Both the position numbers and the translations under genes were made by a program. 64,000 nucleotides of DNA, taken from positions 6,777 through 70,776 of the forward strand of contig JAEIOF010000001.1 in assembly GCA_016342445.1 (NCBI GenBank). Direction: 5' to 3'. The notes beneath the pieces are model-generated. The model searched no databases and was not told the DNA's origin. It saw nothing but the letters and a program-made list of their open reading frames with translations. Within the stretch, counting starts at the first letter, position 1. The number at the start of each line of letters is the position of its first letter. This document shows positions 1-64,000 of the stretch, piece after piece. Origin of the DNA: Verrucomicrobiota bacterium. Lineage in GTDB: Bacteria > Verrucomicrobiota > Kiritimatiellia > Kiritimatiellales > Tichowtungiaceae.

Positions 1-239
1 AGCTTCATGGTGAGCAGCTTTTCGAGATCGGCCGCCGCAGTCGGCCCGGCGAGCTCGAACTCGCCCATGTGGCAGATGTCGAACAGGCCTGTTTTTGTAC
101 GGGCGTGTTCGTGTTCGGCCAAAATGCTTTCGTATTGGATCGGCATGTCCCATCCGCCAAATTCGGCCATGCGCGCGCCCAGGGCTACGTGCTCTTCATG
201 TAACGGTGTTGTTTTCAAAACTGCGCCAGCTCCTTCCAT
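1..239 (-). CDS. gcvT: glycine cleavage system aminomethyltransferase (T protein), N-terminal part; the gene runs off the left edge
   Basis: Missing from the ORF track because it is truncated by the window edge. The reverse complement of 1-239 reads MEGAGAVLKTTPLHEEHVALGARMAEFGGWDMPIQYESILAEHEHARTKTGLFDICHMGEFELAGPTAAADLEKLLTMK with no stop. This is the canonical GcvT N-terminus (TPL..EH...GA.M..F.GW.MP..Y....EH...R...G.FD..HM). The start is ATG at 239, or TTG at 218 preceded by GGAAGGAG. It overlaps the HAD gene stop. Confidence 0.8.
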   Translation of the reverse strand, partial: MEGAGAVLKTTPLHEEHVALGARMAEFGGWDMPIQYESILAEHEHARTKTGLFDICHMGEFELAGPTAAADLEKLLTMK

Positions 240-847
240 GTATATTTTTCAACGCCATCCACACTTCGTCCGCCGCCGGTATCGACCATGATCACCGGAC
301 AGCCCGCCCGCTGCGCGGCAGTCACTCCGCCGGGGCTATCCTCAAAAACCAGCACCTCGTCGGCCGAAAGACCGAGCCGCTCAAGAGTCAAAAGGTACAT
401 CTCCGGATCCGGCTTGCGGTGGCTGACATCATCGGCAGTGCACACCACGGCGAACAGGTCGATCATCCGGCCCTCCACCAGCGCATCTCTCACAAAATGC
501 TTTGGCGAATTGCTGGCCAGAGCCAGCCGCGTTCTACCTCGCCATTTTTGAATGAAGTTGATCGCGTGCGGAAAGACCTCGGTTTTGAAATGTTTCCGTA
601 CATGAACCCGCTTGTGCTCCAACACCTTCAACGGGTCAAGGTTCAGCCCGTGCCGCGCCGCGAGAATCGGCGTAAACGTGCTGGTTTGCGCCTCGAAGAA
701 CTCGCGCCGCTCGGCGGCGGTCAGCTGGTAGCCGCTCAACGCCTCCACCGCGAGGGCAAAGCCGTCGGCGTGATATTTCTCTGAATTGATTAGGGTTCCG
801 TCCAAATCGAAAACAAAGGCCTTAAACTGATTTAAATCAAGTTGCAT
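215..847 (-). CDS. HAD-IA family hydrolase (beta-phosphoglucomutase / phosphatase-like)
   Basis: 210-aa ORF with HAD motif I FVFDLDGTL, motif II LALASNS and motif III/IV K...VFEDSPGGV. Confidence 0.85.
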   Translation of the reverse strand: MQLDLNQFKAFVFDLDGTLINSEKYHADGFALAVEALSGYQLTAAERREFFEAQTSTFTPILAARHGLNLDPLKVLEHKRVHVRKHFKTEVFPHAINFIQKWRGRTRLALASNSPKHFVRDALVEGRMIDLFAVVCTADDVSHRKPDPEMYLLTLERLGLSADEVLVFEDSPGGVTAAQRAGCPVIMVDTGGGRSVDGVEKYTWKELAQF

Positions 848-1000
848 ATAGCCGACAAATTTCAGGTATAAATCATCCGCTGGAAAGAATCTTTTGAGAG
901 ATTCTTTCTCCAGCCGCCTCTCCGTCCGAAATTGCGTTGATTCAAGTGCCGAGAATCCGTACCCTCCTCCCTTTTAAACGCATTACCTTATGGTAAATTT

Positions 1001-3895
1001 ATGAGCAGTTTTGAATTAGTTCGCGAACAGGACATCCCGGAAGTCAACGGCACGGTGAAAACCTACCGCCACAAACCGACCGGTGCCGAGTATATTTCCG
1101 TCGAAAACGGCGACACCAACAAGGTGTTCGGTATCACCTTCCGCACCCCACCGTCCGACTCGACTGGCGTGGCCCACATCCTCGAACACTCCGTCCTGTG
1201 CGGCTCGCGCAAATACCCGCTCAAAGACCCCTTCGTCCAGCTTCTGAAAGGATCCCTGCAGACCTTTCTCAACGCAATGACCTACCCCGACAAAACGGTC
1301 TACCCCGTCGCCAGCGAGAACGAGCAGGACTTCTACAACCTTGTCGACGTCTACCTCGACGCCGTTTTCTTCCCGCGCATCACCCCCGCCTTCTTCCGTC
1401 AGGAAGGCTGGCACTACGAGCTCGAAAACATCGACGCCCCGCTCACCTGCAAAGGCGTCGTCTATAACGAAATGAAAGGCGTCTACTCATCCCCCGACAG
1501 CCTCCTGCTCGAACGCTCCCAGCAGGCGCTCTTCCCCGACATCACCTACGGCCTCGACTCCGGCGGCAACCCCGCCGAAATCCCGAACCTCACCTACGAC
1601 GCCTTCCGAACCTTCCACGAAACCTATTATCACCCATCCAACGCCCGCATCTTCTTCTACGGCGACGACGACCCCGCCCACCGCCTCAAAATCCTCGAGG
1701 GATATCTCGACGGCTTCCAATGTTTGGAAAATCCTCCGGATTCCTCCATCCCGCTTCAGACCCCTTTCGAAAAACCGATCGAAATCGAAGAGCCCTACGC
1801 CGTCAGCGAAGAAGACGGGAACGCCTTCATCACCGTCAACTGGGCTCTCCCCGACGGCATCCTCCACTTCGCCCTCATCATCCTAGACCAGATCCTCACC
1901 GGCACCTCCGGGTCGCCATTGCGCAAAGCCCTCATCGAATCCGACCTCGGCGAAGACCTCGCCGGCTTCGGCCTCGAAACCAACCTGCGCCAGCCCGCCT
2001 GGTCCATCGGCATGAAAGGCGTCGACGTTCCAAACCTTGGAAAAGTGGAAGGGATTATTTTCCAAACCTTGGAAAAACTGGTCAAAGACGGCATCGACCG
2101 AAACGACATCGAAGCCGCCCTCAACAGCTTCGAATTCGACCTGCGCGAAAACAACAGCGGATCCTGTCCGCAGGGCCTTTCCATCATGCTCAACATGATG
2201 GAAACATGGCTCTATGGGTGGAATCCTCTCGGCCTCGTCGCCTACGAACACCCGCTCGCCGAGCTCAAAAGCAAAATTTCCGAAAACCCCCGCTACTTCG
2301 AAGAGCTCATCCAAACCGCCCTGCTCGACAACACGCACCGCGCCACCATCAAGCTCGTCCCCGACGCCGACAAAGCCGCGCGCGACGAAGCGGAAGAACA
2401 AGCCCGCCTGCAGGCCGTCCGCGACCGGATGATCCCGGATGAGCTTCAGCAAACCGTCAACACCGCCGCGCGTCTGCTCGACATGCAGCAGACGCCCGAC
2501 TCGCCCGAAGCCGTCAAAACCCTGCCCCTGCTCAAACGCAGCGACCTCGACCCCAAAAGCCGAATCATCCCGCGCGAAACCGAAACCTTCGACAACGCCA
2601 CCGTCCTGTTCCACGACCTCTTCACCAGCGGCATCGTCTACCTCGACATTGGCTTCGACCTCCACACGCTCGACGCCGACGACCTCCCGTGGGTCTCCCT
2701 GCTCGGAAGCATGCTGCTCGAAATGGGCACGCAAAAAGAGGACTTCGCCTCGCTCGCCCTGCGCATCGCCCGTAAAACCGGCGGCCTCTACGCCACCCCC
2801 TTCCACGCGGCGCTCGAAAACAGCCCCGAAAGTGTCTGCCGCCTCTTCCTGCGCGGCAAATGCATGAACCACCAGCTGACCGACCTCTTCGACATCCTCG
2901 ACGACATCCTCTTCGCCCCCGCCTTCAACAACCGCAAACGCTTCCGGGAAGTCCTGCTCGAACAAAAAGCCGAAATGGAAAGCGGACTCATCCCCAGCGG
3001 ACACTCCGCCGTCCTCACGCGCATCAAAGCGCACGGACACGAAGCCGCCCGCGCCGCTGAAGCCATCAGCGGCATCGACGCGCTCTTCTTCCACCGCGAC
3101 ATGCAGAAGAAAATGAAAGAGGACTGGCCCGGCACCGTGGCGCGGATCGAAACCATCCTGCAAAAACTGCTCCGCGGCGGACTGATCGTCAACATCACCG
3201 CCGAAGGGAAAGACCGCGCGCCGATTTTCCAAACCCTGGAAAAATTCCTCGCAAAAGTTCCAAGCATTGGAAAATCCGGAGAAAAAAGTTCCAAAGGTTG
3301 GAAGTTTTCGGAAACACCGTCGAAATCTGAAGCGCTACTGATTCCCTCGCGCGTCAACTATGTCGGCCGCGGCATCAACCTGTTCGACAACGGCTATAAA
3401 ATGGACGGCTCGGCGCTGGTCATCACCAAATACCTGCGCACCGCGTGGCTCTGGGAAAAAATCCGAGTACAGGGCGGTGCCTATGGCGCGGTCTGCTCCT
3501 TCGATGCGCACTGCGGGTCGTTCGCCTTCGCCTCCTACCGCGACCCCAACCTCGCCGTCACCCTCGACGTCTACGGACAGACCGCCGACTTCCTGAAAAA
3601 TCTCACGCTCGACGAAGACGAACTCTCCCGCGCGCTCATCGGAACCATCGGTTCTATCGACGCCTACCTGCTTCCCGATGCCAAAGGCTACACCGATATG
3701 GTTCGCTACCTGGCCGGCATGACGGATGAAAAACGGCAGATGCGCCGCGATGAAGTGCTCTCGACCACCGCCGAAGATTTCAAGGAGTTCGCCGAATTCC
3801 TCAACATGGGCAACGCCGTCACCTCCGTCCTCGCCTCGCCCGAAGCGATCAAAGAAAGCGGACTGGAATTCCAAAGCACCTTGCGGGTTTTATAA
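1001..3895 (+). CDS. M16C family zinc metallopeptidase (PreP / presequence-protease-like)
   Basis: 964-aa ORF. It has the inverted zincin motif HILEH inside HILEHSVLCGSRKYPLKDPF and a length typical of M16C PreP-type enzymes. It carries six in-frame copies of the TTCCAA-N3-TTGGAA palindrome. Confidence 0.9.
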   Translation: MSSFELVREQDIPEVNGTVKTYRHKPTGAEYISVENGDTNKVFGITFRTPPSDSTGVAHILEHSVLCGSRKYPLKDPFVQLLKGSLQTFLNAMTYPDKTVYPVASENEQDFYNLVDVYLDAVFFPRITPAFFRQEGWHYELENIDAPLTCKGVVYNEMKGVYSSPDSLLLERSQQALFPDITYGLDSGGNPAEIPNLTYDAFRTFHETYYHPSNARIFFYGDDDPAHRLKILEGYLDGFQCLENPPDSSIPLQTPFEKPIEIEEPYAVSEEDGNAFITVNWALPDGILHFALIILDQILTGTSGSPLRKALIESDLGEDLAGFGLETNLRQPAWSIGMKGVDVPNLGKVEGIIFQTLEKLVKDGIDRNDIEAALNSFEFDLRENNSGSCPQGLSIMLNMMETWLYGWNPLGLVAYEHPLAELKSKISENPRYFEELIQTALLDNTHRATIKLVPDADKAARDEAEEQARLQAVRDRMIPDELQQTVNTAARLLDMQQTPDSPEAVKTLPLLKRSDLDPKSRIIPRETETFDNATVLFHDLFTSGIVYLDIGFDLHTLDADDLPWVSLLGSMLLEMGTQKEDFASLALRIARKTGGLYATPFHAALENSPESVCRLFLRGKCMNHQLTDLFDILDDILFAPAFNNRKRFREVLLEQKAEMESGLIPSGHSAVLTRIKAHGHEAARAAEAISGIDALFFHRDMQKKMKEDWPGTVARIETILQKLLRGGLIVNITAEGKDRAPIFQTLEKFLAKVPSIGKSGEKSSKGWKFSETPSKSEALLIPSRVNYVGRGINLFDNGYKMDGSALVITKYLRTAWLWEKIRVQGGAYGAVCSFDAHCGSFAFASYRDPNLAVTLDVYGQTADFLKNLTLDEDELSRALIGTIGSIDAYLLPDAKGYTDMVRYLAGMTDEKRQMRRDEVLSTTAEDFKEFAEFLNMGNAVTSVLASPEAIKESGLEFQSTLRVL
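1715..1729. repeat. TTCCAA-N3-TTGGAA iterated palindrome, 1 copy (in the M16 peptidase, read as FQCLE)
   Basis: TTCCAATGTTTGGAA read directly. Confidence 0.95.
2028..2074. repeat. iterated palindrome, 2 copies 32 bp apart (M16 peptidase: VPNLGK..FQTLEK)
   Basis: TTCCAAACCTTGGAA at 2028-2042 and at 2060-2074. Confidence 0.95.
3227..3303. repeat. iterated palindrome, phased array of 3 copies with a 31-bp period (M16 peptidase: FQTLEK..VPSIGK..SKGWK)
   Basis: TTCCAAACCCTGGAA at 3227, TTCCAAGCATTGGAA at 3258 and TTCCAAAGGTTGGAA at 3289. Confidence 0.95.
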
Positions 3896-3911
3896 GAAAG
3901 CGAAACAACGC

Positions 3912-4277
3912 ATGGCTTATCAAATCAAACCGCAGTCGAATTTTGTAGAAGTCCATGCCTCTGGACGCCTGTCTCACTGGGATGTGCTGGGAATCATTCA
4001 TCAGCTCCATAAAAACGATCCGCGCAAAGAAACGCCCGACCTCTGGATTCTCGATCCGGATCTCGACTTTGCGTTTCACTCTTTCCCGCCCGTTGTTCAT
4101 GGCATTCTAAAACTGATCGGCCAACGGTTGAAAAAGGGATGCCGAAGCGCCATTCTAACGGCAGACGAATTCCAGCGGAGCAAGATAGATTTATACTGCG
4201 CCGAAGCCGCTGTGCTCCCGTACGAAACCCTCGCCTTCACCTCCCGCGATGAAGCCCTCGCCTGGCTCCTAAACTGA
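3912..4277 (+). CDS. hypothetical protein, possibly STAS/SpoIIAA-like fold
   Basis: The internal ATG at 3912 in ORF 3726..4277 avoids overlap with the peptidase gene. The 121-aa product is MAYQIKPQSNFVEVHASG... and ends ..FTSRDEALAWLLN, a pattern I associate with small STAS-like proteins. The function call is weak. Confidence 0.45.
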   Translation: MAYQIKPQSNFVEVHASGRLSHWDVLGIIHQLHKNDPRKETPDLWILDPDLDFAFHSFPPVVHGILKLIGQRLKKGCRSAILTADEFQRSKIDLYCAEAAVLPYETLAFTSRDEALAWLLN

Positions 4278-4286
4278 CGCCGGACA

Positions 4287-5017
4287 TTAAAGCCCAACGG
4301 CTTTGCGGAGCTTGTCAACTTCCCACGGATCGAGGTTGCGGTGTTCGCCGGAACGGAGTTTTTCGAGGCGGAGCGGACCGACCGATACACGAACGAGCCG
4401 AACCACTTTACAGTCGAGCACCTCCATCATCCGGCGAATGTGGCGGTTTTTTCCCTCGCCGAGCGTCAGGGTGTAACCGGGCTGATTGACAAGAATGCGG
4501 CGAAGCGGCTCCACCTTAAGTGCTTTCAGCTTTTCGCCGCGCGAGTTGAGCCCGTTGAGCATGCGGTCGATCTCGGACGGAGTCAGTTCGCGGTCGATCC
4601 AGACCTGATATTTTTTTCAACGTGATGGCGGGGATGCATCAATCGGTGAGCGAGCTCGCCGTCGTTGGTGACAAGCAACAACCCTTCACTCATTACGTCA
4701 AGACGGCCGACGGTGTAGAGGCGGCTGGCGCAGGCGGGAAGCAAATCGAGGACGGTTTCACGTCCTTCGGGATCTTCGGAGGTACAGATGACGCCGGTCG
4801 GCTTGTTGAGCATGATCCAGACCTTTTCGTCCAGCACAACCGGCGTCCCCTCGCAGGTGACGCGGCTTTTGCCGGGCTCCACCTTGGTGCCGAGTTCCGT
4901 GATGACCACGCCATCCACGGTCACCAGTCCGTCCGTAATGAGCTTTTCCGAAGCGCGGCGAGAAGCCACCCCGCACTCAGCCAGATATTTTTGTAATCGG
5001 ATCATAACAATGCTCAA
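4287..5017 (-). pseudogene. rluB: RluB/RsuA-family 23S rRNA pseudouridine synthase interrupted by a frameshift in an A7 run
   Basis: ORF 4583..5017 has the S4 domain and the catalytic motif VGRLDVMSEGLLLVTNDG. ORF 4287..4562 is the C-terminal half of the same family. The two frames join if the A7 run (T7 on the plus strand, 4611-4617) were A8: ..HPRHHVEKKYQVWIDRELTPSEIDRMLNGL.. Confidence 0.8.
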
Positions 5018-5045
5018 TATTCACTTCGCAACACTCAACGCTCAC

Positions 5046-5071
5046 AAAAAAAGCCCCGGCAGAACCGAGGC
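5046..5071 (-). terminator. rho-independent terminator downstream of the small basic protein gene
   Basis: The minus strand reads GCCTCGG-TTCTG-CCGGGGC followed by TTTTTTT. That is a 7-bp stem with one G-U pair, a 5-nt loop and a T7 tail. Confidence 0.65.
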
Positions 5072-5093
5072 TTCGACATAAACCGGAAAGGAT

Positions 5094-5246
5094 TTACTCG
5101 GGTTTAGTTTTCGGGAGACCGAAACCACGATCGCCTTCTTTCCATTTTCCTTCGGACAGAAGCTTATCGACGCGCTCAAAACGCTTCAGAACATTGCGCT
5201 TTACTTCAATTTTGGCGGCGTTTTTCAAACTGGAATGCATTGTCAT
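5094..5246 (-). CDS. small basic protein (50 aa), below the ORF-track length cutoff
   Basis: Reverse-complement translation is MTMHSSLKNAAKIEVKRNVLKRFERVDKLLSEGKWKEGDRGFGLPKTKPE. AGGAGAAGAACC precedes the ATG. An upstream sigma70-like promoter is present (TTGACA 5317-5312, 16 nt, TATTCT 5295-5290) and the terminator lies at 5046-5071. It resembles a small basic protein family I recall from PVC-group bacteria; this is unverified. Confidence 0.6.
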   Translation of the reverse strand: MTMHSSLKNAAKIEVKRNVLKRFERVDKLLSEGKWKEGDRGFGLPKTKPE

Positions 5247-5354
5247 GGTTCTTCTCCTAAAAAATAGTTTTCTTTCGAATGAGCGGCAAAGAATACCTTT
5301 TCTGCCCGGGTTGTCAAATATGCAAACAACCTAATTCGCAATACGTATTATGCA

Positions 5355-7394
5355 CTAACGATTCTTCTTCATCTTGCGCCCTGTATACAAAATCTTTTTC
5401 TTTTCAGGCTCGAATTCCGGAATTGAAATGGTGGATTTGAGTTCGTAGAGCTCGTCGCGAAGGATGGCGGCGCGCTCAAACTCCAGTTTTTCGGCCGCTT
5501 CGAGCATTTCCTGCTCAACTTCGCGAATCGCCCGGTTCAGATCATAGGTTTCGCCGGTTTCGCGGACCACAAGCTCTTCCAGCTCTTCGGCCCCCTTCTT
5601 CATCGCCTGCAAACTGTCCTGAATTTTCGACCGGATTGCCTGCGGGGTGACGCCATGCGCCTCGTTATAGGCGATCTGATTTTCACGGCGATGGCGGGTC
5701 ACGTCCATCATCCGCCGCATCGAGTCGGTTATACGATCTGCATAGAGAATCACCCGTCCGCCCAGATGGCGGGCGGCGCGGCCTGCGGTTTGTACCAGCG
5801 AAGTTTCCGAGCGCAAAAAGCCCTCTTTGTCCGCATCGAGAATGGCAACCAATGACACCTCCGGCAAATCAAGCCCTTCGCGAAGCAGGTTAATGCCGAT
5901 TAAACAATCGAACTCCCCCAGCCGCAGGTCGCGCAGAATATCGACCCGCTCCAGAGCCCCGATATCGGAATGGAGATACTGCACACGCAATCCAACCTTC
6001 TTCAGGTAATCAGTCAAATCCTCGGCGGTGCGCTTGGTGAGCGTGGTCACCAGCGTCCGCTCACCCTGCTCGGCACAGGCACGAATCTCCTCCATCACGT
6101 CGTCAATCTGCCCGGTGAGCGGACGGACATCAACCGGCGGGTCGATGATGCCGGTCGGGCGAATAATCTGCTCAATCGGCGCGCCGCCCTCCTGCCGTTC
6201 GAAGGCGCCGGGCGTGGCGGTGGTAAAGATCATCGGGCCGGTGATGTTGAGGAACTCGTCAAACGCCAGCGGACGATTATCGAGTGCCGACGGCAGACGA
6301 AAGCCGTGCTCGATCAGGGTTCCTTTGCGGGCCTGATCGCCGTTAAACATGCCGCGCACTTGCGGAAGCGTCACATGCGACTCATCGACGATGGTGAGAA
6401 AATTTTCGGGGAAGTAGTCGATCAGGCAGGCGGGCCGCTCGCCCGCTTCGCGGGCGCCGAGATGGCGGGAGTAGTTTTCAATGCCACCGCAATAGCCGAT
6501 CTCGCGCATCATTTCGATGTCGTACATCGTCCGCATCCGGATGCGCTGGGCTTCGATCAGCTTGTCGTGATCTTCAAACCACTGAATCCGCTCTTTCAGC
6601 TCGGCCTCGATGCGGGCGATGGCCGGTTCAAGTTTTTCAGCCGGCATCACAAAATGCTTGGCGGGCGAAATCATGATCCGGTCGAGCACGTCCTCGACAT
6701 CCGCCGTCAGCGCGTCAATTCGTTTGATCGACTCCACCTCGTCGCCGAAAAAAGCAATGCGGATGCCGTGGGTCGCATAGGATGGAAACACATCGACGGT
6801 GTCGCCGCGCACGCGGAACGTTCCGGGCGTCGTGTCGTAATCGTTACGCTCATATTGAATCGCCACCAGCTTTTCGAGCATCGCGTCGCGCCCGCACTCC
6901 TCGCCGACATGAGCGGAAAAAACCATCTCGCGGTAATCCTCCGGCGAGCCGAGGCCGTAGATGCAGGAGACCGATGCGACGATGATCACATCGTCGCGGC
7001 TGAGCAGGCTGTCGGTTGCCGCCAGCCGCAGACGCTCAATCTCGGCGTTAATGGAGGCGTCCTTCTCAATAAACGTGTCGGTCTGCGGGATATAGGCTTC
7101 AGGCTGATAATAGTCGTAATAGCTGATAAAAAACTCGACCGCGTTGTGGGGGAAAAAGGATTTCAGCTCCGAGTAGAGCTGGGCGGCGAGCGTTTTATTG
7201 TGGGAGATCACCAGCGCGGGCTTTCCCTGCTTCGCAATCACATTGGCGATGGTGAACGTCTTGCCTGAGCCGGTCACCCCTTCCAATGTTTGGAAACGCT
7301 GCCCCGCCTCCAGCCCGGCGCACAGCGCCTCAATCGCCGCCGGCTGGTCACCGGTCGGCTGATAATCTGAAACAAGCTGGAAGGTTGAACTCAT
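5355..7394 (-). CDS. uvrB: excinuclease ABC subunit B
   Basis: 679-aa ORF with Walker [11 protein letters not shown], helicase motifs and a C-terminal UVR domain (..[17 protein letters not shown]). Confidence 0.97.
7281..7295. repeat. iterated palindrome, 1 copy inside uvrB directly upstream of Walker A
   Basis: TTCCAATGTTTGGAA, read on the coding strand as F-Q-T-L-E in [14 protein letters not shown]. Confidence 0.95.
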
Positions 7395-7416
7395 CGCCCA
7401 GCAGATTACCCCGAGT

Positions 7417-7431
7417 TTCCAATGTTTGGAA
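7417..7431. repeat. iterated palindrome, 1 intergenic copy (uvrB-ettA)
   Basis: TTTCCAATGTTTGGAAAAA. Confidence 0.95.
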
Positions 7432-7435
7432 AAAT

Positions 7436-7516
7436 TTTAACCACTAATCTTCACTGATCCGCACTCATCACAAAGGCCGTTCCATTAGTGGAAATTAGCA
7501 AAGATTAGTGGTTAAA
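7436..7516. promoter_or_regulatory. 16-bp perfect inverted repeat with three ATTAGTGG boxes in the divergent uvrB-ettA promoter region
   Basis: TTTAACCACTAATCTT (7436-7451) pairs with AAGATTAGTGGTTAAA (7501-7516), leaving a 49-nt loop. ATTAGTGG occurs at 7484-7491 and 7504-7511, and inverted at 7441-7448. TTCCA-TTAG-TGGAA lies at 7480-7493. Confidence 0.5.
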
Positions 7517-7548
7517 TCCCCTCTTCAATTTTCACAAGGAGTTCTCTC

Positions 7549-9225
<1,677 letters not shown>

Positions 9226-9259
9226 TATTTTTCAACCGCGAATAGACGCGAATGTTTTG

Positions 9260-9316
9260 GGTAGGGACAGACCGCTGGGCTGCCCGCTTCGGAGCGCTCG
9301 GCGATCGCGCCCTACC
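9260..9316. repeat. GC-rich REP-like imperfect hairpin downstream of ettA
   Basis: GGTAGGG (9260-9266) pairs with CCCTACC (9310-9316). The enclosed region contains the palindromes GAGCGCTC and GCGATCGC. A TTCCAAACATTGGAA copy abuts it at 9318. Confidence 0.5.
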
Positions 9317-9317
9317 T

Positions 9318-9372
9318 TTCCAAACATTGGAACTGACTGCGCCAGGGCTTGCAAATTTTCCAATGTTTGGAA
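9318..9372. repeat. iterated palindrome, 2 intergenic copies downstream of ettA
   Basis: TTCCAAACATTGGAA at 9318 and TTCCAATGTTTGGAA at 9358. Confidence 0.95.
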
Positions 9373-9448
9373 AACGTCATAGACGTTTCGGCTCGCTCCA
9401 GCCCCTTTAAGCCTTTACAAAAGAACCAACAAAAACAGGAGCAACACA

Positions 9449-10966
9449 ATGCTGGAAGAGTTAACGGCGATATCGTTAATAATTGTTCTGCCTATCATAC
9501 TGGGGATTCTTTTCACGGTGTTCCCTTTCTGGAACATCTGCAAGCGAGTCGGCCTGCATCCGGTACTATCGATCCTATCCCTCGTGCCGTTAGCCAATAT
9601 TGCCTTCCTATTTTATCTGGCATTCGCTCAATGGCCCTCCCTTGACAAAAGAAGTGCCCCTGACACCGCCCGGACCCAACCAAATCAAAAGAAATCCGGG
9701 AAAAAAATTCTGGTCTCAGTAGGGACAGTATTATTGGTACTGGCTCCGGTGATCGTCATCATTGGAACAACCTACACATTCACTCTTCCGAAGATTTATG
9801 CGGCTCAGGCACGGATTCAAATAAGCAATGACGACGTGATCCCAAATCCATTCGAAGATAAAACAACACAATCAGGATACGATCCGTACTTCCTGCGCAC
9901 TCAGCATGAAGTCATCAAATCCAGGCCAGTTTTGTATGAGGTCATCAACCGCCTGAACCTTCAGGAAGCTTGGGGGACAAGCGGGAAAAAGCTCCCCAAA
10001 GAATTTGCCTGCGAAATTTTACGCTCCAGCCTGCATATTAGCCAGTTTCGCGACACCAGCTTGGTTTCTATTCAGGCGCAACGGCAGAACCCAAAGGAAG
10101 CGATGCGTATTGCAAACACACTAGCCGATGTGTATCGCGATCAGCGTTTAGATCTGAAACGGAAAGAAATGACGCGTGCGTTAGATGCATTGCGCCACGA
10201 GCTTGAAAAACAACAAGCGAAGGTTGATGCCGCAGAGCAGAGGGTGGAAACCATCCGCACAGAACTCGACCTCCCCGCTTTTACAGCGAATGGAAGCCAG
10301 ATCGAAAAGCTCCGATTGCAGCAGCTGGAGGGAGACCGAATTGCAGCCCGCGTCGAAATGCTAACCCAGAAAGCGCGCTATGAGCAGATGTTAGCTATGA
10401 GCAATGAGGATTTGCTTACGTCCTCTGCTTATCTGGCGAGTGATCCGTTCGTGGAAACCATGAGAACCCAGATTCACGAGTATGATATTTCGCTGACCTC
10501 GCTACTCAAGAATTACGGCGAAAACCACCCGGAAGTTAAACAAACAAAGGCGGCGAAAGACGAACTGATGGCCAAACTGGCTCAAGCCGTGGAAGGAATT
10601 AAAAAGGGTGTAAACGCCCAGTACATTGTCGCCAAAGCCAAGTTTGATGCACTGGATCAGGAACTGCGCAAGGATCAGAATGTGGACAGGGATGCGCAAC
10701 GGGAAAAACTGCTGCCGTTTAACCGGGCGAAGCAGGAATTAGAAATTCAGCGGTCTATCATGAATGCCCTAGAAGCTCGACTGGCACAGGAAGGAATTAC
10801 GCTAAAAATCCCGCGGACTCCTGTGGAAATTATTGATGCGGCCAAAGAACCGACCCGCCCCATCAGCCCGAACCTGACTCTAAATGTTCTGCTCTCTGTT
10901 GGTATCGCTGGTATATTTTTTCTGACCGGCCTCCCCATGCTGATTATTGGACTGAAACGCGCATAA
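9449..10966 (+). CDS. Wzz/GumC-like polysaccharide chain-length determinant protein with an extra N-terminal two-helix membrane module
   Basis: 505-aa ORF. It has a Wzz-type segment (PKIYAAQARIQISNDD...YDPYFLRTQHEVIKSRPVLYEVINRLNL), a long coiled-coil periplasmic region and a C-terminal TM helix. The first ~65 aa form a separate small hydrophobic module. Confidence 0.7.
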   Translation: MLEELTAISLIIVLPIILGILFTVFPFWNICKRVGLHPVLSILSLVPLANIAFLFYLAFAQWPSLDKRSAPDTARTQPNQKKSGKKILVSVGTVLLVLAPVIVIIGTTYTFTLPKIYAAQARIQISNDDVIPNPFEDKTTQSGYDPYFLRTQHEVIKSRPVLYEVINRLNLQEAWGTSGKKLPKEFACEILRSSLHISQFRDTSLVSIQAQRQNPKEAMRIANTLADVYRDQRLDLKRKEMTRALDALRHELEKQQAKVDAAEQRVETIRTELDLPAFTANGSQIEKLRLQQLEGDRIAARVEMLTQKARYEQMLAMSNEDLLTSSAYLASDPFVETMRTQIHEYDISLTSLLKNYGENHPEVKQTKAAKDELMAKLAQAVEGIKKGVNAQYIVAKAKFDALDQELRKDQNVDRDAQREKLLPFNRAKQELEIQRSIMNALEARLAQEGITLKIPRTPVEIIDAAKEPTRPISPNLTLNVLLSVGIAGIFFLTGLPMLIIGLKRA

Positions 10967-10975
10967 ATTTTCAAT

Positions 10976-11036
10976 GTAGACGCAACCCCATTCTTGAGCA
11001 CGGAAGAACGCGACGAGGGCGTCGCGTCTACGTTTT
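10976..11036. terminator. bidirectional hairpin between the convergent Wzz-like and DUF1456 genes
   Basis: The outer stem is GTAGACGC (10976-10983) with GCGTCTAC (11024-11031). The inner perfect hairpin is ACGCGACG-AGGG-CGTCGCGT (11008-11027), followed by a TTTT run. Confidence 0.5.
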
Positions 11037-11043
11037 GGAAAAA

Positions 11044-11493
11044 TCAGACGCTGAGGCCTTTGATGAATTTGCGCAGGACCTGCTCGGGGCATTTGGCGAA
11101 TTTGGGATGATCAAATCGGCGGAAGAAGGAGCCCAGCTCAGCGCTGGAGACATCGAACTCGGCTTTCTTGAACACCGCCAGCATTCCGTCGGACTGCAGG
11201 TTCAGCGCAATCCGCAGTTTTTTCAAAATCTCATTGTTCGACAAATACTCGAGCGGAGCCGGCACAACCCCATCGGGGCGCGGCCCGCGCTTTTCCACGA
11301 TCAGTCCATCGAGAAAACTGCAAAGATCCTTATCGGACAGCGCGACGAACCCCGGTTCATCTTCGAGCTTCAGCCAGTTGATCACTTCCTCTTCGGTGGT
11401 TTCCCGTCCGGATTTGGAGGTGATCTGCGCAATGGCCAGATCGTTCTTATTCAGCGCGTAGCGCAATCGGCGCAGGGTGTCGTTATTGGTCAT
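11044..11493 (-). CDS. DUF1456 (YehS-like) family protein
   Basis: Best start is the ATG at 11493 (MTNNDTLRRLRYALNKNDLAIAQI...). The protein has a duplicated ~70-aa module (..ILKKLRIALNLQSDGMLAVF..) typical of YehS/DUF1456. The upstream 42 codons of the tracked ORF run through repeat-rich intergenic DNA. Confidence 0.75.
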   Translation of the reverse strand: MTNNDTLRRLRYALNKNDLAIAQITSKSGRETTEEEVINWLKLEDEPGFVALSDKDLCSFLDGLIVEKRGPRPDGVVPAPLEYLSNNEILKKLRIALNLQSDGMLAVFKKAEFDVSSAELGSFFRRFDHPKFAKCPEQVLRKFIKGLSV

Positions 11494-11575
11494 AGAAAAT
11501 TCCTTCGTTGAGGGATGCACTCTACGGAACCCCGCGAATTTGAAAAGAAGAATGCCTCTCGCAAAGGAGCGAAAT

Positions 11576-11684
11576 TTCCAATGGTTGGAAAAAATTTCAC
11601 CACGAAATACACAAAACACACGAAAGTTTCCAATGCTTGGAAAAAAGTCGAAATATCCAACGTAGTTGGTTCCAACGATTGGAA
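11576..11684. repeat. iterated palindrome, 3 intergenic copies plus one degenerate copy (DUF1456-nuclease divergent region)
   Basis: TTCCAATGGTTGGAA at 11576, TTCCAATGCTTGGAA at 11628 and TTCCAACGATTGGAA at 11670. A degenerate TCCAACGTAGTTGG lies at 11656. Confidence 0.95.
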
Positions 11685-11759
11685 GCAGGCTGAGCCTGCA
11701 CCCTTCTTTTTATCCAAACACTAGCAAATGAGGCGGGTTGCGGTTAAGCTCCCCGGACT

Positions 11760-12698
11760 ATGGCTAAATTAAAAAACACCTTTTCGTGGTCGTTCAGCGC
11801 GGCGGCCGATTTTGATGAATGCCGGCGGCGGCGGTACTGGAGCAAGTACGGCATGTGGGGCGGCTGGGAGCGCGACGCGGACGACGTGACGAAACAGGCC
11901 TATCGCCTGAATAAGATGACGAACCGCTGGGGCCTGATGGGCGTGGCGACCGAGGAGACGATCATGCGGGTGCTGCGTCAGCATCAGGCGGGCAATCCGA
12001 TGACCGCCGACGAAGCCTACGAAACGGTCGCCCGGCCCCTTTTGCGGAAATGCTGGGGCGAGTCGAAGCGCGGCGAGTGGAAAACCGACCCGAAAAACAA
12101 GTGCTGTCTGCACGGCCACTATTACGGGACGATGGAGGACGAACAGGCGGCGGGCGCGGCGATTACGGAGCAGATTAAAAACTGCACGCAGAATTTTATC
12201 GAACGGGTTCTTCCGAGGATTGGAAACAACAGCCGCGAAATGGAAATCCAGATTCAGACGCCGGACCTGGGCGGCGATCCCGAGAACATCACCTGGAACA
12301 AGGTGAAGATGTATGTGATTCCGGACTACGCCTACCGCATCGGCAACCAGATGCATATTCACGACTGGAAGGCGGGGAAGATCAAGGAGTCGCACCGCGA
12401 CCAGCTGGCGGGCTACGCGCTCTGGGCCGAGGTGAAATATAAGGTTCCGATCGAAGATATTTTTCTCTACGTGGAATATCTCAATGAGGGCCAGGTGCTC
12501 CCCTTCCAGCTGACGACCGAAGAGTTCGATGTGCAAAAAGCGCGCATTGAAGCCTCGGTGGCGGAGATGAGCGAATATCTAGTGGACTTTGACCGCGAGA
12601 AAAACGAGCCGCTCCCGAAGAATGAATGGGAACTGGCCGGCGATCCGGACTCCTGTAAAATGTGCAAGTTCTACGAGTTGTGCAGGGAAGAATTGTAG
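11760..12698 (+). CDS. PD-(D/E)XK nuclease family protein with a Cas4/AddB-type Fe-S cysteine cluster
   Basis: 312-aa ORF. Putative catalytic residues are D..(IHDWK). The cysteine pattern is C(21)...CKMCKFYELC (C-x2-C-x5-C at the C-terminus), as in Cas4/AddB-type nucleases. Confidence 0.65.
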   Translation: MAKLKNTFSWSFSAAADFDECRRRRYWSKYGMWGGWERDADDVTKQAYRLNKMTNRWGLMGVATEETIMRVLRQHQAGNPMTADEAYETVARPLLRKCWGESKRGEWKTDPKNKCCLHGHYYGTMEDEQAAGAAITEQIKNCTQNFIERVLPRIGNNSREMEIQIQTPDLGGDPENITWNKVKMYVIPDYAYRIGNQMHIHDWKAGKIKESHRDQLAGYALWAEVKYKVPIEDIFLYVEYLNEGQVLPFQLTTEEFDVQKARIEASVAEMSEYLVDFDREKNEPLPKNEWELAGDPDSCKMCKFYELCREEL

Positions 12699-12752
12699 GA
12701 AGTGAGAAGTGGAAGGCAGGATGTTCTTCACATTCTACATCCCACAATCCCC

Positions 12753-13904
12753 CTACGCCTTGCGCCGTTTGTCTTTGAAGAGCGCGGTCTTTTTCTTCGC
12801 CTTGGGGCTGCGGGCCGTGTGCGCGACGTTGACAAGCACTCCAATCATGACGGAGCAGACGAGCAGGCTCGATCCGCCGTAGCTGATGAAGGGAAGCGCG
12901 AGCCCTTTGGTCGGCATGGAGCCGGTGACGACCGCCAGATTGATGATCGCCTGCAGCGTAATCATCAATGTGACCCCGAGGGCGGTGAAGCGCCCGAAGT
13001 CGTCGTTCGCGCGCGAAGCGATCCGCATTCCGCAGATAAAAATGACGACAAAAAGCAGCAGCACCGAGAAGGTGGCGATCAGGCCGAGCTCTTCGCCGAT
13101 GATGGGGAAGATAAAGTCGGTATGGGCTTCGGGCAGGTAGAACTGTTTCTGAATGCTGTTGCCGAGGCCGGTTCCGTAGGCCCCGCCAGAAGCAAAGGCA
13201 TTCAAAGCGTTAATGAGCTGCCACGCTTCTTCCTGCGCATATTTTTCCGGATCGAGAAAAGCCATGATACGACCCATGCGATTGGCATTGTGCATCAAAA
13301 ACAGACCGAACACCCCGGCCCCGGCCCCGGCGAAGCTGAGCAGATGACTGAGGCGAACTCCGCCAATAAACAAAAGGATGAGACCCACCAGGCCGGTGAG
13401 CATCGTGGTTCCGAAGTCCGGCTCGATGATTAAAAGCCCGGCAAACATCCCCAGCCCGAGCATAGGAACGAGAATGCCGCGCTTAAACGTGTGCATGTAG
13501 CGGCGGCGGCGGGAGATCCACCAGGCCGCGGCCAGAATGATGCCAATTTTTGAAAACTCGGAGGGCTGAATGGTGAGCGGACCGAGGCGAAGCCAGCGCC
13601 AACTTCCGTTGATCTCATGCCCGATCCCGGGAATTCGAACCAGTACCAGAAAAAGCGCGCAGAGCGCCGCGACGGGCAGCGCGGCCTTGCGAAGCAGAGC
13701 GAGATCAATCCGGGCGCAGACGATGGCCGCCATCAGTGAAATAAGGAGCCAGATCAGCTGACGAACCAGAAAGTATTCGGTCGTTCCGTACGAACTTTCC
13801 CCGCGCACCAGACTGGCGCTGAACATCATGATCACACCAACCGTTGCCAGGATGAGAACGGCGGCAATCAGGGTGACGATGGTTCGGCGTTGCATGAAGA
13901 GCAC
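12753..13904 (-). CDS. ftsW: SEDS-family peptidoglycan glycosyltransferase FtsW (FtsW/RodA/SpoVE)
   Basis: 383-aa polytopic membrane ORF with the SEDS signature region ..PEAHTDFIFPIIGEELG.. It is the last gene of the dcw block. Confidence 0.9.
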   Translation of the reverse strand: MLFMQRRTIVTLIAAVLILATVGVIMMFSASLVRGESSYGTTEYFLVRQLIWLLISLMAAIVCARIDLALLRKAALPVAALCALFLVLVRIPGIGHEINGSWRWLRLGPLTIQPSEFSKIGIILAAAWWISRRRRYMHTFKRGILVPMLGLGMFAGLLIIEPDFGTTMLTGLVGLILLFIGGVRLSHLLSFAGAGAGVFGLFLMHNANRMGRIMAFLDPEKYAQEEAWQLINALNAFASGGAYGTGLGNSIQKQFYLPEAHTDFIFPIIGEELGLIATFSVLLLFVVIFICGMRIASRANDDFGRFTALGVTLMITLQAIINLAVVTGSMPTKGLALPFISYGGSSLLVCSVMIGVLVNVAHTARSPKAKKKTALFKDKRRKA

Positions 13905-14003
13905 TCTAATTCAGTCGAGGGTCGGAAGTCAAAATGTCGAAGGTCCAAATCAAAAAAAAGCGCCCCGTTGGAGAGGCGCTTCCTGTAATTCAGCATACAG
14001 ATC

Positions 14004-14918
14004 TTATTCCGGAATCGGAACAAGCAGTTTGGTGCCGGGCTTAACGGACGCAGGATCGGCGATGCCGTTCAAGGTCATGATCTCTTCTTTCGAGCTGCCG
14101 TACTGGCGGGCGACGTCTTCAAGCGTTTCGCCGGGATAAAGCACATGCTCGTAGACGGGCGCGGAGGTTGCGGTATCCACCGGTGCCGCTTCGGCAATCG
14201 GGGCCAATTCAGCCATCGGAGCCAAAACCGGCGCTTCAACCTTAATCGTTACGGGTTTGGAGGCCACATCCGAAAGAACCGTCACACTGACCTCTCCTTT
14301 TTTCGGAATGCTGAGGCTCTTGCCTGCGATAATCTGGCTGCCGGTGAGCGCGTTGGCCGCGCGGATCTCATCCACCGTCAGCCCGGCGCGCTTGGCGATG
14401 CCGGAAAGGGTGTCGCCCTTCTGAATAACGTAGGAGGCGCCCTGCTTAATCGGTGATGCGGCGGCCTTGACCGAAGCGGTCGGAGAGCTCGAGCGAATGA
14501 TCGGTGCCGGAGCGGAATCCAGCGATCCCGGGATGTTTATTTTCTGACCGACCAGCAATTTGTTGGGGTTGGAAAGGCTGTTGTACTCAGCGAGCTTCTT
14601 CCAAGTTGTTCCGTACATGGAGGCAATCGTCGAAAGCGTGTCGCCTTTCTTTACAACATAAACCTGCCCGGGCAATTCCACAGCGGCTTCGTAAGGAGCG
14701 GATGTATAGATGTCGGGCGGAAGAAGAATGGCATCGGTCGTGTCAACCATGTAGTCATCGGCCGGAAGAATGAGCGGTTCATCGACCGGTTGACCATAGG
14801 GCCAGTTCAGCCAGTCAACGGGGCAAGCCCCTGTGGCACATCCCTGCGTCAGTAAAAAACCGGCGAGTACAACCAGTTGCAAAGCTAAAATCTGAAAACG
14901 AATCTTTTTTGATTTCAT
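14004..14918 (-). CDS. secreted protein with three LysM peptidoglycan-binding domains
   Basis: The start at ATG 14918 (MKSKKIRFQILALQLVVLAGFLLTQGC.., signal peptide) avoids overlap with murD. Three LysM repeats are present: YVVKKGDTLSTIA..., YVIQKGDTLSGIA..., HVLYPGETLEDVA... Confidence 0.85.
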   Translation of the reverse strand: MKSKKIRFQILALQLVVLAGFLLTQGCATGACPVDWLNWPYGQPVDEPLILPADDYMVDTTDAILLPPDIYTSAPYEAAVELPGQVYVVKKGDTLSTIASMYGTTWKKLAEYNSLSNPNKLLVGQKINIPGSLDSAPAPIIRSSSPTASVKAAASPIKQGASYVIQKGDTLSGIAKRAGLTVDEIRAANALTGSQIIAGKSLSIPKKGEVSVTVLSDVASKPVTIKVEAPVLAPMAELAPIAEAAPVDTATSAPVYEHVLYPGETLEDVARQYGSSKEEIMTLNGIADPASVKPGTKLLVPIPE

Positions 14919-14952
14919 GACAACACCTCTCTCTATTCCTTCTATTCGATTT

Positions 14953-16293
14953 CTACGCGTCCACACACTCGCTCTTCAGGCGGCACACTTCTCGGGCGAA
15001 CAACTCGCCGCGCTCATTAAAACTGCGAAACTGATCAAAGCTGGTGCACGCGGGAGAAAGCAGCACAGTATCACCCGGTTCTGCACTCTCCCACACGGCG
15101 CAGACAGCCTGTTCCAGCGTTTCGCAGGGCAGACACTCAACTGAATCCGCCCAAGCCGCCTGCATCGCCTCGGAAGCTTCCCCGATAAGATATAGACGGG
15201 AAACCTGCTTCACCAGTAAATCTTTTGCAAAACTAAGATCCGTCTCCTTGGCCCGCCCTCCCGCGATCAAATGAACAGGTCCCGACACCATCCGGAGCGC
15301 CGCGCACATCCCCGCCAGATTGGTGGCCTTGGAGTCGTCGATAAATCTGACGCCGTTGATTTCCGCTACGGTCTCCATCCGGTGCGGCAATGGCTGAAAG
15401 GCGCGGGCCGAGGCCTCCACTGCGGACGGCGACAGGCCGCACGCCTCGCAAACCGCCGCAACGGCCGCGCCCGCCGCACCGAGCACCTTGTTGTCAAAAC
15501 AGGTTTCCGTCAGATCGATCTCGCCCACGTGTCCGCCGGCAAAACGGTAATCCGCGCCCTCTTCCGTCCCGAACGTTTTCGTAACGGCGCTGCGTCCTGC
15601 GTCAGGGCCCCAAGATTCAGGAACGTTTCGGCCCATTGTTCCAAGGCCTGGAACTTTTTCACCGGATTTTTCCAACCCCTGGAAAAAGTCAAAGGGCAGG
15701 ATCGCGGTATCCGAGCGCTGCATGTTTTCGAACAGCCGCAACTTAAACGCGCGGTAGGTTTCCATATCGCCGTGACGATCGAGATGGTTGGGAAGCACAT
15801 TGAGAAGCACGCCGATGTCAGGACGGAACTGCTCGATGGTTTCAAGCTGGAACGAGCTGACTTCGATCACAAGCCAGTCTGGGATTTCGGCGAGCATGAC
15901 CGCCGCGGAAACCGGCAAACCGTAGTTGCCGCAGGGAATCGCCCGCTGTCCGGCCTGCGCCAGCGCATCCACAATCCATTTAACGACCGTGCTCTTGCCG
16001 TTGGATCCGGTGACGGCGATGACCGGGCAATGGCGGCGCGACCAACCGAATTCGAGTTCTGAAAGAAGCGGGATTTCGCGGGCAATCAAATCCTGAATCC
16101 ACGGATGATCCAGAGAAAAGCCCGGACTGACGACAGCGATCTCGGGGGTGAAGTGGAGGTCTTCGTAGCGATAGTCGGGGGTGGTCTCTTCGCAAATGCA
16201 CACAGCCGGCGTGCCGTCCGTGCGCAACAGCGCTTCAGCGGCCCGCCCGCTGCGCCCGGCACCCAAAACTAAAGCTTTTTTGTATTGATGCAT
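14953..16293 (-). CDS. murD: UDP-N-acetylmuramoylalanine--D-glutamate ligase
   Basis: 446-aa ORF with the Mur ligase P-loop VIAVTGSNGKSTV, in dcw context. It contains a probable insertion (FFQGLEKSGEKVPGLGTMGRNVPESWG..) encoded by two palindrome copies. Confidence 0.93.
   Translation of the reverse strand: MHQYKKALVLGAGRSGRAAEALLRTDGTPAVCICEETTPDYRYEDLHFTPEIAVVSPGFSLDHPWIQDLIAREIPLLSELEFGWSRRHCPVIAVTGSNGKSTVVKWIVDALAQAGQRAIPCGNYGLPVSAAVMLAEIPDWLVIEVSSFQLETIEQFRPDIGVLLNVLPNHLDRHGDMETYRAFKLRLFENMQRSDTAILPFDFFQGLEKSGEKVPGLGTMGRNVPESWGPDAGRSAVTKTFGTEEGADYRFAGGHVGEIDLTETCFDNKVLGAAGAAVAAVCEACGLSPSAVEASARAFQPLPHRMETVAEINGVRFIDDSKATNLAGMCAALRMVSGPVHLIAGGRAKETDLSFAKDLLVKQVSRLYLIGEASEAMQAAWADSVECLPCETLEQAVCAVWESAEPGDTVLLSPACTSFDQFRSFNERGELFAREVCRLKSECVDA
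15639..15684. repeat. composite unit of two palindrome variants with a 16-nt spacer, inside murD
   Basis: TTCCAAGGCCTGGAA at 15639 and TTCCAACCCCTGGAA at 15670. The whole 46-nt unit resembles 3258-3303 in reverse complement. Confidence 0.9.
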
Positions 16294-16296
16294 GGT

Positions 16297-17427
16297 TTAC
16301 CGAATCTTCAGAGTGGCGACGCCGATGAGCGCGAAGATGATGCCGAGAATCCAGAAACGGATGGTGATGCGATTTTCGTAGGCACTCACCGACTTGCCCT
16401 GCTCCCGAGCCAGATATTCGAAATGGTGATGAAGCGGCGCGCAACGGAAGATGCGGCGGCCCGCACCGTACTTTTTGCGGGTATATTTGAACCAGATCTG
16501 CTGAAGAAGCACACTGACGGCTTCCATCACAAACACACCGCCGACGATGATGAGCACCAGCTCCTGTTTAATCAAAATGGCGACCGCGGCGATGCCGCCG
16601 CCGATGGCGAGGCTGCCGGTATCGCCCATAAACACCTTGGCCGGGTGGCAGTTAAACCAAAGGAACCCCAGCCCCGCACCGAGCAGCGCGCCGCAGAAAA
16701 CACTTAACTCCCCCGCCCCGCTCACAAACGGAATTTGCAGATATTGAGCGAAGGTGAAGTGCCCCGCCACGTAAGCTAAAGCCAAATAGGCGGCTACTGC
16801 CGAATTGCTGCAGCCGATCGCCAGTCCGTCTAGGCCATCCGTCAAATTAACCGCGTTGGACGCGCCGACCAGAACTAGTGCCAGAAAAATAAAGGTGCCG
16901 ACAATTCCCATCGACGCGATCACCGGATCTTTAAAAAACGGAACCATCAGCTGCTGGGTGCGTTGAAACGTTTCCACGTTTGAGAAGAGCGCAAAAAGAA
17001 GAATGACCGTCCAGACTCCCTGTCCCAGCAACTTGACGCGCGGCGAAAGGCCTTTGGCCCGTTTGATTTTGAGGTAGTCATCGATGAAACCGAGAATCCC
17101 CATGAACACAAAGGTGGTGAGCGCGCAGAGAACATAAAAATTACCGGGAACGGCCCAGACCACCGTTGCCGCCGCGGTCGTGAAAAGGATCATCAACCCG
17201 CCCATGGTCGGCGTGCCGACTTTGGATGAGCGGTCGAGCGCCGCGACACGCGTGTCCTCACACTGCTCTCCAAAATTGACCGCGCGCAGTTTTTCAATCA
17301 GCCACGGGCCGAGAACCAGACTGAAAATGAAGGCGGTTCCGGCGGCCATCACGGTGCGAAAGGTGATGTAGCGGAACATGCGCAAGGGGGAAAAAACATC
17401 ACTGAATTCGTTTAGCCAGTACAACAT
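16297..17427 (-). CDS. mraY: phospho-N-acetylmuramoyl-pentapeptide transferase
   Basis: 376-aa polytopic ORF with MraY signatures (NAVNLTDGLDGLA, MGDTGSLAIGG), in dcw context. Confidence 0.96.
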   Translation of the reverse strand: MLYWLNEFSDVFSPLRMFRYITFRTVMAAGTAFIFSLVLGPWLIEKLRAVNFGEQCEDTRVAALDRSSKVGTPTMGGLMILFTTAAATVVWAVPGNFYVLCALTTFVFMGILGFIDDYLKIKRAKGLSPRVKLLGQGVWTVILLFALFSNVETFQRTQQLMVPFFKDPVIASMGIVGTFIFLALVLVGASNAVNLTDGLDGLAIGCSNSAVAAYLALAYVAGHFTFAQYLQIPFVSGAGELSVFCGALLGAGLGFLWFNCHPAKVFMGDTGSLAIGGGIAAVAILIKQELVLIIVGGVFVMEAVSVLLQQIWFKYTRKKYGAGRRIFRCAPLHHHFEYLAREQGKSVSAYENRITIRFWILGIIFALIGVATLKIR

Positions 17428-17439
17428 AGGTCAGTCCAC

Positions 17440-18720
17440 TTATGATTTGAGTTCTTCAAGAATTGTTTCGAGCTTTTCGCCGCGCGAGGCCTTAAGGAGC
17501 ACCCTATCACCTGCTCTTAAAATTTCACGCAAAAGTTTAACGGCGGTCGATTTTTCGACTCCGACAACCCCTTCACACCCGATTTGCGTACCTGATTCGC
17601 CAATCGTAATGACGCCGTCGAACTTCAGGGAATCGACGAACCGCCCCAGCTCGCGGTGCTCGACGTCGCTGTCCGCGCCCAGCTCGCGCATCCCGCCGAG
17701 CACAACAAATTTCCGCCCCGTGCAGGGAAGCTCCGCGAATGCGGAAAGAGCCGCGCGCATGGAGAGCGGGTTGGCGTTGTAGGCATCGTTAATGAAAACC
17801 ACCCCGCCCTGTTCGCTTTCTTCCCAGCGCATGGGGGCTGGACGAAAGGCGTCGAGCCCCGCCTGAATCTCTTCAGGGGCAAGACCCAGCTCCAGCCCGA
17901 GCGTCGCGGCAAAGCGCGCATTTTGAACCATGTGCGCACCGGGTTGCGAAATACGAAAGGGCTCCCGGGTTAACACGACAACACGCCCCTGAAAACCGGC
18001 TTGAAGCCGATCGAACCACTCCGAATCGGCATCGAGGATCGCTTTCGAAGCGTGGTTGAGAATCGCCGCTTTCTCGCCTGCAATCCTTTCCAATGTCTGG
18101 AAATTTTTATCACGCCCCGGCTCAGTCGGCTGGAAAAACTCGGTATGGGCTTTCCCAATGGTTGTAATCACGGCCCAGTCCGGTTTCAGCAGACCCGCCA
18201 ACCGACCGATTTCGCCGGGATGATTCATTCCGAGTTCAAAAACGAAGTAGTCGGCGGAGCGGTCGGCGGCCATCATACTGAGCGGCAAGCCGATATCGTT
18301 GTTCCAGTTGCCGATGGTTTTGGCAACGCCCCCCTTCTGCGCCAGCACCGAGGCGACCAGCTCTTTGACGGTGGTCTTTCCGGCGCTGCCGGTGATTCCG
18401 ATCACGGTGCCCGTCCACTCGCGACGTACGCCCTCGGCCATCTGCCATAAAGCCTCAAGCGTGTCGGGGACAATCAGCTGCGGAGTTCCAAACATTGGAA
18501 AAAATTCCTCAACGATAAGACCGGCCGCGCCCTTTGCAACCGCTTGCGCGACAAAGTCGTGCCCGTCGTGGATTTCACCTTTAATGGCAATATACACATC
18601 GCCCGGTTTCAACGTCCGGGTGTCGTGAGAAATTCCAAGGATTGGAACCAACTGCGTTGGATTTTCTGAATTCTTCCAAGCATTGGAAGTCCAACTTGCG
18701 AGTTCAGCGAAGGAAACCAT
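17440..18720 (-). CDS. murF: UDP-N-acetylmuramoyl-tripeptide--D-alanyl-D-alanine ligase
   Basis: 426-aa ORF with the P-loop GITGSAGKTTVKE, in dcw context. It carries four in-frame palindrome copies. Confidence 0.93.
   Translation of the reverse strand: MVSFAELASWTSNAWKNSENPTQLVPILGISHDTRTLKPGDVYIAIKGEIHDGHDFVAQAVAKGAAGLIVEEFFPMFGTPQLIVPDTLEALWQMAEGVRREWTGTVIGITGSAGKTTVKELVASVLAQKGGVAKTIGNWNNDIGLPLSMMAADRSADYFVFELGMNHPGEIGRLAGLLKPDWAVITTIGKAHTEFFQPTEPGRDKNFQTLERIAGEKAAILNHASKAILDADSEWFDRLQAGFQGRVVVLTREPFRISQPGAHMVQNARFAATLGLELGLAPEEIQAGLDAFRPAPMRWEESEQGGVVFINDAYNANPLSMRAALSAFAELPCTGRKFVVLGGMRELGADSDVEHRELGRFVDSLKFDGVITIGESGTQIGCEGVVGVEKSTAVKLLREILRAGDRVLLKASRGEKLETILEELKS
18088..18102. repeat. 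iterated palindrome variant, 1 copy in murF (FQTLE)
   Basis: TTCCAATGTCTGGAA. Confidence 0.9.
18486..18500. repeat. iterated palindrome, 1 copy in murF (FPMFG)
   Basis: TTCCAAACATTGGAA. Confidence 0.95.
18633..18688. repeat. iterated palindrome, 2 copies in the murF 5' end (SNAWK..VPILG)
   Basis: TTCCAAGGATTGGAA at 18633 and TTCCAAGCATTGGAA at 18674. Confidence 0.95.
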
Positions 18721-20199
18721 TTAGAGCGCCTCCCGCACGGTTTCGCGGTCGTCGAAGGGGACGATGGTTCCGTTAAATTCCTGCGTTGTTTCGTGGCCCT
18801 TGCCCGCGACGAGAAGTACATCCTTTTTACCAATACAGTCCAGACCGCGCGCGATTGCGGCTTTCCGATCCAGACAGATTTCATATTTCCGTTCAGAGTC
18901 AAAGCCGGCGGCGATGTCGGCGGCGATCTTTTCCGGAACTTCGGTACGCGGGTTGTCGTTGGTGATGATGGCGTAGTCGGCCAGTCGCGCGGCCACTTCG
19001 CCCATGAGCCGGCGCTTGCCGCAGTCTCGGTTTCCGCCGCATCCGAAAACGACGACAAGTTTGCCGGGCGTGATTTCGCGCAGGGCCTCAAGCACATTGC
19101 GAAGCGCGTCATCGGTGTGGGCGTAGTCCACAAAAACCCGTTTGTTTTTCGAGCCGCCAACCGCTTCGAGCCGACCGGGGACGTTTTCCATTTTGCCGAG
19201 CGCGCGAACGATGATCTCCACCGGAATCCCCAGCGAGGCGGCGGCGGCGAACGCGGCGAGCGCATTGATGAGGTTGAACCGTCCGATCAGCTGAAGCGAA
19301 ATGCTGGCTTCACCCCACGGGCTTTCGACCCGCATCCGGGAGCCATTGGCGTCGGTCTTCACATCGAGGCCGCGCACGGTGGCGCCCTCTTCAAATCCGT
19401 AGGAGACGGGGTTGGCCGTCCGGCAGTTTTCTGCAAGGAGGCGCTTGCCCCACGGGTCGTCGCGATTGATGACGGCGGCTCCTTTCACCTGCGAAAAGAG
19501 GCGTGATTTAACTTCGAAATAGTTTTCGAGCGTTCCGTGGTAGTCGAGGTGATCCTGCGTGAGGTTGGTAAAAATGGCAGCGTCGAACTGAATGCCTTCA
19601 ACGCGATACTGATCCAGCGCATGGGAGGAAACCTCCATGACGACACTGTCGCACCCGGAGCGGGTCATCTGAGCCAGCATGCGCTGGATATCGGGCGCCT
19701 CGGGAGTGGTTCGCGCCGCAGGCAATACGCGGTCGCCGATTTCGTAGCGGACGGTTCCGATCAGGCCGGAGCGCCGATTGGCGGCCTGAAGAATTTCGCG
19801 CAGCATGAAGCTGACGGTGGTTTTCCCGTTGGTTCCGGTGACGGCCAACGTGCAAAGCTTTTCGGCGGGCTGACCATAAAAGACCCGCGAGAGCTGCGCG
19901 AGCGCCAACCGGGCATTGGAAACCTGTACGCAAGGAAAGTCGCCGCCGAGGGCGCAAGGTGTTTGCGAAACCACCGCGACCGCACCCCGATGCGCGGCCT
20001 CTTCGATGTAACCCGATCCGTCCACATGATCACCGGGCAAGGCCACGAACAACGCGCCGGGAGTGACCCGCCGCGAGTCGTACTCGATGGAGCTGATCTC
20101 GCAGGAAATATCTCCGGCTATCTCAACCGTCTGGATGCCCGACAAAAGCGTTTCGAGCATCATTCTTTTTCCATCACTCTTCATAATTCTACCGGTCAC
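18721..20199 (-). CDS. murE: UDP-N-acetylmuramoyl-L-alanyl-D-glutamate--2,6-diaminopimelate ligase
   Basis: 492-aa ORF with the P-loop AVTGTNGKTTV and a DNPR motif (ITNDNPRTE). The start is GTG at 20199, or ATG at 20184. Confidence 0.93.
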   Translation of the reverse strand: MTGRIMKSDGKRMMLETLLSGIQTVEIAGDISCEISSIEYDSRRVTPGALFVALPGDHVDGSGYIEEAAHRGAVAVVSQTPCALGGDFPCVQVSNARLALAQLSRVFYGQPAEKLCTLAVTGTNGKTTVSFMLREILQAANRRSGLIGTVRYEIGDRVLPAARTTPEAPDIQRMLAQMTRSGCDSVVMEVSSHALDQYRVEGIQFDAAIFTNLTQDHLDYHGTLENYFEVKSRLFSQVKGAAVINRDDPWGKRLLAENCRTANPVSYGFEEGATVRGLDVKTDANGSRMRVESPWGEASISLQLIGRFNLINALAAFAAAASLGIPVEIIVRALGKMENVPGRLEAVGGSKNKRVFVDYAHTDDALRNVLEALREITPGKLVVVFGCGGNRDCGKRRLMGEVAARLADYAIITNDNPRTEVPEKIAADIAAGFDSERKYEICLDRKAAIARGLDCIGKKDVLLVAGKGHETTQEFNGTIVPFDDRETVREAL

Positions 20200-21940
20200 T
20201 TTCTTCTTTCAGGAGCTGTGCTTCAAGCTCACTGACATATTCGGTGGGAAACCCCTGCGGCGAAATGCGCAGGTAGCGAACGGTCTGGTCCGCAATTTCC
20301 TGAAAATAGGGGGCGCAGACGGTTCCGCCATAGTGGGCGCCCTGCGGATCATCGGCGACCACCATAATGCTGATGGCCGGGTTTTCAACGGGGAGGAATC
20401 CGGCAAACGAGGCGATGTATTTATTGGCGTAGTAGCCGCCCTCTTCCAGATTCACTTTCTGGGCGGTTCCGGTTTTTCCCGCAACCAGATAGCCGCGCAA
20501 CGCCGCCTTGGTTCCCGTGCCGCCGGGCTGGGTAACACGGGCGAGCAGGCGACACATTTCCTTGGCCGTCTCGGGACTGATGGGCCGCCCCAGCTCTTCA
20601 GGGATGGCCTCCATAATGGTTTTCCCGTCGGCATCAACGATCTTCTCTATGATGAGTGGACGCATACGGATGCCGTCGTTGGCGATGGCGCCGAGAGCAG
20701 AGAGGATTTGCATGGAAGTCACCAAAATCTCGTGGCCCATTGCAAGGCGGGTGGCACTGATTTTCGACCAGCGATTAACACTCCAGAGAATCCCCGCATC
20801 CTCGCCGGGAAGATCAATCTCCGTCTGCGCGCCAAAGCCAAACTCCTTCAGGCTCTGATAGACTTTTTCGTCGCCCATTTTCAGAGCAATTTTTGCAGCG
20901 CCAATGTTGCTCGATTTTTTCAGAATATCGGCCACCGTGAGCAGGCCTTCGCCATGTGAGTCGTGTAGCGCCTTGCCGCCATACATCCACCGGCCATTTT
21001 CGCAGTCAAAAATATCCTGAGCACTGACTGCACCGGAATCGAGAGCGGAGGCGATGATCATCGCCTTCATGGTCGAGCCCGGCTCGTAAGTGTAGTTGAT
21101 GACGCGGTTACGCATCCACTCCGCCGGAGCCGCGCCGAAACTGTTCAGGTTGAAGGTCGGCCACGAAGCCATGGCGAGGATTTCACCGGTGCGCACATTC
21201 TGCACAACAGCCCAGGCCCCTTTGGGCTGATATTTGGCGACCATCTCATCCAGCGCCTTTTCGGCAAAATGCTGCACCTGCTGATCGATGGTCAGGTAAA
21301 CATCGGCACCGGGCTGCGGTTCGATGTCGACTGTGCGGCGGCTGTAAATTTCGCGGCGGCGTCCATCTTTCTGGCTGATCCGCAGACCGGAACTCCCCTG
21401 AAGGTAGGAATTCATCTTCTGCTCAATCCCGGCACTCCCGACCCCTTCGTGGTTCGCAAAACCAGTCACGTGCGCGCCGAGCACCCCTTTGGGATAGTTT
21501 CGAATGGGCACCTCTTCAAAAATAAGCCCTTTGAGGTTCATAGCCTGAAGCGGCTCAAGGCCTTTTTCTCTCATGTACTTCTGAATGCGCACATATTGAC
21601 GCGTCGGCTGATCGAGTAGCTTCCAGACTTCTTCGCGATTGAGATGGAGCTGGCTAGTGAGCGCTTCACAAACCTGCTGAATATCGCCGTGTTCCAGAAT
21701 AAATTTCGGATCGGCGCACACATGCCTGGCCGCGATATCCACCGCTAGGATATTCCCCTCCCGATCCAGAATCCGTCCGCGCGGCCCGCGGGTTTTTTCT
21801 TCCAGATGCCGGCCTTTTTCGATGCGAGCCAGTGTACTTTCGGCAGGCTTTAAATGCAAAAAAGCCAGGCGAACACCCAGCCCCGCAAAAACCGCGACGA
21901 TCAAACCCGCGGTGATTAAAATTCTGCCCTTATCGTTCAT
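20189..21940 (-). CDS. ftsI: class B penicillin-binding protein (PBP3-type transpeptidase)
   Basis: 583-aa ORF with an N-terminal TM anchor, a PBP dimerisation domain and the transpeptidase motifs STMK, SSN and KTGT. Confidence 0.92.
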   Translation of the reverse strand: MNDKGRILITAGLIVAVFAGLGVRLAFLHLKPAESTLARIEKGRHLEEKTRGPRGRILDREGNILAVDIAARHVCADPKFILEHGDIQQVCEALTSQLHLNREEVWKLLDQPTRQYVRIQKYMREKGLEPLQAMNLKGLIFEEVPIRNYPKGVLGAHVTGFANHEGVGSAGIEQKMNSYLQGSSGLRISQKDGRRREIYSRRTVDIEPQPGADVYLTIDQQVQHFAEKALDEMVAKYQPKGAWAVVQNVRTGEILAMASWPTFNLNSFGAAPAEWMRNRVINYTYEPGSTMKAMIIASALDSGAVSAQDIFDCENGRWMYGGKALHDSHGEGLLTVADILKKSSNIGAAKIALKMGDEKVYQSLKEFGFGAQTEIDLPGEDAGILWSVNRWSKISATRLAMGHEILVTSMQILSALGAIANDGIRMRPLIIEKIVDADGKTIMEAIPEELGRPISPETAKEMCRLLARVTQPGGTGTKAALRGYLVAGKTGTAQKVNLEEGGYYANKYIASFAGFLPVENPAISIMVVADDPQGAHYGGTVCAPYFQEIADQTVRYLRISPQGFPTEYVSELEAQLLKEESDR

Positions 21941-21961
21941 CCATAGAAGTCCATCACAAGG

Positions 21962-22318
21962 CTATTTGTTATAGGCCAACGTCACGGTCTCCGAAGCGAC
22001 TCCGCCACGGCGCACACGGACGATCTGACGTTCGTCGGGAAGCGTCATGGCCAGATGGTGGCGCTTGAGCGCGCGCTCAAAGTTGGCGGGAGCCAGCAGG
22101 TTCGACCAGCGGTCCTGTTCATTAATCATCCGAAGCCGAGCCCCCCGTCGGACAGTTTCCAGCCGGTTAATCTCCTGCCCCAACGTGTCGCACCGGGCGC
22201 AGAGCCAGACATAACTGAGTCCGAAAACGGCGACGAAAACCAGAATGTTTGCCAGAAGCATCGGAAATGGAATCCGAACCTCTGCTTTACGGTTTGTATT
22301 TTTCCGTTTCTTTTTCAT
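21962..22318 (-). CDS. ftsL: cell division protein FtsL-like (small bitopic membrane protein)
   Basis: 118-aa ORF with a single TM helix followed by a coiled-coil-like segment. It sits in the canonical position between rsmH and ftsI. The call rests mainly on position. Confidence 0.6.
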   Translation of the reverse strand: MKKKRKNTNRKAEVRIPFPMLLANILVFVAVFGLSYVWLCARCDTLGQEINRLETVRRGARLRMINEQDRWSNLLAPANFERALKRHHLAMTLPDERQIVRVRRGGVASETVTLAYNK

Positions 22319-23244
22319 ACTGTCATCTCCTTTTCCACCACCCGCAATTTCGCCGAACGCGCGCGCGGGTTGTCCGCCAATTCCTGTTTCGTGGCAGTCA
22401 CCGGTTTTCCGGTAATTCGTCGTACTGCCGGTTCGTCATAAACTAATTTTTCACCACCCTGCTGAAGCGACTCGCGCTTCACGGTGTGGCGTTTAAAGCA
22501 TTCCTTCACCATCCGGTCTTCCAGACTATGGAAGGTGATCACAGTCATCCGTCCGCCCGGGCGAAGCATCGAGAGGCCCGCCTCCAGGCCGGTCTCCAGA
22601 CTTTCCAGCTCGGCATTGACTGCCATGCGAAGCGCCTGAAATGTCTGGGTGGCCGGATGAGTCGGCCCGCGGCGCCCGCCGACGGCTTTTTCAACAATCG
22701 CGGCCAACTCGAGTGTCCGCTCGATCCGACCCGTTTTACGCGCCTCCACAATGGCGCGGGCAATCCGGCGCGATTTGCGCTCTTCGCCCAATCGATAAAT
22801 CACATTGGCGAGCGTCTCTTCATCCTCTTCGTTCACCCAGTCGGCGACCGAACGGCCCTGCGTTTGATCCATGCGCATATCGAGCGGGCCGTCCTTACCG
22901 AAGCTAAATCCGCGTTCCGCGACATCAAGCTGCGGCGAGCTGACGCCGAGGTCGAGGAGCACCCCGTCCACTTCCGTCACACCGATCGTTTTGCAAAGCT
23001 CTTTCATATCCGCAAAATTTCCATGAATCCGCTGCACCTGATTTCCAAACCCCTTCAACCTCTCCGCCGTCTGCATGATGGCCTCCGCGTCGCGATCCAG
23101 CCCGATCAACCGTCCGTCCGGCGAAAGCCGTTTTAAAATTTCCAGTGCATGTCCGCCGCGCCCGAGCGTCCCGTCGATGTACGTTCCTGCCGGATTGGTA
23201 ATCAGCAGATCCAACGTTTCGTTCAGCAATACCGGAACATGCAT
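22315..23244 (-). CDS. rsmH: 16S rRNA (cytosine1402-N4)-methyltransferase
   Basis: 309-aa ORF starting MHVPVLLNETLDLL..DGTLGRGGH.., the typical RsmH/MraW signature, in dcw context. Confidence 0.95.
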   Translation of the reverse strand: MHVPVLLNETLDLLITNPAGTYIDGTLGRGGHALEILKRLSPDGRLIGLDRDAEAIMQTAERLKGFGNQVQRIHGNFADMKELCKTIGVTEVDGVLLDLGVSSPQLDVAERGFSFGKDGPLDMRMDQTQGRSVADWVNEEDEETLANVIYRLGEERKSRRIARAIVEARKTGRIERTLELAAIVEKAVGGRRGPTHPATQTFQALRMAVNAELESLETGLEAGLSMLRPGGRMTVITFHSLEDRMVKECFKRHTVKRESLQQGGEKLVYDEPAVRRITGKPVTATKQELADNPRARSAKLRVVEKEMTV

Positions 23245-23446
23245 CTCGTCCCCTAACCCAGTAACGCCGATGCCAGAACCCGACGCGAACAGGCCGCCGA
23301 AAACGTGGCCTCCTGCTTTTCGGTCATTAGCACCGTGCGAGGAAACCGGCTGTCGGGAAGCCGGAGATAGCGTTCCTTCTCGCTCTTCAAGTCAATGGCC
23401 TGCGAGAGGTGCATATATTTTGCGATACCTGTCATACTCATAATTT

Positions 23447-23905
23447 TCAATAGCCTCCGTAAAATGTGTTTTCAGCGAGCGACGAAGCCGTCGGTAGAGC
23501 CAAATCAAAATGTTCTTCACTCCAAAGCTCGATGCGCGTCAGCGTGCCGACCAACACCACCTTGGTTTTCACCTCCGCATGCGCGAGGAGTTCATCCTTA
23601 ATGCGCACCCGGCCCTGAACATCCGTCAGCAGAGCATCCGCCGAAGCCGTCATCGCGCGAATCGCCTGCTCATCCTCTGCATCCGGAGTTCCCGCCGCGC
23701 GCAACTGCCCCAGACGGCGGTTCATTTCCGCCAGGGTGTAGATATAAAGGCAGGGACGATCCGGGTGAGGAAGAACGTAAAGCCGGGAGGGTTCGCCAAG
23801 CAGAGAGCGCCACATAGACGGCACAATCAACCGGCGTTTTGGATCCAGTGAGTGATGAAAAGACCCAACGAATAACTCTTCACTAATCAGTTCTGATGTA
23901 TTCAT
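23447..23905 (-). CDS. mraZ: division/cell wall cluster transcriptional regulator MraZ
   Basis: 152-aa ORF with a duplicated SpoVT/AbrB-like MraZ module (HSLDPKRRLIVP.. and DVQGRVRIKDEL..). It is the first gene of the dcw block. Confidence 0.9.
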   Translation of the reverse strand: MNTSELISEELFVGSFHHSLDPKRRLIVPSMWRSLLGEPSRLYVLPHPDRPCLYIYTLAEMNRRLGQLRAAGTPDAEDEQAIRAMTASADALLTDVQGRVRIKDELLAHAEVKTKVVLVGTLTRIELWSEEHFDLALPTASSLAENTFYGGY

Positions 23906-24471
23906 TTACTCCACCTCGCTCCTTTATGCCCCCTTTTGTGTCACTACACCCCACCACGGTCAACATATTTTGATATGTTTTTTCATTAGAAAGGGCTGAA
24001 AACATCACCGCCGGAGCCGGAGAAAACCAAAGTTCTTTGGTGCTATTTAGGCGGAAAAAGAGGAGCTGCTTATGAAAAAGTTTTGCGAAACCAATAGTGA
24101 GCAACGCGAATGGTTCACCGAAGTCGGCGGAACGCGACCTCGGCGTCTTTGCGCTGATGATCCCGGATTCTGAATGTTTTTCCACGCAGAGCCGCAAAGA
24201 ACGAAACACCGTCCCCTGAAATCGCAGCGATAGATGATTTTTCCGAAGGCCCGAAGCGTAGCGCAGATAATTTCCAAAAGGGAAATAGCGGGTGAAACGA
24301 GTGACTCATGGCCGGAAAACTCAAGCCTGTGTTCCTGACCTCCACAACTCAAAGAGTTCCGGAGATTCCGAGAAACCACCCTTTCGCTCCCTGCGTTCTT
24401 TTTCGGTTAAATAAAACTGACCGAACCGCATTAGGGATTGGAAAAACATCGGAGAGAACAACGGTTCCGCC

Positions 24472-25833
24472 CTACCCGATACACGCCTTAACCACGGCGG
24501 TGAGCTCTTCGGCGAGACGAAGGGTCATTTCATCGGTCGGGCCTTCGACCATGACGCGACACATTGGCTGTGTGCCGGAATAACGAATCAAGACACGACC
24601 GCTGTCGCCCAGCTCGGCTTCGGCTTTTTTGACCGCCGCCTGAATTCCTTCAATCTCTTCGAGCGGCGGCTTGGTGGCGACGTCGAAGTTGATGAGCTTC
24701 TGTGGAAAGACCTTCATCACCTTCGCTAACTCGGAAAGCGGCTTTCCGGTTTCGCGCATGATGCTGAGCAACTGAAGCGCGGCGATGATGCCGTCGCCGG
24801 TGGAGTGGTGATTGTGGAAAATAACGTGGCCGGAGGCTTCGCCGCCGAGCACCACATCATCCTGAATCATTCGTTCGAGCACATAGCGGTCGCCAACCGG
24901 GGTGATTTCGACATCAATCCCCATCTCTTTCATAGCGGCAAGGAATCCAAAGTTGCTCATGACGGTGGCGACCACTTTGTTGTTTTTAAGCAGGCCCCGT
25001 TCCCGGTACTGCTTCGCGCAGATGGCGATGATCTGGTCGCCGGAAAGTTCGATGCCGGTTTCGTCCACGACGATCAGGCGGTCGGCATCGCCATCGAAGG
25101 CCAGCCCGACTTCCGCGCCGGTCGCGAGCACTTTGGCTTTGAGGTCGTCAGTGTGCTGCGAGCCGCAGTTGTCGTTGATGTTCATGCCGTTCGGGCTGAC
25201 ATGAATCGCGTTCACATCTGCACCCAGCTCGGAAAAGATGATTGGAGCGACTTTGTAGGCGGCGCCATTGGCGCAATCGAGGGCGATCTTCATACCGTCG
25301 AGCGTCATGCCTTCCGGGAAGGTGTTTTTGCAAAAAACAATATAGCGGCCAATGGCATCATCGATGCGTTTGGCTTTACCGATGTCGGATTCGGTGGAGC
25401 GGATATCGCGCAACTTGTGGCTGTTGACCAGCTCTTCCATCTCCGCCTCTTCAGCGTCGGGCAATTTATAGCCGGTACGCGAAAAGATTTTAATGCCGTT
25501 GTCGTGATAGGGGTTGTGCGAAGCCGAGATGACAATCCCTGCGTCCGCCCGCATGTCCTGCGTGATGAAGGCGACGCCGGGCGTGGGAAGCGGGCCGAGC
25601 AGTAGCACATCGACCCCGACGGAACAGACGCCGGCAGTCAGCGCGCTTTCGAGCATGTAGCCGCTCAAACGGGTGTCTTTTCCAATCACGATGCGCGGAC
25701 GAGTGCCCTTTTCTTTGTGATATTCTTTGCAGACATGAGCGAGAGCGCGGCCGATTTCGAGCGCCTGCTCGGCCGTCATGTTACCCATGTTCGCCATATC
25801 GCGAACTCCGTCGGTTCCAAAAAGTTTCCCCAT
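24472..25833 (-). CDS. glmM: phosphoglucosamine mutase
   Basis: 453-aa ORF starting MGKLFGTDGVRD.., with the active-site loop SASHNP and a metal-binding motif DGDADR. Confidence 0.96.
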   Translation of the reverse strand: MGKLFGTDGVRDMANMGNMTAEQALEIGRALAHVCKEYHKEKGTRPRIVIGKDTRLSGYMLESALTAGVCSVGVDVLLLGPLPTPGVAFITQDMRADAGIVISASHNPYHDNGIKIFSRTGYKLPDAEEAEMEELVNSHKLRDIRSTESDIGKAKRIDDAIGRYIVFCKNTFPEGMTLDGMKIALDCANGAAYKVAPIIFSELGADVNAIHVSPNGMNINDNCGSQHTDDLKAKVLATGAEVGLAFDGDADRLIVVDETGIELSGDQIIAICAKQYRERGLLKNNKVVATVMSNFGFLAAMKEMGIDVEITPVGDRYVLERMIQDDVVLGGEASGHVIFHNHHSTGDGIIAALQLLSIMRETGKPLSELAKVMKVFPQKLINFDVATKPPLEEIEGIQAAVKKAEAELGDSGRVLIRYSGTQPMCRVMVEGPTDEMTLRLAEELTAVVKACIG

Positions 25834-25848
25834 GATGATCTACTCCTT

Positions 25849-26955
25849 TTATTCGGCTAAAATTGCGGATTCATCGACGATGCCCTGGAGCCATGCCGTG
25901 GCACCGGCGCGTGCACCCTCGCTTAAATTCTGAACTGCGGACAGATAGTCCGCCTTGTCCGACTGTTCGATTTCGATCATAAGACCGGCATTAGCGACGG
26001 TGTCGAGCGGCTCTTCGAGCCGCGTGCGCAGCGTTTTCCAAACATTGGAAAATTCGCGCTGCTTTTTTCCAAGCATTGGAAAATTTCCGTCCATTTTTTC
26101 CAATGTTTGGAAAGAATACTCCATCTTATCGGCCAATTGTTCCAACCGCTGGAAACGTTCATTCAAAATCAGGTCGAAGTTGGCGAGTGCGCCGTCGAAA
26201 ACGGCCTGATCAAATGCATCGCGGATAAAAAGGATGCGGACATGCTCGTACCACGCTTTAAGTGCTTTGATGTTGCCGATGTAAAGGAGGTTGTTTTTGA
26301 CGATCCGTCCGATTTTTTTATAGACGCCCTGCTCGTAGGGAATGGTTTTCTCTGCCGGAGTCGCTGGAATATGCAGCTGATTTTCTTCGAGAATGTCTTT
26401 GCGGCAGATGCCGCCTGCGGCGATGACGGTTCCGTAGGCGATGCGCGCCGGGCCGACAAGTCCGCCCTGCCCGCCGAGGAAAACGGGTTTCTGATCAAGC
26501 AGTACGCCGCGCGGCACATCTCCGACGAGCGAGGCGGTGGCTTTGTCCTGATTGGGCGTGAAGTTGAAATGAATGTAGGAGGAGCCGACCTCACTGTGGT
26601 CCCTGCGACTGCTGCCTCCCGCCATCAGGATGTCGCAAAAGTTGATTAAACTTCCGAGGGTGACGAAAGGAAGAAGTACGGTTTGTTTGAGGCCGACGGC
26701 GTGCGCGCCGCTGGCCTGTTCTTCGAGAATGGTTCCCGCGCGCACATGTGCGCCGCTTCCCATGCCGGCCCCGTCGAGAAAGACCGCGCCGGAGAAAAAC
26801 CCGCCGTGGAGCGTTACGTTGCGGCCAAGCCGACAATTCTCGACGGTGACGGGCCCTTCTGCGCCGATTTCGCTGCCGGGGCCGATGGAGGAGTTTGTGA
26901 TCCGGCATCCGGGATGAATGACAGCATCCGGGGAAATGTTGTTTTTGGAACTCAT
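25849..26955 (-). CDS. left-handed beta-helix (hexapeptide-repeat) protein, possible GlmU-C-like GlcN-1-P N-acetyltransferase, with a repeat-laden C-terminal half
   Basis: 368-aa ORF. The N-terminal ~200 aa have hexapeptide periodicity (..IGPGSEIGAEGPVTVENCRLGRNVTLHGG..). It lies immediately downstream of glmM. The function is inferred from fold and context only. The C-terminal half contains four palindrome copies. Confidence 0.55.
   Translation of the reverse strand: MSSKNNISPDAVIHPGCRITNSSIGPGSEIGAEGPVTVENCRLGRNVTLHGGFFSGAVFLDGAGMGSGAHVRAGTILEEQASGAHAVGLKQTVLLPFVTLGSLINFCDILMAGGSSRRDHSEVGSSYIHFNFTPNQDKATASLVGDVPRGVLLDQKPVFLGGQGGLVGPARIAYGTVIAAGGICRKDILEENQLHIPATPAEKTIPYEQGVYKKIGRIVKNNLLYIGNIKALKAWYEHVRILFIRDAFDQAVFDGALANFDLILNERFQRLEQLADKMEYSFQTLEKMDGNFPMLGKKQREFSNVWKTLRTRLEEPLDTVANAGLMIEIEQSDKADYLSAVQNLSEGARAGATAWLQGIVDESAILAE
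26036..26154. repeat. iterated palindrome, array of 4 copies (31, 31 and 42 bp apart) in the hexapeptide-repeat protein gene
   Basis: TTCCAAACATTGGAA at 26036, TTCCAAGCATTGGAA at 26067, TTCCAATGTTTGGAA at 26098 and TTCCAACCGCTGGAA at 26140. The protein reads FQRLEQ..FQTLEK..FPMLGK..FSNVWK. Confidence 0.95.
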
Positions 26956-27128
26956 TTAAGCAGCGCTCCGATCACGATTCCGATCCCGGTAAACAACAAC
27001 AGCGCGAGGGACGTCTTGAGTTTCAGTGCGAAGGAGAAAATCTCAACGGTGGTGTTACCGCCGGTGAAAATAAAAAAAAGCACGCAAAGCGCAATCAGCA
27101 ACAGGGCCCAAATCAGTCTGCGATTCAT
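26952..27128 (-). CDS. LapA/DUF1049-like small membrane protein (58 aa), below the ORF-track cutoff
   Basis: Reverse-complement translation is MNRRLIWALLLIALCVLFFIFTGGNTTVEIFSFALKLKTSLALLLFTGIGIVIGALLK. AAGGAGAGACGGT precedes the ATG. Its TGA overlaps the ATG of the downstream gene (ATGA). Confidence 0.6.
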   Translation of the reverse strand: MNRRLIWALLLIALCVLFFIFTGGNTTVEIFSFALKLKTSLALLLFTGIGIVIGALLK

Positions 27129-27206
27129 ACCGTCTCTCCTTCTGAAAGATTCACCGGGTGAGGTTACAACGATTGAAAGGGCGGGGCAATGGTTTATGGC
27201 AACGCG

Positions 27207-27611
27207 TTAATCGGAGATCTGCTCGAAGGTGCTATAGATCCAGTCGAGCATGGATTCGAAGCGGGGGTCGCCGCGCAAAAAGGCGAGATCTACGTCCTTT
27301 TTCATCCACTCATAATCGTCATAGCCCAAATCCATAGCGCGGCTCAGGGCTTCAAGCGCGTCGTCTTTGCGTCTGGAAAGCGAAAAGCTACAGGCGAGGT
27401 TGTACCAAACCATTGGGTCTTCCGGACAAAGGCGACTGAGGCGTTCGTCGACGTGCAACCCTTCGGCGGTTTCGCCCGTGCGGGTGTAAAGATCTGCCAG
27501 CGCCCGCAACACTTCGGTGTCTTCCGGAAGGCGCGCCATAATCCGCTGGAGAAATTCCAGTTCCTGTTTGTCTTCGCGGAGGGCGTCCGCGCCGCTTCGG
27601 GGCTGAGTCAT
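27207..27611 (-). CDS. tetratricopeptide-repeat protein
   Basis: 134-aa ORF with TPR-like helical repeats (..VLRALADLYTRTGETAEGL.., ..WYNLACSFSLSRRKDDALEALSRAMDLG..). Confidence 0.65.
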   Translation of the reverse strand: MTQPRSGADALREDKQELEFLQRIMARLPEDTEVLRALADLYTRTGETAEGLHVDERLSRLCPEDPMVWYNLACSFSLSRRKDDALEALSRAMDLGYDDYEWMKKDVDLAFLRGDPRFESMLDWIYSTFEQISD

Positions 27612-27624
27612 GCTGGAAATTCCA

Positions 27625-28923
27625 TTACTTGCGGTTAGAGATCGGAGTCACTTTGCGGACATTGGGGCCGGTGTAGACCTGGCGCGGACGGGCAATCGGC
27701 GTTTCGCTCTTTTTCATTTCGAGCCACTGGGCAATCCAGCCCGGCAGACGTCCGATGGCGAACATGACGGTGAACATATTGGTCGGAATGCCCATTTCAC
27801 GATAGGTGAGCCCGGTGTAGAAATCGACGTTTGGATAGAGGTTGCGCTCCTGGAAATACGAGTCAGCCAAAGCCCGTTCTTCCAATTCCAGAGCGATATC
27901 CAGCAGTGGATCCTTCGTGTTGGTCTCTGCAATCACCTTCATGCAAAGCTCTTTGGCAATTTTTGCACGCGGGTCATAGGACTTGTAGACGCGGTGTCCG
28001 AAACCCATCAACCGGAAGGGGCTGCGCGGGTTTTTGGCCCGTTCAATCACTTTGCTGACGTCGCCGCCGTCCCGATAAATCTCTTCGAGCATTTCAATCA
28101 CCTGCTGATTGGCGCCGCCATGACGCGGCCCCCACAGAGCGCAGATCCCGGCGGCGATGGAGGCATACAGATTGATCCCGGAACTGCCCACGCTGCGCAC
28201 AACAGAGGTTGAGCAGTTCTGTTCATGATCGGCATGAATGATCAGCAGCTTATTCAGCGCATCCGCCATGACCGGACTGTACGACTCCTGACGAACCGGC
28301 GAACTGAACATCATGTTCAAGAAGTTTTCGCAGTATTTCAGATCGTGGCGCGGATAGACGCCGGGCTCCCCGATGGATTTTTTATAGGAAAAAGCCGCAA
28401 TGGTGCGCAGTTTTGAAATCAACCGTGTAACGGTCATGTCCAGATCTTCCTTCATGTCCTGTCCCAATTCGGGGTAGAAGGATGAAAGCGATACGGACAT
28501 GGCGGACAAAATGGCCATGGGGTGGGAATGTTCCGGATAATGACTGAAGAAGTCCCGCATATCCTCGTGGATCATGGAGTGGCTGTTCAACAAATCGCTA
28601 TACCGCGCCTTTTGCTTGGTGTTCGGCAAAGAACCGTTAACCAGCAAATAAGCCACTTCAATAAATTCGCAGTTTTCGGCCAGATCGGCCACATCGTATC
28701 CGCGATAGCGCAAAACTCCCTTTTCACCGTCAATAAAGGTGATGTCGCTGGAACAAGATCCGGTATTCATGAATCCGGAGTCATACGTGATCAGGCCGGT
28801 TTCCTTACGCAGCTTACTGATATCAAGCGCCCGCTCGCCTTCCGTGCCTTGATAGACCGGACAAACCAGCTTCTGATCATCGATACGTATTTCTGCTTGT
28901 CCGACTTTTTCCATTTTTGACAT
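27625..28923 (-). CDS. gltA: citrate synthase
   Basis: 432-aa ORF with the citrate synthase signature (..GFGHRVYK..) and the catalytic His/Asp context. Confidence 0.95.
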   Translation of the reverse strand: MSKMEKVGQAEIRIDDQKLVCPVYQGTEGERALDISKLRKETGLITYDSGFMNTGSCSSDITFIDGEKGVLRYRGYDVADLAENCEFIEVAYLLVNGSLPNTKQKARYSDLLNSHSMIHEDMRDFFSHYPEHSHPMAILSAMSVSLSSFYPELGQDMKEDLDMTVTRLISKLRTIAAFSYKKSIGEPGVYPRHDLKYCENFLNMMFSSPVRQESYSPVMADALNKLLIIHADHEQNCSTSVVRSVGSSGINLYASIAAGICALWGPRHGGANQQVIEMLEEIYRDGGDVSKVIERAKNPRSPFRLMGFGHRVYKSYDPRAKIAKELCMKVIAETNTKDPLLDIALELEERALADSYFQERNLYPNVDFYTGLTYREMGIPTNMFTVMFAIGRLPGWIAQWLEMKKSETPIARPRQVYTGPNVRKVTPISNRK

Positions 28924-29024
28924 ATATATCCTCTTCTAAAATTTCGAGCCGCGTATTTTATTGGGCAAGGGCTGTTTTACGCAAGAAAAAAGCCCGCTTC
29001 TGCGGTTAAAGCTCAGCTGGAACC

Positions 29025-30863
29025 TTATTCCACCGTGACGCTTTTGGCCAGATTGCGCGGTTTATCAATATCCGTTCCGCGGGCGCGGGCCGCATAATAG
29101 GCCAAGAGCTGCAAGGCCGCCACATTCACCATGGGCGAAAACTCGTCGCGCACAGCTGGCACAATGATCACGTCGTCGGTCAGCTTCGCAAGCTCGGTGT
29201 CCCCTTCGCTCACAACGGCAATAATCCGCCCACTGCGCGCCTCCACCTCTTTGACGTTCGAGAGCATCTTCTCGTAGACCTCGTCGGCGGTCTTCGTGCA
29301 GATGCAAATCACCGGCAGAGACTCATTAATCAGCGCGATCGGCCCGTGCTTCATCTCACCCGCCGCATAGCCCTCGGCGTGTTGATAGGAAATTTCCTTA
29401 TTCTTCAACGCCCCTTCCAGAGCCGTTGGATAATTGTAGCGGCGGCCCAGATACAGAGAGCTGGGGCCGTCATGATGTTTTTCGCCGATCAGCTGAATCT
29501 CCGCCTTTTTCTGGATCACATAATGAACGGCATCCGGCACCTCGCGCAGGGCCTTCAGATACTCCTTTAATTTCTCCGGCGTCAGATCGCCGCGCACCGA
29601 AGCAATATAGAGAGCCAACAGCGCAAACGCCATCTGCTGCGCCGTATAGGCCTTGGTCGACGCCACGCCGATTTCAGGGCCGCAGTTTGTGAAAAAGGTC
29701 GCATCGCTTTCGCGCACCACGGAAGAGCCCTCGACATTACAGATCGCAAAAATTTTGCAGCCCCAGCTTTTGGCCATACGGATCGAGGCCAGTGTGTCGG
29801 CAGTCTCACCCGACTGCGACACCGGAATGATCAACGTCCCGGGATCAATCTTCGGATCGCGGTAGCGGAACTCGCTTGCAAGATCCGTTTCGACCGCAAT
29901 ACCGGTCAGATTTTCCAGCAACAATTTGCCGTACATCCCCGCGTGATAAGCCGTTCCGCAGGAGACGATCATGATGCGGTTGAGCTTGCGGAAATAGTCC
30001 GGGCTCAAACCGGTTCCCAGCTCAAGGGTTCCATCCGCCATAACATGCTTTGCGAGCAGTGCCCGCAAAATACGCGGCTGTTCATGGATTTCCTTCAGCA
30101 TAAAGGTCTCAAAACCTGCATGCTCCGCATCCTCGGCCTTAAACTCAATTTTTTTCACCTCCGGCGTCACGATCCTGCCATCGATTGTGCTGACCTCCAC
30201 CCCGTCCGCGCGCAGAGCCGCCATTTCACCGTCGTTTAGATAAATCACCTCGGATATCCGGTTAATGATCGCCGGCACATCACTGGCAATAAAATTCTCG
30301 TTCTCGCCCAACCCGATAATCAGCGGACTACCCAGCCGCGCGCAGTAGACCGTGTCCGGATCATCGCGGAACAAAACGCCCAACGCGTAAGCCCCGCGTA
30401 GCCGGCTCAGGGCGCTACGCAACGCCTCCGCAGAAGAGGCTGCGCCATCTTTCAGCGCCTGTTCAATAAGGTGAGGGACCACTTCCGTATCGGTTTCTGA
30501 CAAAAATTTGTGCCCCTGGCCCGTCAGTTCATCGCGCAATTCGGCGTAATTCTCAATAATTCCGTTATGCACAACCGCAATAGCCCCGTCCGAACTTAAA
30601 TGCGGATGCGAATTTACCTGCGAAGGCGCCCCGTGGGTTGCCCAGCGGGTGTGACCGATCCCGCGCGTTCCGGCAATCGGGTTCTTTTCCAGCTCCCGCT
30701 CCAGATTCGCCAGACGACCCACCTCTTTACCAAAAACAACCTTCCCGCCGCAGGACACCGCAATACCGGCCGAATCGTACCCGCGATATTCCAAGCGCTG
30801 CAGCCCGTCGATCAAAATCGGGGCAGCTTCTTTGTTTCCAATATAGCCAACGACTCCGCACAT
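29025..30863 (-). CDS. glmS: glutamine--fructose-6-phosphate aminotransferase
   Basis: 612-aa ORF starting MCGVVGYIG (N-terminal nucleophile Cys), with two SIS domains and the C-terminal ..LAKSVTVE. Confidence 0.97.
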   Translation of the reverse strand: MCGVVGYIGNKEAAPILIDGLQRLEYRGYDSAGIAVSCGGKVVFGKEVGRLANLERELEKNPIAGTRGIGHTRWATHGAPSQVNSHPHLSSDGAIAVVHNGIIENYAELRDELTGQGHKFLSETDTEVVPHLIEQALKDGAASSAEALRSALSRLRGAYALGVLFRDDPDTVYCARLGSPLIIGLGENENFIASDVPAIINRISEVIYLNDGEMAALRADGVEVSTIDGRIVTPEVKKIEFKAEDAEHAGFETFMLKEIHEQPRILRALLAKHVMADGTLELGTGLSPDYFRKLNRIMIVSCGTAYHAGMYGKLLLENLTGIAVETDLASEFRYRDPKIDPGTLIIPVSQSGETADTLASIRMAKSWGCKIFAICNVEGSSVVRESDATFFTNCGPEIGVASTKAYTAQQMAFALLALYIASVRGDLTPEKLKEYLKALREVPDAVHYVIQKKAEIQLIGEKHHDGPSSLYLGRRYNYPTALEGALKNKEISYQHAEGYAAGEMKHGPIALINESLPVICICTKTADEVYEKMLSNVKEVEARSGRIIAVVSEGDTELAKLTDDVIIVPAVRDEFSPMVNVAALQLLAYYAARARGTDIDKPRNLAKSVTVE

Positions 30864-31050
30864 AAATCCTGCTCCGTTAAAAATTTCAAGAAAGGTTGCC
30901 CATTCTGCCGAAACTTCGCCCTACAAACAAAACAAAAAGCCACCCGCCCCCCCCCCTTTCTCCACCTAACTTTGCGCACAAAAAGGATTGCACGGGAGGG
31001 GCTTTTCCTGTTTTATCCCCACTTCGCAGAACAAATGAGGAATCCGATTT

Positions 31051-31356
31051 ATGGCTAAGAAAAGCAGTATTGCTAAAAACGAGAAGCGCATGAAGCTGGC
31101 GGACAAGTACTACGCCAAGCGCATTGAGCTCAAAAAAATTATTGTCGACCCGAAAACCAGCTACGAAGACCAGCAGGCTGCCTTCACAAAACTGCGCAGT
31201 TTTCCGCGTGATGCCAACCCCGCTCGCGTCATGAACCGCTGCCGCGTAACGGGACGCCCGCGTGCCGTCTACAAAAAATTCGGTATCTCCCGCATTGTTC
31301 TGCGCGAAATGGCATCCGAAGGGCTCATCCCCGGAATGACCAAAGCCAGCTGGTAA
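31051..31356 (+). CDS. rpsN: 30S ribosomal protein S14 (long, non-zinc form)
   Basis: 101-aa ORF starting [16 protein letters not shown].. and ending ..[21 protein letters not shown]. It has no CxxC pairs. It lies outside any ribosomal protein cluster. Confidence 0.9.
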
Positions 31357-31377
31357 ACGGAACAACCGTTTCGGACA

Positions 31378-31408
31378 AAAAGCCTCGGACTCGTCCGGGG
31401 CTTTTTTT
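31378..31408 (+). terminator. rho-independent terminator of rpsN
   Basis: AAAAGCCTCGGAC-TCG-TCCGGGGCTTTTTTT: a GC-rich stem followed by a T7 run. Confidence 0.7.
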
Positions 31409-31475
31409 ATGTGTAATCAAGTTCGGGGTTCACAAGCAAATTCTGAACCGGGAACTGCGAACTCTGAACTGATAC

Positions 31476-31530
31476 AAAAAAAACCGACCCTTGAAAAAGG
31501 ATCGGCTTTCAAAAACAGAAACTATTTCTG
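31476..31530 (-). terminator. tandem terminator hairpins downstream of rpmB
   Basis: On the minus strand, CAGAAA-TAG-TTTCTG plus TTTTT comes first. It is followed by AGCCGATCC-TTTTTCAA-GGGTCGGTT plus a T8 run. Confidence 0.6.
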
Positions 31531-31531
31531 C

Positions 31532-31759
31532 TTAGGCTTTAGTGATTGAGCCATCGCGAATCGCTTTGGCCGAAACCCAAATGCGCTTAACAGCGCCGTT
31601 TTCGTCCCTAACGCGAATGCGCTGCAGGTTGGCTTTGAACTTACGTTTGGTAGCGCCCGTCACGTGAAGACCGATACCGCCTTTTTTCTTTGCCAAACCT
31701 TTACGAACAATCCGGCGACCCGAAACTGTTCCCTTACCTGTTATTGCACATTTAGCCAT
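31532..31759 (-). CDS. rpmB: 50S ribosomal protein L28
   Basis: 75-aa ORF MAKCAITGKGTVSGRRIVRKG.., a typical L28. Confidence 0.9.
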   Translation of the reverse strand: MAKCAITGKGTVSGRRIVRKGLAKKKGGIGLHVTGATKRKFKANLQRIRVRDENGAVKRIWVSAKAIRDGSITKA

Positions 31760-31837
31760 GATTCTTCCTCACAAATTCAAAATTGACTTAAAGAGGGCGT
31801 AATCTACGCACCGCCCCCGCCATTGGCAAGCGCAATA

Positions 31838-32899
31838 TCAGACCAATTCAGCAAACACTGAATCGCTCACAAAAAGAGCCTCTTCGGAAAGCCGGACGCG
31901 CCGTCCCTCGATCACCAGCAACCCCTGTTTTTCCAATGCTTGGAAACATTCGCCGAGATGTTTCCAGCCACTGGAAGAAACCTTCACGCCCGCCAGAAGC
32001 CGCAACCCCATCACCCGCGTCTCGCGCTCCTTCGCCTCCGGACCGAGCGTTTCCTCGAACTCTCGGCGCGGGCCGTTGGCGCAATAATCGTCCAGATCGG
32101 ACACATTCGCCCAGCGCACCCCGTTCCAGTGCGAATGGGCCGCCGGGCCGCAGCCGATATATTCGCCACCCGTCCAGTAGAGCAAATTGTGGCGGCACTC
32201 GAAGCCCGGCTTCGCAAAATTTGAAATCTCGTAATGCACAAACCCCGCCGCGTTCAGCCGCGCACGGATCCGGTCGTACATCTCGCGCTCGAGATCTTCA
32301 TCCAGCCGATCGAGCCGCGCCTCCATCGGGGTCCCCGCTTCGTACATCAAGTTATAAATCGCAATATGCTCCGGCCCGAGGGCAAGCGCACGATCGAGAT
32401 CGGACTCCAACATCTGCATTGTCTGACCCGGCACGCCAAACATCAGATCGACACTCATGTTTTCAAAACCCACCCTGCGCGCCAGCCGAAAGGCCGCTTC
32501 CGCCTGCTCCGCCGAATGAATCCGCCCCAGCGTTTCCAGACATTGGAAATCAAACGACTGCACCCCGACCGAAAGCCGGTTCACACCGCTCCGTTTCAAC
32601 AGCGCCAGCTTGGCTTCATCAACGGTTCCCGGATTAACCTCCACCGAAAACTCCATCGGACGGAATTTTCCAAGGCTTGGAAGAAACTTTTCCAATGCCT
32701 GGAAACCCGGGGCGGTCGGCGTGCCGCCGCCGATAAAAACGGTCTCCGGCGCGAAGTCCGGCGGCAACCCGCTCAGCTCTTTTTCCAATGTTTGGAAAAA
32801 CCGCTCCTGTTTTTTCCAATCATTGGAAACAACGGAGTAGAAAGCGCAGTAGGAACACTTGCGCTCACAAAACGGAATATGAATGTACAGACCTGACAT
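31838..32899 (-). CDS. hemW: radical SAM heme chaperone HemW (coproporphyrinogen III oxidase-like)
   Basis: Radical SAM motif LYIHIPFCERKCSYCAF. The ATG at 32899 (MSGLYIHIPFC) is preferred because the tracked start at 32968 would overlap the divergent tlyA. The gene carries seven palindrome copies. Confidence 0.85.
   Translation of the reverse strand: MSGLYIHIPFCERKCSYCAFYSVVSNDWKKQERFFQTLEKELSGLPPDFAPETVFIGGGTPTAPGFQALEKFLPSLGKFRPMEFSVEVNPGTVDEAKLALLKRSGVNRLSVGVQSFDFQCLETLGRIHSAEQAEAAFRLARRVGFENMSVDLMFGVPGQTMQMLESDLDRALALGPEHIAIYNLMYEAGTPMEARLDRLDEDLEREMYDRIRARLNAAGFVHYEISNFAKPGFECRHNLLYWTGGEYIGCGPAAHSHWNGVRWANVSDLDDYCANGPRREFEETLGPEAKERETRVMGLRLLAGVKVSSSGWKHLGECFQALEKQGLLVIEGRRVRLSEEALFVSDSVFAELV
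31931..31976. repeat. iterated palindrome, 2 copies in the hemW 3' end
   Basis: TTCCAATGCTTGGAA at 31931 and TTCCAGCCACTGGAA at 31962. Confidence 0.9.
32534..32548. repeat. iterated palindrome variant, 1 copy in hemW
   Basis: TTCCAGACATTGGAA. Confidence 0.9.
32668..32704. repeat. iterated palindrome, 2 copies 22 bp apart in hemW
   Basis: TTCCAAGGCTTGGAA at 32668 and TTCCAATGCCTGGAA at 32690. Confidence 0.95.
32783..32828. repeat. iterated palindrome, 2 copies with a 31-bp period in hemW
   Basis: TTCCAATGTTTGGAA at 32783 and TTCCAATCATTGGAA at 32814. Confidence 0.95.
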
Positions 32900-32944
32900 G
32901 ATTGCCGATTGTAGATTGTCGATTTGCGATTTACACTCACTCAC

Positions 32945-33679
32945 GTGAAAAAAATACGACTCGATCAATTACTTGTTGAAAAAGGACTCGCCGAAAGCCG
33001 CGAAAAGGCTAAGCGCCTGATTCTGGCAGGTCAAGTTCTCGTCGACGGCCACCCCTCCCCGAAACCAGGCCACCCGCTGGCACCCGATCACAAAATCGTC
33101 CTAGAGGAAGCCGCGCGCTTTGTCAGCCGCGGCGGAGACAAGCTCGAAGGGGCGATGGAGGCCTTCCCGATTGAGCTGACCGATAAGGTCTGCCTCGATA
33201 TCGGCTCGTCGACCGGCGGCTTCACCGACTGCATGCTCCAGCACGGCGCAACCAAGGTCTACGCTGTCGACGTCGGCAAAGGACAGCTCCACTGGAAGTT
33301 GCGCGAAGATCCGCGCGTTGTCGTGATGGAGGGAACCAATGCCCGCTATCTGACGCCCGCCGATCTGCCGGAGCTGGCCGATTTTGCCTCGATCGACACC
33401 TCATTCATTTCTCTCACCAATATTCTGCCGGCTGTCGAAAGTCTGCTGAAACCGGGAGGCGAAATCGTCTCGCTGATCAAGCCTCAGTTTGAAGCGGGTA
33501 AAGAAGAAGTGGACAAGGGGCGCGGCGTGATCACCGATCCGGCGATTCACGAAGAGGTGGTTTCCAAGGTTCGGAAATTCGGAACCGAAAAACTGGGGCT
33601 CGAATGGATCGGCCTGTCCACCTCGCCACTCAAAGGCCCCAAAGGCAATGTGGAGTTTCTGGCCTACTGGAAAAAGTGA
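32945..33679 (+). CDS. tlyA: TlyA family rRNA (cytidine-2'-O)-methyltransferase
   Basis: An S4 domain plus an FtsJ-like methyltransferase. The GTG start at 32945 gives VKKIRLDQLLVEKGLAESREKAKRLI.., which matches the usual TlyA N-terminus. The tracked ORF starts at TTG 32924. Confidence 0.88.
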   Translation: MKKIRLDQLLVEKGLAESREKAKRLILAGQVLVDGHPSPKPGHPLAPDHKIVLEEAARFVSRGGDKLEGAMEAFPIELTDKVCLDIGSSTGGFTDCMLQHGATKVYAVDVGKGQLHWKLREDPRVVVMEGTNARYLTPADLPELADFASIDTSFISLTNILPAVESLLKPGGEIVSLIKPQFEAGKEEVDKGRGVITDPAIHEEVVSKVRKFGTEKLGLEWIGLSTSPLKGPKGNVEFLAYWKK

Positions 33680-33954
33680 AGGTCGGCCGACCAGGTTGAA
33701 TAGCCATTCGAACCGACACCTTCACAAACCCACGACTCACACAGAATCGAGTCGAAGGGTTTTTCCACACACCCGTCTGCACGCCTTTTGATGTTTTCCG
33801 ACCGAGCAGTATGCTGTCCGGCAAAACCTTTCACGACCGCCGCCGCTCAGCTTTCGTCGCCCGACAGGCCAACAACGTTGATCCTGTTTGCAAAAAGTTT
33901 GATTTTGCTCCGCCTTCACAGGCTCCGCCCCCGATTAAAAAATCGAACCCGCGC

Positions 33955-34857
33955 CTATCCCCAAAGGTTATCAGGGTAGACGCCGGCTTCGACAAGGGTG
34001 CGGATACCGGCCATGACCTGCGGCTTGTCTTCGGAATAGGTGACGCCCATCCATTTTTCATTGGAGGGCAGCACGACCACGTCCGCATCACCGTCTTTGA
34101 TCATTTGGTCGATCAGCTCCGGAAGCAGATATTCGCTTTTCAGCTCGCCGCCGGCACGCTGAAGAAATTCAACGAAGCCGCTCTCCAGAAAATCGAACAG
34201 CTTCGGGGTGAAGCCCCATGTGTTCATGGAGACCATGTCGTCGTCGGCCATCTCTTTGAGCCCGTCGTCCGTTTCGTAGCGGATCACGCCGTCCTCTTGG
34301 CGCTCGATGTTGAAACGTTCGACGACGGTGGCGAGCTTGCAGTCCCGCACATCGCAGTAGCCGCGCGCCACGCCGCCGTGGGACGAGAGGGTATTTTTGA
34401 TATAGAAGCCGACCATCGAAAAGTCGGTGCTGTCCACGTCGGTGGCCATCAACTGCTTCGCAATCACCTCAAACGATTCGCGCCCGTAAAAGTCGTCGGC
34501 ATTGATGACGGCGAAGGGCTCGTTAACCGCCTCTTTGGCGACCAAAATAGCCTGTCCGGTTCCCCACGGCTTGGTGCGGCCCTCGGGAACCGTGAACCCT
34601 TCTGGAATTCCTTTCAGGGTTTGGAAAACGTATTCGACGTCGATCTTTCCCTCAAGCTTGCTGCCGATCGCCTCTTTAAAGTCGGCCTCGATATCGGGGC
34701 GGATAATGAAAACCACCTTGCCGAAGCCGGCGCGGATGGCGTCGTAGACGGAGTAATCGAGCACGATTTCGCCGGACGGGCCGACGGGATCAATCTGCTT
34801 GAGCCCGCCGTAGCGGCTTCCAATACCTGCGGCCATAATCACGAGAGTCGGTTTCAT
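33955..34857 (-). CDS. sugar-1-phosphate nucleotidyltransferase (candidate UDP-HexNAc pyrophosphorylase)
   Basis: 300-aa ORF starting MKPTLVIMAAGIGSRYGG.K (the NTP-transferase G-x-G-x-R motif). It is the last gene of the amino-sugar operon. Confidence 0.75.
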   Translation of the reverse strand: MKPTLVIMAAGIGSRYGGLKQIDPVGPSGEIVLDYSVYDAIRAGFGKVVFIIRPDIEADFKEAIGSKLEGKIDVEYVFQTLKGIPEGFTVPEGRTKPWGTGQAILVAKEAVNEPFAVINADDFYGRESFEVIAKQLMATDVDSTDFSMVGFYIKNTLSSHGGVARGYCDVRDCKLATVVERFNIERQEDGVIRYETDDGLKEMADDDMVSMNTWGFTPKLFDFLESGFVEFLQRAGGELKSEYLLPELIDQMIKDGDADVVVLPSNEKWMGVTYSEDKPQVMAGIRTLVEAGVYPDNLWG

Positions 34858-34869
34858 ACGTCGGTTCCT

Positions 34870-35781
34870 TTATTTAGTGAAAAATTTGATGGTGGCTTCG
34901 AGGCCCTTGTCAAAACTGGAGGTCGGCTCGAAGCCGGCGGCTTTGATTTTTTCGATTGAGGCCATGGAGTGCTTCACATCCCCTGCCCGTTCCGGCGCGT
35001 ATTCGATCTTCGACGACGAGCCGGTCAGCTCAATGATTTTTCCGGCAAGATCATTGATGGTCAGGCGTTTGCCGTAAGCGACATTGAAAAAGCCGGGCTC
35101 CGTGTCGTTCATCGCCAGAAACACATTGGCTGCGACGATATCCTTCACATAGATGAAGTCGCGGGTCTGCTCGCCATCGCCGAAAATGGTGATGGTTTCG
35201 TTTTTCACCGCTTTATCGATGAAGATCGGAACGGCGGCGGCGTAGGCGCTTTTCGGATCCTGCCGCGGACCGAACACGTTGAAGTAGCGCATGACGCCGG
35301 TGGCGAGCTTGCCCTCGCGGCTGAACATGTCGCAGTAGTACTCGCCGTCGAGCTTGGTGATGGCGTACGGGCTTTTCGGCTCGGGCAGCATGGTTTCGAG
35401 CTTCGGCACGACGGGGTTGTCGCCATAGTTGGCGGCCGAGCTGGAGAAGCACATTTTCTTCACGCCGGCCTTGGCGGCCTCTTCGAGCACCACCAGCGTG
35501 CCGGTGGTGTTAATTTCGACGCACTCGATCGGCTTGTCCTTCGACTCCGGCACGCTGATCATCGCAGCCATGTGAAAAATGTAATCAACACCTTCAACCG
35601 CTTTTTTCACGACCTCCCGGTCGGTGATGGAGCCTTCGATAAATTCGTGGTCGAGCCCTTCAAGGTTTTTGAGGTAGCCGCTGCGCAGGTTATCCAAAAC
35701 CCGCACATCCGCTTTCCCCTGAAAATGCTCCACAATGTGGCTTCCGATAAATCCGGCTCCGCCGGTAACTAAAACTCTCAT
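34870..35781 (-). CDS. NAD-dependent nucleotide-sugar 4-epimerase (WbpP/GalE-like, SDR family)
   Basis: 303-aa ORF with the Rossmann motif VTGGAGFIGSH and a YxxxK catalytic motif (SPYAITK). Its start overlaps the upstream stop (ATGA). Confidence 0.85.
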   Translation of the reverse strand: MRVLVTGGAGFIGSHIVEHFQGKADVRVLDNLRSGYLKNLEGLDHEFIEGSITDREVVKKAVEGVDYIFHMAAMISVPESKDKPIECVEINTTGTLVVLEEAAKAGVKKMCFSSSAANYGDNPVVPKLETMLPEPKSPYAITKLDGEYYCDMFSREGKLATGVMRYFNVFGPRQDPKSAYAAAVPIFIDKAVKNETITIFGDGEQTRDFIYVKDIVAANVFLAMNDTEPGFFNVAYGKRLTINDLAGKIIELTGSSSKIEYAPERAGDVKHSMASIEKIKAAGFEPTSSFDKGLEATIKFFTK

Positions 35782-36872
35782 TGGTACTTCTCCATTACAC
35801 GTTGCATCGCATCCGCCTGGCGCTCCATCGATTCGACCATTTTAAACTGCTTGCGGCAACGGTCAATATTCTGCCCCTCGCGGTGCGTTTTAAAATAAAC
35901 ATCGCCCTGCAGGTAGTCGGTCAAAAAGCGTAGCCCGATTTCAAAGGTAATCAGCTGGCCGGAAAACGGCAGCAGCTCAATCTCCTTCGCCGTCAGAAAG
36001 CCGGATGCTGTTTCAAGATATCCTTTCACCAGCGCCTCGAAATACTCGATGTCCATCTCGACCGCGGACAGATCCGTTTCGTCCTCCGGGGCGCGAGTGG
36101 TGGTCGTGCGGATCATGTCGCCGAAGTCGTAAAGAACCGAACCGGGCATAACGGTGTCGAGGTCAATCACGCACATCCCTTTACCGGTCGCATTGTCGAT
36201 CAGCACGTTGTTAAGTTTGGTATCATTGTGCGTCACACGCTCAGGAATTCCCCCGGAGGCCATCAGATCAATCACGACATCGACCATCTCCTCGCGGGCC
36301 ATAGCAAACTCGATCTCCGCCTTCACAGCATCCGCCCGTCCGTGGATATCGGCATCGATGGCGGCTCTCAAAACGTTAAAGCGCGAGCGCGTATGATGAA
36401 AATCCGGAATGGTGTCGTGCAGGCGGCCCGGAAGATCGGCTAGCTGACACTGGAACTCGCCAAACGCCTTGGCCGACTCGTAGGCCTGACCCGTGTTTTC
36501 AATCACATCGATACCAACAGCATCTTCGATGAACACATAGGTGCGCCAGAAGTCGCCGCGGGCATCGACAAAATAATCCTTGCCGTCCACGGTCGACACC
36601 AGCGTCAGCACACGGCGATCCAGATCGTCCGCACCGGCCTCTTCAAACTTTTTGCGCTGGTGACGGGTCACCCTGCCGATATTGTCCATCAGGCCGGGAA
36701 CATTCTTGAAAATGTTTTTGTTCACCCGCTGGTGGATATAATGCACCTCGCGGCCGTCCTGCTCGTAAACCGCCCGATAGGTGTCGTTAATGTGCCCGCT
36801 CCCGTACGGCGCTTCGCCGAGGCAGGTTCCGGGGCACTGAAATGCTGATGCAACGTCTTTAAACTGATCCAT
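35778..36872 (-). CDS. aminoglycoside-phosphotransferase-fold kinase, NahK/AmgK-like anomeric N-acetylhexosamine 1-kinase candidate
   Basis: The start at ATG 36872 (MDQFKDVAS..) is preceded by GGAGAAAAACC. The product has GSGHINDTY..YIHQRVNKNIFKNV and an APH-type catalytic loop (THNDTKLNNVL, DLD). The specificity is inferred from similarity recalled from memory and from context. Confidence 0.65.
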   Translation of the reverse strand: MDQFKDVASAFQCPGTCLGEAPYGSGHINDTYRAVYEQDGREVHYIHQRVNKNIFKNVPGLMDNIGRVTRHQRKKFEEAGADDLDRRVLTLVSTVDGKDYFVDARGDFWRTYVFIEDAVGIDVIENTGQAYESAKAFGEFQCQLADLPGRLHDTIPDFHHTRSRFNVLRAAIDADIHGRADAVKAEIEFAMAREEMVDVVIDLMASGGIPERVTHNDTKLNNVLIDNATGKGMCVIDLDTVMPGSVLYDFGDMIRTTTTRAPEDETDLSAVEMDIEYFEALVKGYLETASGFLTAKEIELLPFSGQLITFEIGLRFLTDYLQGDVYFKTHREGQNIDRCRKQFKMVESMERQADAMQRVMEKYQ

Positions 36873-36886
36873 GGTTTTTCTCCTTT

Positions 36887-37675
36887 TTAAGCGTCGGCCT
36901 GCCACTCCGGTTTGCCTTCATAGACCCAGCGATAATAGTCCGCCAGTTTCAAATCAGTTGCGGCGGCTTCGTCGATGAAAAGTTTTGCCGACGGGTGGTG
37001 CTGCAGGATCGACGCGGGCATGATGGAGGCCACCGGGCCCTCGACCGTAGCGGCCACGGCATCTGCCTTATTTGCGCCGAAGGCGAGCATGATGTTCATG
37101 CGCGCATCCATGATCGTGCCGATGCCCATCGTGATGCAGTGATGAGGAACCTTCGATTCGTCGCCGCCAAAGAAGCGGGCATTATCCGCCACGGTCTGGC
37201 GCGTCAGCGTTTTAATGCGGGTGCGCGAAGCGAATGATGAGGTCGGTTCGTTGAACCCGACATGCCCGTCGGAACCGATACCGAGCACCTGCAGATCGAT
37301 GCCGCCAGCATCTGCAATCGCCTGCTCGTAGGCCGCGCACGCGGCGGGAACATCTTCGGCCATGCCGTCGGGAACATGGGTATTCTCCAGCTTGATATTG
37401 ATCTGGCTGAAAAGATTTTCATTCATGAAACGCCGGTACGACTGCTCGTGATCCGCAGACAAACCGATGTATTCATCGAGGTTGAAAGTGACGACCTCGC
37501 TGAAGTCGAGCCCCTCCTCGTTATGCATGCGGATCAGTTCTTTATAGAGCGTCAGCGGTGTGCTGCCGGTCGCCAGGCCCAGCACCGCATCCGGTTTCGC
37601 ACGAACCAGCCGGGCAACAACCCGCGCAGCGGCACAGCTGCCTTCCTGCGCATCTTTTTTGATAATAATTTCCAT
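36887..37675 (-). CDS. nagB: glucosamine-6-phosphate deaminase
   Basis: 262-aa ORF with LGLATGSTP and LGIGSDGHVGFNEP signatures. Confidence 0.95.
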   Translation of the reverse strand: MEIIIKKDAQEGSCAAARVVARLVRAKPDAVLGLATGSTPLTLYKELIRMHNEEGLDFSEVVTFNLDEYIGLSADHEQSYRRFMNENLFSQINIKLENTHVPDGMAEDVPAACAAYEQAIADAGGIDLQVLGIGSDGHVGFNEPTSSFASRTRIKTLTRQTVADNARFFGGDESKVPHHCITMGIGTIMDARMNIMLAFGANKADAVAATVEGPVASIMPASILQHHPSAKLFIDEAAATDLKLADYYRWVYEGKPEWQADA

Positions 37676-38466
37676 TAAATGATCTCCGTCAAATTGTCAT
37701 CCATCGCCAGCATCCGACCCGTTTCCAAGGTTCGGAAAAGTTCCCCGTCCTGCCATTTGCTCAGGCGGTAGAGCGTGGCGAACGCAAAGTCCGGCACCGC
37801 GCCGCCCTGCCCGCCGACGAGTTCGCCGCCGCGGCGGACATTGTCCTGCATCCATGCCGGAAGCAGCAGGTGATAGGGATTGCGCGCCACTTCCTCAACG
37901 TGCAGCGAGGTCGCCGCAACCAGATCGGCCAGCGTCTGCGCATCGGCCTCAACCATCAGGTTGGGATCGTCCATCGCGCCCCAGAACTCGGCTTCAATCA
38001 CCGTGCAGGAAAAATCAGACGGCATTTCCGCCAGGGCTTCCATCACCAGAAAATGGGTGGCGATGTGGCGCGAGTTCCAATCCTTGGAATGCGGGAAAAA
38101 GAGGGCCTTGGGCTGCACCGCTTTCAGAATCTCAACAAGATCCTGTTTTTCCAGATTCTGGAAGCCGTTGCGTTGCTGAATGCCCCATCCCAGGTAATCG
38201 CAGGCGTCTTGGAGTTCGGCGGCACGGCCGGGCTGGCGCTCGACATTGCTGCCGAAGGTGACGGGAACATTGATGATCTGCATTCCGGCTTCACGCATCA
38301 GCCGCAACGGAAGCAGGCCGGTAATGCACTCATCATCCGGATGCGGAGAAAAGAGCAGAACCTTTTTGTCCGATTCGACCGGCGCGGTTTTTCCTTCAGC
38401 AACCAGCCCCTTGGCCGATTCGACATTGGCCTGAATGTTTTCAACAAATTTCAGATACGGGTTCAT
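37675..38466 (-). CDS. PIG-L/LmbE family N-acetylglucosaminyl deacetylase
   Basis: 263-aa ORF with the family motif LLFSPHPDDECITG. It is translationally coupled to its neighbours (ATGA and TAATG overlaps). Confidence 0.8.
   Translation of the reverse strand: MNPYLKFVENIQANVESAKGLVAEGKTAPVESDKKVLLFSPHPDDECITGLLPLRLMREAGMQIINVPVTFGSNVERQPGRAAELQDACDYLGWGIQQRNGFQNLEKQDLVEILKAVQPKALFFPHSKDWNSRHIATHFLVMEALAEMPSDFSCTVIEAEFWGAMDDPNLMVEADAQTLADLVAATSLHVEEVARNPYHLLLPAWMQDNVRRGGELVGGQGGAVPDFAFATLYRLSKWQDGELFRTLETGRMLAMDDNLTEII
38075..38163. repeat. iterated palindrome, 2 copies in the PIG-L deacetylase gene
   Basis: TTCCAATCCTTGGAA at 38075 and TTCCAGATTCTGGAA at 38149. A degenerate TTCCAAGGTTCGGAA lies at 37723. 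Confidence 0.9.
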
Positions 38467-39830
38467 GCTTTTCCTCCGATCATCGGAAGGCTGGCGGCGG
38501 CGACCGCCTGCCCGTGCCGTTTCATCTGTTCATCGGGCGTCGTGATGCTGATCTTTTCAGCCAGCGAAGGAAACTCCGCGCGCAAAACTGCTTCAGCTTT
38601 TTCAATAATGATCTGCCCGCCCTCGCCGCTGGTGACGCGTCCAAGGATAAGCAGATTACGGAAATCGTAGAAGTCGGAATAGTGAGCAATCGTGTAGCCG
38701 AAGCAGACGCCGATGGTTTCGTAGATCTGGCGGGCGCGCTGGTCGCCTTCGGCCATCAGGCGCTGCACCTCGACGAGCTGCTCAGCGAACGGCGTGTCCG
38801 CGGGAAACTCGATTCCGGCCAGCGGGGCAAGACGCGCCACGCCTTGCTGAGAGAAGAACTGCACGCCGCAGCCGGCGTCGCCGGACCACTCGTCGACGGG
38901 GCCGTTTTCGCGATAGTCGACCGGAACAAAGGCCAGTTCATTAAGCCAGGAGGTGATGTTGCCTTCGGGCGTCACATAACCCGCCGCGAGGCTGGTGCCC
39001 ATAGAAATGCCGAGTACCGCATCGTCTTTGAGCGACATTGCCCCGGCCAAGGCGGTCACTTCGCCGTCGTTGACCACATCGAACGGGATACCGCCCCATG
39101 CTTCTTTGAGCTGCTTGAAAATAGGGCGCACCTTTTCTTCGAACTGGTCGTCCGGCACGCCGCGGAAAAGCGACGCCACGCGCACTTCGTTATTCACATA
39201 GACGCCCGCCGCGCTGCCGCCGATTGCATCAACCCGAGGAAGGTGCTCCGCCGCCCGTTTGAGCGAGGCCATCGTGCCTTCAAAATGATACTGCGGATTC
39301 TTCTCAAAATAGGGATCCCATTTGATCTCTTCGGAGAAGACCACTTCGCCGTCGATGACGGCGGCGCACTTGCGGTCGGAACCGCCGAGGTCGAAGCCGA
39401 TGCGGCAGCCGTCGAGATGCCGGCCGAGAGCCGCGCCCTCCTGCGAGGGTTCCGGAATTTCATCCGCCGCCGCTTTTTCAATTTTCAGCGCATGGTCGTA
39501 AATTTTTTCACCGATGATTTCGGAGTCGAAGCGGCCGATAGCCGAAGCGGAATAATGTTTTTCCAACCTTTGGAAAATTTCGTCCGGTCCGGCAAACAGA
39601 ACGCGATTGCCGCCGATCGCCCAGAGCATTGCTTTGAGCAGGCGTTCCAAATATTGGAAACTCCGGTCGACATCCGACAGAACCTTCAGCGTACGCCGCG
39701 CCACAACCTTGTCGTTGCGGAACAATCCGATCGTCACAGCATCGGAACTGTTTTCGGCCTCCTGCTCGAATGACCGGTTCCAAAGAACCGCCGGAACAAA
39801 CTCAGAATCTAGAATCGGTTTTATTTTCAT
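38463..39830 (-). CDS. ASKHA-superfamily sugar kinase (ROK/BadF-like) with an N-terminal extension
   Basis: 455-aa ORF with the phosphate-1 motif IGFDLGGSDRK and later glycine-rich ATP motifs. It is the first gene of the amino-sugar operon. The substrate is not determinable from sequence. Confidence 0.6.
   Translation of the reverse strand: MKIKPILDSEFVPAVLWNRSFEQEAENSSDAVTIGLFRNDKVVARRTLKVLSDVDRSFQYLERLLKAMLWAIGGNRVLFAGPDEIFQRLEKHYSASAIGRFDSEIIGEKIYDHALKIEKAAADEIPEPSQEGAALGRHLDGCRIGFDLGGSDRKCAAVIDGEVVFSEEIKWDPYFEKNPQYHFEGTMASLKRAAEHLPRVDAIGGSAAGVYVNNEVRVASLFRGVPDDQFEEKVRPIFKQLKEAWGGIPFDVVNDGEVTALAGAMSLKDDAVLGISMGTSLAAGYVTPEGNITSWLNELAFVPVDYRENGPVDEWSGDAGCGVQFFSQQGVARLAPLAGIEFPADTPFAEQLVEVQRLMAEGDQRARQIYETIGVCFGYTIAHYSDFYDFRNLLILGRVTSGEGGQIIIEKAEAVLRAEFPSLAEKISITTPDEQMKRHGQAVAAASLPMIGGKA
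39561..39659. repeat. iterated palindrome, 2 copies in the ROK-like kinase gene
   Basis: TTCCAACCTTTGGAA at 39561 and TTCCAAATATTGGAA at 39645. Confidence 0.95.
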
Positions 39831-39939
39831 GCAGACAGAGTACCCACTCCGCCAAAAAACACGAAGATCAATAAATTAACTATTTTGACCATTTTTTAAC
39901 AATATTGACTTTACGAATTAACGTCGTTATTTTCGCTGC

Positions 39940-40800
39940 ATGAAACCAATCGATAAATCCCTGTTGGAATTGGAAGAGCCGGAAGATTATTTTCAGGGAG
40001 TCGGAAAGAGAAAACTGCCGACACCCACGGAACTTCTGCTGTTCTTTCGCCCGACACGGGAAAAGCTGCAGCAGGAAGCGTTGCAGAACCGGTCGCACCA
40101 TCGCTTTGTCCTGGCCTTCAATCTGAAAAGCAAAGGTCATGTGCATGTCGACCACCTCTCCCTGAACTTCCATCCGGGACAGGCTCTACTGATCCACCCC
40201 TATCAATTCCACCACTTCAGCCAGTTGGAGTCACCAAGCCTTCAGTGGCTCTTCTGCACCTTCGAACTGGAACCCGGCACATTTCTGGAACCGTTGCGCA
40301 ACCGGGTGGTCGATATAAGCGACAAAACGCAAAAACTGATCGAACAGCTCTTGCAAGAGTGGCATCAGGAATACCAACCGGAGGCTCTGCAAGCGATCCT
40401 GCTTCACCTGTTGCTTTCCCTAAAACTGGATCGGCAGAAAACGGGCAGCGACCTGCCCCCCGAGCCACGGGACAACCTTCTTCGAAGCATCAACCGCCTG
40501 CTGGCCGAATGGCGCGGACGCACCGTAACCGTTGCCGATCTGGCGGATGCACTGGGCCTTTCGGAATCGCGGTTGCGCGCGGTATTCAAGGAAACCGCCG
40601 GCATCCCGCTCGGCAGCTATATTCAAAACTACCGGATCAACCGATCTATGTCGCTTTTGCGCACCTCAACGCTGTCAATCACCGATGTCGCCGAAGAGGC
40701 CGGCTTCGGCTCTCCACAGGCGTTCAGCCGAATCTTCAAGAAAGAAACCGGCCAAACGCCTCGCTCCTACAGAATTAATCAGCCTTGTTGCGGCGGGTGA
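39940..40800 (+). CDS. AraC family transcriptional regulator
   Basis: 286-aa ORF with an N-terminal cupin-like sensor region and a C-terminal double HTH (..VADLADALGLSESRLRAVFKE.., ..ITDVAEEAGFGSPQAFSRIFKKETGQTPRSYR). It is divergent from the amino-sugar operon. Confidence 0.9.
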   Translation: MKPIDKSLLELEEPEDYFQGVGKRKLPTPTELLLFFRPTREKLQQEALQNRSHHRFVLAFNLKSKGHVHVDHLSLNFHPGQALLIHPYQFHHFSQLESPSLQWLFCTFELEPGTFLEPLRNRVVDISDKTQKLIEQLLQEWHQEYQPEALQAILLHLLLSLKLDRQKTGSDLPPEPRDNLLRSINRLLAEWRGRTVTVADLADALGLSESRLRAVFKETAGIPLGSYIQNYRINRSMSLLRTSTLSITDVAEEAGFGSPQAFSRIFKKETGQTPRSYRINQPCCGG

Positions 40801-41039
40801 CATCCGGATTAGCGGCCCTGTCGCCGTCACGGGCGGGGAAGGCATGACCCTCACGCGGGACAGCGCCTCCCGACAGGCCTACGATGTGGAAAGCCCGAGC
40901 AATCTGGCGACCCTCAACCGATGCTTCGAACATGTGCCGCGCATGATTTCCGGGAGCGCCGACAAAGTCGATCTGACCCGCGTTTTCACGACAATTCTAC
41001 CGTGAATTGTTTTTTACCCTACCAGTGTCACTTTTTTTA

Positions 41040-41216
41040 CTATTCGGAGAGGGTCAGTTTCCGTCCGGAGTCGATCCACTGCTGCAGGATAATTTTGCAG
41101 TATTTGCTTGTGGAAATATTCATCGAGGAGGCGCGGCGATCCAGCTCATTGGCCATTTTAAGCGCCATGTTGATTCCGATAGTTTTAGTATCTTTGCCGA
41201 TGGGGTTAGTTGCCAT
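41040..41216 (-). CDS. small ribbon-helix-helix (CopG/Arc-like) protein candidate
   Basis: The internal ATG at 41216 gives MATNPIGKDTKTIGINMALKMANELDRRASSMNISTSKYCKIILQQWIDSGRKLTLSE. This has a beta-strand plus two-helix pattern like RHH proteins. It is the last ORF of the secretin module. Confidence 0.45.
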   Translation of the reverse strand: MATNPIGKDTKTIGINMALKMANELDRRASSMNISTSKYCKIILQQWIDSGRKLTLSE

Positions 41217-41265
41217 ACGCTTGCCTTTTTCGGCGGAGCCGGTCTGACCGGCCCCGCCCGCTTTA

Positions 41266-42774
41266 TTATTCAAATGAACGAGCGGACACCGCGCCACTCG
41301 GCTGAACTTTACGAGCCGTCACGAAGATCATGAGGTTACGCTTCACAGCCCGCTCCCCTTCGGAACGGAACAGGCGCCCGATGAGCGGAACGCTCCCCAG
41401 CAGCGGAACCCGGTCTTCAAACGCTTCGATTTTCTCGCCGATTAGTCCGCCCAGCCCAACGGTGGCACCGTTGGCAACCGAAATTTCGGTTTTAATTTCG
41501 CGACGTTTAAAGACAGGCAATCTGGCAACCACCGGATCGTGCTCGAACTGCAAACCGATACGCTGCTGATAATAGGTGTAGGAGCTGTTGGCAGGTGCCA
41601 GCTGATACTGCTCCCATCCGAGAAGCTCGGTGATGCGCGGGTTGATTTTCATTTTGATCTCATCGTTGTTGATCGTGGGAGTCACTTCCATCTCAACCCC
41701 AAGGATTTTCTCCTCGAAGTCTTCGTATTTCACATGGACCATCGTTCCGCCCGTTCCGCCGGACTCATAGACTTCCGGATAGGAGTGGCGTTCGCCCACA
41801 ATAATGGTTGCGGATTCGCCGCTGAGGGTCGTGATACTCGGAGCGGAGAGAACGTCCACACCGGCGGTCTGATCGAGAGCATTGATCAGCAGATCAATCG
41901 CCGTTCCGTCCATCTCGCCGGACAAGGCGAGCGTGCCCGCATCCGCGCTGAACATGTCTTCGATCCGGTTAACACTCCACTCGCCGGTGGTTGAGCGGAC
42001 TTCACCCAGCCCCAGAGTTTCGGTCTGAGTAAACGGCACGCTGCGCAGGGCGTCGGAGAACAGGTTTTGATCGCCATCCAGGCTCCAGTTGCTGGGGAGA
42101 TCAACCCCGTCCGGAGCGGACCACCGGAAGCCCAGTTCTTCGAGTGCACCTTCGGAAAACTCAACGAAGCGGGCTTCGATTTCAACCTGCTCTGCGGAGG
42201 CCTGGGCTTCGGCTTCGCCGAACGCCGCCAATACTTCCTCGAGCTTGGAGAGATTCGCGGCCGTGTTTTTCACGAACAGTTTCTGCAGATCCGGCATATA
42301 GAGAGCGGAGGATCCTTTAGGAAAGTCCACCACGGAAAACTGATCCGCAATATCGGTTACCTGATCGACGCCTTCCAGAGACATGCTTTCCACGAAGCGT
42401 TCGGTCACGGGATAATACCGCAAAATCAGTCCCCAATCCAAATCGACCTTTTTCAGGGCCGCCTCTTCGGCATTCTTATGAGTCAGGACCTTTGCCTTCT
42501 TCGCCGCGGACCGTGCGGGGACAACCGCAACGGCCTCCAGCTCGACGACCGGGGCTTCTGCAACCACGACTGGTGCTTCTGCAACCACGACCGGGGCTTC
42601 TTCTACAACCACAGCAGGCGCCTCTGCCGCCACGCCCGAGGCTTCAGTCGCCGGGGCGTTCACGACAGAGTTGAGCTCGTTCAGAACTGATTGAACGGAT
42701 CCATTGTCCTGTTGTGCAAACACGGTCCCCATCATCAGCACACTGAGTATTAAAAAATTTGTAATCTGTTTCAT
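41266..42774 (-). CDS. secretin-family outer-membrane channel protein (paralog A)
   Basis: 502-aa ORF with a signal peptide, an (EAPVVVA)x3 linker, one N1-like domain (FPKGSSALYMPDLQKLFVKNTAANLSKLEEVL) and a secretin domain. The C-terminal signature is GLGGLIGEK...RVPLLGSVPLIGRLFRSEGERAVKRNLMIFVTARKV. Confidence 0.8.
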   Translation of the reverse strand: MKQITNFLILSVLMMGTVFAQQDNGSVQSVLNELNSVVNAPATEASGVAAEAPAVVVEEAPVVVAEAPVVVAEAPVVELEAVAVVPARSAAKKAKVLTHKNAEEAALKKVDLDWGLILRYYPVTERFVESMSLEGVDQVTDIADQFSVVDFPKGSSALYMPDLQKLFVKNTAANLSKLEEVLAAFGEAEAQASAEQVEIEARFVEFSEGALEELGFRWSAPDGVDLPSNWSLDGDQNLFSDALRSVPFTQTETLGLGEVRSTTGEWSVNRIEDMFSADAGTLALSGEMDGTAIDLLINALDQTAGVDVLSAPSITTLSGESATIIVGERHSYPEVYESGGTGGTMVHVKYEDFEEKILGVEMEVTPTINNDEIKMKINPRITELLGWEQYQLAPANSSYTYYQQRIGLQFEHDPVVARLPVFKRREIKTEISVANGATVGLGGLIGEKIEAFEDRVPLLGSVPLIGRLFRSEGERAVKRNLMIFVTARKVQPSGAVSARSFE

Positions 42775-42798
42775 GAGTTTCTCCTTTTCTTAAATCGT

Positions 42799-44421
42799 TC
42801 AGTTATTGAGCGCCGCAGCCGACCGGCTCTGCCCATTGTTATTCAACTGAGTGGCAGATACAAAGATCATGAGGTTGCGCTTGATGCTCTTCTCGCCTTC
42901 CGAACGGAACAGACGGCCCAGCAGAGGGATGCTGCCGAGGACGGGGACCTTGTCCTTGTAGGTTTCGAGACGGTCATAAATGAGTCCGCCCAGACCGACG
43001 GTGCTGCCGTCAGCAACCGCCACTTTGGTTTTGATTTCGCGCACCCGGAAATAGGGAAGTTGTCCGTTGATCGACGGGAGCGGGATGCCCAGCTCGTCAT
43101 GATGGATCGGAGCGCTCTGACTGTAATAACCGTATTGTGGAGATCGATAGTTGTCTGCGGGAACAGTATCGCTGCTGTCGTTGGGGTCATTATTATCCCC
43201 AAGGAACGGGGACAATGATTCCTGAGCCAGATTCCAAAGACCATTAACGGATGATGTGTTGAAGATCGGAAACCGTCCCTGCGGGCGAATGGTGTTCGCG
43301 CCATATCCGTTATAAACCATCATGGAGGCGTTCGGGGAGAGCTGATAGGTGTCGTAGCCGATCAGATCGATAATCTTCGGGTTGAGATCCAGACGGATCA
43401 GGTTGTTCTCCTGGATTTTCGGCGTCACGCTGAACTGAACGCCCATCAGCTCGGAATTCCAGTCGCTGTGCTCCACATGGATATTCACTTCTGACGATTT
43501 GGTCTGGAAGCCTTTCGGAACCATGCGGTCTTCACCCACCCAGATTTCAGCTTTTTTCCCGTCCGTGGTGGTCAGGCTCGGGGCGGAAAGCACATCGGAA
43601 TCACCGGCCTGCTCGAGAGCATCGATCGCAAGCGTCAAGGGCATCCAGCCGGTTTTGGTCAACACCATGGATCCAACTGCCGGGGCCCCGCCAAAGGCGG
43701 CGGCGGCCGTACGGATCCCGGCCCCAAATACGTCCTGATTCGGATTGACCATCCAGTCGGTATCAAACAGACGCGCTCCATCGCCGATATCCTGAATATC
43801 CCAGGTGAAGCCGAGCTGATTGAGTGTGCTCTGACTGACTTCAATAAATTTGGCGTTGATCTCAACCTGTTCGAAGTCCTGCTCCCCTTTTGCATAGGTG
43901 GCCAGGATGCTTTCAACCTGCGCGAGGTTGGACGGTGTGTTGCGCACCAGCAACTGCCCGTAAGCTGATTGGAAATCAGCCGAGGCCCCTTTCGGAAAGT
44001 CGACTCCGCTGAAGAAGGGCGTCACGTCCAGGAAGGCACCGCGCTGAACCCCGTCAATCTCCATCGCCTTGCTGATCGCGGGACTAACTCTGTAGGAGCG
44101 GAACAGAATATCGCCTGAATTGTCCCAACCATCGGTAACGGTTTGCAGCATCTCGTCACGGGTCGCCTCTTGCAGATCCCCGGCAAATGCCGACTGGATG
44201 CCGTACGCTGTGTTGCGAAGTTCGTCACTGGTGTAGCCCATCACATCCGCGACGACTTTAACGGTATCAGCCGGAAGATCTTTCACGGCATCTACGACGG
44301 ATTCGAGCACCACGTCACTTTCATCCGGCAATCCGGTCGGCGAGGTGATCACCACTTCAGCCGATGCGAATCGTGCAAACGCCGATGCGACTGTTATGAG
44401 CCAAACAATACTTTTCTTCAT
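42799..44421 (-). CDS. secretin-family outer-membrane channel protein (paralog B)
   Basis: 540-aa ORF with a signal peptide, an N1-like domain (FPKGASADFQSAYGQLLVRNTPSNLAQVESIL) and a secretin domain. The C-terminal signature is GLGGLIYDR...KVPVLGSIPLLGRLFRSEGEKSIKRNLMIFVSATQL. Confidence 0.8.
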   Translation of the reverse strand: MKKSIVWLITVASAFARFASAEVVITSPTGLPDESDVVLESVVDAVKDLPADTVKVVADVMGYTSDELRNTAYGIQSAFAGDLQEATRDEMLQTVTDGWDNSGDILFRSYRVSPAISKAMEIDGVQRGAFLDVTPFFSGVDFPKGASADFQSAYGQLLVRNTPSNLAQVESILATYAKGEQDFEQVEINAKFIEVSQSTLNQLGFTWDIQDIGDGARLFDTDWMVNPNQDVFGAGIRTAAAAFGGAPAVGSMVLTKTGWMPLTLAIDALEQAGDSDVLSAPSLTTTDGKKAEIWVGEDRMVPKGFQTKSSEVNIHVEHSDWNSELMGVQFSVTPKIQENNLIRLDLNPKIIDLIGYDTYQLSPNASMMVYNGYGANTIRPQGRFPIFNTSSVNGLWNLAQESLSPFLGDNNDPNDSSDTVPADNYRSPQYGYYSQSAPIHHDELGIPLPSINGQLPYFRVREIKTKVAVADGSTVGLGGLIYDRLETYKDKVPVLGSIPLLGRLFRSEGEKSIKRNLMIFVSATQLNNNGQSRSAAALNN

Positions 44422-44539
44422 TCTCTGCTCCTTGCATTTTGGGGGTTGTATCCGCGACCTCGCAAACTTACAACCCGCTGTTCCCTGACCCTATTATCCT
44501 GCCGATATCTCCCGCTGGAGCCCCGGCCCATGAAACTCT

Positions 44540-47500
44540 CTACTCCGCTGTCACTTTATAATAGACCACCGGTTCTTTACTGTGCGCCGCATCCAGGTAC
44601 GCCGTCCCGTCCGTCACCGTGGCCAAAAGATTCCACCCGCTCATCAAATCCGCCGTCCAATAAATCTTGTAGGTTCGTTGCGACCCGTCGAGCGGAGCTT
44701 CCCATGAGAGAAGCGCGCCGTTTGCGGTGCGCGTTACTTCCGGCGTAAAGGCCGATGCGGCATCCTGCGGATCGGTTCCGGCGATTCGTTCGTCGTCATC
44801 GGCGACCCCGTCGCCATCGCTGTCATCCGTTGGGGCCGCAGAGAAAACGGTCTGCTGGCTATTGGTAACCGTAAAGGTGACGTCGAGTGTGTTTGTTCCG
44901 GGCGTCCCGTTATGCACAATATTCAACTGCGTGTCGGCGCTGATCGTATTGCCGCCCAACGCAAGGCCGGACGCATTGCCGGTGAGTGTGATTTCCGCCG
45001 TGCCCCCGACGGGAACAGAACCGCTATTTGGCGAGTAGGTAATGACCTGAACCTCATCGGGCTGAACCGCAATGACGCGTTCTGAAACCGAGTCGACATA
45101 TTGGGTATATGAGGTGCTGGAGGTTGGGTAATTGGTGTTGATCGTCCAGTCACCCGCCTGACGGATATCTCCGGATCCGGCGAATAACACTCCGCTCCCT
45201 GCCCCACTCCCCACGACATCACGCACCACATTCCGCAACCCGCCAACCACTGTTTTCGGCCACGAATGTCCTTCCAAAAACTTATACTGGCAGGTGATGC
45301 GTCCAGTCGGTTCCAAAATGACCTGGAATGTAAGATTACTTCCGGCTTCATATCCGTACTGCCCCATATTTTCCCAGGTAACAACAAGACGCTCCGCTGT
45401 GGAGTGGTATTTGAGGGTGGCGTTCCCGTCGATAAACAGATCGCCGCCGTAGGGGGCAATCAGTTGATCGGGCAAAATCGCAGGAAGCTTGTCCGAGGCG
45501 ATATCCCGCACATCAAAAATCCGCCCCGTGGTATCGAGCCGCAGGGCCCCGTTCACTCCGATGCAGAATTCACTGTAGCTTGTGCCAAAAAACGGAAACG
45601 CAAATCCGATAGGAATCATTTCGCTATAGCCTTCATCGGCGGCAGTCACAAACGGATTTACACCGGGTTTAATCAGATCAGCCGGATGGCCGATGGCGGA
45701 GATATCAACCCAGTCGTACACAGCGTTTGTTACAACAATCATCGTAGCCGTCAGGGCGCTGTCATCACTGATCGTGAAGGTCAGCGGACCGGTTCCCGTG
45801 TTGGTAATGACAAACGGAGCGGATGTGACCTGCCCGGCGGCCCCTGTGAAAGAGAGGCTGGAAACGGCGCTGTAGGCCGGCATTGCCGCCGTAACCGTGG
45901 CGCTCACCGCAACGGCGTCCGAGGTGCCGGTGCTCCAGTTAAAGGTGGCAGTGAAGCTGTTACTGTCTCCCGCGCTTCGATCGGTTGCATCCGCGATGAA
46001 GGTCACCTCAACGGACTGCTGCGGGCCGACGCTCACGTTGCTGGCGGGCGCATAAGACACCCAACGAACCGGAACCGGCATGATCAAGACAGAGGTCCCG
46101 CTCGCCGGAGTGATGGAAAGATTTTCATAGTGATCGGCATCGCCCTGAATGCCGACGGTCACCCGATCCAATCGGTCGCCATTGATGTTTTTATAGCGAA
46201 ACTCGACCCGGCCATCGGCATAAAGAATGGCCTGAAATGACAGGTTGGTTCCACCATAGGTGAGTTTATCGACCCCCAGATAGGAGATCACAACCCGCTC
46301 TTCACTCGCCGTGTAGCGGATGCTGCCTTCCGGCGAGCTCAGCATGCTCCAGAATGGCGCGATCAGCGGGTTGTCATCGCCATCGGGCAGTGCGCCATAG
46401 CTGTCGCCAAGTGCAGGCGTGTTGGTCGTATTACCCAAGCCGATCACCCCGTCCGATGTGACATAGAACTTGCTGTATGTTATGCCATAAAGAGGGAAGT
46501 TAAACCCAAGATCTATCGCCGAGCTGACCCCCTTGGTTGCGGGGCTATCTCCGTTCAATGTGATGGGTGTAGCAGCTCCGGCAAACCGGTTGTCTCCTGT
46601 TTCGACAGCATAAACAACATCCCAGACCGCATCATCCGTGATCGTAAAGGAAACCGGAGCATTCCCGCTGTTTGTCACGGTGACGGTTGTGGCATCACTC
46701 TGTCCTTCCACAGCGCTCAAATTAACTACGGCGGGTGTAATGGCCGGCAAAGCATCCACGAAGATATCCATAGAGAAGGTGTCCGCCCAAACCCTGGAAC
46801 CGGCCTGGTTGGTTACACTGAACCAATGGGTTCCGGCAGGCGTATTCGGATCGATCGTGACCCGATAGGTCGTCGAGGTGGCGTCACCAACAGCCATAAA
46901 CGGATACAGGGATGAGGTGAGGTTTGAAATCGAAAAATACGACAGATTTGCAGACAGAGAATTTACAATATTACTGACATCGTTCGCACCGTTGTTTGTG
47001 CTGAATACCGTTATATCGACCACTTCATTGGGTTCGTATCTTCCGGAGACCACTCCACCGGAAACTTCTGCAACGCTGTTGGTCAGGTAGATGATCGACG
47101 AGCCAACCGTCAGCGGGAATGTCGTATTCGTGTATACTCCGCCGTCAGCGGTGACCTCCACATTAAAGTCGTGCGTACCGGTCTGAGCATTGGTGTTGGC
47201 CACCAGGAAAAAGGTGTTCGTGAGATATTCCGGATAGCTCAACGTCTCGGGGGAGCTGTTGGAAACAATCGTGAAATACTCCGGGTGGGCGACCGCGCTC
47301 ACAAACGAAATAACGTTGGTCGCTGGTGCATTAAGATTACGAATCACCACGGCAACAGTATTGGTCTCGCCGATTTCAGTGCTCGCCATTCCGCTTGGAT
47401 TGGTAACCGTAACACTAACGATCTCAAGCATCGGCCCTGTGGAAAAATCAGGAGTCGGAATCAGGATATCCGCCCATGTTGAGGCCGTGCGCAGATTGTC

Positions 47501-48190
47501 CATACGGGCAAAGTCCGAGGACCCCAGCGGGCGAAAATCGCCCGTCGCATGGAAACGGAGATTATCGATGGCCCCCAGCGTGATATTGGTTGAAAAAGAA
47601 GGCGTGCTTACATCAAATTCATCCGACCCAGTCAAACTGTACCAAACCTTCAGCGTATTACTGTCCAAATCCACTGCGGCAATCGCCGTCAACGTCCCGC
47701 TTTGAGCGATCTCATCCTCAGCCGCAACAGTTACCGTATAATTAGTCGGTGCCGCATCGCCGCCAGTATCATAATTCAATACCAATCCGGCCACCTTGCC
47801 ATTGGAGCTGTCAGTGAAGTAGGCCCCGAATATGGCCCCGCTGTCGTTCAACGCGTTGGTCAGCGAGTACTCTATGTCGTAGCGCAGATAGCAAATTCCA
47901 GAAGTTCGACTGGCGACCCCGGCATCAAGGACGGCACCATTGGTCCACATACCGTTTACACCAACGGCATCATTTATACAGAGGAGCCCTCCGAGGCCGT
48001 CTGTTTCTAAAAAGCCGGCACCGCCGCTCGAAAAAACCGAACCCTCGCTTCCGACATTTTCCGCCTGAGATAAGGTCAACCCGGCAAGGTCTGCTTCAAA
48101 CGTCCACTCATTGGACACTTCCGCTCCCGCCGAAATTGCGAAGAAAAAAAGGATGAAATGTAAACTTACCGTTATAAAAAGTTTTTTCAT
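44540..48190 (-). CDS. 1216-aa secreted multidomain protein with two NIDO-like domains, a thrombospondin-type-3-like Asp-rich Ca-binding motif and a C-terminal beta-sandwich
   Basis: Signal peptide MKKLFITVSLHFILFFFAISAGA. Two ~115-aa modules match the NIDO pattern (GFNFPLYGITYSKFYVTSDG..IAPFW..FQAILYADGRVEFRY and IGFAFPFFGTSYSEFCIGVNG..IAPYGGDL..VVTWENMG..TFQVILEPTGRITCQY). The motif DDSDGDGVADDDE lies near the C-terminus. Confidence 0.75.
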   Translation of the reverse strand: MKKLFITVSLHFILFFFAISAGAEVSNEWTFEADLAGLTLSQAENVGSEGSVFSSGGAGFLETDGLGGLLCINDAVGVNGMWTNGAVLDAGVASRTSGICYLRYDIEYSLTNALNDSGAIFGAYFTDSSNGKVAGLVLNYDTGGDAAPTNYTVTVAAEDEIAQSGTLTAIAAVDLDSNTLKVWYSLTGSDEFDVSTPSFSTNITLGAIDNLRFHATGDFRPLGSSDFARMDNLRTASTWADILIPTPDFSTGPMLEIVSVTVTNPSGMASTEIGETNTVAVVIRNLNAPATNVISFVSAVAHPEYFTIVSNSSPETLSYPEYLTNTFFLVANTNAQTGTHDFNVEVTADGGVYTNTTFPLTVGSSIIYLTNSVAEVSGGVVSGRYEPNEVVDITVFSTNNGANDVSNIVNSLSANLSYFSISNLTSSLYPFMAVGDATSTTYRVTIDPNTPAGTHWFSVTNQAGSRVWADTFSMDIFVDALPAITPAVVNLSAVEGQSDATTVTVTNSGNAPVSFTITDDAVWDVVYAVETGDNRFAGAATPITLNGDSPATKGVSSAIDLGFNFPLYGITYSKFYVTSDGVIGLGNTTNTPALGDSYGALPDGDDNPLIAPFWSMLSSPEGSIRYTASEERVVISYLGVDKLTYGGTNLSFQAILYADGRVEFRYKNINGDRLDRVTVGIQGDADHYENLSITPASGTSVLIMPVPVRWVSYAPASNVSVGPQQSVEVTFIADATDRSAGDSNSFTATFNWSTGTSDAVAVSATVTAAMPAYSAVSSLSFTGAAGQVTSAPFVITNTGTGPLTFTISDDSALTATMIVVTNAVYDWVDISAIGHPADLIKPGVNPFVTAADEGYSEMIPIGFAFPFFGTSYSEFCIGVNGALRLDTTGRIFDVRDIASDKLPAILPDQLIAPYGGDLFIDGNATLKYHSTAERLVVTWENMGQYGYEAGSNLTFQVILEPTGRITCQYKFLEGHSWPKTVVGGLRNVVRDVVGSGAGSGVLFAGSGDIRQAGDWTINTNYPTSSTSYTQYVDSVSERVIAVQPDEVQVITYSPNSGSVPVGGTAEITLTGNASGLALGGNTISADTQLNIVHNGTPGTNTLDVTFTVTNSQQTVFSAAPTDDSDGDGVADDDERIAGTDPQDAASAFTPEVTRTANGALLSWEAPLDGSQRTYKIYWTADLMSGWNLLATVTDGTAYLDAAHSKEPVVYYKVTAE

Positions 48191-48400
48191 TTAAAACATC
48201 TTCCCTATTCTGGCTACGACCCTCACCCCAAGAGCACTTGGCTTTTGTTTTTCAACCAAAGTGCTCATTTAACAACCTAGCCCTCTCCTGAAAAGGTTCA
48301 CTAACAGCCGCGTTGCCAACCGCACCTCTTCTCCTGGCAAAGACTATCCTGCAACACTCTATTTCGCAAATAGGCGTTTTGCGCAAAATAGCGCGCGATT

Positions 48401-48763
48401 TTGCGACACGGCGAACCCGCCAATCCAGCGCTCCATGTGAATGAAAAAGAAAAGACCGCCTTTGCTGAGGATCTGCCCCCCCCTCCCTCTCTCTCCGAAC
48501 TGGATGACAACCTCCCCAAAACCATTGACCGCCTGATGGCCGAATGTAGAGGAAGACCCGTCGCGGGTGCCGACCTGACAAGAGAGCTCGGTCTGCCTGA
48601 ATCGCAATTGAGAATCACATTCAAGACGACCGCGGGCATCCCGTCGGGAAATGATTTTAAGAATTACCGTATTAACAAAGCCATGTCGCTTTTGCGCACC
48701 TCAACCCTATCGATCACCGATATTACCGGAGAAGCTGGGCTCGGCTCGCCCCAATCCTTATAG
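48401..48763 (+). pseudogene. truncated AraC-family regulator (C-terminal HTH half only, frameshifted end)
   Basis: The translation ..LPKTIDRLMAECRGRPVAGADLTRELGLPESQLRITFKTTAGIPSGNDFKNYRINKAMSLLRTSTLSITDITGEAGLGSPQSL aligns with residues ~165-270 of the AraC gene at 39940..40800. This includes a 23-nt identical DNA stretch (48683-48705 = 40648-40670). There is no sensor domain. Homology continues past the stop in another frame (SRIKNSNTPRE vs SRIFKKETGQTPRS). Confidence 0.7.
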
Positions 48764-48917
48764 CCGCATTAAAAACAGCAACACCCCACGCGAGGCCACC
48801 GACGGAAAAGACAGCCCTTGGCGCAAATAGACCCCCCTATTGGCGCACAAGTGAAGTTGCATACACTCGTCGCTTCACCATAAAGTGGTAACCAATAGTC
48901 ACAAACAGGAGAACCGA

Positions 48918-50675
48918 ATGTTAACAGGATGGGATTATAGCGTAATTGGTATTTATCTGGTTTTCATGATGGGGATCGGCCTTCTGTGGAGCCGGATCAA
49001 CAAAAACTCTTCCGACTATTTTCGGGGTGGTGGCAACATCCTGTGGTGGATCAACGGCATGTCTTCACTCGCTGTCGGGCTGACCGCCTACTCTTTCACG
49101 GCTGCCGGAGCCAAAGTGTTTGAGACCGGCTTCCTGCTGGTGCTCGTCTACCTCGGTGGTGTCATCCCTTATCTGTTGATCTACTTTTTCCTTGCGGCGC
49201 GCTACCGCCAAATGCGCGCGGTCACCGTCTGCGACGCCATTCGTCGCCGCTTCGGCAAGCCGACCGAACAGTTCTGGGTCTGGACGGCGCTTCCGATCGG
49301 CCTGTTTCAGGGAGGCGTCATGCTCTACATCATCTCCCTCTTCGTCAGCGCGGCGGTCGGATTCCCCATCATACCCACCATTATTGTGCTGGCAATTGCC
49401 GTCACCGTACTGGCCAGTAGCGGCGGTTCCTACGCCGTATCCGCCAGCGACTTCATCCAAATGCTGATCATTATCGTCGTATCCGTCACCATCTTAGTGC
49501 GGACCCTGCTCTTGCCGGAAGTGGGCGGACTCTCCGGATTCGTCGGCCAGCTACCGGAGCACTACACCAACTTCAACCTCTTCGAGCGGCCTGCGGTCTG
49601 GATTTCCCTGATGATGATGTTCACCACCGTGAACGTGATGCGGGCGATGGATTTGAACACCAACGGCGCAAAGTTCCTCACCGTAAAGGACGGCCACCAC
49701 GCCAAGAAGGCCTGCATGATGATGATCATCGGAACCGCCGTCGTGCCTCTGATTGCCTTCACGCCGATCATGGCCGCCGGCATGATGAACTTCGATCTGC
49801 CCGCCATGTTCCCGAACCTGCAAAATGCCGGCGAAGGCGCCTACATCGCCATCGCCAAACAGGTGTTGCCCCAGGGCATGATGGGGCTGATGGTCTGCTC
49901 GATCTTTGCCGCCACGCTTTCCAGCATGGACACCGCGCTGAACAAAAACGCGGGTTTCTTCGTGAAAAACTTCTATGGCGACATCATCAACCCCAACGCC
50001 TCCGAAAAGACTCTCCTAAATCTCGGGCGCCTGTTTTCCGTCATATTCGGCGTCATCGTTATGAGCGCGGCCATCCTGATTTCGATGTTCCGAGGTGCGG
50101 ATCTCTTTTCAATGCTTCTGAAATTTAACGTCCTGCTGCAGTTCCCGCTCATCATCCCGATGGTGCTCGGCATCCTCTACAAACGCACACCGGGCTGGAG
50201 CTGCTGGAGCACCGTCGTCGTCTCCATGGGCGCCGCCTGGCTCACGCAAAAGATACTCGTCATTGATTCGCTGGCGGCTCGGCTCGGCATGCAAATGCCG
50301 CTCAATGCGCTCGAAGGGAAAGATATGGCCTTCATCGTCAGCGGACTCATCACCATCCTGGCCGGAACGGCCTGGTATTTCTTCACCGCGCTCTTCTACA
50401 AACAGTTCGCCACAAAGGAATACACGGCGAGCGTCGAATCCTTCTACAAGGATATGAACACGCCCATCGACCATGTTGCCGAAGACACTGTCAATCAGGA
50501 TGCCACGCAATACCGTAACATGAGCCTCATGTGCTTCGTCTATGGCGGCGCCATCACACTCGGCACCCTGATCCCCAACACACTCGGAGAGCGCATGCTC
50601 TTCGTCTATTGCGGCGGCACCTTCCTCGCCATCGGCGGGCTCCTGCGCTTCATCTACCACCGGAAAACATCATAA
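48918..50675 (+). CDS. sodium:solute symporter family (SSF) transporter
   Basis: A ~585-aa polytopic ORF. The ATG at 48918 is preceded by AGGAG. The N-terminus MLTGWDYSVIGIYLVFMMGIGLLW..SSDYFRGGG is typical of SSF. Confidence 0.8.
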   Translation: MLTGWDYSVIGIYLVFMMGIGLLWSRINKNSSDYFRGGGNILWWINGMSSLAVGLTAYSFTAAGAKVFETGFLLVLVYLGGVIPYLLIYFFLAARYRQMRAVTVCDAIRRRFGKPTEQFWVWTALPIGLFQGGVMLYIISLFVSAAVGFPIIPTIIVLAIAVTVLASSGGSYAVSASDFIQMLIIIVVSVTILVRTLLLPEVGGLSGFVGQLPEHYTNFNLFERPAVWISLMMMFTTVNVMRAMDLNTNGAKFLTVKDGHHAKKACMMMIIGTAVVPLIAFTPIMAAGMMNFDLPAMFPNLQNAGEGAYIAIAKQVLPQGMMGLMVCSIFAATLSSMDTALNKNAGFFVKNFYGDIINPNASEKTLLNLGRLFSVIFGVIVMSAAILISMFRGADLFSMLLKFNVLLQFPLIIPMVLGILYKRTPGWSCWSTVVVSMGAAWLTQKILVIDSLAARLGMQMPLNALEGKDMAFIVSGLITILAGTAWYFFTALFYKQFATKEYTASVESFYKDMNTPIDHVAEDTVNQDATQYRNMSLMCFVYGGAITLGTLIPNTLGERMLFVYCGGTFLAIGGLLRFIYHRKTS

Positions 50676-50914
50676 CCCGAGAGGGCTTCACCGCCCTCAA
50701 ACCAACCGTGTCAACCGGGCGGATTCATCCGTCAGGTGATCGTTGTTTTTCGCGTGCGGGACGCATAGCTCATTCGGGGGCGACGACGGTGATCATGGAA
50801 CAGTGCGGCCCCGCCTCGAGCGCGGCATGAACAACAACGACTCTCCGCTGATCAGCCTGAAGTCCGGACGTCTCGTCTCCGGCAACAGTAAAAACGGTCT
50901 CGAAACAAAAGACC

Positions 50915-50948
50915 GCCCCGGCGTTCCCGGCGACGGTCTTTTGCCTGC
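50915..50948. terminator. bidirectional terminator candidate between the convergent symporter and SGNH genes
   Basis: AAAAGACCGCCCCGGCG-TTC-CCGGCGACGGTCTTTT: an imperfect GC-rich hairpin flanked by an A run and a T run. Confidence 0.45.
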
Positions 50949-51023
50949 AAACCCGCTTCACATCCAGACTACCCGACAAGCCCGTCTGCAACTTTTCAGA
51001 ATCCTATCTGAATCCTGAACATG

Positions 51024-51707
51024 TCATTTAAGATATGCCTGAACCCGGTCTTCAATAGCCGCAGCCCATAGCCCATACCCTGCCTCGTTGGGATGAAGGA
51101 GATCCGGCATAATGGTTTCAGGCAAAACACTATTCTCACCCAGAAAAACCGTATTGATGTCGATGAACTCCACAAACGAATAGGATTGAGCAACTGCCTT
51201 GATCAAGACATTGGCTTGTTCATTATTTTTCCGCAGAGGATCACTCGCATCCAGGCCCCGCGGGAAAATTGCATGTAAAAGAATATGGCTCGCAGGCGAT
51301 CTGAAGTGGATACATTCAACGATGGCTTTGACACCGGCGCAGATCTCCTCGGGAGAATCCATCCGGCGTCCCGTATTATTTGTCCCGGCCATGAGCACGA
51401 CGAGTTCCGGCGCAATCTGCTCAAAAATTCCGTTTTCAAGCCGCCATAAAATATTCTCGGTACAGTCGCCGCCGCTCCCGACATTCACGGCCTTGCGATC
51501 GGCATAATACTTTTCCCATACACGCAGGCCATACTCATCAAGGCTCCAGTGTTCAGTGATGGAATCGCCAACAAACAGCAGTTCACAATCCGACATATCC
51601 CTTGTGGCCTGGATCTGACGGCCGAACTTCTCCATCCACATCACGATGTGGTTTTCCATATCGGGATTGGGGGTTCGGATGGCCGGACGGGTGGCTAAGC
51701 AGTTCAC
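51024..51707 (-). CDS. SGNH/GDSL hydrolase (carbohydrate O-acetylesterase candidate)
   Basis: 227-aa ORF with block I FVGDSITEHW, block III AGTNNTG and block V PDLLHPN. Its start overlaps the upstream stop (ATGA). Confidence 0.8.
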   Translation of the reverse strand: MNCLATRPAIRTPNPDMENHIVMWMEKFGRQIQATRDMSDCELLFVGDSITEHWSLDEYGLRVWEKYYADRKAVNVGSGGDCTENILWRLENGIFEQIAPELVVLMAGTNNTGRRMDSPEEICAGVKAIVECIHFRSPASHILLHAIFPRGLDASDPLRKNNEQANVLIKAVAQSYSFVEFIDINTVFLGENSVLPETIMPDLLHPNEAGYGLWAAAIEDRVQAYLK

Positions 51708-52417
51708 TTCGGGTCTCCCTTCAGATCGAGCAAAGCATACTCTTCAATCAAATGATAGTCGGTGGCGGACAAGGCCGGTGCCATGGAAAGCTCCGGATCG
51801 GACAGATCCTCCGAGTTGTAGTTGTAGCGCCCGCAGAAGACCGTCCATTTCGTGCCCTCGCCCCACCCCGCGCCAAGCGCGGTAAGTTGCGAGGCCGGGA
51901 CGAACATCCGCGCTTTCCAACCCTTGGACCTGAGGTATTCCGAAAGTGCTTTTGGTATTCCCAAAAGAAGAGAGCGAAGCGAACGGCAACGAGGCTGAGC
52001 CTCCACCCTGTTATTCTTCCAAGGTTTGGAAAATTCTATGCTCGTAACTTCCAGACATTGGAAATCATGTTCGTTCAGCGCTTGCTCCGGGGTAAGTTCC
52101 GAGGGCCATTCCGGAAAAAAAAGCGTTGTTTTGTTGCCGAACGGCGTGGCGTACATTTCCCACTTGTAAGGCGCATGCAGCGGCTTCACAAACAACTCCA
52201 GCACATCGCCGGTCTGATAATGCAACTGCTGGTCCTCCCGGTTCTGCTGAATCAGACAGGAGTCCTCCAGTTCGGCAGAAACATACAGGCCGGACTCATC
52301 CCACGCAAAGCGGACGGTCGCGCCTTCCTTCGGCGAGCCTTCACAATCGTTACTGAACGCAAACGGATAAACAGGGCCATACTCCGGATAACGGGCGGCT
52401 TCAAAAACAGGTCTCAT
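51704..52417 (-). CDS. CBM9-like / DOMON-like carbohydrate-binding domain protein
   Basis: 237-aa ORF with ..ATVRFAWDESGLYVSAELEDS.., the pattern I associate with the family 9-like binding domain. It contains a repeat-encoded insertion (FQCLEVTSIEFSKPWKN..). Confidence 0.5.
   Translation of the reverse strand: MRPVFEAARYPEYGPVYPFAFSNDCEGSPKEGATVRFAWDESGLYVSAELEDSCLIQQNREDQQLHYQTGDVLELFVKPLHAPYKWEMYATPFGNKTTLFFPEWPSELTPEQALNEHDFQCLEVTSIEFSKPWKNNRVEAQPRCRSLRSLLLGIPKALSEYLRSKGWKARMFVPASQLTALGAGWGEGTKWTVFCGRYNYNSEDLSDPELSMAPALSATDYHLIEEYALLDLKGDPK
52017..52063. repeat. iterated palindrome, 2 copies 32 bp apart in the CBM9-like gene
   Basis: TTCCAAGGTTTGGAA at 52017 and TTCCAGACATTGGAA at 52049. 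A degenerate TTCCAACCCTTGGAC lies at 51915. Confidence 0.9.
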
Positions 52418-52418
52418 G

Positions 52419-55400
52419 CTAATCCCCTAAAACTGAAACAGTAAAATCTTTATACCGCGCGGACTTCATCCACATGTGGCGCAGGCCGATACGGCCTTCG
52501 GTTACTTCACCGATCAGCGGCGACTGCCAGGCAAAGAGCTTTTCCTGTCCGTCGCCCGCCACATTGAAGAACAACCGGCTGCCTTTTTTGATGGCCGTAA
52601 TGTGATAGGTCTTACCCGTGCGGAACAGTCCGGTGCGGAATGAGTCAGGTTTGATTTCGGTTTTGGAAAATTCACCGTCATCCGCTTTGGGATAGCGGCG
52701 GCAACGGACATAGTCGTCGTCCGGCCCGTTGTCATCCGCGCCGTAAGCGGCATAGCTGATATGCAGAAGCTTCATGGTTTCGAAATAGTTTTTCATCCAC
52801 GGTTCTTTGCGGACCTCCGCCCAGTCCATGATATCGGGAGCAAACTCGCCGCCCTTGCCGGTAGCTTCGATGTAGAGAATGTTCACCCACTTATTGATGT
52901 CATCGAGCCGGGTATATTCATACTCGATTTTCAGGTCGCCCTGAAACGAATCCTTCGTCCACAGCACGGCATGGTGCGCGTGGTTCCACTCCTCGGAGCC
53001 GGCCGAAAACTCCAGACCGTCCGCAATGTCGGTAATCCTGGCGAACTCGCCGTCGAGTTTCCAATCCTTGGAACTTTTTCCGGAGAACACCGGCTTCCAG
53101 TTAAGGGCTTTTGCCGCTTCAAACAACGCCTGATCTTCGCCCATCTCTAATTCAACCTCCATTGATGCGCCATCCTTGCATTTCACCGTCAGCAGCGTCG
53201 AATCGCCTGCGGCTTCCGTCCAGGCCGGCGCGGAACCTTTAATTTTCCACAGCCCCTTCAGCCGCAGCGTCACCGAGGCCTCTTTGGACGGACCGTTAAA
53301 GTGCCCCTTCACCGGATCCTCTTCCTGATTGAGGTCGGGATTTGCCACCGACACCTTCAGCAAATCAGCCTCCTGGATCATCACATAGCAAGGGACTGAA
53401 ATCGACTCCAGCAATCCCTCCTTCAACCCGCCGGCTTCGAAACAGGCATAGGCCGTTGTGGACTCCCACTCCACCACGTGCGCCTGATTATCCTGTCGGC
53501 GAATTGAAAACGGTGTGTCCCGAGGTGCCGACGTTCCAACCATTGGAAAAACCACATAGGCATACGAGGCGTTTTTCGAAGCGGCACCGTGGTCGATCCA
53601 GGCTTTGGCAAACAGGCCGGACGCGTCGGCCTTCGCGCCTTTTTTACCTTCGCCTTTGCGCAGCGAATATTTGTTATTGGGCGACGACTGCTCCCCGACG
53701 GTAATGACCGGCTCCGCGCCGTCGAGAATCTTATAGCCGTTACCGATCGGGTCGAACAGCCAATCGCCCTCGCGCCGCACCGCTCCATCGATTGGCTTAA
53801 TGCTGTTCTGAAACAGCGTGGTATGCACCGGGGCGGACGGATCGTCTGATTCAATTCCGGAACCGAGGCAGAGAATCTGTTCACCGAAACAGAAGACCGA
53901 TTTACGGGCTTTCAATTTCCCGGGGAACGACATTTTCTCCTTCACGGGATCGATAGTGAAGCCGTCGCCTTCATTGAGCTTCATAGCCCACACCCCGTTG
54001 CCGTCGAGCGAACAGCCGCCAGCGTAGGATTCCTCGGACTTGAACATAACCAGCGGCGCCTCGGGTTCGAGCTCGGCGAACGGCCGCTCAATGGTGGTCG
54101 CGCCCGGCGGATGGTTCCAATCCCAGCCGTCCTCGGTATAGCCAGCCTCCTTTTGGGACAGATTCGGCAGGACCTGAACGACGCCGCTGGACTGATAACG
54201 TCCGTAGCGGTTGTCGAGATTGTAGATTTCCGAGGCCCAGACATACTTGCTATAGCCCTTGATATTCACCGACCAGTCGGCGCGGCGATGAACCGAAAGC
54301 GCGGCGTAAGGAAAGGTCCAGTGACCGTTCGGCGGCTCGGTGTTGAGGTTGCATGTTGCGAACAACGCTTTCGCGACTTGATCGTTTGGAACGCCCCACA
54401 AACGCTGGTACGCTGCGGCCACCTCGGCATCCAGCGGTTCGGCCCCATCAGGGGTTCCGCTCAGAGCGAGTTTAAGATAGGCCTCGCCCAGAGATTTAAT
54501 GGAGCCGCCCAGCGGATGGCGCCCGGCCTGACCCAGGCCGTAACAGAACGGATTACTGTAAAGGGTGGCGGCCAGCATCGCCTTTTTAAAATTGGAATGC
54601 CCGGCCTCATCAATCCGGAAAGATGTTCCGGAAAGCGCATAGAACGTAATCGGGATTCGATCGAAGGCGCCGGTTGCATAAGCCGGATAGTGTCCCCAGT
54701 GATGCCACGCGGTGCCGTCCGGCTTAAACCCGCCGGTGCTGTCTGTCAGAGCCAGTGAATATGAAAGATGAGCCGAATACGCTTTCAGAAGAGCAGACTG
54801 ACGGCCCGGATCGGCCGGAAGCAGCGCGACCATCAGGCGGAACGCCGATTGGGTGTTGTAATAATCGAGGTTGGCCTCGAACGTCTCCTGCGGCATCAGC
54901 ATTTCACCGCAATCGAGCATCCAGAGCGTGGTATCGCCGATATCGTCCAACAGCCCTTCCTCGGCCAGAACCTCTTTCATCAGAAAAAAAGAGGTCATCA
55001 ATTCCCGCAACTGATATCCGAAATGATGCATTGTGCCGAGCGAACTTCCGGCACACCAGCCCTGATCCAGAACATAATGGCAAGCCGCGGCATATACCCG
55101 GCCCAGTTCCGCACGGGCAGACAGATCAACGGTTGACCGATACTCGTTGGCCAGCTGAAGCATCCGTATTCCGAAAGGTCGGACGACGATATACTCCGGC
55201 TTATCGTCCAGCCCCAACTCGTAACGAACCGGAGAAACCTGCACGTCCAGCCGCAGCGGAACAGGGGAAAAGCCGACGGCTCCGTCTTCCGCCAGAATTC
55301 CATCATCCACCAGTTTGCTACGGTACCAGTCCGCGCCGAAAAGCTGTTTGGATTTTTTGAAATACTCGTCAATCAGCCGGAGCCGGATGGTTTCCAGCTC

Positions 55401-56057
55401 TTTGAAAACCAGCGGGGTAACCGGATCCGGCGTCACCGCCGCGATCCGTTTCCAATGGTCCAGCTTCGGCATCCAGTGATCCCAAACGCCGGCACCCCCG
55501 TTTTTTATAAACGGAACCTGCAGGTCGGGATAAGCATGACGGTCATCAATATACTGCGAGAAAACCAGATCATCGATCCACAGCGCCCCCGCCGTCTCCG
55601 GCGCAATCAACCGAGCCGAATGAACATCGTACGGGCTTCCGGCCTCCGGAACGTCCCCCTGCATTTCATAAAACGGAACCCATACCGTTCGCCAGCCCTT
55701 GAAGTTCAGCTGCAGATCAAAGTGCACCGTCCCGTTAAATTCGATGCGCAAGACCTCCTCTGCCGGAGCCTCATTATAAAGCGACATCACGAACGTTGGA
55801 CTGACCGGAAATTGAGCGCCGTACTTTGCCCCGCTCTCCTCCGGCGAGAGCGAGCCAATATTCGACACGGTTAAAATTCCGCCGCCCCATTTCAACGACT
55901 TCGAACCGAACTGCGCGCGGTCTGCCACGACCGCGAATCCGGTTCCTGAAAAATGAGCCAGATCGGAATCCTTTTCGAAAGAAGTTCCACCCAGCGGAAC
56001 CTCCGCACGGCATGCCATCACGGACATCAACAGCAGAATCATATGTGTCGACTTCAT
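52419..56057 (-). CDS. polysaccharide lyase family 8 (chondroitinase ABC-like) fused to a C-terminal concanavalin-like domain (DUF1961-like)
   Basis: 1212-aa ORF with a signal peptide. The central region contains GWDWNHPPGATTIERP, the W.W..(P)G.TT pattern of PL8 lyases. The last ~230 aa form a separate beta-sandwich-like domain. Confidence 0.65.
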   Translation of the reverse strand: MKSTHMILLLMSVMACRAEVPLGGTSFEKDSDLAHFSGTGFAVVADRAQFGSKSLKWGGGILTVSNIGSLSPEESGAKYGAQFPVSPTFVMSLYNEAPAEEVLRIEFNGTVHFDLQLNFKGWRTVWVPFYEMQGDVPEAGSPYDVHSARLIAPETAGALWIDDLVFSQYIDDRHAYPDLQVPFIKNGGAGVWDHWMPKLDHWKRIAAVTPDPVTPLVFKELETIRLRLIDEYFKKSKQLFGADWYRSKLVDDGILAEDGAVGFSPVPLRLDVQVSPVRYELGLDDKPEYIVVRPFGIRMLQLANEYRSTVDLSARAELGRVYAAACHYVLDQGWCAGSSLGTMHHFGYQLRELMTSFFLMKEVLAEEGLLDDIGDTTLWMLDCGEMLMPQETFEANLDYYNTQSAFRLMVALLPADPGRQSALLKAYSAHLSYSLALTDSTGGFKPDGTAWHHWGHYPAYATGAFDRIPITFYALSGTSFRIDEAGHSNFKKAMLAATLYSNPFCYGLGQAGRHPLGGSIKSLGEAYLKLALSGTPDGAEPLDAEVAAAYQRLWGVPNDQVAKALFATCNLNTEPPNGHWTFPYAALSVHRRADWSVNIKGYSKYVWASEIYNLDNRYGRYQSSGVVQVLPNLSQKEAGYTEDGWDWNHPPGATTIERPFAELEPEAPLVMFKSEESYAGGCSLDGNGVWAMKLNEGDGFTIDPVKEKMSFPGKLKARKSVFCFGEQILCLGSGIESDDPSAPVHTTLFQNSIKPIDGAVRREGDWLFDPIGNGYKILDGAEPVITVGEQSSPNNKYSLRKGEGKKGAKADASGLFAKAWIDHGAASKNASYAYVVFPMVGTSAPRDTPFSIRRQDNQAHVVEWESTTAYACFEAGGLKEGLLESISVPCYVMIQEADLLKVSVANPDLNQEEDPVKGHFNGPSKEASVTLRLKGLWKIKGSAPAWTEAAGDSTLLTVKCKDGASMEVELEMGEDQALFEAAKALNWKPVFSGKSSKDWKLDGEFARITDIADGLEFSAGSEEWNHAHHAVLWTKDSFQGDLKIEYEYTRLDDINKWVNILYIEATGKGGEFAPDIMDWAEVRKEPWMKNYFETMKLLHISYAAYGADDNGPDDDYVRCRRYPKADDGEFSKTEIKPDSFRTGLFRTGKTYHITAIKKGSRLFFNVAGDGQEKLFAWQSPLIGEVTEGRIGLRHMWMKSARYKDFTVSVLGD
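53059..53073. repeat. iterated palindrome, 1 copy in the PL8 lyase gene
   Basis: TTCCAATCCTTGGAA. Confidence 0.95.
53534..53548. repeat. iterated palindrome, 1 copy in the PL8 lyase gene
   Basis: TTCCAACCATTGGAA. Confidence 0.95.
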
Positions 56058-56071
56058 TCGTTATCCTTTTC

Positions 56072-57745
56072 TCATTTCTTATTCACCTTATACGGGCGGT
56101 CTCGGTGCGCATGCGTCTCGCACATCATCTTCAGCAATTCTCCTTGAACCGCCCCATCGGCAGTATAGCTGCTCGGATTTTCCTTAAGCCACGATGGCCC
56201 GACATCCTTGAACTCCAGCGGACGGGCCACCTCCTCCAAACCGTCCAGATCAATGGCCGGCGATTTAGATAGCGTTTTGATCTTTCCATCCACCAGAGCA
56301 TTCGGATCGACCGGCAGATGTGAATCGACCTCGAACGAGACCGATCGGCGGCACACGGCAACGAACTCGGCGGACGGCATCGGTAGTCCGCCCTCGCCGA
56401 CCACCAACTCAAACTCGCGCACGTCGTTGCCCGTCACGGACGCCCCGTCGAGGGGATGCTTTCGCTGGATATTATCCGTCCATTGCTGCAGAGCCATGGC
56501 CTCGTGATTCTCCACAAACGCCCACGGTTTATAGGATGGATCGAGTGTGGCCACAACATTACCGACAAACCGGTTTCCGGTCGGCAGCAGCTCGCGTTCA
56601 TCCACCGCTTTGGCGGCATCGGCCCGGCGCTCAAGCAGCGCGGTCAAATCGGCCACGGAGCCCTTTTTGCCCAGAACGATATTGTTGGCGATCAGGTTGC
56701 GATCTGCGCGCGCATGCGATGAGCCAGCAACGCCGGCGTTGAGATACAGACAGGCTTCACCGCGATCCTTAAGGGTGCGCGGCAAATAGAAATAGTTTCC
56801 GACGACCGCGTGATCGCTGCCCCAGATAAACATGCCGCCGTAGCCAAAGAGTTCGTCGGTGCCGAGGAAATAGTTGTGGATCGCATACTGCCGGTCGCCA
56901 TGGCGAAAGTTCAGGGTGCCCTGGCAATTCTTGAAGGTGTTCGCGTAGAAGATGTTTTCGCGGGATTTGCTGGTGATGATCTCCGCCTCGCTGTCATGGC
57001 GCTCGAACAGGTTGTGGTCGACGAGACTACGGCCGGTATCATTGCGCCAGGTACCAATGCGGATGCCGCCGCCGGCATTTCCTGTTTTTGGAGGATTGCT
57101 GAAATAGCAGTGGTCGACGCGGTGGTACATCGGCGGAGCGCCCTCTGCGCCGTCAACCTTCTTGTAGGTCGACTCCCACAACTTACGGTCGCAGTTGTTG
57201 AGGTTGATCACCTGATCGAAGGTGGGCTTGTCGGTAAAGCTGCAATGGTCGATCCGTACGAATTCGGGAACCTTTCCGCTCGCGGGGGGCGTAACCGTGA
57301 TCCATCCGCCGTCGGCGGTATCGAACCGATGGAACGCGCATTCGGTGATGCGCACATGGCTACTGTAGACGGTTACCAGCCCGGGACCGTGCGAGCCCCA
57401 TTCGTCCGGATCTCGATCGCCATCCTTAAAATAGAAGCCGGCCAATATTACATGCTCGCCATGTATAGAAACCGAGGAATCCCCGGAAATGATCGCCTGT
57501 CCGGGATTGAGCGCGCGAATAATGATCGGCTGCCCTTCGCGGCCCGACGCCGTGATCTCCAGCTCAACATTGCGATAAACGCCATCAGCCACCGCAATCA
57601 CCTGCCCGGCTCTTGCCTTGCGAACTGCCGACTCAAGCTCTCCAACCGACTTAACCACCACCGGTTGCGCGGCATGAGCCGACATCGCTCCGATCAGAAC
57701 GAGAGCAAGCAACAGCCTAGCTATATATTTTCCATTCATAATCAT
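56072..57745 (-). CDS. polysaccharide lyase family 6 (chondroitinase B / alginate lyase-like right-handed beta-helix)
   Basis: 557-aa ORF with a signal peptide (..LIGAMSAHAAQP). The N-terminal pattern ..LESAVRKARAGQVIAVADGVYRNVELEITASGREGQPIIIRALNPGQAIISG..IHGEHVILAGFYFKDG is typical of PL6. Confidence 0.6.
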   Translation of the reverse strand: MIMNGKYIARLLLALVLIGAMSAHAAQPVVVKSVGELESAVRKARAGQVIAVADGVYRNVELEITASGREGQPIIIRALNPGQAIISGDSSVSIHGEHVILAGFYFKDGDRDPDEWGSHGPGLVTVYSSHVRITECAFHRFDTADGGWITVTPPASGKVPEFVRIDHCSFTDKPTFDQVINLNNCDRKLWESTYKKVDGAEGAPPMYHRVDHCYFSNPPKTGNAGGGIRIGTWRNDTGRSLVDHNLFERHDSEAEIITSKSRENIFYANTFKNCQGTLNFRHGDRQYAIHNYFLGTDELFGYGGMFIWGSDHAVVGNYFYLPRTLKDRGEACLYLNAGVAGSSHARADRNLIANNIVLGKKGSVADLTALLERRADAAKAVDERELLPTGNRFVGNVVATLDPSYKPWAFVENHEAMALQQWTDNIQRKHPLDGASVTGNDVREFELVVGEGGLPMPSAEFVAVCRRSVSFEVDSHLPVDPNALVDGKIKTLSKSPAIDLDGLEEVARPLEFKDVGPSWLKENPSSYTADGAVQGELLKMMCETHAHRDRPYKVNKK

Positions 57746-59499
57746 CCGTTTTCCGGCACGAGCCGGAGTTCAATTAGATTCAGGGTGCGATTCTCTTCGA
57801 GGTCTTCGCAGAGCGGATCTGCCGCTTCGAAGACCGGCATTGCCGTAACACTTATTTCCACGTCATAGACGCCCGGCTCGAGGAAACAGGTCGTGCCGAG
57901 ATGACTGATGGTTTCGGGATGATATTTGGACTGGATATTTTCGAGTACGACATCCGGCATCAACGCGGCCGTTATCGACTCGCCATTCACCGTGATCTCC
58001 ACCTGAACGCCCGCAATCCATTCGTGACTCCAGTGGCGATTGGTCAGGGCGTCGATGCGATACCGGCCCGACTGCGACATCCCGAATTTCCACCGGAGCG
58101 ACCCGCTACCTTCGTGGAAGCTGATGGGCAGCCCCTTGCGATCGACGGATAAACGGCTCCCGTTCACACGATGAACCTTGGCATTCCCGGTAAGCAGCGA
58201 AACGGTTCCGTCCTCCGCCTGCACCAGTTCCTGTTCGGCGGCAGGAATGCCCGCCAGCTCGAGGCGAACCACAGAAAAGAAGGAATCCGGCGCGTGCTCC
58301 GGAAGGTTGTCCAGCTGGAGGCTGTTTTTTACCCTGTCCCCCTCATCCCATTCCTGTTCCTTTTTCACCTTTCGTCCGGGCTCCGCAAGAACCGTCGCTT
58401 CCACCACCTGGTTTTTCAGCCCCTGAAGCCGGAAAGAAGAACCCGGCCACTTGGAAAAAATGAGATAAAGAAAATGATCCTTCACCGTCATCATGCCCCA
58501 CGGAAACGGATTGGGAAACGGCGCGGCCCCCGCTCCATAAATGGCTTCCCCGTTGGTGCGCATCCATCGCCCCATAGCCTGCAACCGCTCCACGCTTTCG
58601 GACGGAACAGTTCCGTCCGCCTTCGGACCGATGTTGAGCAGGTAGTTGCAGCCGTTGGAAGCGGATCGAATCAGAGAATAGAGCAGCTGATCGACGCTTT
58701 TCCAATTGTAGTCGGTACGTTTATATCCCCACGAATGGTTCATCGTTGCCGGCACTTCGCCATCCATATTCCGGCTGCAATAGGGAAACTCGTTGTCCCC
58801 GAGCACGGCGTAGTCGCCATACCCGTTTCCAACACGATCGCAGACGAGACACCCCGGTTGCCGACGGTGCACCAGCTCCGCAAAGGCCCGGCTCTGCGCC
58901 GGGGTGGAGTCCACGGCAGTATCGTACCAAACCAGTCCGATCGGACCGTATTCGGTCAGCAGCTCCTTCATCTGAGGAATGCACTTTTCTTCCATGCACC
59001 GGTTGAAATCAACCTCCCGCTCATCAACGGGAACCGGATGCTGGTTCGCCCACTCATTCCACGATCCATCCGGGTGGTGCCAGTCCTGCCGCTGTGAATA
59101 GTAGATGCAGAATTTGATCCCGGCTGCTTCACAGGCCGCTGCCAGCTCTTGAACGATGTCCCGTCCGAACGGCGTGGCATCAACGATATTGAATGGATCA
59201 ACATCCGACTTGAACAGGGCAAACCCGTCGTGGTGCTTGGCGGTAATGACGAGATATTTCATCCCGGCATCGACCGCAAGCTGCACAACCGCATCGGCAT
59301 CAAACTTTATCGGATTGAATTCAGCCGCCAGCTTTTCATATTCGCTCATGGGGATTTCGGCGAAACGCAAAATCTGCTCGCCGATGCCCGGAACTTCACG
59401 ACCTTTCCAAATTCCCGCAGGGATGGAATAAAGCCCCCAATGGATAAAGAGCCCGAAGCGCGCCTCGCGCCACCAATTCAATTTGTCGGCGGCTTTCAT
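57742..59499 (-). CDS. alpha-L-fucosidase, GH29 family, without a signal peptide
   Basis: WWREARFGLFIHWGLYS and HHDGFALF signatures. The ATG at 59499 forms an ATGA overlap with the upstream sulfatase stop. The tracked start at 59562 would overlap that gene by 67 nt. Confidence 0.85.
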   Translation of the reverse strand: MKAADKLNWWREARFGLFIHWGLYSIPAGIWKGREVPGIGEQILRFAEIPMSEYEKLAAEFNPIKFDADAVVQLAVDAGMKYLVITAKHHDGFALFKSDVDPFNIVDATPFGRDIVQELAAACEAAGIKFCIYYSQRQDWHHPDGSWNEWANQHPVPVDEREVDFNRCMEEKCIPQMKELLTEYGPIGLVWYDTAVDSTPAQSRAFAELVHRRQPGCLVCDRVGNGYGDYAVLGDNEFPYCSRNMDGEVPATMNHSWGYKRTDYNWKSVDQLLYSLIRSASNGCNYLLNIGPKADGTVPSESVERLQAMGRWMRTNGEAIYGAGAAPFPNPFPWGMMTVKDHFLYLIFSKWPGSSFRLQGLKNQVVEATVLAEPGRKVKKEQEWDEGDRVKNSLQLDNLPEHAPDSFFSVVRLELAGIPAAEQELVQAEDGTVSLLTGNAKVHRVNGSRLSVDRKGLPISFHEGSGSLRWKFGMSQSGRYRIDALTNRHWSHEWIAGVQVEITVNGESITAALMPDVVLENIQSKYHPETISHLGTTCFLEPGVYDVEISVTAMPVFEAADPLCEDLEENRTLNLIELRLVPENG

Positions 59500-60971
59500 T
59501 TCACCAGTCGCTGGTACTCTTCCAGACTCCAAACAAGCGGTTTTTCCAGACGGGAAGCCCATGCTTTATAATCACTGCGCAAGGATTCAACCACATCGGT
59601 CTGAATCGAAGAGACTTCGCTTCGCTCACCAGGATCGGCGGACACATCGAACAGCTCCACATGGCCGGTCACCTCGTTACAGCGCAGCAGCCATTGATCC
59701 TTCTGTACAGCCCATGAGGCGTCGCCCACCTTGAGCGGACTGGTCGGCGCGTCGTCGGTGCGCTCGGTGACATATTCCCAGTAGTCGCGCCAGAACTCCT
59801 TGTTGTCCTCGCTCCAGTGCATAATTTCCGGCCCGGCCCAATAAAGCGCCTCGTGCGAATCTTCCTTTTTCCCAAGCATTGGAAAAATATCCGCCCCGTC
59901 CAGATTGCCCGGCAACTTGATGCCGGCGGCGACCAGCGCGGTCGGCAACACATCGATCGAGGCGACTCGCGGATCAAATTTTGACGGGGTCAGCCCGGCG
60001 GGCCAGTGCGCAACCATCGGCACATGCATGCCCCCCTGATGAAAGTTGCCCTTGTTGCCGCGGAACGGCCCGTTCATCGGTTGCGGCGAATCGATCACCG
60101 CGCCGTTATCGCTGAGGTAGAAAATCAGTGTGTTTTCAAGCAGCCCCTTCTCCTCCAGCGTGGAAACGATTTTCCCGAGGCCGTCATCAACGGCAGCAAG
60201 AGTGGCGTAGTAGTTATCCACTTCCGGGTTGCCCGTATTGAACCGCTGATAGGTTGATGGCGCGGGATCTTCGAGCGGGATGTGCGGCGCGCTGTAGGCC
60301 AGATAAACAAAGAACGGATCGTTGCCGGACTCTTCAATGAACCGAAGCGCATCGTCGGTGAACTCATCGGTGGCGTAACCCGTAGCCTTCACGTTTTCCA
60401 GACCTCGGAAAAGGCTGGGCGAATCGTAATAGGTGGTGCCGGACGTGTTGAAGCCGAAATAGTGATCAAAGCCGCGATTAATCGGATTGTGCTCGGGGAT
60501 ACAACCGATGGTGGCGTTTTTGTGATAGTCGTGCGTCTGCACCGGAAGCGGTTTTTTCGTGGTTTTGCCGAGATGCCACTTGCCGATCATCGCCGTGCGA
60601 TAACCCGCCTTCTGGAACAGTTCGGAAAGCATGGTTTCCGAAAGAGGAACCCCGGCTTTAGAGAGGTCGCAGTTATCATAGACGCCGAAACGCTGCTGGT
60701 AGCGGCCGGTCATCAACGCGGCGCGCGACGGGCCGCACACCGGCGAGGTGACGTGCGCATTCATGAAGGTGACACCGTTGTCCGCCAGTTTCTGCAGATT
60801 GGGCATTGCAGCCTTCGCCGCCGCCCTGGCTTTCTGCCGATCGCACTTATAGCGCTCCGTATTTTGGGTCAGAAACAGCATTTCATCCGGATAGGCATCC
60901 GAATAAACGGGCAGTTGCCCGAAGCCCTGGTCATCGACCAGCACCACGATCACATTGGGGGCATCATCCAT
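59496..60971 (-). CDS. sulfatase (S1 family, Cys-type formylglycine motif), without a signal peptide
   Basis: PNVIVVLVDDQGFG and SPVCGPSRAALMTGRY (C-x-P-x-R). The start is probably ATG 60971 (MDDAPNVIV..). The tracked start at 60998 overlaps the upstream gene. Confidence 0.9.
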   Translation of the reverse strand: MDDAPNVIVVLVDDQGFGQLPVYSDAYPDEMLFLTQNTERYKCDRQKARAAAKAAMPNLQKLADNGVTFMNAHVTSPVCGPSRAALMTGRYQQRFGVYDNCDLSKAGVPLSETMLSELFQKAGYRTAMIGKWHLGKTTKKPLPVQTHDYHKNATIGCIPEHNPINRGFDHYFGFNTSGTTYYDSPSLFRGLENVKATGYATDEFTDDALRFIEESGNDPFFVYLAYSAPHIPLEDPAPSTYQRFNTGNPEVDNYYATLAAVDDGLGKIVSTLEEKGLLENTLIFYLSDNGAVIDSPQPMNGPFRGNKGNFHQGGMHVPMVAHWPAGLTPSKFDPRVASIDVLPTALVAAGIKLPGNLDGADIFPMLGKKEDSHEALYWAGPEIMHWSEDNKEFWRDYWEYVTERTDDAPTSPLKVGDASWAVQKDQWLLRCNEVTGHVELFDVSADPGERSEVSSIQTDVVESLRSDYKAWASRLEKPLVWSLEEYQRLVK

Positions 60972-62376
60972 ATCCGTTCCCTTTCGCATCTTCTTCACAG
61001 CGGTTCAACAGTTCAACCAGCTCGGACTGCACCCCTTCGGCCTCCGGTAAGTTCCAAACATTGGAAAAATCGGCAGGCCCCGAATCGAGGCGGTAGAGTT
61101 CGTGCACCTGCGTGCCGTCCTCGTTGCGGAAGCGAATCAGCTTCCAGTCGTCGCGCGCCACCATCGTCCAGGGATATTGCTCGCTGTAGGTCACATTGTC
61201 CCACGCATCCAACTGCACGTCATCGATCAACGGCACAAGCGAGCGCGATGCGGTTTGCGGCGCTTCGACCCCGGCGCGTTCGAGCAGCGTGGCATAGAGG
61301 TCGAGGTTGTTGACCAGCTTGCGGCACGTGCCGGCCCCCTTGGCGGGATCGGCCACAAACAGCGGAACACGCACTGAATTTTCGTACATCGTACTTTTGA
61401 AAAAGAGTCCGAACTGCCCGGCATGATCGCCATGGTCGGAAGTGAAAACCACGATCGTGTTGTCGGCCAGCCCCTGCGCATCCAGCTCGTCGAGGATGCG
61501 GCCGATGCCGTGGTCGATCATAGAAATCTGGCCGTAGTAGGCGGCGAGCGCCTCGCGGTATTGCCGCCCGGTCAACCCTTTTTTAAAAATCGGACTGCTG
61601 TCCTTCTTTTCGGCGGCCAGCGGCTTGTCGCCGGTTTCCGTGTAAAACTCCGGCGGCAGCTCCATCTCGTCCGGAGAGTACATCGAGGCCCACGGTTCCG
61701 GCGGCATCATCGGCTGGTGCGGCCCGAAGTAGGAGGTGAACATGAAAAACGGGCGGTCATGTTTTTTGCGCAGAAAGTCGAGGGTGCGCTCGGTGACCCA
61801 GCTGTTGGAATGCTCCTTCTCGGAACGCCAGTTCGAACCCATGATGAAACGGAACGGGTCGGTTTCCAAACACGCTTCATCGGCGTTAAACTGCGCAATC
61901 ACCTTCTGAATGTCGCCGCCATAACTCTTGTCGGCCAGCCACTGCACATACTCGGAGTTGAGCGGCTCGTCCTCGCGGTACACGTTGTATCCGGCGTCGT
62001 GCAGATGCTTTTCCTCGAAGCCGTGCGCAACTTCAATCGGCGCGAGGTGCAGCTTGCCCGCCATCGCGGTTTCATACCCCGCGCGGCGCAGGGCCTCCGG
62101 CAAAAGCAACGTGCCATCGCGGTGCGGCATATAATTTTTGGTGACCCCGCTCGCCGCCGGATAAAGTCCGCAGAATATCGAAGCCCGCGACGGGCCGCAA
62201 ACCGGACTGGCGCAATAGGCTCGCGTAAAGTTGACGCCCCGCTCCGCGATGCGGTCCATGTTCGGGGTTTTAACGACGGGGTGTCCGAGGCAGCTGAGCG
62301 TTTCCGCCTGCTGCTGATCCGTCATGATGAATAAAATGTTGGGGCGTTCCGGCGGCGCGGTCTTTTCATTGTCCAT
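60964..62376 (-). CDS. sulfatase (S1 family, Cys-type formylglycine motif), without a signal peptide
   Basis: PNILFIMTDQQ and SPVCGPSRASIFCGLY. ATG 62376 (MDNEKTAPPERPNILF) is preferred over the tracked TTG at 62427. Confidence 0.9.
   Translation of the reverse strand: MDNEKTAPPERPNILFIMTDQQQAETLSCLGHPVVKTPNMDRIAERGVNFTRAYCASPVCGPSRASIFCGLYPAASGVTKNYMPHRDGTLLLPEALRRAGYETAMAGKLHLAPIEVAHGFEEKHLHDAGYNVYREDEPLNSEYVQWLADKSYGGDIQKVIAQFNADEACLETDPFRFIMGSNWRSEKEHSNSWVTERTLDFLRKKHDRPFFMFTSYFGPHQPMMPPEPWASMYSPDEMELPPEFYTETGDKPLAAEKKDSSPIFKKGLTGRQYREALAAYYGQISMIDHGIGRILDELDAQGLADNTIVVFTSDHGDHAGQFGLFFKSTMYENSVRVPLFVADPAKGAGTCRKLVNNLDLYATLLERAGVEAPQTASRSLVPLIDDVQLDAWDNVTYSEQYPWTMVARDDWKLIRFRNEDGTQVHELYRLDSGPADFSNVWNLPEAEGVQSELVELLNRCEEDAKGNGYG
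61052..61066. repeat. iterated palindrome, 1 copy in the sulfatase gene 3' end
   Basis: TTCCAAACATTGGAA. A related 16-nt variant, TTCCCAAGCATTGGAA, lies at 59869-59884 in the other sulfatase gene. Confidence 0.95.
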
Positions 62377-62456
62377 ACAGGGAGTCTCAACAAAACCTGC
62401 ACTTTCTACAATCGAAGAAATGCGCAATTAATAGCACCAGATCGCGCCAGACGGCT

Positions 62457-64000
62457 TTATGGGACGAAAACTTTTACGCGATATGCCCCCGACTCTTGGC
62501 CTTCGTTCGCAACAGAGATGGTGGTGACTCCGTTGGAACCCGCCACACCGCTGGCGACATTCGTCCACCCCCCCGTTAGATCTTCAGCAAACTCGATCGT
62601 GTAATGCCGCGCATTGGTGGTTGCCCCGAACGTCACCTCCACAGACGGGCCGATTTCGATGGAATGCACCAGTAGCGGTGTATTGCTGACGAGCGGGCTG
62701 TAGCCGAGGATATATTCGTCGAGGTTGGAAATATTGTCCGTATCGTTATGCGCATGGGGAAGCAGTCCCGTCGTGGAGCCGGAATACCGGAGTTCCCAGT
62801 CGTTGGGAATGCCGTCGTCATCGCGGTCGTCGGTCACAATGAGCGTGACGGCCATATTCGTCGACGCCACAACGCTGTCGAGGTCATACGCGGTGACGAT
62901 GCCGTGATAGGTTCCGTTGGCAAGGCCTTCGGCGCTGACGGTCAGCGGATGCGTAAACGAGTCCCCCGCCAAAAGGTTGGCGCTCAGCGTCACATCGTCA
63001 ATGCCCAGCAGATCGGTGCTGGTGGGGGAATAATCGCGTACGCTGGCGATGCGCAGACCGAGAGTCTGTCCATGTTCGGCGCTACCTGCGGTGAACGAGG
63101 CCTCATAGGCATAACCACTGGTATTATTCATGGAGAAGGTCTCCCCGTTACCGCTCCCCAGACTGGCGGAATAGTTGTTTCCGGCACCAAAGGCCAAATC
63201 TGTTCCGGCGGCATCGGTGAAAGCCACCTGCACCTTGGCATAGGAACTCGAAACCTGTCGCATCGACATTGCCACCCGATAGGTGGTTCCTGACGACATG
63301 GTGACGGGCAGAATCTGCGTGAGCTGGCTGGAGCGTCCCAGGTTGTAATAGGCGTTGCTCACAGCCGGATCGGCGGTCCAGGAGCCGGTTTCATAATAGC
63401 CCTGATAGGCGTGGTCGCCGGCGCTGAGGATATCGGTAAAGGTCCAGCCCGCGGCAGCGGGTTGCTCGAAATCGCCGTTGACGAGAATTGCGGTGTTGGT
63501 AAGCCACGACACATTGTTGCTCAAACCGTAGTAAATCGATCCGCCGCCGCCGTAGAGCACGTCAAAGTCAACCGAGGTGCTTTCGCCGGAGGCGAGGCGA
63601 ATGGTTTTCGCATTGGGGGAGATGATCAACACGGGATCCTGCTGGATCTCAACCACGACATCCGCATCGAGAGTCAGGCCGCCCGCATCCGTTACACGAA
63701 CCGTATTCGTGAAGGTTGCCGTATTGACCTGCACCGGTGCGACAACAGTCATGATCCCGTTGGTGCCCAGACTGACCCATGCCGGGCCGTCCAGCAGCTC
63801 AAAGGTCACGCCGCTTTCGGGATCATTGAATTCCTGCGAGAGATCAAAGTCGGCGGTCGTCCCGCCGTCCAGTGCATACTCCGGCGGATTTTCCAGCCGG
63901 TACGGCGGGTTGTTGCCCAGGGCATCCACCAAAACGAATGATTGCGATGCCCCGTGCTGACAGTCCACTTCCAGCGTGGTGCTGCCGGCCGTCTGGCTGA
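62457..64000 (-). CDS. large secreted glycan-binding/adhesin-like protein, C-terminal part (the gene continues beyond the right edge)
   Basis: The frame stays open to position 64000 (..SQTAGSTTLEVDCQHG..). It has a cadherin/Ig-like segment, a CBM-like segment (NGDFEQPAAAGWTF), the Asp-rich motif TDDRDDDGIPNDWE and a C-terminal beta-sandwich ending ..SGAYRVKVFVP. Confidence 0.7.
   Translation of the reverse strand, partial: SQTAGSTTLEVDCQHGASQSFVLVDALGNNPPYRLENPPEYALDGGTTADFDLSQEFNDPESGVTFELLDGPAWVSLGTNGIMTVVAPVQVNTATFTNTVRVTDAGGLTLDADVVVEIQQDPVLIISPNAKTIRLASGESTSVDFDVLYGGGGSIYYGLSNNVSWLTNTAILVNGDFEQPAAAGWTFTDILSAGDHAYQGYYETGSWTADPAVSNAYYNLGRSSQLTQILPVTMSSGTTYRVAMSMRQVSSSYAKVQVAFTDAAGTDLAFGAGNNYSASLGSGNGETFSMNNTSGYAYEASFTAGSAEHGQTLGLRIASVRDYSPTSTDLLGIDDVTLSANLLAGDSFTHPLTVSAEGLANGTYHGIVTAYDLDSVVASTNMAVTLIVTDDRDDDGIPNDWELRYSGSTTGLLPHAHNDTDNISNLDEYILGYSPLVSNTPLLVHSIEIGPSVEVTFGATTNARHYTIEFAEDLTGGWTNVASGVAGSNGVTTISVANEGQESGAYRVKVFVP

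Follow-up and report, generated by a model that had tools for sequence, protein, structure and literature searches.

A hyperabundant, helically phased palindrome in Kiritimatiellota as the putative recognition site of a dimeric DNA-binding protein

The interrupted palindrome TTCCAA-N3-TTGGAA (TTCCAANNNTTGGAA) occurs in exactly 29 perfect copies in the whole 64-kb stretch of DNA analyzed here (the window), where 0.01 were expected, and neighboring copies lie at integer multiples of ~10.4 bp, mostly 31 to 32 bp. The constrained object is the DNA sequence, not a peptide or a hairpin, and the site-to-site spacing is itself under constraint. We propose, with a probability of about one half, that the motif is the recognition site of a lineage-specific dimeric protein that would bind double-stranded DNA cooperatively on one face of the helix.

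An earlier sequence-only reading had listed 29 perfect copies, and all of them (29/29) are present at the starts that it gave. Dinucleotide shuffles, which served as the null for perfect copies, averaged 0.01 copies and never exceeded 1. The density of perfect copies is ~0.45 per kb over 64 kb, i.e., ~1 per 2 kb. With ≤1 mismatch allowed, the window contains 42 sites, and with ≤2 mismatches, 52 sites versus 3.25 expected. Among the 14 one-off variants of the sequence-only reading, 12 are true one-mismatch sites, whereas those at 31962 and 38149 are symmetric two-mismatch sites (TTCCAG...CTGGAA); the list was also incomplete, since the copy at 59870 had been overlooked. Over-representation against compositional expectation had been set as a test beforehand, and the motif lies far above that expectation in the window. 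A 12-kb block, from 39.7 to 51.9 kb, is devoid of any copy.

TTCCAA-N3-TTGGAA is the sole enriched interrupted palindrome in the window: no other 6-N3-6 palindrome was enriched there, the arms are separated by 3 bp only (other lengths were absent), and isolated half-sites are not enriched (observed/expected, 1.0 to 1.2). The middle base of the spacer is G or C in 28/29 window copies and in 379/383 copies from other genomes. The full form is (TTT)TTCCAA-NSN-TTGGAA(AAA), with 12 to 13 specified bases in a unit of 15 to 19 bp and a strict 6-3-6 architecture that is often 7-1-7. The arm extensions noted previously are real but partial, with T at -1 in 15/29 copies and A at +1 in 21/29, and CCA-N5-TGG can indeed be read directly from the sequence inside every copy. 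The flanks of different copies are unrelated to each other. The arm sequence does not vary and no alternative stems covary, the motif hairpin contributes only -3 to -5 kcal/mol, and no Rfam match was found. The motif thus looks sequence-specific, not structure-specific, and the strict dyad, the fixed spacer, the unenriched half-sites, and the lack of any other enriched palindrome indicate that the dyad as a whole is the unit.

We then consider the distances between copies. All adjacent distances of up to 160 bp in the window (22/22) deviate by no more than about 0.2 turn from a multiple of 10.4 bp, with R = 0.80 to 0.87 at this period. The phasing holds without the 29- to 33-bp class (R = 0.80, n = 13, permutation p = 0.00035), and the same period was found in 117 loci of other genomes (R = 0.80, n = 161). 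The dominant pattern is phasing over 2 to 15 turns, with arrays of 4 to 6 copies. Such a 10.4-bp spacing periodicity is a property of B-DNA, not of RNA. Both the helical-turn spacing and the base preference at the spacer center had gone unseen in the sequence-only reading.

Coordinates below are those of the window, and no strand is assigned to the sites. Two perfect copies at 7281..7431 lie 136 bp (13 turns) apart in the uvrB region, one (7281) in codon 34 of uvrB and the other (7417) in the divergent spacer between uvrB and an ABC-F gene, 23 bp upstream of where uvrB starts. Two perfect copies lie 40 bp from each other in the intergenic DNA between the ABC-F gene and a Wzz-like gene (9318..9372). 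An intergenic perfect triple with spacings of 52 and 42 bp occupies the DUF1456/PD-(D/E)XK divergent spacer (11576..11684); it is covered by a doubtful 69-aa open reading frame (ORF) call and is followed by a terminator-like hairpin. Accordingly, the earlier count of 6 intergenic perfect copies depends on that call, as gene calls give 3 and adding 11576, 11628, and 11670 gives 6.

Most sites are in genes, essential ones among them: 36 to 39 of the 42 sites with ≤1 mismatch (about 85 to 90%) are in called genes, and the copies in coding and noncoding DNA of the window are roughly proportional to the length of each. The PreP/M16 peptidase gene carries a perfect copy at codon 239 (1715..1729; FQCLE), which aligns without gaps to Arabidopsis PreP1, a phased pair of perfect copies 32 bp apart at codons 343 to 358 (2028..2074; VPNLGK and FQTLEK), which is ungapped against 2FGE opposite 'eenvqkveelimdtlkk', and a phased triple at codons 743 to 768 (3227..3303; 3227 with one mismatch, 3258, and 3289; spacing of 31 and 31 bp), which uses all three reading frames and has only 4 extra residues relative to PreP1. 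In hemW, a pair 31 bp apart at codons 309 to 323 (31931..31976) combines a perfect copy at 31931 with the symmetric TTCCAG...CTGGAA variant at 31962; a one-mismatch copy lies at codon 118, within the radical-SAM domain (32534..32548), a pair 22 bp (2 turns) apart at codons 66 to 77 (32668..32704), and a perfect pair 31 bp apart at codons 24 to 39 (32783..32828). The mur genes contain a one-mismatch pair (TTCCAA...CTGGAA) 31 bp apart at murD codons 204 to 218 (15639..15684) and, in murF, a one-mismatch copy at codon 207 (18088..18102; FQTLE), a perfect copy at codon 74 (18486..18500), and a perfect pair 41 bp apart at codons 11 to 29, at the murE-murF junction (18633..18688). A four-copy array is found at codons 268 to 306 of a 368-aa gene upstream of glmM (26036..26154), with perfect copies at 26036, 26067, and 26098, a one-mismatch copy at 26140, and spacings of 31, 31, and 42 bp.

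Multiple copies are also present in a PIG-L deacetylase gene, with one mismatch at codon 244 (37723..37737) and with a perfect copy at 38075 lying 74 bp (7 turns) from the symmetric TTCCAG...CTGGAA variant at 38149 (38075..38163); in a 455-aa gene, with perfect copies at codons 58 and 86, 84 bp (8 turns) from each other (39561..39659); and in a 237-aa gene, with three copies spaced by 102 and 32 bp (51915..52063), of which 52017 is perfect and 51915 and 52049 have one mismatch each. The PL8 lyase gene has perfect copies at codons 995 (53059..53073) and 837 (53534..53548), and a perfect copy lies at codon 437 of the gene for a 470-aa sulfatase (61052..61066). One-mismatch copies occur in a PD-(D/E)XK family gene (12211..12225), a tlyA/FtsJ-like methyltransferase gene (33562..33576), and the gene for a 491-aa sulfatase (59870..59884). 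Among the hosts named before, M16/PreP, uvrB, murF, hemW, the glmM-adjacent gene, the PL8 lyase, and a sulfatase carry perfect copies, and murD has one-mismatch copies only; perfect copies also lie in the PIG-L deacetylase, 455-aa, and 237-aa genes.

Alignment of host proteins to orthologs, which the sequence-only reading had asked for, scores the HemW and PreP copies as substitutions. Compared with distant orthologs (HemW) and Arabidopsis PreP1 (PreP), genic copies originated by substitution, not by insertion: the Radical_SAM and M16_C domains align end to end, and the stretches with the HemW pairs (31, 22, and 31 bp) are unchanged in length. The phased spacing holds even in these arrays made by substitution within genes (PreP triple, HemW pairs), so tandem duplication cannot explain it. 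All three frames are used (16/11/12 for genic sites with ≤1 mismatch), as had been claimed, and the recurrent peptides FQxLE, (F/V)PxxGK, and S(N/K)xWK were confirmed. FQxLE peptides are encoded by TTC-CAR-NNN-YTG-GAA in 16/16 cases, against codon usages of.56 for TTC,.20 for CAA,.14 for TTG, and.57 for GAA. Synonymous resampling gave 0.39 perfect copies in coding sequence, where 23 are observed. Codon choice and resampling therefore identify the recurrent peptides as a by-product of the DNA motif rather than a selected protein motif. In addition, HemW orthologs show a synonymous codon identity of 80% within the arms, against 56% outside them. Together, these results demonstrate that sites arise and persist through point substitution wherever proteins tolerate them.

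The motif is carried by at least 46 Kiritimatiellota assemblies (GC content of 49 to 73%) and by the cultured Tichowtungia aerotolerans, with densities of 0.25 to 1.1 per kb in motif-selected loci of 46 assemblies. No copy turned up in 440 kb of other taxa, and one related lineage lacks the motif as well. In the HemW and uvrB comparisons, the motif is retained at orthologous positions beyond neutral expectation. Six HemW orthologs with 74 to 84% amino acid identity have sites in common: the site at ortholog nucleotide ~102, corresponding to the pair at 32783..32828, is present in all six, the position of 31931..31976 is common to L132, L134, and L136, and the 32534 site is perfect at the matching position in L132 to L134. 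The uvrB sites are shared with T. aerotolerans, where they lie at -36 and codon 34, 135 bp apart (here, -23 and codon 34). Another genome, L042, has a 32-bp pair in the murE-murF intergenic spacer, a counterpart of the junction pair described above, and its dcw proteins are only 42 to 61% identical. The center triplets differ among orthologous copies and form lineage "dialects" (TSA in 78/79 copies of one MAG, GSC in others, ACA/TGT here), which fit coevolution with a recognition protein. In other genomes, arrays lie in promoter or leader regions of housekeeping genes, and arrays of 4 to 6 copies are found directly upstream of purM, alaS, cysS, degT, pyrE (in two assemblies), and genes for secreted proteins, with the recurrent layout 0/22/53/84/114/136.

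Among the four roles put forward by the sequence-only reading, a site for a dimeric DNA-binding or nucleoid protein is the best supported, because of the strict dyad with its fixed spacer, the recognition of the dyad as a whole, and the helical phasing. A two-fold symmetric double-stranded-DNA-binding protein, probably abundant, would recognize (TTT)TTCCAA-NSN-TTGGAA(AAA), and dimers at neighboring sites would touch each other along one helix face; we propose that such contacts cause clusters to be spaced by whole turns, with 3 turns preferred. Its likeliest role would be that of a nucleoid-associated or global architectural regulator; promoter or leader arrays, as well as many intragenic clusters, may be where it nucleates higher-order complexes. 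We infer the existence, symmetry, and cooperativity of this binder, as well as its cellular role. Several considerations count against the binder. No candidate for it emerged, as the genes that flank arrays are diverse and no gene family recurring beside arrays was found among them; most intragenic clusters show no obvious regulatory logic; the density is 10 to 100 times that of known chromosomal palindromic protein sites such as parS, NBS, matS, and SBS and closer to that of uptake sequences; the length-proportional distribution over coding and noncoding DNA is as expected from neutral drive limited only by protein constraint; and the phasing would be equally expected from a cooperative uptake receptor.

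The main rival is indeed a DNA uptake or "self-DNA" recognition sequence, in which a surface or periplasmic receptor would prefer motif-bearing DNA, and uptake with homologous recombination would act as a molecular drive spreading copies where proteins tolerate them. We consider this reading unlikely, even though a copy every ~2 kb is in the range of USS and DUS, substitutions have built up copies in every frame where protein segments are permissive, the distribution is clade restricted and patchy with dialects, and positions are conserved among orthologs. The near-proportional coding and noncoding densities also agree with it, the motif-free 12-kb block may have been acquired recently, an uptake role has lately been argued for HIP1, and two secretins are encoded in the window. 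However, the known uptake sequences are asymmetric and show no helical register between copies, the secretins lack a recognizable pil or com context, and natural competence in Kiritimatiellota was not reported in the literature searched. More improbable still is a HIP1-like link to biased repair or DNA methylation. The palindrome would then be the target of an orphan or restriction-modification (R-M) methyltransferase, or of a sequence-specific mismatch-repair activity, and it would persist through repair bias or because functions that depend on methylation are selected for. The motif is palindromic, hyperabundant, and conserved within ORFs as reported for HIP1, it contains CCA-N5-TGG, and its S-centered interrupted form resembles R-M-type recognition sites. 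Nevertheless, this leaves the helical-turn spacing and the arrays unexplained, the only methyltransferases beside window sites are the housekeeping RsmH and TlyA, and 12 to 13 specified bases far exceed the known targets of methyltransferases and very-short-patch repair.

Two further readings are less probable again. A nucleic acid hairpin, whether an RNA stem-loop in 5' leaders or 3' untranslated regions, a terminator, a stability element, or single-stranded or cruciform DNA for an HUH/RAYT-type enzyme, is very improbable: the motif is an inverted repeat, T-runs follow each copy in some arrays, and arrays occur in leaders or between stop codon and terminator, but the weak stem, the invariant arms, the missing Rfam match, and the B-DNA periodicity all oppose it, and window copies are mostly intragenic, unlike REPs. 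Least credible is a mobile mini-element inserted in frame, analogous to a Rickettsia palindromic element (RPE) or MITE, or a tandem-repeat expansion. Neighboring units in some intergenic arrays have similar spacers, which suggests local tandem duplication, but the unit is only 15 to 19 bp, flanks are unrelated, center triplets vary between orthologous copies, and the unchanged length of genic copies means that they are substitutions and not in-frame insertions. The selfish mini-element suggested earlier is therefore refuted for genic copies, and only local array expansion is possible.

Hyperabundance combined with same-face neighbors points to an undescribed abundant DNA-binding protein system, and no published description of the motif was found in the literature searched, in keeping with the earlier remark that it was not recognized as a described element. 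It is quite possible, although we hold this more tentatively than the binder itself, that Kiritimatiellota possess a putative genome-wide DNA-protein system in which an abundant sequence-specific dimer acts on helically phased palindrome clusters. If so, the chromosome would hold thousands of copies of the palindrome, some of them written into the coding sequences of essential genes, and their footprint across the proteome would be the FQxLE, SNxWK, and PxxGK peptides. Such a system would constitute a new chromosome-organizing or "self-marking" code, with sites arranged as in operator arrays but as abundant as uptake sequences.

Several known repeat systems are readily set apart. RPEs and REP/BIME elements are also repeated palindromic DNA, and RPEs also lie within ORFs. 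However, RPEs are in-frame insertions of 100 to 150 bp that add a peptide segment, which the unchanged length of Radical_SAM, M16_C, and PreP versus 2FGE rules out, and REPs are extragenic, unlike the mostly intragenic motif; moreover, no RAYT (tnpA_REP) gene is found in the Pfam annotation of the window. CRISPR arrays have repeats of ≥23 bp, unique spacers of ≥26 bp, a noncoding location, and cas genes, whereas the 31-bp period here consists of a 15- to 19-bp repeat and a 12- to 16-bp spacer, copies lie within genes, and there are no cas genes.

Sites that serve chromosome organization, namely, parS (ParB), NBS (Noc), matS (MatP), and SBS (SlmA), are likewise palindromes of 12 to 16 bp, bound by dimers and often within genes, and the half-site TnTTCCA presumably bears a loose resemblance to those of parS and NBS. 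Those sites number from a few to ~100 copies, often within a restricted region, and their half-sites abut, whereas the motif reaches 0.45 perfect copies per kb and has half-sites 3 bp apart.

The closest analogues are HIP1 and the uptake sequences, as the sequence-only reading had suggested. USS (Haemophilus/Pasteurellaceae) and DUS (Neisseriaceae) are asymmetric 9- to 12-mers. The motif shares with them hyperabundance above compositional expectation in coding and noncoding DNA, about one copy per 1 to 2 kb, clade specificity with lineage dialects, all-frame coding copies made by substitution at permissive positions that leave recurrent peptides, and conservation at orthologous positions. Unlike USS and DUS, it is strictly palindromic, lacks an asymmetric orientation-bearing core, and occurs at whole helical turns in arrays of 4 to 6 copies. 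HIP1 (GCGATCGC) of cyanobacteria, for which roles in nucleoid structure (PMC5861425) and in DNA uptake (bioRxiv 10.64898/2026.06.24.733823) have been proposed, is also a hyperabundant palindrome conserved within and between ORFs, a conservation implying DNA-level selection. HIP1 consists of 8 uninterrupted bases, overlaps known methyltransferase sites, and has a periodicity reported on the 10- to 90-kb scale, whereas the motif, in a different phylum, has 12 to 13 specified bases, a spacer fixed at 3 bp with S in the middle, and 10.4-bp phasing; identity with the octamer GCGATCGC or a close uninterrupted variant is ruled out by sequence, architecture, and phylum.

The arrangement of copies finds its counterpart in the phased operator arrays of oligomerizing dimers, such as NtrC sites at glnAp2, Fis sites upstream of rrnB P1, and Lrp/FFRP sites. 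As in those arrays, dyad-symmetric sites of ~15 bp with a fixed half-site spacing are placed 2, 3, or 4 helical turns apart on one face, and arrays lie upstream of genes. Operator arrays have degenerate motifs, number tens to hundreds per genome, and do not reshape coding sequences, whereas the sites described here are near perfect, mostly intragenic, and estimated at thousands per genome.

In a sequence-only reading of the window, 29 perfect copies of TTCCAANNNTTGGAA, the 15-bp interrupted palindrome TTCCAA-N3-TTGGAA, had been claimed, and our pattern search recovered every one of them at exactly the coordinate listed. Dinucleotide-preserving shuffles yielded a mean of 0.01 perfect copies and a maximum of 1, and sites with at most two mismatches numbered 52 against 3.25 expected. 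As the window has a G+C content of 53-58%, composition makes this A+T-rich motif still less probable. The accompanying list of 14 one-off variants was mostly correct, except that the sites at 31962 and 38149 each carry two symmetric changes (TTCCAG...CTGGAA) and that a site at 59870 had been omitted. TTCCAA was the sole enriched arm among the 6-N3-6 palindromes of the window, where we found no spacer lengths other than 3 bp. With full sites masked, isolated half-sites occurred at Markov ratios of 1.0-1.2, i.e., at expectation, showing that the unit is the whole dyad. The central spacer base was G or C (S) in 28 of the 29 perfect copies, and the flanks were biased toward T at the 5' end and A at the 3' end, yielding TTTTCCAA-NSN-TTGGAAAA. 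A second repeat adjoining two motif sites, GGCTGAGCC, was discarded, since just 2 copies are not significant.

According to the gene calls of the assembly collection, 93% of the window is coding. It contains a PreP (M16 peptidase) gene, uvrB, a dcw cluster, glmM, glmS, and hemW, together with an amino-sugar operon, two secretin genes, and a glycosaminoglycan-degradation cluster. Sites with at most one mismatch number 42, of which 36 to 39 fall in called genes; this range hinges on a doubtful 69-aa call, and the genic sites use the three frames 16, 11, and 12 times. On our reading of the gene map, which involves small numbers, all six intergenic copies are in spacers that necessarily hold promoters, and none is in the six convergent spacers.

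We then evaluated whether the recurrent peptides encoded by the motif could account for it. All 16 FQxLE pentapeptides in window proteins are encoded by TTC-CA(A/G)-NNN-(T/C)TG-GAA, and none uses TTT, GAG, or a CTN codon besides CTG (codon usage, TTC 0.56, CAA 0.20, TTG 0.14, GAA 0.57). Resampling of synonymous codons with the proteins kept predicted 0.39 perfect copies in coding DNA, against 23 observed. The invariant codon choice and the resampling together rule out a motif driven by the peptides. Furthermore, among six HemW orthologs with 74-84% amino acid identity and a third-position identity of 0.51-0.64, codons for the same residue were identical in 80% of the comparisons within the motif arms versus 56% outside.

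The genic copies had also been likened to the in-frame Rickettsia palindromic elements (RPEs), a view refuted by alignments to distant HemW and PreP orthologs. In HemW, 166 residues of the radical-SAM domain fall on 166 Pfam profile positions, end to end across motif copies, and the M16_C domain of PreP is likewise aligned end to end; both alignments run across several copies. In a multiple alignment that includes orthologs down to 34% identity, FQxLE stands gaplessly for "DALDRE" or "PALERL" segments. PreP aligned to Arabidopsis PreP1 (PDB 2FGE) with an E value of 5e-286, gapless at the copies in codons 239 and 343-358, and the three-copy array at codons 743-768 is only four residues longer than the PreP1 segment. 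These alignments lead us to reject the RPE analogy.

The window sequence recurs in independent assemblies (L001, L002, L128, L129, and L131 among the sequences we retrieved), including a 165-kb metagenomic contig (ENA ERZ24794672 NODE_32), and the motif is present in at least 46 other assemblies, which rules out an assembly artifact. The UvrB protein of the window shares 81% identity with its counterpart in the cultured Tichowtungia aerotolerans and 79% with those of Pontiellaceae MAGs, placing the host in the phylum Kiritimatiellota. We scanned GTDB, with one genome for each species, for two copies 29-33 bp apart and obtained at least 117 loci from at least 46 assemblies, with GC contents of 49-73%. 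Among the matches listed, the assemblies were labeled Kiritimatiellae/-ales/-ia, Pontiella, or generically as "Verrucomicrobia," "Lentisphaerae," or "Spartobacteria" MAGs, and originated in lake, sediment, rumen, and marine samples. A Pontiella sp. MAG makes it likely that Pontiella carries the motif. One carrier, L042, has a dcw cluster merely 42-61% identical to that of the window, so the motif spans a deep divergence. In the complete T. aerotolerans genome, 22 kb yielded 3 perfect copies and 4 with one mismatch, and a 2.2-Mb contig whose UvrB is 76% identical to that of the window also carries the motif. No site with at most one mismatch was found in 22 kb of L213, a contig from the same study with 73% UvrB identity (ENA ERZ24794648 NODE_2), and the 440 kb surrounding hemW homologs in other taxa gave 0 matches. 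Phased pairs or arrays were present in seven IMG/VR "viral" contigs (L003-L009), in one of which (L007, 650-767) a four-copy array separates a stop codon from a canonical terminator.

The favored centre triplet varies by lineage. It is TSA in 78 of the 79 copies of one MAG, resulting in a perfect 7-1-7 palindrome (TTCCAAT-S-ATTGGAA), GSC in other MAGs, and ACA/TGT in the window. The six HemW orthologs have sites in common at matching alignment positions, with varying centre triplets and some gain and loss. The two uvrB sites, separated by 135-136 bp, recur at the same places in T. aerotolerans, one at codon 34 and the other about 23-36 bp ahead of the start, and the murE-murF junction holds a phased pair in the window (first murF codons) and in L042 (intergenic spacer). 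In T. aerotolerans (L212, CP047593), a small gene at 9508-9822, divergent from uvrB, gave a faint match to a prepilin-type N-methylation domain, and a conserved motif copy occupies the spacer between the two genes; a tie of this small gene to pilus-mediated DNA binding is speculative.

Adjacent copies up to 160 bp apart in the window are separated by 22, 31 (seven times), 32 (twice), 40, 41, 42 (twice), 52, 74, 84, 93, 102, 134, 136, and 147 bp, and none of these distances deviates from a multiple of 10.4 bp by more than about 0.2 turn. With the dominant 29-33 bp class left out, the vector strength was 0.80 (n = 13; permutation p = 0.00035, computed after a period scan from 9.5 to 11.5 bp). 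The same period was found in other genomes (R = 0.80, n = 161 pairs from the 117 loci among the matches listed), again leaving out the 29-33 bp class, which had served to select those loci. Several intragenic phased clusters arose by substitution, namely, the PreP triple, three HemW pairs, the murD pair, and a four-copy array adjoining glmM. Tandem duplication cannot explain their register, so the spacing itself must be favored. Quantization in helical turns implies cooperative protein binding on duplex DNA by a putative binder.

In other genomes, arrays of 4 to 6 perfect copies have a period of 31-32 bp or a recurrent layout of 0/22/53/84/114/136. Where starts were recognizable, arrays lie directly upstream of purM, alaS, cysS, degT, pyrE (immediately before the start in two assemblies), lysA-like, and signal-peptide protein genes; others are directly 3' of a stop codon, for example, that of thrC. 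To separate coding from intergenic positions in other MAGs, we used a GC3-periodicity classifier, qualitatively only, as it is ill-calibrated at 56% GC and calls just 26% of random positions in the 93%-coding window "intragenic." With this ill-calibrated classifier, "same frame on both sides" was depleted at clusters of other loci (about 7% versus 40% of random positions), which suggests that pairs there are mostly at gene boundaries. All-versus-all ORF clustering within 500 bp of clusters, at the 117 loci among the matches listed, revealed no gene family in more than 3 loci, and Pfam assigned unrelated functions to array-flanking genes. A binder gene could thus not be proposed through guilt by adjacency, no family recurring beside clusters or arrays. 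One rumen MAG encodes a Schlafen-AlbA_2/HATPase_c_4/winged-helix protein directly upstream of a six-copy array (L025, 1141-2634); proteins of this type did not recur adjoining other arrays.

Several other features of the window deserve mention. No motif copy falls in a 12-kb block (39660-51914), against an expectation of about 5. The block encodes an AraC regulator, two secretins in tandem, a 1216-aa TSP3/NIDO-like protein, a small HTH protein, and an SSF transporter, and it either was acquired recently or excludes the motif. A 657-bp noncoding stretch upstream of mraZ (23816-24471) has no motif copy, Rfam match, or tRNA. The region from 51024 to 64000 is a polysaccharide-utilization-like cluster with two PL8 lyases (1212 aa and >1488 aa), a chondroitinase-B-like protein, an alpha-L-fucosidase, two sulfatases, and a GDSL esterase, a content in keeping with glycosaminoglycans, sulfated or fucosylated, as the predicted substrates. 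Two GC-rich hairpins that are nearly identical, GCAGGCTGAGCCTGC-ACCCT (11685-11715) and GAGGCTGAGCCTC-CACCCT (51990-52010), each adjoin motif copies; two copies only are by themselves not significant. The hairpin at 11685-11715 is terminator-like and lies 3' of a three-copy intergenic cluster, so there may be a short transcript that includes three motif copies. Within 4287-5005, an A-run around 4614 differs by one base between the window and the same contig in the assembly collection (L001) and disrupts the reading frame of an S4/RluA pseudouridine synthase in the window copy, probably reflecting a homopolymer error or a variant.

The strict dyad with its fixed spacer, the recognition of sequence rather than structure, the whole-dyad unit, the A/T-tract flanks, and, above all, the same-face helical phasing over 2-14 turns argue for a dimeric protein that binds duplex DNA. 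The putative dimers would interact with each other when bound along one helix face. We give a probability of roughly 0.5 to this candidate binder being an abundant, lineage-specific architectural or global regulatory protein. From general background, the geometry resembles that of sites for NtrC at glnAp2, Fis at rrnB P1, and Lrp-family regulators, and the half-site TnTTCCA loosely recalls parS and NBS half-sites.

The main rival is a USS/DUS-like signal for uptake or self-recognition that is propagated by molecular drive. It is unlikely, yet it accounts equally well for the abundance, the near-proportional coding and noncoding density, the mode of change by substitution, the lineage dialects, and the patchy phylogeny; alone, it predicts neither the palindromy nor the phasing. 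Cooperative binding and uptake are compatible if the uptake receptor is itself the cooperative binder. We consider a methylation-linked, HIP1-like role improbable. The motif matched nothing in Rfam or ARAGORN and its hairpin is weak (-3 to -5 kcal/mol), excluding an RNA family or tRNA-related element; as covarying stems were also not found, a hairpin function is very improbable. A mobile-element origin is the least credible alternative. In intergenic copies, a consensus scan for sigma-70 promoters and intrinsic terminators did not exceed shuffles, and the 31-bp unit was dismissed as a promoter because, by eye, sigma-70, sigma-54, and ECF geometries were all mismatched.

Full-text searching of the literature gave no relevant match, either for the motif itself or for any uptake sequence or iterated palindrome in Kiritimatiellota. 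The motif is apparently an undescribed clade-specific hyperabundant genomic motif in a little-studied phylum of polysaccharide degraders, distinguished by its interrupted-palindrome architecture and helical-turn spacing. It accounts for odd recurrent peptides in Kiritimatiellota proteomes and, as a marker with near-zero background, could serve in binning Kiritimatiellota contigs and help assign phages or prophages to Kiritimatiellota hosts. Lineage dialects permit covariation analysis, and the related motif-free lineage (L213) offers a presence/absence contrast for finding the cognate protein.

Hyperabundant motifs confined to one clade, of which HIP1, USS, and DUS are examples, are rare, and the debate over whether selection or drive produced them is decades old. 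HIP1 and USS/DUS are the closest kinds to the motif described here, which differs from REP sequences in not being extragenic and from RPEs in that its copies are not insertions. HIP1 is conserved in ORFs, with proposed roles in nucleoid structure (PMC5861425) or uptake (bioRxiv 10.64898/2026.06.24.733823). However, HIP1 is a cyanobacterial 8-mer, and our motif is neither; unlike USS/DUS, it is not asymmetric. Phasing provides a mechanistic handle that these systems lack, and cultured carriers permit direct tests. The classic HIP1, USS, and DUS cases are without helical-turn spacing, which the Kiritimatiellota motif shows even where its copies had to arise by point mutation within genes.

Follow-up and report, generated by a model that had tools for sequence, protein, structure and literature searches.

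We identified in a Kiritimatiellales genome a very abundant, clade-specific motif, hyper-abundant in the manner of the cyanobacterial HIP1 (Highly Iterated Palindrome 1, GCGATCGC), whose arrayed copies share one face of the DNA helix, spaced by two, three, four and more turns. Its core, TTCCAA-NSN-TTGGAA, is a 15-bp palindrome, which extends into a symmetric consensus of about 25 bp (AAWTT-TTCCAA-NSN-TTGGAA-AAWTT). The window, i.e., the whole stretch of 64,000 nucleotides analysed here, contains 40 exact matches to TTCCANNNNNTGGAA for 0.1 expected, around 400 times chance, as estimated from dinucleotide-preserving shuffles of the window (mean 0.10, maximum 2). No other palindrome of the window is hyper-abundant, TTCCANNNNNTGGAA alone qualifying. 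The copies are dispersed along the chromosome at about 0.6 per kb, around 85% of them being intragenic, and no earlier description of the motif was found in the literature. The copies discussed below are the following, with the strand of the host gene where there is one:

1001-3895, + strand: M16C/PreP-like peptidase gene, which hosts the copies at 1715, 2028/2060 and 3227/3258/3289
1715..1729: single copy, M16 peptidase; peptide GFQCLEN
2028..2074: pair, 32 bp (starts 2028/2060), M16 peptidase; peptides VPNLGK, FQTLEK
3227..3303: three-copy array, 31 + 31 bp (starts 3227/3258/3289), M16 peptidase; peptides FQTLEK, VPSIGK, SKGWK
7281..7295: single copy, uvrB (5355-7394, - strand); the copy at 7417 is 136 bp (13 helical turns) away
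7417..7431: intergenic copy between uvrB and an ABC-F gene; the ATG at 7549 lies 132 bp downstream
9318..9372: intergenic pair, 40 bp; the ATG at 9449 lies 131 and 91 bp downstream of the two copies
11576..11684: intergenic three-copy array, 52 + 42 bp; the gene at 11760 lies downstream
15639..15684: pair, 31 bp (starts 15639/15670), murD (14953-16293, - strand)
18088..18102: single copy, murF (17440-18720, - strand)
18486..18500: single copy, murF; the copy at 18633 is 147 bp (14 helical turns) away
18633..18688: pair, 41 bp, murF
22519..22533: single variant copy TTCCAGACTATGGAA, rsmH (22315-23244, - strand)
26036..26154: four-copy array, 31 + 31 + 42 bp (starts 26036/26067/26098/26140), gene 25849-26955 (- strand); peptides FSNVWK, FPMLGK, FQTLEK, FQRLEQ
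31931..31976: pair, 31 bp (starts 31931/31962, the second copy being a TTCCAG variant), hemW-like radical SAM gene (31838-32968, - strand)
32534..32548: single copy, hemW; the copy at 32668 is 134 bp away
32668..32704: pair, 22 bp, or 2 helical turns, hemW
32783..32828: pair, 31 bp (starts 32783/32814), hemW; the copy at 32690 is 93 bp (3 x 31) away
38075..38163: two copies, 74 bp, or 7 helical turns, PIG-L-like gene (37675-38466, - strand)
39561..39659: two copies, 84 bp, or 8 helical turns, gene 38463-39830 (- strand)
52017..52063: pair, 32 bp (starts 52017/52049), unannotated ORF (51602-52444, + strand, or 51704-52417, - strand)
53059..53073: single copy, PL8 polysaccharide lyase gene (52419-56057, - strand)
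53534..53548: single copy, same PL8 polysaccharide lyase gene
61052..61066: single copy, sulfatase gene (60964-62427, - strand)

The original prediction had reported arrays with spacings of 31, 32 and 42 bp; its coordinates and spacings were all correct on re-checking, as were the peptides that it read in the M16 gene (FQTLEK/VPSIGK/SKGWK) and in the gene at 25849-26955 (FQTLEK/FPMLGK/FSNVWK), and the pairs that it listed were right, the 31-bp pair at 31931/31962 having been overlooked. The gene at 25849-26955, beside glmM, has no Pfam match. Two other elements adjoin copies of the motif: an inverted-repeat element (7436-7516) next to the copy at 7417..7431, and a hairpin resembling a terminator, GCAGGCTGAGCCTGC with a T-run after it, next to the last copy of the array at 11576..11684.

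In the window, 26 of the 40 copies (65%) sit in arrays. Among the 21 neighbour distances that do not exceed 150 bp, seven are of 31 bp and two of 32 bp, the remaining ones being 22, 40, 41, 42, 42, 52, 74, 84, 93, 134, 136 and 147 bp, and a Rayleigh test on these neighbour distances at a period of 10.4 bp gives R = 0.90. Across species, the histogram of inter-copy distances that the original prediction had called for is not flat and displays an excess at 31-32 bp. This wider scan covered 117 loci from 46 related assemblies, with one genome per species and all pairs whose starts are 20 to 50 bp apart, and was counted for a strict and a relaxed form of the motif. We obtained 90-105 pairs at 31 bp (strict to relaxed), 71-76 at 32 bp, 15-23 at 21-22 bp, 4 at 30 bp, 4 at 33 bp and 9 at 41-44 bp, with zero pairs in the 20-50 bp range outside 21-22, 30-33 and 41-44 bp; the 30-33 bp class makes up about 85% of the spacings in the 117 loci. 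Beyond the range used for selection, the unselected neighbour distances of 51-260 bp (n = 16) have their peak period at 10.4 bp with phase 0 (R = 0.75, p ~1e-4), and degenerate copies, which also lie outside the selection, cluster at 22, 31-32, 40-43, 52-53, 61-64, 73-74, 84 and 93-94 bp from exact copies. The helical repeat of B-form duplex DNA is 10.4 bp, a period that belongs to duplex DNA and not to codons, RNA or protein. The same-face geometry first proposed from a few arrays, with spacings clustering at whole turns of a fitted 10.4-bp period, is now much better supported.

The rotation of successive copies through the reading frames follows arithmetically, because 31 leaves a remainder of 1 on division by 3, and has no significance of its own. 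The motif is used in all three reading frames and in intergenic DNA. The peptide FQxLE is about 80 times over-represented (17 observed for 0.2 expected from amino-acid frequencies), as would suit selection on FQxLEK and similar peptides in the host proteins. But 16 of these 17 peptides share one rare codon combination, the motif encoding 16 of them when 2.7 would be expected from codon usage, and this codon test refutes peptide-level selection, which is almost certainly wrong. The peptide S[KN]xW[KN] was likewise observed 8 times for 0.1 expected, the motif encoding all eight, and neither peptide is in excess in outgroup proteins. Moreover, the same DNA is read in three frames, on both strands and between genes, and outgroup orthologues carry different residues at the same positions. 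The constraint acts on the DNA level, overriding codon usage and changing amino acids.

Alignments with homologues show that the copies were formed by substitution within colinear coding sequence, and not by insertion. The region of the three-copy M16 array, whose first copy lies at the end of helix 736-750 and whose second and third copies lie in the coil 751-775, is colinear with, and equal in length to, that of orthologues devoid of the motif. The alignment of HemW with E. coli HemN is ungapped across the motif copies, including the region of the copy at 32534, and shows no indel at the pair 32783..32828 (1OLT). These alignments bear on another explanation, in which a mobile or tandem 31-bp unit (MITE, REP or mini-satellite) inserts into genes and three copies (93 bp) restore the frame. 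Near-identical spacers do occur in a few arrays (e.g., L056 and L101, 81-88%), and other MITE-like elements do insert adjacent to copies. However, the M16 and HemW arrays are colinear with motif-free homologues; pairs (62 bp) and four-copy arrays (124 bp) are found within intact ORFs; adjacent spacers bear no relation to each other in 31 of 36 pairs (mean identity of adjacent spacers 0.53 vs 0.38 for random pairs, at least 75% in 5 of 36); and spacings of 22, 32 and 42 bp are incompatible with a fixed unit. Colinearity, unrelated spacers and variable spacing largely refute the mobile unit, which we hold to be highly improbable. Among known elements, Rickettsia palindromic elements (RPEs) can sit in frame within genes and BIMEs form regularly spaced clusters binding nucleoid proteins, but RPEs are inserted and measure about 100-150 bp and REP lie outside genes, whereas the present copies are of 15 bp, mostly intragenic, and of substitution origin in colinear sequence. 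Given this substitution origin, the spacing of the copies was selected or driven, and not inherited from a duplicated 31-bp unit.

Once formed, the sites are conserved between relatives. The first copy of the M16 array is retained in five relatives at 74-93% protein identity, the copy at 1715..1729 has orthologues in L136, L137, L138 and L140, and the pair 2028..2074 is kept in L137 and L138 and missing from L139 and the outgroups. Compared with L216, in which third codon positions are 80% identical, 6 of 8 sites are kept, among them 7281..7295 and 7417..7431, and the fixed motif positions differ at 2 of 80 for 7.1 expected, while the variable centre triplet shifts by multi-base steps (TGT to ACC, AGG to GCC).

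The symmetry of the motif goes beyond its core. The flanks are symmetric, with AAWTT on either side, almost every copy has G or C as its central base, and the commonest centre triplets, TGA and TCA (153 of 485), make a 7-1-7 palindrome, a fully symmetric T-S-A centre being favoured in many genomes. A palindrome could act as an RNA or ssDNA hairpin, i.e., as a signal for transcript stability, termination, a transposase or replication; the extended flanks lengthen the stem to 9-10 bp, folding z-scores reach -2 to -3.6, and symmetric flank positions are complementary above expectation. On the other hand, such hairpins are weak (-4 to -7 kcal/mol), the complementarity at positions 6 and 8 leaves a 1-nt loop, which cannot form, the excess in flank complementarity is explicable by lineage differences, and the 10.4-bp phase is a feature of duplex DNA. 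The motif matches no Rfam family, and we regard a hairpin function as most improbable. The 7-1-7 symmetry, for which a hairpin is impossible, suits the reading of duplex DNA by a symmetric dimer.

The motif is also far sharper than ordinary operator sets, with 27 exact copies vs 15 one-mismatch copies in the near-match spectrum of the window. Such sharpness is typical of driven motifs (USS, DUS, HIP1) or of exact-recognition enzymes, so that the motif may have been driven, in the way of uptake sequences or HIP1. The interpretation given in the original prediction is supported in part. HIP1, whose function is debated (nucleoid structure, methylation and transformation have been proposed), is alike in being a short palindrome, lineage-specific, over-represented by orders of magnitude, mostly intragenic and conserved between genomes beyond neutral expectation. 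It differs in phylum and sequence, in its 8 uninterrupted bp, vs 15-25 bp with a free centre for the motif, and in its reported periodicity of 10-90 kb, vs 10.4 bp here, the motif forming discrete arrays with spacings of 21, 31 and 42 bp; the association with methyltransferases is on the HIP1 side.

By analogy with what was suggested for HIP1, an enzyme recognising CCAN5TGG or the full palindrome could drive or select the motif together with biased very-short-patch repair or a methylated-site reader, the spacing then coming from a reader that requires two phased sites, like SeqA. Every copy contains CCA-N5-TGG, a recognition pattern of the interrupted-palindrome type II class (PflMI type); exact matches outnumber near-matches, and the centre triplet changes by several bases at once relative to L216. 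Restriction-modification sites are usually avoided and not enriched in genomes, which counts against such a partner. HIP1 itself is associated with orphan methyltransferases (PMC4390886). But biased repair alone does not predict helical phasing and arrays, and no methyltransferase or endonuclease was identified in this analysis; we consider a methylation or repair partner quite unlikely.

The motif could also serve DNA uptake or transformation specificity, like USS and DUS, a reading that we rate as unlikely but worth weighing. The competence machinery, or a downstream step, would prefer motif-bearing DNA, and recombination would spread the motif through the core genome by molecular drive, the arrays being explained by a receptor that binds more than one site simultaneously. 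USS (Pasteurellaceae) and DUS (Neisseriaceae) occur about once per kb, with a sharp core, clade-specific dialects and coding copies in preferred frames, and their copies, like ours, accumulate through substitution or recombination and not by insertion. The density of about 0.6 per kb, the sharp core, intragenic copies in all three frames, site replacement without indels and the variation of presence and motif variant between clades all agree with uptake, as does HIP1, the closest analogue, now argued to act in transformation. Moreover, housekeeping genes are about 4 times denser in copies than accessory ones (35 copies in 40 kb of housekeeping genes vs 5 in 24 kb of polysaccharide-utilisation accessory genes in the window). 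However, known uptake sequences are asymmetric, non-palindromic, unclustered and not helically phased, USS being more evenly spaced than random, whereas 65% of the motif copies sit in tight phased arrays with a 10.4-bp period that the uptake model does not predict; nor would uptake-driven recombination predict the motif in a phage contig. We know of no report of competence in Kiritimatiellales, which also counts against this reading.

The motif is confined to one clade. The cultured Tichowtungia aerotolerans carries it, while it is missing from a relative with 71% M16 identity and from all outgroups; clades differ both in motif presence and in motif variant. Copies were also found in at least one phage contig, where they form arrays of the host type, 3 and 4 copies long and spaced 31 bp apart; this contig has terminase-like and portal-like ORFs, as judged from the ORF sequences and not from a family search. 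This contig, along with the enrichment of long-resident core genes, is what a self-mark would lead one to expect, i.e., a motif protecting resident DNA from a host nuclease or defence, Chi-like but orientation-free, which phages are selected to acquire. Such a mark is very unlikely: it leans essentially on one phage contig, which may be a prophage or may have drifted to host composition, neither a 15-bp palindrome nor a phased array is known from any system of this type, and no defence genes are linked to the arrays. Mutational or recombinational drive over residence time would explain the housekeeping enrichment and the phage-contig copies equally well, which counts against the binding protein favoured below.

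The reading that we favour, and to which we give about an even chance, is that a symmetric protein, with an Lrp/SeqA-like geometry, recognises the motif as a very abundant site in duplex DNA and oligomerises along a single helix face. SeqA, in enterobacteria, is a genome-wide intragenic binder that needs at least two short palindromic GATC sites sharing a helix face, with at most about three turns between them. It differs by its 4-bp site, its hemimethylation-dependent recognition and its lack of a strong preference for exactly three turns, and we know of no comparable rewriting of protein sequence by GATC. Lrp-family dimers bind clustered semi-palindromic sites on one helix face with centre-to-centre distances of two or three turns; Lrp/AsnC members (Ss-LrpB, FL11) recognise 13-15-bp palindromic sites and bind cooperatively, wrapping about 100 bp of DNA (PMC2995911). 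The three-copy 31-bp array has exactly the geometry of Lrp sites. The comparison is one of geometry, and Lrp sites have an AT-rich centre (PMC2995911), are degenerate and lie in promoter regions, whereas the motif has a G/C centre, near-invariant arms, about 85% intragenic copies and about 0.6 copies per kb. The "iteron-like" label of the original prediction does not hold, the sites being palindromes and not direct repeats, scattered along the chromosome and not at a replication origin. Its proposal of cooperative protein binding agrees with the phased geometry, from which we infer it, because no binding protein was identified: no candidate was found, and the genes beside large intergenic arrays are mutually unrelated. 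Against such a binder, thousands of tight sites in essential genes would obstruct transcription or replication unless binding were weak or regulated.

In this binder model, whose protein, symmetry, oligomerisation and biological role we infer, a symmetric, probably dimeric, sequence-specific protein would read the motif and would interact with its bound neighbours if their sites share a helix face. Three turns (31-32 bp) would be strongly preferred, with two, four and more turns tolerated, and the protein bound along arrays of 2-6 sites would come together in a nucleoprotein complex of higher order, in which the DNA is possibly wrapped. The sites are made and maintained by DNA-level substitution wherever the encoded host protein tolerates it, i.e., at helix ends, in loops and in amphipathic FxxLExF stretches. 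The most likely role of the system would be genome-wide, in nucleoid organisation or in the marking of resident DNA, and not in single-gene regulation.

The palindrome TTCCAANSNTTGGAA, whose hosts are Kiritimatiellales, is present in the window in large excess. The pattern TTCCANNNNNTGGAA was found in 40 copies over 64 kb, while dinucleotide-preserving shuffles of the same sequence averaged 0.10 copies and never exceeded 2, i.e., an observed excess of about 400-fold. For its stricter form, TTCCAANNNTTGGAA, there are 27 exact matches and 15 with a single mismatch, which makes the motif a good deal sharper than the usual operator set. When every palindrome with arms of 5 bp and a gap of 0–8 was screened, this motif proved to be the sole hyper-abundant palindrome of the window. 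Most copies (34/40, 85%) are carried in ORFs, where all three frames and both coding strands are used; the remainder are intergenic. With genes divided into five equal bins, copy numbers of 13, 13, 8, 12, and 5 revealed no clear bias. Arrays, i.e., neighbouring copies with gaps of at most 55 bp, hold 26 of the 40. The main genes and arrays are as follows:

1001–3895, + strand: M16C/PreP-like peptidase gene (M16 peptidase)
3227–3303: array inside the M16 peptidase gene, TTCCAAACCCTGGAA, 16 nt, TTCCAAGCATTGGAA, 16 nt, TTCCAAAGGTTGGAA
25849–26955, − strand: gene holding the second array
26036–26154: second array, four copies with spacings of 31, 31, and 42 bp
31838–32968, − strand: hemW-like radical SAM gene (HemW)
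31931/31962: 31-bp pair, absent from the original prediction

A 165-kb metagenome contig contains the window, whose first 40 kb carry housekeeping genes with 35 copies in 19 clusters: the peptidase, uvrB, an ABC-F gene, ftsW, the murD-mraY-murF-murE-ftsI-rsmH-mraZ division/cell-wall cluster, glmM, citrate synthase, glmS, ribosomal proteins, hemW, and tlyA. The accessory genes at 40–64 kb (an AraC regulator, two secretins, a PL8 lyase, chondroitinase B, a fucosidase, and sulfatases) carry 5 copies in 4 clusters, and no copy is found between 39660 and 52016. The motif is about 4 times as dense in 1–40000 as in 40001–64000, the part with the polysaccharide-utilisation and secretin genes; counted by cluster, this difference is only marginally significant (chi-square about 4.1, p about 0.04). 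Intergenic copies adjoin other repeats, namely an inverted repeat at 7436–7516 (TTTAACCACTAATCTT...AAGATTAGTGGTTAAA), a hairpin element at 9260–9316 (ggtagggacag...cgcgccctacc), and a terminator-like hairpin, GCAGGCTGAGCCTGC followed by a T-run, at 11685–11712. A Tichowtungia sp. MAG (L038) also has this last hairpin, fused there to one of the palindromes. The intergenic copies at 7417, 9318, 9358, 11628, and 11670 lie at near-identical distances from the start codons of three unrelated genes (132, 131, and 132 bp; also 91 and 90 bp), which could be chance or a promoter-proximal arrangement.

The original prediction had described phased 31-bp arrays, and a re-check of the window copies and of their translations found all its coordinates and peptides correct. 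Neighbour distances of at most 150 bp in the window are 31 (seven times), 32 (twice), 22, 40, 41, 42, 42, 52, 74, 84, 93, 134, 136, and 147 bp, all near multiples of 10.4 bp (Rayleigh R = 0.90). We also scanned one genome per species for two strict copies at any start-to-start distance of 20–50 bp. This yielded at least 117 eight-kb loci from at least 46 assemblies, and the assemblies listed are nearly all labelled Kiritimatiellia, Lentisphaerae, or Verrucomicrobiota. All distances of 20–50 bp were equally eligible, and the distribution is not flat, as had been anticipated for 31–32 bp, with counts confined to 21–22, 30–33, and 41–44 bp.

Pairs per start-to-start distance in the wider scan, among the matches listed (ranges run from the strict to the relaxed motif)
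21–22 bp: 15–23 pairs
30 bp: 4 pairs
31 bp: 90–105 pairs
32 bp: 71–76 pairs
33 bp: 4 pairs
41–44 bp: 9 pairs
any other distance within 20–50 bp: 0 pairs

The 16 neighbour distances of 51–260 bp, which fall outside the scan selection, have their Rayleigh maximum at 10.4 bp (R = 0.75, p about 1e-4, phase 0), so that the same-face geometry claimed for the arrays is supported by these distances too. Degenerate copies (at most 3 mismatches), which had no role in the selection, pile up at 22, 31–32, 40–43, 52–53, 61–64, 73–74, 84, and 93–94 bp from exact copies. The largest arrays contain six copies, spaced 31 bp five times at L051, and by 22-31-31-30-22 bp and its mirror image at L045 and L100. Spacing and flank preferences seem lineage-specific (L038:6885–7025, L055:3292–3372, L057:334–411, L067:987–1125, L069:3862–3972): spacing is 32 bp throughout at L069, and 42 bp occurs in two contigs of one Tichowtungia sp. 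MAG, where the spacers often contain GC hairpins. The loci L055 and L057, from bins not labelled Kiritimatiellia, carry GTTCCAA...TTGGAAC units at 21–22 bp that look like ordinary tandem repeats; they may be unrelated and were left out of the system.

Alignment of 119 pairs at 31 bp and 80 pairs at 32 bp gave a symmetric consensus, AAWTT-TTCCAA-N-S-N-TTGGAA-AAWTT, whose exact central base (position 7) is G or C, with A/T at 0%. Between adjacent extended sites of 31-bp arrays, only about six positions, GC-rich, are unconstrained. The commonest centres across genomes, TGA and TCA (153/485), give a perfect 7-1-7 palindrome, which would suit a two-fold symmetric reader of duplex DNA. Every copy contains CCA-N5-TGG (e.g., window 3229–3239), which we take to be a PflMI/Van91I-type recognition pattern (interrupted-palindrome type II restriction), whose 3-nt overhang would fall on the variable centre triplet. 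Folding into an RNA or ssDNA hairpin is largely refuted, since the 7-1-7 palindrome would need an impossible 1-nt loop. As RNA, the copies fold weakly (−4 to −7 kcal/mol), and an Rfam scan of the window at gathering thresholds returned no family. Complementarity between symmetric flank positions exceeds expectation; as hairpin evidence, this covariation is confounded by lineage differences (TTTCCAA...TTGGAAA vs GTTCCAA...TTGGAAC).

Taken together, the 10.4-bp period, its zero phase, the two-fold symmetric site, its AT-rich shoulders, and the strong preference for three turns lead us to propose a multimeric protein that would read duplex DNA on one face. The same multimeric one-face duplex-DNA geometry is known for SeqA. 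It is also that of Lrp/AsnC operators, which are clustered semi-palindromic sites of 13–15 bp on one helix face, with centres 2 or 3 turns apart, and Lrp-family oligomers bind cooperatively and wrap DNA (PMC2995911). Our arrays share with them a 15-bp palindrome and spacings of 21–22 and 30–33 bp, to which 41–44 bp is added; unlike Lrp/AsnC sites, which have an AT-rich centre, are degenerate, and lie in control regions, the present sites have a G/C centre, are mostly exact, and are carried in genes (85%). From the cooperative binding geometry originally predicted, the one-face phasing is retained, with a binder that we infer, and the iteron-like label is not. Indeed, iterons are direct repeats of about 17–22 bp at a replicon origin, bound by a Rep initiator, whereas the copies here are palindromes (inverted repeats) scattered among housekeeping genes, over the 64 kb and in at least 46 assemblies. 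CRISPR arrays, with repeats of 23–50 bp, unique spacers of similar length, and usually adjacent cas genes, were also rejected: here the repeat is 15 bp, the spacer 16 bp, the two to six units lie inside ORFs, and the window has no cas genes.

In kind, the motif is a hyper-abundant genomic word, alongside HIP1, USS, and DUS. HIP1-type palindromes are 15- to 300-fold over-represented across the genome (PMC5861425). Like HIP1, the motif is a short palindrome in large excess, with copies within and between ORFs that are conserved between genomes; unlike it, HIP1 is GCGATCGC or a close variant, is cyanobacterial, and is recognised by the methyltransferases DmtA and DmtC. A methylation- and repair-linked origin, as proposed for HIP1, is one of the two main rival explanations. 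The other is DNA uptake or transformation specificity, the defining trait of USS and DUS being the preferential uptake of motif-bearing DNA by competent cells; those words are asymmetric, single, and rather evenly spread, while the core here is palindromic and mostly found in arrays. Either origin would still need a multi-site reader to explain the phasing. From all three words, the motif differs by its long interrupted palindrome, its discrete helically phased arrays, and its clearly visible effect on protein sequence. In the searchable literature, we found no description of the motif string or of Kiritimatiellales palindromes, and nothing relevant on Tichowtungia methylation.

The effect on proteins was quantified in the window ORFs. 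Amino-acid frequencies predict 0.2 occurrences of the peptide FQxLE, and 17 are present; 16 of these 17 are motif-encoded, against 2.7 expected from codon usage, in which CAA makes up only 21% of Gln codons and TTG 15% of those for Leu. Similarly, S[KN]xW[KN] has 8 occurrences, every one of them motif-encoded, where 0.1 would be expected. In about 237,000 codons of outgroups, the peptide excess was not found (4 observed vs 2.3 expected). Selection on the peptide is therefore excluded, and the DNA word alone makes one pentapeptide about 80 times over-represented. This is a clear case of DNA-level constraint reshaping proteins, relevant to codon models, dN/dS analyses, and annotation of these genomes.

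How such sites arise can be followed at the M16 array, where orthologues without the motif have a region of equal length, with no indel. The window sequence FQTLEKFLAKVPSIGKSGEKSSKGWKF aligns with VMASVDRFLETLPSGSSVRPAPWKP and FQPEVHEFLDHLPAMEPKSEAWSP in outgroup peptidases. Judging from these alignments, the ancestral sequence already contained F/V..L/V.E/D.FL..LP........W, from which a few substitutions gave three sites exactly 31 bp apart. HemW likewise aligns without gaps to E. coli HemN (1OLT) across the palindrome copies. Insertional palindromic elements (RPE, MITE, REP) were rejected because no indel exists at the M16 or HemW/HemN arrays, and explanation by a mobile unit is largely refuted. 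Adjacent spacers are mostly unrelated, with a mean identity of 0.53 vs 0.38 for random spacer pairs and at least 75% in only 5/36; tandem duplication enlarged a few arrays (L056, L101, L030). The original prediction had raised the possibility that arrays map to loops or linkers. In the AlphaFold model of the M16 peptidase (mean pLDDT 67.5), this holds for copies 2 and 3, in a 25-residue coil (751–775, pLDDT about 67), and not for copy 1, which ends helix 736–750. The coil is also an insertion site in M16 orthologues. Several of them carry, in frame and exactly between palindrome copies 2 and 3, a GC-rich element of 24–76 aa (L137:9756–9875 and orthologues P0004, P0024, P0028, P0036–P0038, P0042, P0061). 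With its terminal inverted repeats, CCCACCCCG...CGGGGTGGG, and internal hairpins, this element, translated as PTPASGHPSQGGES..IPSCGGVPNGRGGF or IRVHSRSFAV, looks like a MITE, and the palindrome array or its loop may be its preferred insertion target.

Between relatives, sites are partly kept and partly renewed. M16 copy 1 is kept in all five motif-bearing relatives (74–93% protein identity), and copies 2 and 3 come and go. The syntenic relative L216 is 88.6% identical to the window in nucleotides and 79.8% at third codon positions; 6/8 alignable sites persist in it, and only 2/80 fixed positions differ vs 7.1 expected (binomial p about 0.02). At the free centre triplets, 9/24 positions differ, against a background divergence of about 9%. 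All three centre bases changed twice with arms untouched (TGT vs ACC, AGG vs GCC; window 1715 and 3289 vs L216 4529-equivalent and 6103). This divergence suggests multi-base replacement events or very relaxed constraint.

Comparison of the window M16 peptidase with its counterparts gave 73% identity for Tichowtungia aerotolerans and 57% for Pontiella desulfatans, which makes the host a member of Kiritimatiellales. The range of the motif was surveyed in 80 loci recovered via this gene.

Motif content of loci recovered through the peptidase gene, by M16 identity to the window
L136, L137, L138, L140: 74–79%; 0.33–0.57 copies per kb
L139 (Ga0265293_10000060), Kiritimatiellales relative: 71%; none in 22.9 kb
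L141 (Pontiella-like): 59%; one copy, plus degenerate copies at orthologous positions
L142–L215 except L198, about 800 kb in total: at most 56%; none
L198 (13083–13128), GC 0.60: 48%; one typical 31-bp pair

Of the cultured strains, T. aerotolerans (CP047593) shows 4 exact copies and 13 near ones over 22.9 kb, the M16 array included, and the 22.9 kb of P. desulfatans (L218) are devoid of the motif. Some 3 kb downstream of its M16 peptidase gene, T. aerotolerans also has a type I-C-like CRISPR-Cas locus (L217:15888–22889; cas3, cas5d, csd1, cas7, cas4, cas1, cas2), which has no relation to the palindrome arrays. No substitute palindrome reaching 5 copies was found in the motif-free L139 or in the outgroups. 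The patchy distribution on the tree suggests that the underlying system was gained and lost, or transferred.

Among 16 loci from a scan of viral contigs, only 5 (L006, L010, L011, L014, L018; 4 contigs) resemble Kiritimatiellales-type arrays. Six others (L005, L007, L008, L012, L016, L017), with other flanks and spacings of 28 or 45 bp, are probably unrelated operators. The phage-like contig IMGVR_UViG_3300035698_006241 (L010, L014), whose ORFs, judged from their sequences, putatively include those of a terminase and a portal protein, has two arrays of the host type, with 3 and 4 copies at 31-bp spacing (contig positions 3429–3505 and 4521–4638); one of them lies inside a small ORF resembling an HTH protein. 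Such copies may be a host-linkage signal, or phages may benefit from carrying the motif.

Drive fits the core-gene enrichment and the arrays of the phage contig equally well. For this reason, and because the motif is sharper than operator sets and no neighbouring gene offers a candidate, we give the multimeric one-face reader only about even chances. Indeed, when we looked for an autoregulated-binder gene beside the 12 largest arrays, there was no recurring neighbour and the flanking ORFs were unrelated to one another.

Hyper-abundant words (HIP1, USS, DUS, Chi) are rare, and each revealed a basic genome-wide process, the function of HIP1 being still disputed after 30 years. The present motif adds an example from a different phylum, in which the 10.4-bp phasing and the preferred three turns provide a stronger mechanistic clue, pointing to a multimeric duplex reader. 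Phase-dependent cooperative binding is testable in cultured T. aerotolerans, and would give a handle on what such words are for. The motif is also a sharp taxonomic marker that could aid binning and phage-host linking in metagenomes, and it could improve genetic tools for the clade if it affects DNA uptake or maintenance. A bolder reading, which we hold only tentatively and consider rather unlikely, is that of a sequence-directed chromatin-like system in the Kiritimatiellales clade. An oligomeric protein would sit on thousands of helically phased arrays, and strong selection for these would have altered essential genes in both codons and amino acids, giving peptides such as FQxLEK, FPxxGK, and SKxWK; since related clades are entirely without the system, protein and sites would have been gained as a unit.

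Follow-up and report, generated by a model that had tools for sequence, protein, structure and literature searches.

Similarity between murD and a Peptidase Gene

The question raised by this locus is whether murD and a second housekeeping gene carry copies of one short DNA element. In the 64-kb stretch analysed here (the window), the original prediction described a 46-nt composite of palindrome, 16-nt spacer and palindrome, copied between murD, whose product is a MurD with Mur_ligase_M/C domains, and a gene encoding a PreP-type M16C peptidase. The two 46-mers are indeed present, at 15684–15639 on the minus strand in murD (TTCCAGGGGTTGGAAAAATCCGGTGAAAAAGTTCCAGGCCTTGGAA) and at 3258–3303 on the plus strand in the PreP gene (TTCCAAGCATTGGAAAATCCGGAGAAAAAAGTTCCAAAGGTTGGAA). 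They match in 37 of 47 columns when aligned by hand with one gap per sequence, and K-S-G-E-K is encoded by both spacers. A repeated-sequence family does lie behind the resemblance, but the repeated entity is a 15-nt palindrome with A/T flanks, not the composite. The 46-nt "unit" is two adjacent family members at their commonest centre-to-centre distance, 31 bp, and no separate element.

A Hyper-Abundant Palindrome

The 15-nt palindrome TTCCANNNNNTGGAA has 40 matches in 64 kb against 0.10 expected, a count that none of 100 shuffles reached; highly iterated palindromes are recognized by an over-representation of at least 1–2 orders of magnitude. Written as the pattern TTCCAnnnnnTGGAA (a 15-bp palindrome, TTCCAA-N3-TTGGAA), it occurs about once per 1.5 kb. 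N3 is the sole geometry, with 29 strict copies in the 64-kb window and 0–1 for every other spacing or orientation. The family consensus, tTTTCCAAwSwTTGGAAAa, is a perfect dyad with A/T-tract flanks and C or G as the central base, and neither of its ends carries a GTAG or CGTC tag. Such a dyad-symmetric site with fixed half-site geometry is characteristic of operator and nucleoid-protein site arrays.

Besides the copies in murD and the PreP gene, 35 more matches to TTCCANNNNNTGGAA lie between 1715 and 61066. Many form arrays, with start positions at 2028/2060, 9318/9358, 11576/11628/11670, 18633/18674, 26036/26067/26098/26140, 31931/31962, 32668/32690/32783/32814, and 52017/52049. Lone copies start at 1715, 7281, 7417, 18088, 18486, 32534, 38075, 38149, 39561, 39645, 53059, 53534, and 61052. 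One of the 40, at 22519, is a chance occurrence on the FHSLEDR motif of RsmH.

Family copies number 0.66 per kb in the window; close relatives have 0.61 and 0.84, the cultured Tichowtungia aerotolerans has 0.46 (65 kb sampled), and no copy was found in 23 kb of Pontiella desulfatans. On this census of 64 kb of the source genome and fragments of other genomes, the palindrome is hyper-abundant and order-wide in the Kiritimatiellales. Within the one window, the core (0–40 kb) holds 0.9 copies per kb versus 0.2 in the accessory, polysaccharide-utilisation part (40–64 kb). In viral contigs, the palindrome-pair pattern has just 5 matches, too few to be informative. In the literature searched, neither the palindrome variants nor the peptides FSNHWK and FPIIGK had a match, and no repeat of such kind was tied to Kiritimatiellales.

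A Signal at the DNA Level

Most family copies (35 of 40, 88%) lie inside real genes, in a window that is 92% coding, and their reading phases are distributed 17:9:9, so that all three are used. The palindrome thereby imposes the peptides FQxLE, (V/F)PxxG(K), and SxxW(K) on many proteins. It spells 16 of 17 FQxLE peptides, versus 16% predicted from codon usage, and does so with rare codons (CAA is 21% of Gln codons and TTG 14% of Leu codons). A peptide-level repeat is ruled out by the three reading phases, the rare codons, and the varying central residues. A terminator was likewise rejected, as a T-run precedes and an A-run follows the hairpin on both strands. CRISPR arrays have repeats of 23–47 nt and spacers of 21–72 nt, a non-coding location, and cas genes nearby. 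The unique spacers and fixed period recall a mini-CRISPR, but the repeats measure 15 nt and the spacers 16 nt, most copies are genic, and no cas genes occur in the window. Collectively, the palindrome is a DNA-level signal, neither a peptide nor an RNA motif.

Spacing by Whole Helical Turns

The modal distance between window copies is 31 nt, and the distances from one copy to the next are integer multiples of about 10.4 bp. Distances between neighbours in the window alone gave R = 0.85 at 10.3–10.5 nt. Part of the data comes from loci chosen for holding a 31-nt pair. All loci minus the 31-nt distances gave a best period of 10.4 (R = 0.80, n = 107) without a 3-nt period, and removal of all 17–32-nt distances left R = 0.75 (n = 33); some of these sites are orthologous and hence not independent. 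The period was fitted after the data had been seen, and it held in relatives' loci fetched via genes rather than via the palindrome (R = 0.92, n = 15). The copies thus lie on the same helical face, as the sites of operator arrays do, with a period of 10.4 nt and R values of 0.75–0.92.

At the murE/murF junction, the distance within the same pair of palindromes is 31, 43, and 41 nt across three relatives, and compensating changes restore the reading frame. Intergenic arrays of 6–7 copies, spaced 31 nt apart, are found upstream of gene starts. Alpha-helix periodicity was dismissed as the cause of the ~10.4-nt spacing, given that successive copies differ in frame and encode Pro or Gly and that intergenic arrays have the same period. 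Whole-helical-turn spacing speaks for a protein that recognises DNA as a double strand.

This spacing bears on whether the palindromes act as RNA hairpins with a 6–9-bp stem and a triloop, with effects on the processing, translation, or stability of mRNA. Any sequence that encodes a hairpin is also palindromic as DNA, and lone copies, folded as single strands, reach −4.7 to −6.2 kcal/mol. Nevertheless, the spacing tracks the B-DNA repeat, arrays are located upstream of genes, conservation extends to the arm sequence itself, with few signs of compensatory change, and the central base shows no strand bias on the coding strand (G18:C15). No Rfam family matched at gathering scores anywhere in the window, which also dismisses a known RNA family as the identity of the palindrome. 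A role as RNA hairpin is therefore highly improbable.

The Copies in murD and in the PreP Gene

In murD, the first palindrome, TTCCAGGGGTTGGAA on the minus strand (15670–15684), is read in phase 0 as F-Q-G-L-E (MurD residues 204–208), a peptide that the AF2 model places in a short helix (residues 201–210). It is followed by the 16-nt spacer AAATCCGGTGAAAAAG (15654–15669, minus strand), built of an A-tract, a G+C core, and an A-tract and encoding K-S-G-E-K-(V). The second palindrome, TTCCAGGCCTTGGAA on the minus strand (15639–15653), is read in phase 1 as (V)-P-G-L-G (residues 214–218). In the 88%-identical relative (L119), the spacer is wholly different (AAAGTAGAGGGAGTTTT), as it is in a ~78% relative, and the counterpart of the second palindrome is degenerate (TTCCATGTTTGGAA). 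A decayed third palindrome at 15609–15623 was considered and set aside as weak, with ~8 of 12 arm bases and the need for a 4-nt loop.

As had been predicted, the murD copy lies in an extra segment. Orthologue alignment assigns residues 204–238 (FQGLEKSGEKVPGLGTMGRNVPESWGPDAGRSAVT; 15580–15684, minus strand) to a lineage-variable insertion hotspot bounded by the conserved TAILPFDF and KTFGTEEGAD, which is hypervariable, with 0 to about 90 added residues among orthologues. Some Kiritimatiellales MurD proteins are insert-free and have no family copy in murD. In the alignment with E. coli MurD, nothing aligns between residues 192 and 277, and the AF2 model has pLDDT values below 50 for residues 215–234.

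The PreP gene holds three palindromes, all at orthologous positions among relatives. The first, TTCCAAACCCTGGAA (3227–3241; phase 0, F-Q-T-L-E, residues 743–747), had been missed by the original prediction and is shared, at the orthologous position, with the ~78% relative, a further relative (L121), and Tichowtungia. The second, TTCCAAGCATTGGAA (3258–3272; phase 1, (V)-P-S-I-G), has orthologous copies with the centres GCA, AGG, CCA, and CCC and conserved arms. Then come the spacer AATCCGGAGAAAAAAG (3273–3288, plus strand; K-S-G-E-K-(S)), which is identical in the L121 orthologue, and the third palindrome, TTCCAAAGGTTGGAA (3289–3303; phase 2, S-K-G-W-K). A clade-specific insertion supplied nine nucleotides of this spacer, widening the 22-nt spacing to 31 nt and creating SGEK. 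Apart from these, the segment has its ancestral length, orthologues being 960–965 residues long down to 57% identity; the idea that the segment is an indel thus holds for MurD and not for PreP. One PreP orthologue (P0124) has a nested GHPS-type insert.

A direct transfer of the 46-nt unit or of its spacer between the two genes, in which the palindromes would anchor gene conversion or templated insertion, would explain why 13 of 14 spacer-core bases are identical with the same K-S-G-E-K reading, and why the PreP spacer holds a young insertion; other palindrome-flanked loci of the window do exchange cassettes (see below). Yet the likeness is within family expectation. When 197–229 family spacers from other genomes were compared, 1.3–1.6% of unrelated pairs scored at least as high, so that the 36 pairs of the window are expected to include ~0.5 of this kind. 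The common core TCCGGNGA, being offset by 1 nt from the palindrome on either side, is no in-register copy; 8 of the 10 non-matching alignment columns are free central positions of the palindromes. TCCGG is a frequent neighbour of family members (33 of 1058 flanks, roughly 4 times the uniform-base estimate). SGEK is found in MurD orthologues at 66–73% identity and is missing from the closest ones, so it is either old or recurrent. In the window, AATCCGGNGAAAAA occurs only at the murD and PreP places, apart from one match with 1 mismatch, and no further copy of the unit or spacer was found. Among 241 million metagenome records, the spacer-plus-arms unit matched only the same murD locus and a PreP orthologue, with no third gene. 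Copying between murD and the PreP gene is thus quite improbable. The likeness may instead result from the common spacer build (A-tract, about 7 nt of G+C-rich core, A-tract), hydrophilic-linker coding, and chance. The original prediction had named two observations that would speak against it, a lack of further spacer copies and a segment ancestral in both protein families; this is largely what was found for PreP, and partly for MurD.

Cassette Sharing between Other Loci

Sharing of short sequences between loci, a further element of the original prediction, is real elsewhere in the window. An intergenic composite at 11628–11703 consists of a palindrome, a 27-nt spacer with the hairpin CCAACGTAGTTGG, a second palindrome, and a GC hairpin (GCAGGCTGAGCCTGCACCC). 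Its first 57 nt (11628–11684) resemble the reverse complement of 18633–18688 at the murE/murF junction. The GC hairpin (11685–11703) forms, in the 88%-identical relative, the spacer in the murF counterpart of this junction site, and this cassette adjoins palindromes at several loci and genomes. Short cassettes beside palindromes do move between loci. Flank likeness within versus between genomes showed a small, non-significant excess (4 versus 2 pairs with at least 10 of 12 matches), and this comparison exposed one real shared composite. Overall, the original prediction was mostly wrong in its interpretation: the repeat family, the extra segment in MurD, and some cassette sharing stand, and the copied murD/PreP composite does not.

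Origin in Place and Insertion Hotspots

Between the window and the 88%-identical relative, identity is 83% in the palindrome arms, 38% in the centres, 56% in the ±12-nt flanks, and 73% at third codon positions. Arms that are kept while centres vary were also observed at orthologous sites in the ~78% relative and in Tichowtungia. The family occurs within and between ORFs with sites conserved between genomes, as HIP1-type palindromes do, for which such conservation has led to selection being inferred.

In the HemW-like gene, the radical SAM domain contains five palindromes without any indel relative to E. coli HemN (1OLT). The PreP sites at residues 343/354 and in the 743–763 linker show no indel relative to Pontiella, and in UvrB the palindrome-encoded FQTLE immediately adjoins the GVTGSGKT Walker A motif. 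Many copies thus appear, from alignments rather than ancestral reconstruction, to have arisen in place with protein length unchanged. Not every copy does so: MurD, a GlmU-like protein, and the murE/murF junction are insertion hotspots, and the insertions in MurD and the GlmU-like protein coincide with copies. Tolerant loops (MurD, the GlmU-like protein, the MurF N-terminus) gather copies, and small indels alter their spacing.

These hotspots bring up a mobile mosaic repeat, in which a dedicated transposase or recombinase would recognise the palindromes, as hairpins or as sites, insert palindrome-plus-spacer modules, and shuffle cassettes among them, genes included. Modules of about 10 residues are gained and lost in the MurD and GlmU-like hotspots, presence/absence indels separate 88%-identical relatives, further repeat families are nested in the same hotspots, and regular arrays, the 57-nt composite, and the roaming GC hairpin cassette all fit. 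What such an enzyme would not be expected to leave is a family with 88% of its copies genic and no preference for intergenic DNA, with many copies in length-conserved protein regions. Repeat families of the 64-kb window fade to background past the palindrome and its A/T flank, with no further element body; no target-site duplication was found at family copies, and 197 of 197 sampled 16-nt spacers differ from one another. Moreover, a 31-nt module would cause a frameshift, and the perfect dyad lacks a strand cue such as REP hairpins have. No transposase or RAYT was found in the window's 48 ORFs, of which 40 were covered by Pfam scans and the other 8, dcw-cluster genes, by the syntenic annotation of the 88%-identical relative; no rayt (IS200/IS605-like) gene flanked by repeats is among them. 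We therefore consider a mobile repeat unlikely. The hotspots, the turnover of modules, and the cassette sharing also fit a recombinase- or transposase-driven system.

Known repeats of this kind differ from the family. The neisserial dRS3/NIME repeats, credited to Parkhill and colleagues in 2000, reportedly have inverted ends (ATTCCC-N8-GGGAAT) and hundreds of copies. They, too, bracket exchangeable short cassettes, but they are intergenic targets of phage and IS integration that do not run through coding sequence, whereas the Kiritimatiellales palindrome is mostly genic. Rickettsia palindromic elements (RPE), which Ogata and colleagues are said to have described in 2000, reportedly are 100–150-bp mobile insertions with a conserved body. 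They are likewise palindromic repeats in frame within housekeeping protein genes, tolerated in surface loops, but the Kiritimatiellales unit measures 15–23 bp and most of its copies involve no insertion. Both PMC1779305 and PMC10969869 mention RPE. The family resembles REP/BIME elements with RAYT transposases (Nunvar et al. 2010, PMC2817692; Di Nocera et al. 2013, PMC3733652), which are short high-copy palindromes in regular arrays that form mosaic composites with other short modules. REP/BIME elements also serve as protein-binding sites, a likeness in which binding by the Kiritimatiellales palindrome is putative. REPs are extragenic, imperfect, and tagged (GTAG/CGTC), with alternating orientation and typed linkers; in contrast, the sites described here are perfect dyads, 88% genic, with unique spacers and no RAYT in the window.

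A Possible Uptake Motif or Binding Site

Pasteurellaceae and Neisseriaceae have uptake sequences (USS/DUS; Findlay & Redfield 2009, PMC2817400) with which the family may also be compared. Such sequences have about one copy per kb, many of them coding at poorly conserved residues, make the encoded peptides more frequent, accumulate in place, and are rare in genes without homologues in relatives. The palindrome could be a "self" motif linked to uptake or transfer, USS/DUS-like or HIP1-like in a recently proposed role: cells would favour palindrome-bearing DNA for uptake or recombination, and molecular drive would build up copies in long-resident genes, at codons that tolerate them. The density of about 0.5–0.9 per kb is like the uptake-sequence counts tabulated for roughly 2,000-gene genomes (PMC2817400). 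In-place copies at poorly constrained residues, their retention at orthologous sites, the sparser accessory part of the window, and the A/T-tract flanks agree with it, and a preprint (bioRxiv 10.1101/2024.09.10.611283) ties HIP1 to transformation efficiency. On the other hand, known uptake sequences are asymmetric and single, and neither a strict 6-3-6 dyad nor whole-turn arrays with unique spacers are predicted by uptake. USS/DUS lack phased arrays, are spelled by preferred rather than rare codons, and have a proven function, whereas any uptake function of the Kiritimatiellales palindrome would be putative. An uptake motif is, on balance, rather unlikely. Uptake-type drive would equally account for copies that arise in place, keep their positions, and are depleted in accessory genes.

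Cyanobacteria have a close counterpart in HIP1, a highly iterated palindrome (GCGATCGC; Xu, Lawrence & Durand 2018, PMC5861425; Elhai 2015, PMC4390886). HIP1 is likewise a short palindrome, 15–300-fold or more over-represented, located within and between ORFs and clade-wide, with no peptide or RNA role and a proposed role in nucleoid structure. HIP1 belongs to another phylum, has another sequence, and has cognate orphan methyltransferases. It is a contiguous 8-mer, whereas the Kiritimatiellales palindrome specifies 12 bases in a 6-3-6 split whose centre is free and is A+T-rich in a genome of 56% G+C. HIP1 periodicity is 10–90 kb, in contrast to local whole-turn arrays (22/31/42 nt), and the Kiritimatiellales palindrome, unlike HIP1, piles up in protein insertion hotspots.

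We give an even chance to a HIP1/USS-like iterated motif that would serve as a cooperative binding site for a putative dimeric protein. This sequence-specific protein would bind neighbouring palindromes cooperatively from the same side of the helix, in a role that may be chromosome-structuring or recombination-related. Selection, or a drive linked to the protein, would make and maintain the sites, and many identical 15–19-nt sites might let the intervening cassettes swap by template switching or recombination. No pointer to the cognate DNA-binding protein was found in the 64-kb window. A more speculative extension, to which we attach a limited though real probability, is a Kiritimatiellales "chromatin code", in which a dimeric protein present in abundance would polymerise on, or bridge, helically phased sites that run through coding sequence, ~2,000 per genome, and would also be anchors of cassette exchange.

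Implications

Hyper-abundant short palindromes such as HIP1 have been unexplained for decades. The Kiritimatiellales palindrome is a second, independent case, longer and more specific than HIP1 and in a different phylum, and its helical-turn spacing gives an extra handle on the putative reading protein. Since the palindrome is present in the cultured, completely sequenced Tichowtungia aerotolerans (~0.46 per kb), the putative binding factor can be fished out. Peptides such as FQSLEK, FPIIGK, and FSNHWK, found in Kiritimatiellia MAGs within "hypothetical proteins" and N-terminal extensions, are translated palindrome repeat. A DNA-level signal can remodel essential proteins, among them MurD, MurF, UvrB beside its Walker A motif, and PreP. 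If the chromatin code were true, its price would be proteome-wide FQxLE, PxxGK, and SxxWK peptides and insertions into loops of essential enzymes, MurD included.

Abundance and Distribution of the Palindrome

The 64-kb window contains 40 matches to the pattern TTCCANNNNNTGGAA, where 0.10 would be expected. The family has the consensus tTTTCCAA-w-S-w-TTGGAAAa, with C or G as the centre base in 94–100% of copies; conservation stops about 4 bases beyond the 6-nt arms. TTCCAA-N3-TTGGAA is found 29 times in the window, and each alternative spacing or orientation 0–1 times. A loose-pattern match at 22519–22533 (TTCCAGACTATGGAA) was rejected as a family member, since it is a chance match on the conserved RsmH motif F-H-S-L-E-D-R.

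The window carries 0.66 copies per kb overall, i.e., 0.9 in its housekeeping part (0–40 kb) and 0.2 at 40–64 kb (secretins, lyases, and sulfatases). The latter, palindrome-poor region (5 copies in 24 kb versus 35 in the first 40 kb) encodes an AraC regulator, a 1216-aa surface protein, an SSF transporter, a PL8 lyase, chondroitinase B, a fucosidase, and two sulfatases. Paralogous secretin genes lie side by side there (41266–42774 and 42799–44421), the first with a 21-nt unit (ACGACCGGGGCTTCTGCAACC) present in three tandem copies at 42545–42612.

The best MurD and PreP matches are MAGs, those of Tichowtungia aerotolerans being 65–73% identical, and the window organism is a member of Kiritimatiellales. 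Densities are 0.61 copies per kb in the syntenic contig L119, 0.84 in the ~78% relative (L129 and L130), 0.46 in T. aerotolerans (65 kb sampled), and 0 in Pontiella desulfatans (23 kb sampled). By extrapolation from the sampled density, a T. aerotolerans genome would hold ~1,800 copies. When 185,579 species genomes were scanned for pairs of strict palindromes at a distance of 31 nt, at least 118 stretches matched; among the matches listed, all named ones belong to Kiritimatiellia or to loosely labelled PVC MAGs. The literature searched mentions neither the motif nor its encoded peptides.

A DNA-Level Signal in Coding Sequence

The palindrome is a DNA-level signal. Thirty-five of the 40 copies lie inside Pfam-confirmed genes, in reading phases of 17:9:9, and because 92% of the window is coding, the copies have no intergenic preference. 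The motif spells 16 of the 17 FQxLE peptides, where codon usage predicts 16%. The centre base is not biased relative to the coding strand, the Rfam search gave no match, and individual copies form only weak single-strand folds.

The DUF1456 ORF (11044–11619) was called mechanically at 191 aa, versus 149 aa in its L129 orthologue; the true start probably lies downstream of the called one, which makes the palindrome at 11576 most likely intergenic. The right flanks of two palindromes (7417–7446 and 11576–11605, just upstream of the minus-strand starts of uvrB and DUF1456) share AAAATTTnACCAC.A (10/12 bases), which may be a shared 5′ signal.

Conservation and Origin of the Sites

The window was compared with L119 (87–88% identical), L129 and L130 (~78%), the T. 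aerotolerans locus L122, and the PreP orthologue locus L121. Arms are kept at orthologous positions and centres differ, site 3258 having the centres GCA, AGG, CCA, and CCC. Between the window and L119, identity is 83% in arms, 38% in centres, 56% in ±12-nt flanks, and 73% at third codon positions. A RluB/RsuA-like pseudouridine synthase gene (4287–5017, minus strand) is split into two ORFs, one (4583–5017) with the S4 domain together with the first half of the catalytic domain, the other (4287–4562) with the C-terminal half; the L129 orthologue (13266–13988) is intact at 240 aa, and the split is a frameshift, pseudogene, or assembly error. In L122, a type I-C CRISPR-Cas operon (Cas3, Cas5d, Csd1, Cas7, Cas4, Cas1, and Cas2; 15888–22889) lies a few kb from PreP, with no counterpart in the window.

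Many copies have arisen without length change. The HemW-like gene (31838–32968) has five palindromes in its radical SAM domain and no insertion there relative to E. coli HemN (VSNDWKKQERFFQTLEKEL versus VTRQQHKADQYLDALEQEI); PreP residues 343 and 354 lie within a conserved helix without gaps, and in UvrB the Walker A motif GVTGSGKT directly follows FQTLE. Tolerant places (MurD, a GlmU-like protein, and the MurF N-terminus) accumulate copies and turn them over, and close relatives differ by presence/absence indels of palindrome copies. Cyanobacterial HIP1 (PMC5861425, PMC4390886) and uptake sequences (PMC2817400) are the closest systems for abundance, coding location, in-place origin, and site conservation; HIP1 differs in sequence. 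An uptake-type drive is a rival reading that we consider unlikely.

The murD/PreP Pair

According to the original prediction, a 46-nt unit (palindrome, 16-nt spacer, palindrome) had been copied between the genes of the MurD ligase (14953–16293, minus strand) and the PreP-type M16C peptidase (1001–3895, plus strand). The sequence itself is real: both 46-mers are exactly as quoted (murD 15684–15639, minus; PreP 3258–3303, plus), 37 of 47 aligned columns are identical by hand count, and both spacers read K-S-G-E-K. The copy event is not borne out, as the spacer likeness lies within family expectation. Against a background of 197 collected spacers, the murD/PreP similarity score of 12 is matched by 1.6% of different-locus pairs (1.3% without likely orthologues); the window has 36 spacer pairs, so ~0.5 pairs as alike are expected. 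No two of the 197 spacers are identical, and conservation is confined to their ends, with AAA on one side and AAAAG(T) or TTT on the other. Relative to both flanking palindromes, the core TCCGGNGA that the two genes have in common is offset by 1 base, and 8 of the 10 mismatched columns are free palindrome centre positions as read from the sequences. TCCGG is found in 33 of 1058 flanks, ~4 times the uniform-base estimate. A metagenome collection scanned for the spacer with adjoining arms gave two records, one of the same murD locus and one of a PreP orthologue.

The murD unit does lie in an extra segment, as proposed. This hypervariable hotspot, between 'TAILPFDF' and 'KTFGTEEGAD', holds 0 to ~90 extra residues among orthologues, and E. 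coli MurD is unaligned there; residues 215–234 form a low-confidence loop in the AlphaFold model (mean pLDDT 82). Many MurD orthologues carry FQxLEK-x4-(V/F/L)PxxGK, with SGEK, CGEK, SNEN, KDEK, VEGV, and others as spacers. The metagenome contig L120 (3626–3742) matches the window exactly up to and including the murD palindromes, then switches ~30 nt further on to unrelated A+T-rich sequence near the contig end, which looks like an assembly chimera or a break near the repeat.

An additional palindrome at 3227 gives PreP three copies, 31 nt apart. PreP orthologues keep a length of 960–965 aa down to 57% identity, and distant ones have LQSLE..LPxxG..SxKDW at the sites of the three palindromes. 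Copies 2 and 3 are 22 nt apart in most relatives; in the window's clade, 9 inserted nucleotides extend this to 31 nt and generate K(S/T)(G/D)EK.

Shared Cassettes

All-against-all comparison of flanks revealed one real longer match, of ~57 nt, between intergenic 11628–11684 and the reverse complement of 18633–18688. This composite contains a small hairpin, CCAACGYAGTTGG, that adjoins a palindrome in another MAG too. A GC hairpin at 11685–11703 (GCAGGCTGAGCCTGCACCC) serves as the spacer at the murF site (murE/murF junction) in L119 (7626–7683), and it adjoins palindromes in locus L059 (3772–3786, 6810–6824); a further cassette locus lies at about 1121 in L060. Loci therefore exchange short cassettes that lie between palindromes or next to them, and the general idea of copied sequence draws some support from this, though not from the murD/PreP pair. 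Such exchange keeps alive a mobile or recombination component; a dedicated system of this kind is a rival reading and quite improbable.

Neisserial dRS3/NIME is among the closest systems for arrays and mosaics, and RPE is the closest for in-frame occurrence in housekeeping proteins. The palindrome has no conserved body of the kind that defines MITE/RPE, and its copies are insertions in MurD and the GlmU-like protein but not in the HemW-like gene or PreP. REP/BIME (PMC2817692, PMC3733652) are likewise among the closest for arrays and mosaics; REP elements are by definition extragenic and tagged, whereas this motif is neither, and no RAYT gene occurs among the window's ORFs.

L001, L059, and L119 also carry another repeat family, which is absent from the window: a GC-rich hairpin (..CACCCCTCC-n3/4-GGAGGGGA..). 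It is translated as PTPAxGHPSxGG.., often with ..RVHSRSFAV, and is inserted directly after the (V/F)PxxGK palindrome in the hotspots of the MurD orthologues P0005, P0010, and P0036 and of the PreP orthologues P0124, P0144, and P0156.

Helical-Phase Spacing

Neighbour distances cluster at 22, 31, 42, 52, 63, 74, 84, 95... nt. A Rayleigh test restricted to the window gives R = 0.85 at 10.3–10.5 nt; across all loci, with the selected 31-nt class set aside, a period of 10.4 fits best (R = 0.80, n = 107), and R is 0.75 (n = 33) when distances of 17 to 32 nt are removed. For relatives' loci retrieved via genes instead of the motif, R is 0.92 (n = 15), and a 3-nt period is absent from inter-copy distances across loci. 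Outside PreP, the commonest distance is also 31 nt (26036/26067/26098, 31931/31962, 32783/32814, and the murD pair), and the T. aerotolerans distances are 31, 23, 62, 22, 177, 93, 62, and 31 nt. At the murE/murF junction, three relatives have the same palindrome pair at distances of 31, 43, and 41 nt; these two palindromes lie at the MurF N-terminus (murF 17440–18720 in the window; L119 7594–7760; L130 7625–7790), where nearby compensating changes preserve the reading frame at each spacing.

The motif is an iterated palindrome that spans the order, is apparently undescribed, and has copies spaced in helical phase. The reading we adopt, at about even odds, is that a protein binds these sites cooperatively and that selection or drive maintains them.

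Arrays of 6–7 perfect palindromes (TTCCAATSATTGGAA) at 31 nt, intergenic or 5′-terminal, occur at L017 (339–508), L071 (565–754), and L077 (609–778); in some MAGs, such intergenic arrays lie directly upstream of gene starts. Because they are open in several frames, such arrays are absorbed into long ORF calls, e.g., before a PurM-like gene in L017, and they are a likely cause of spurious N-terminal extensions when MAGs are annotated.
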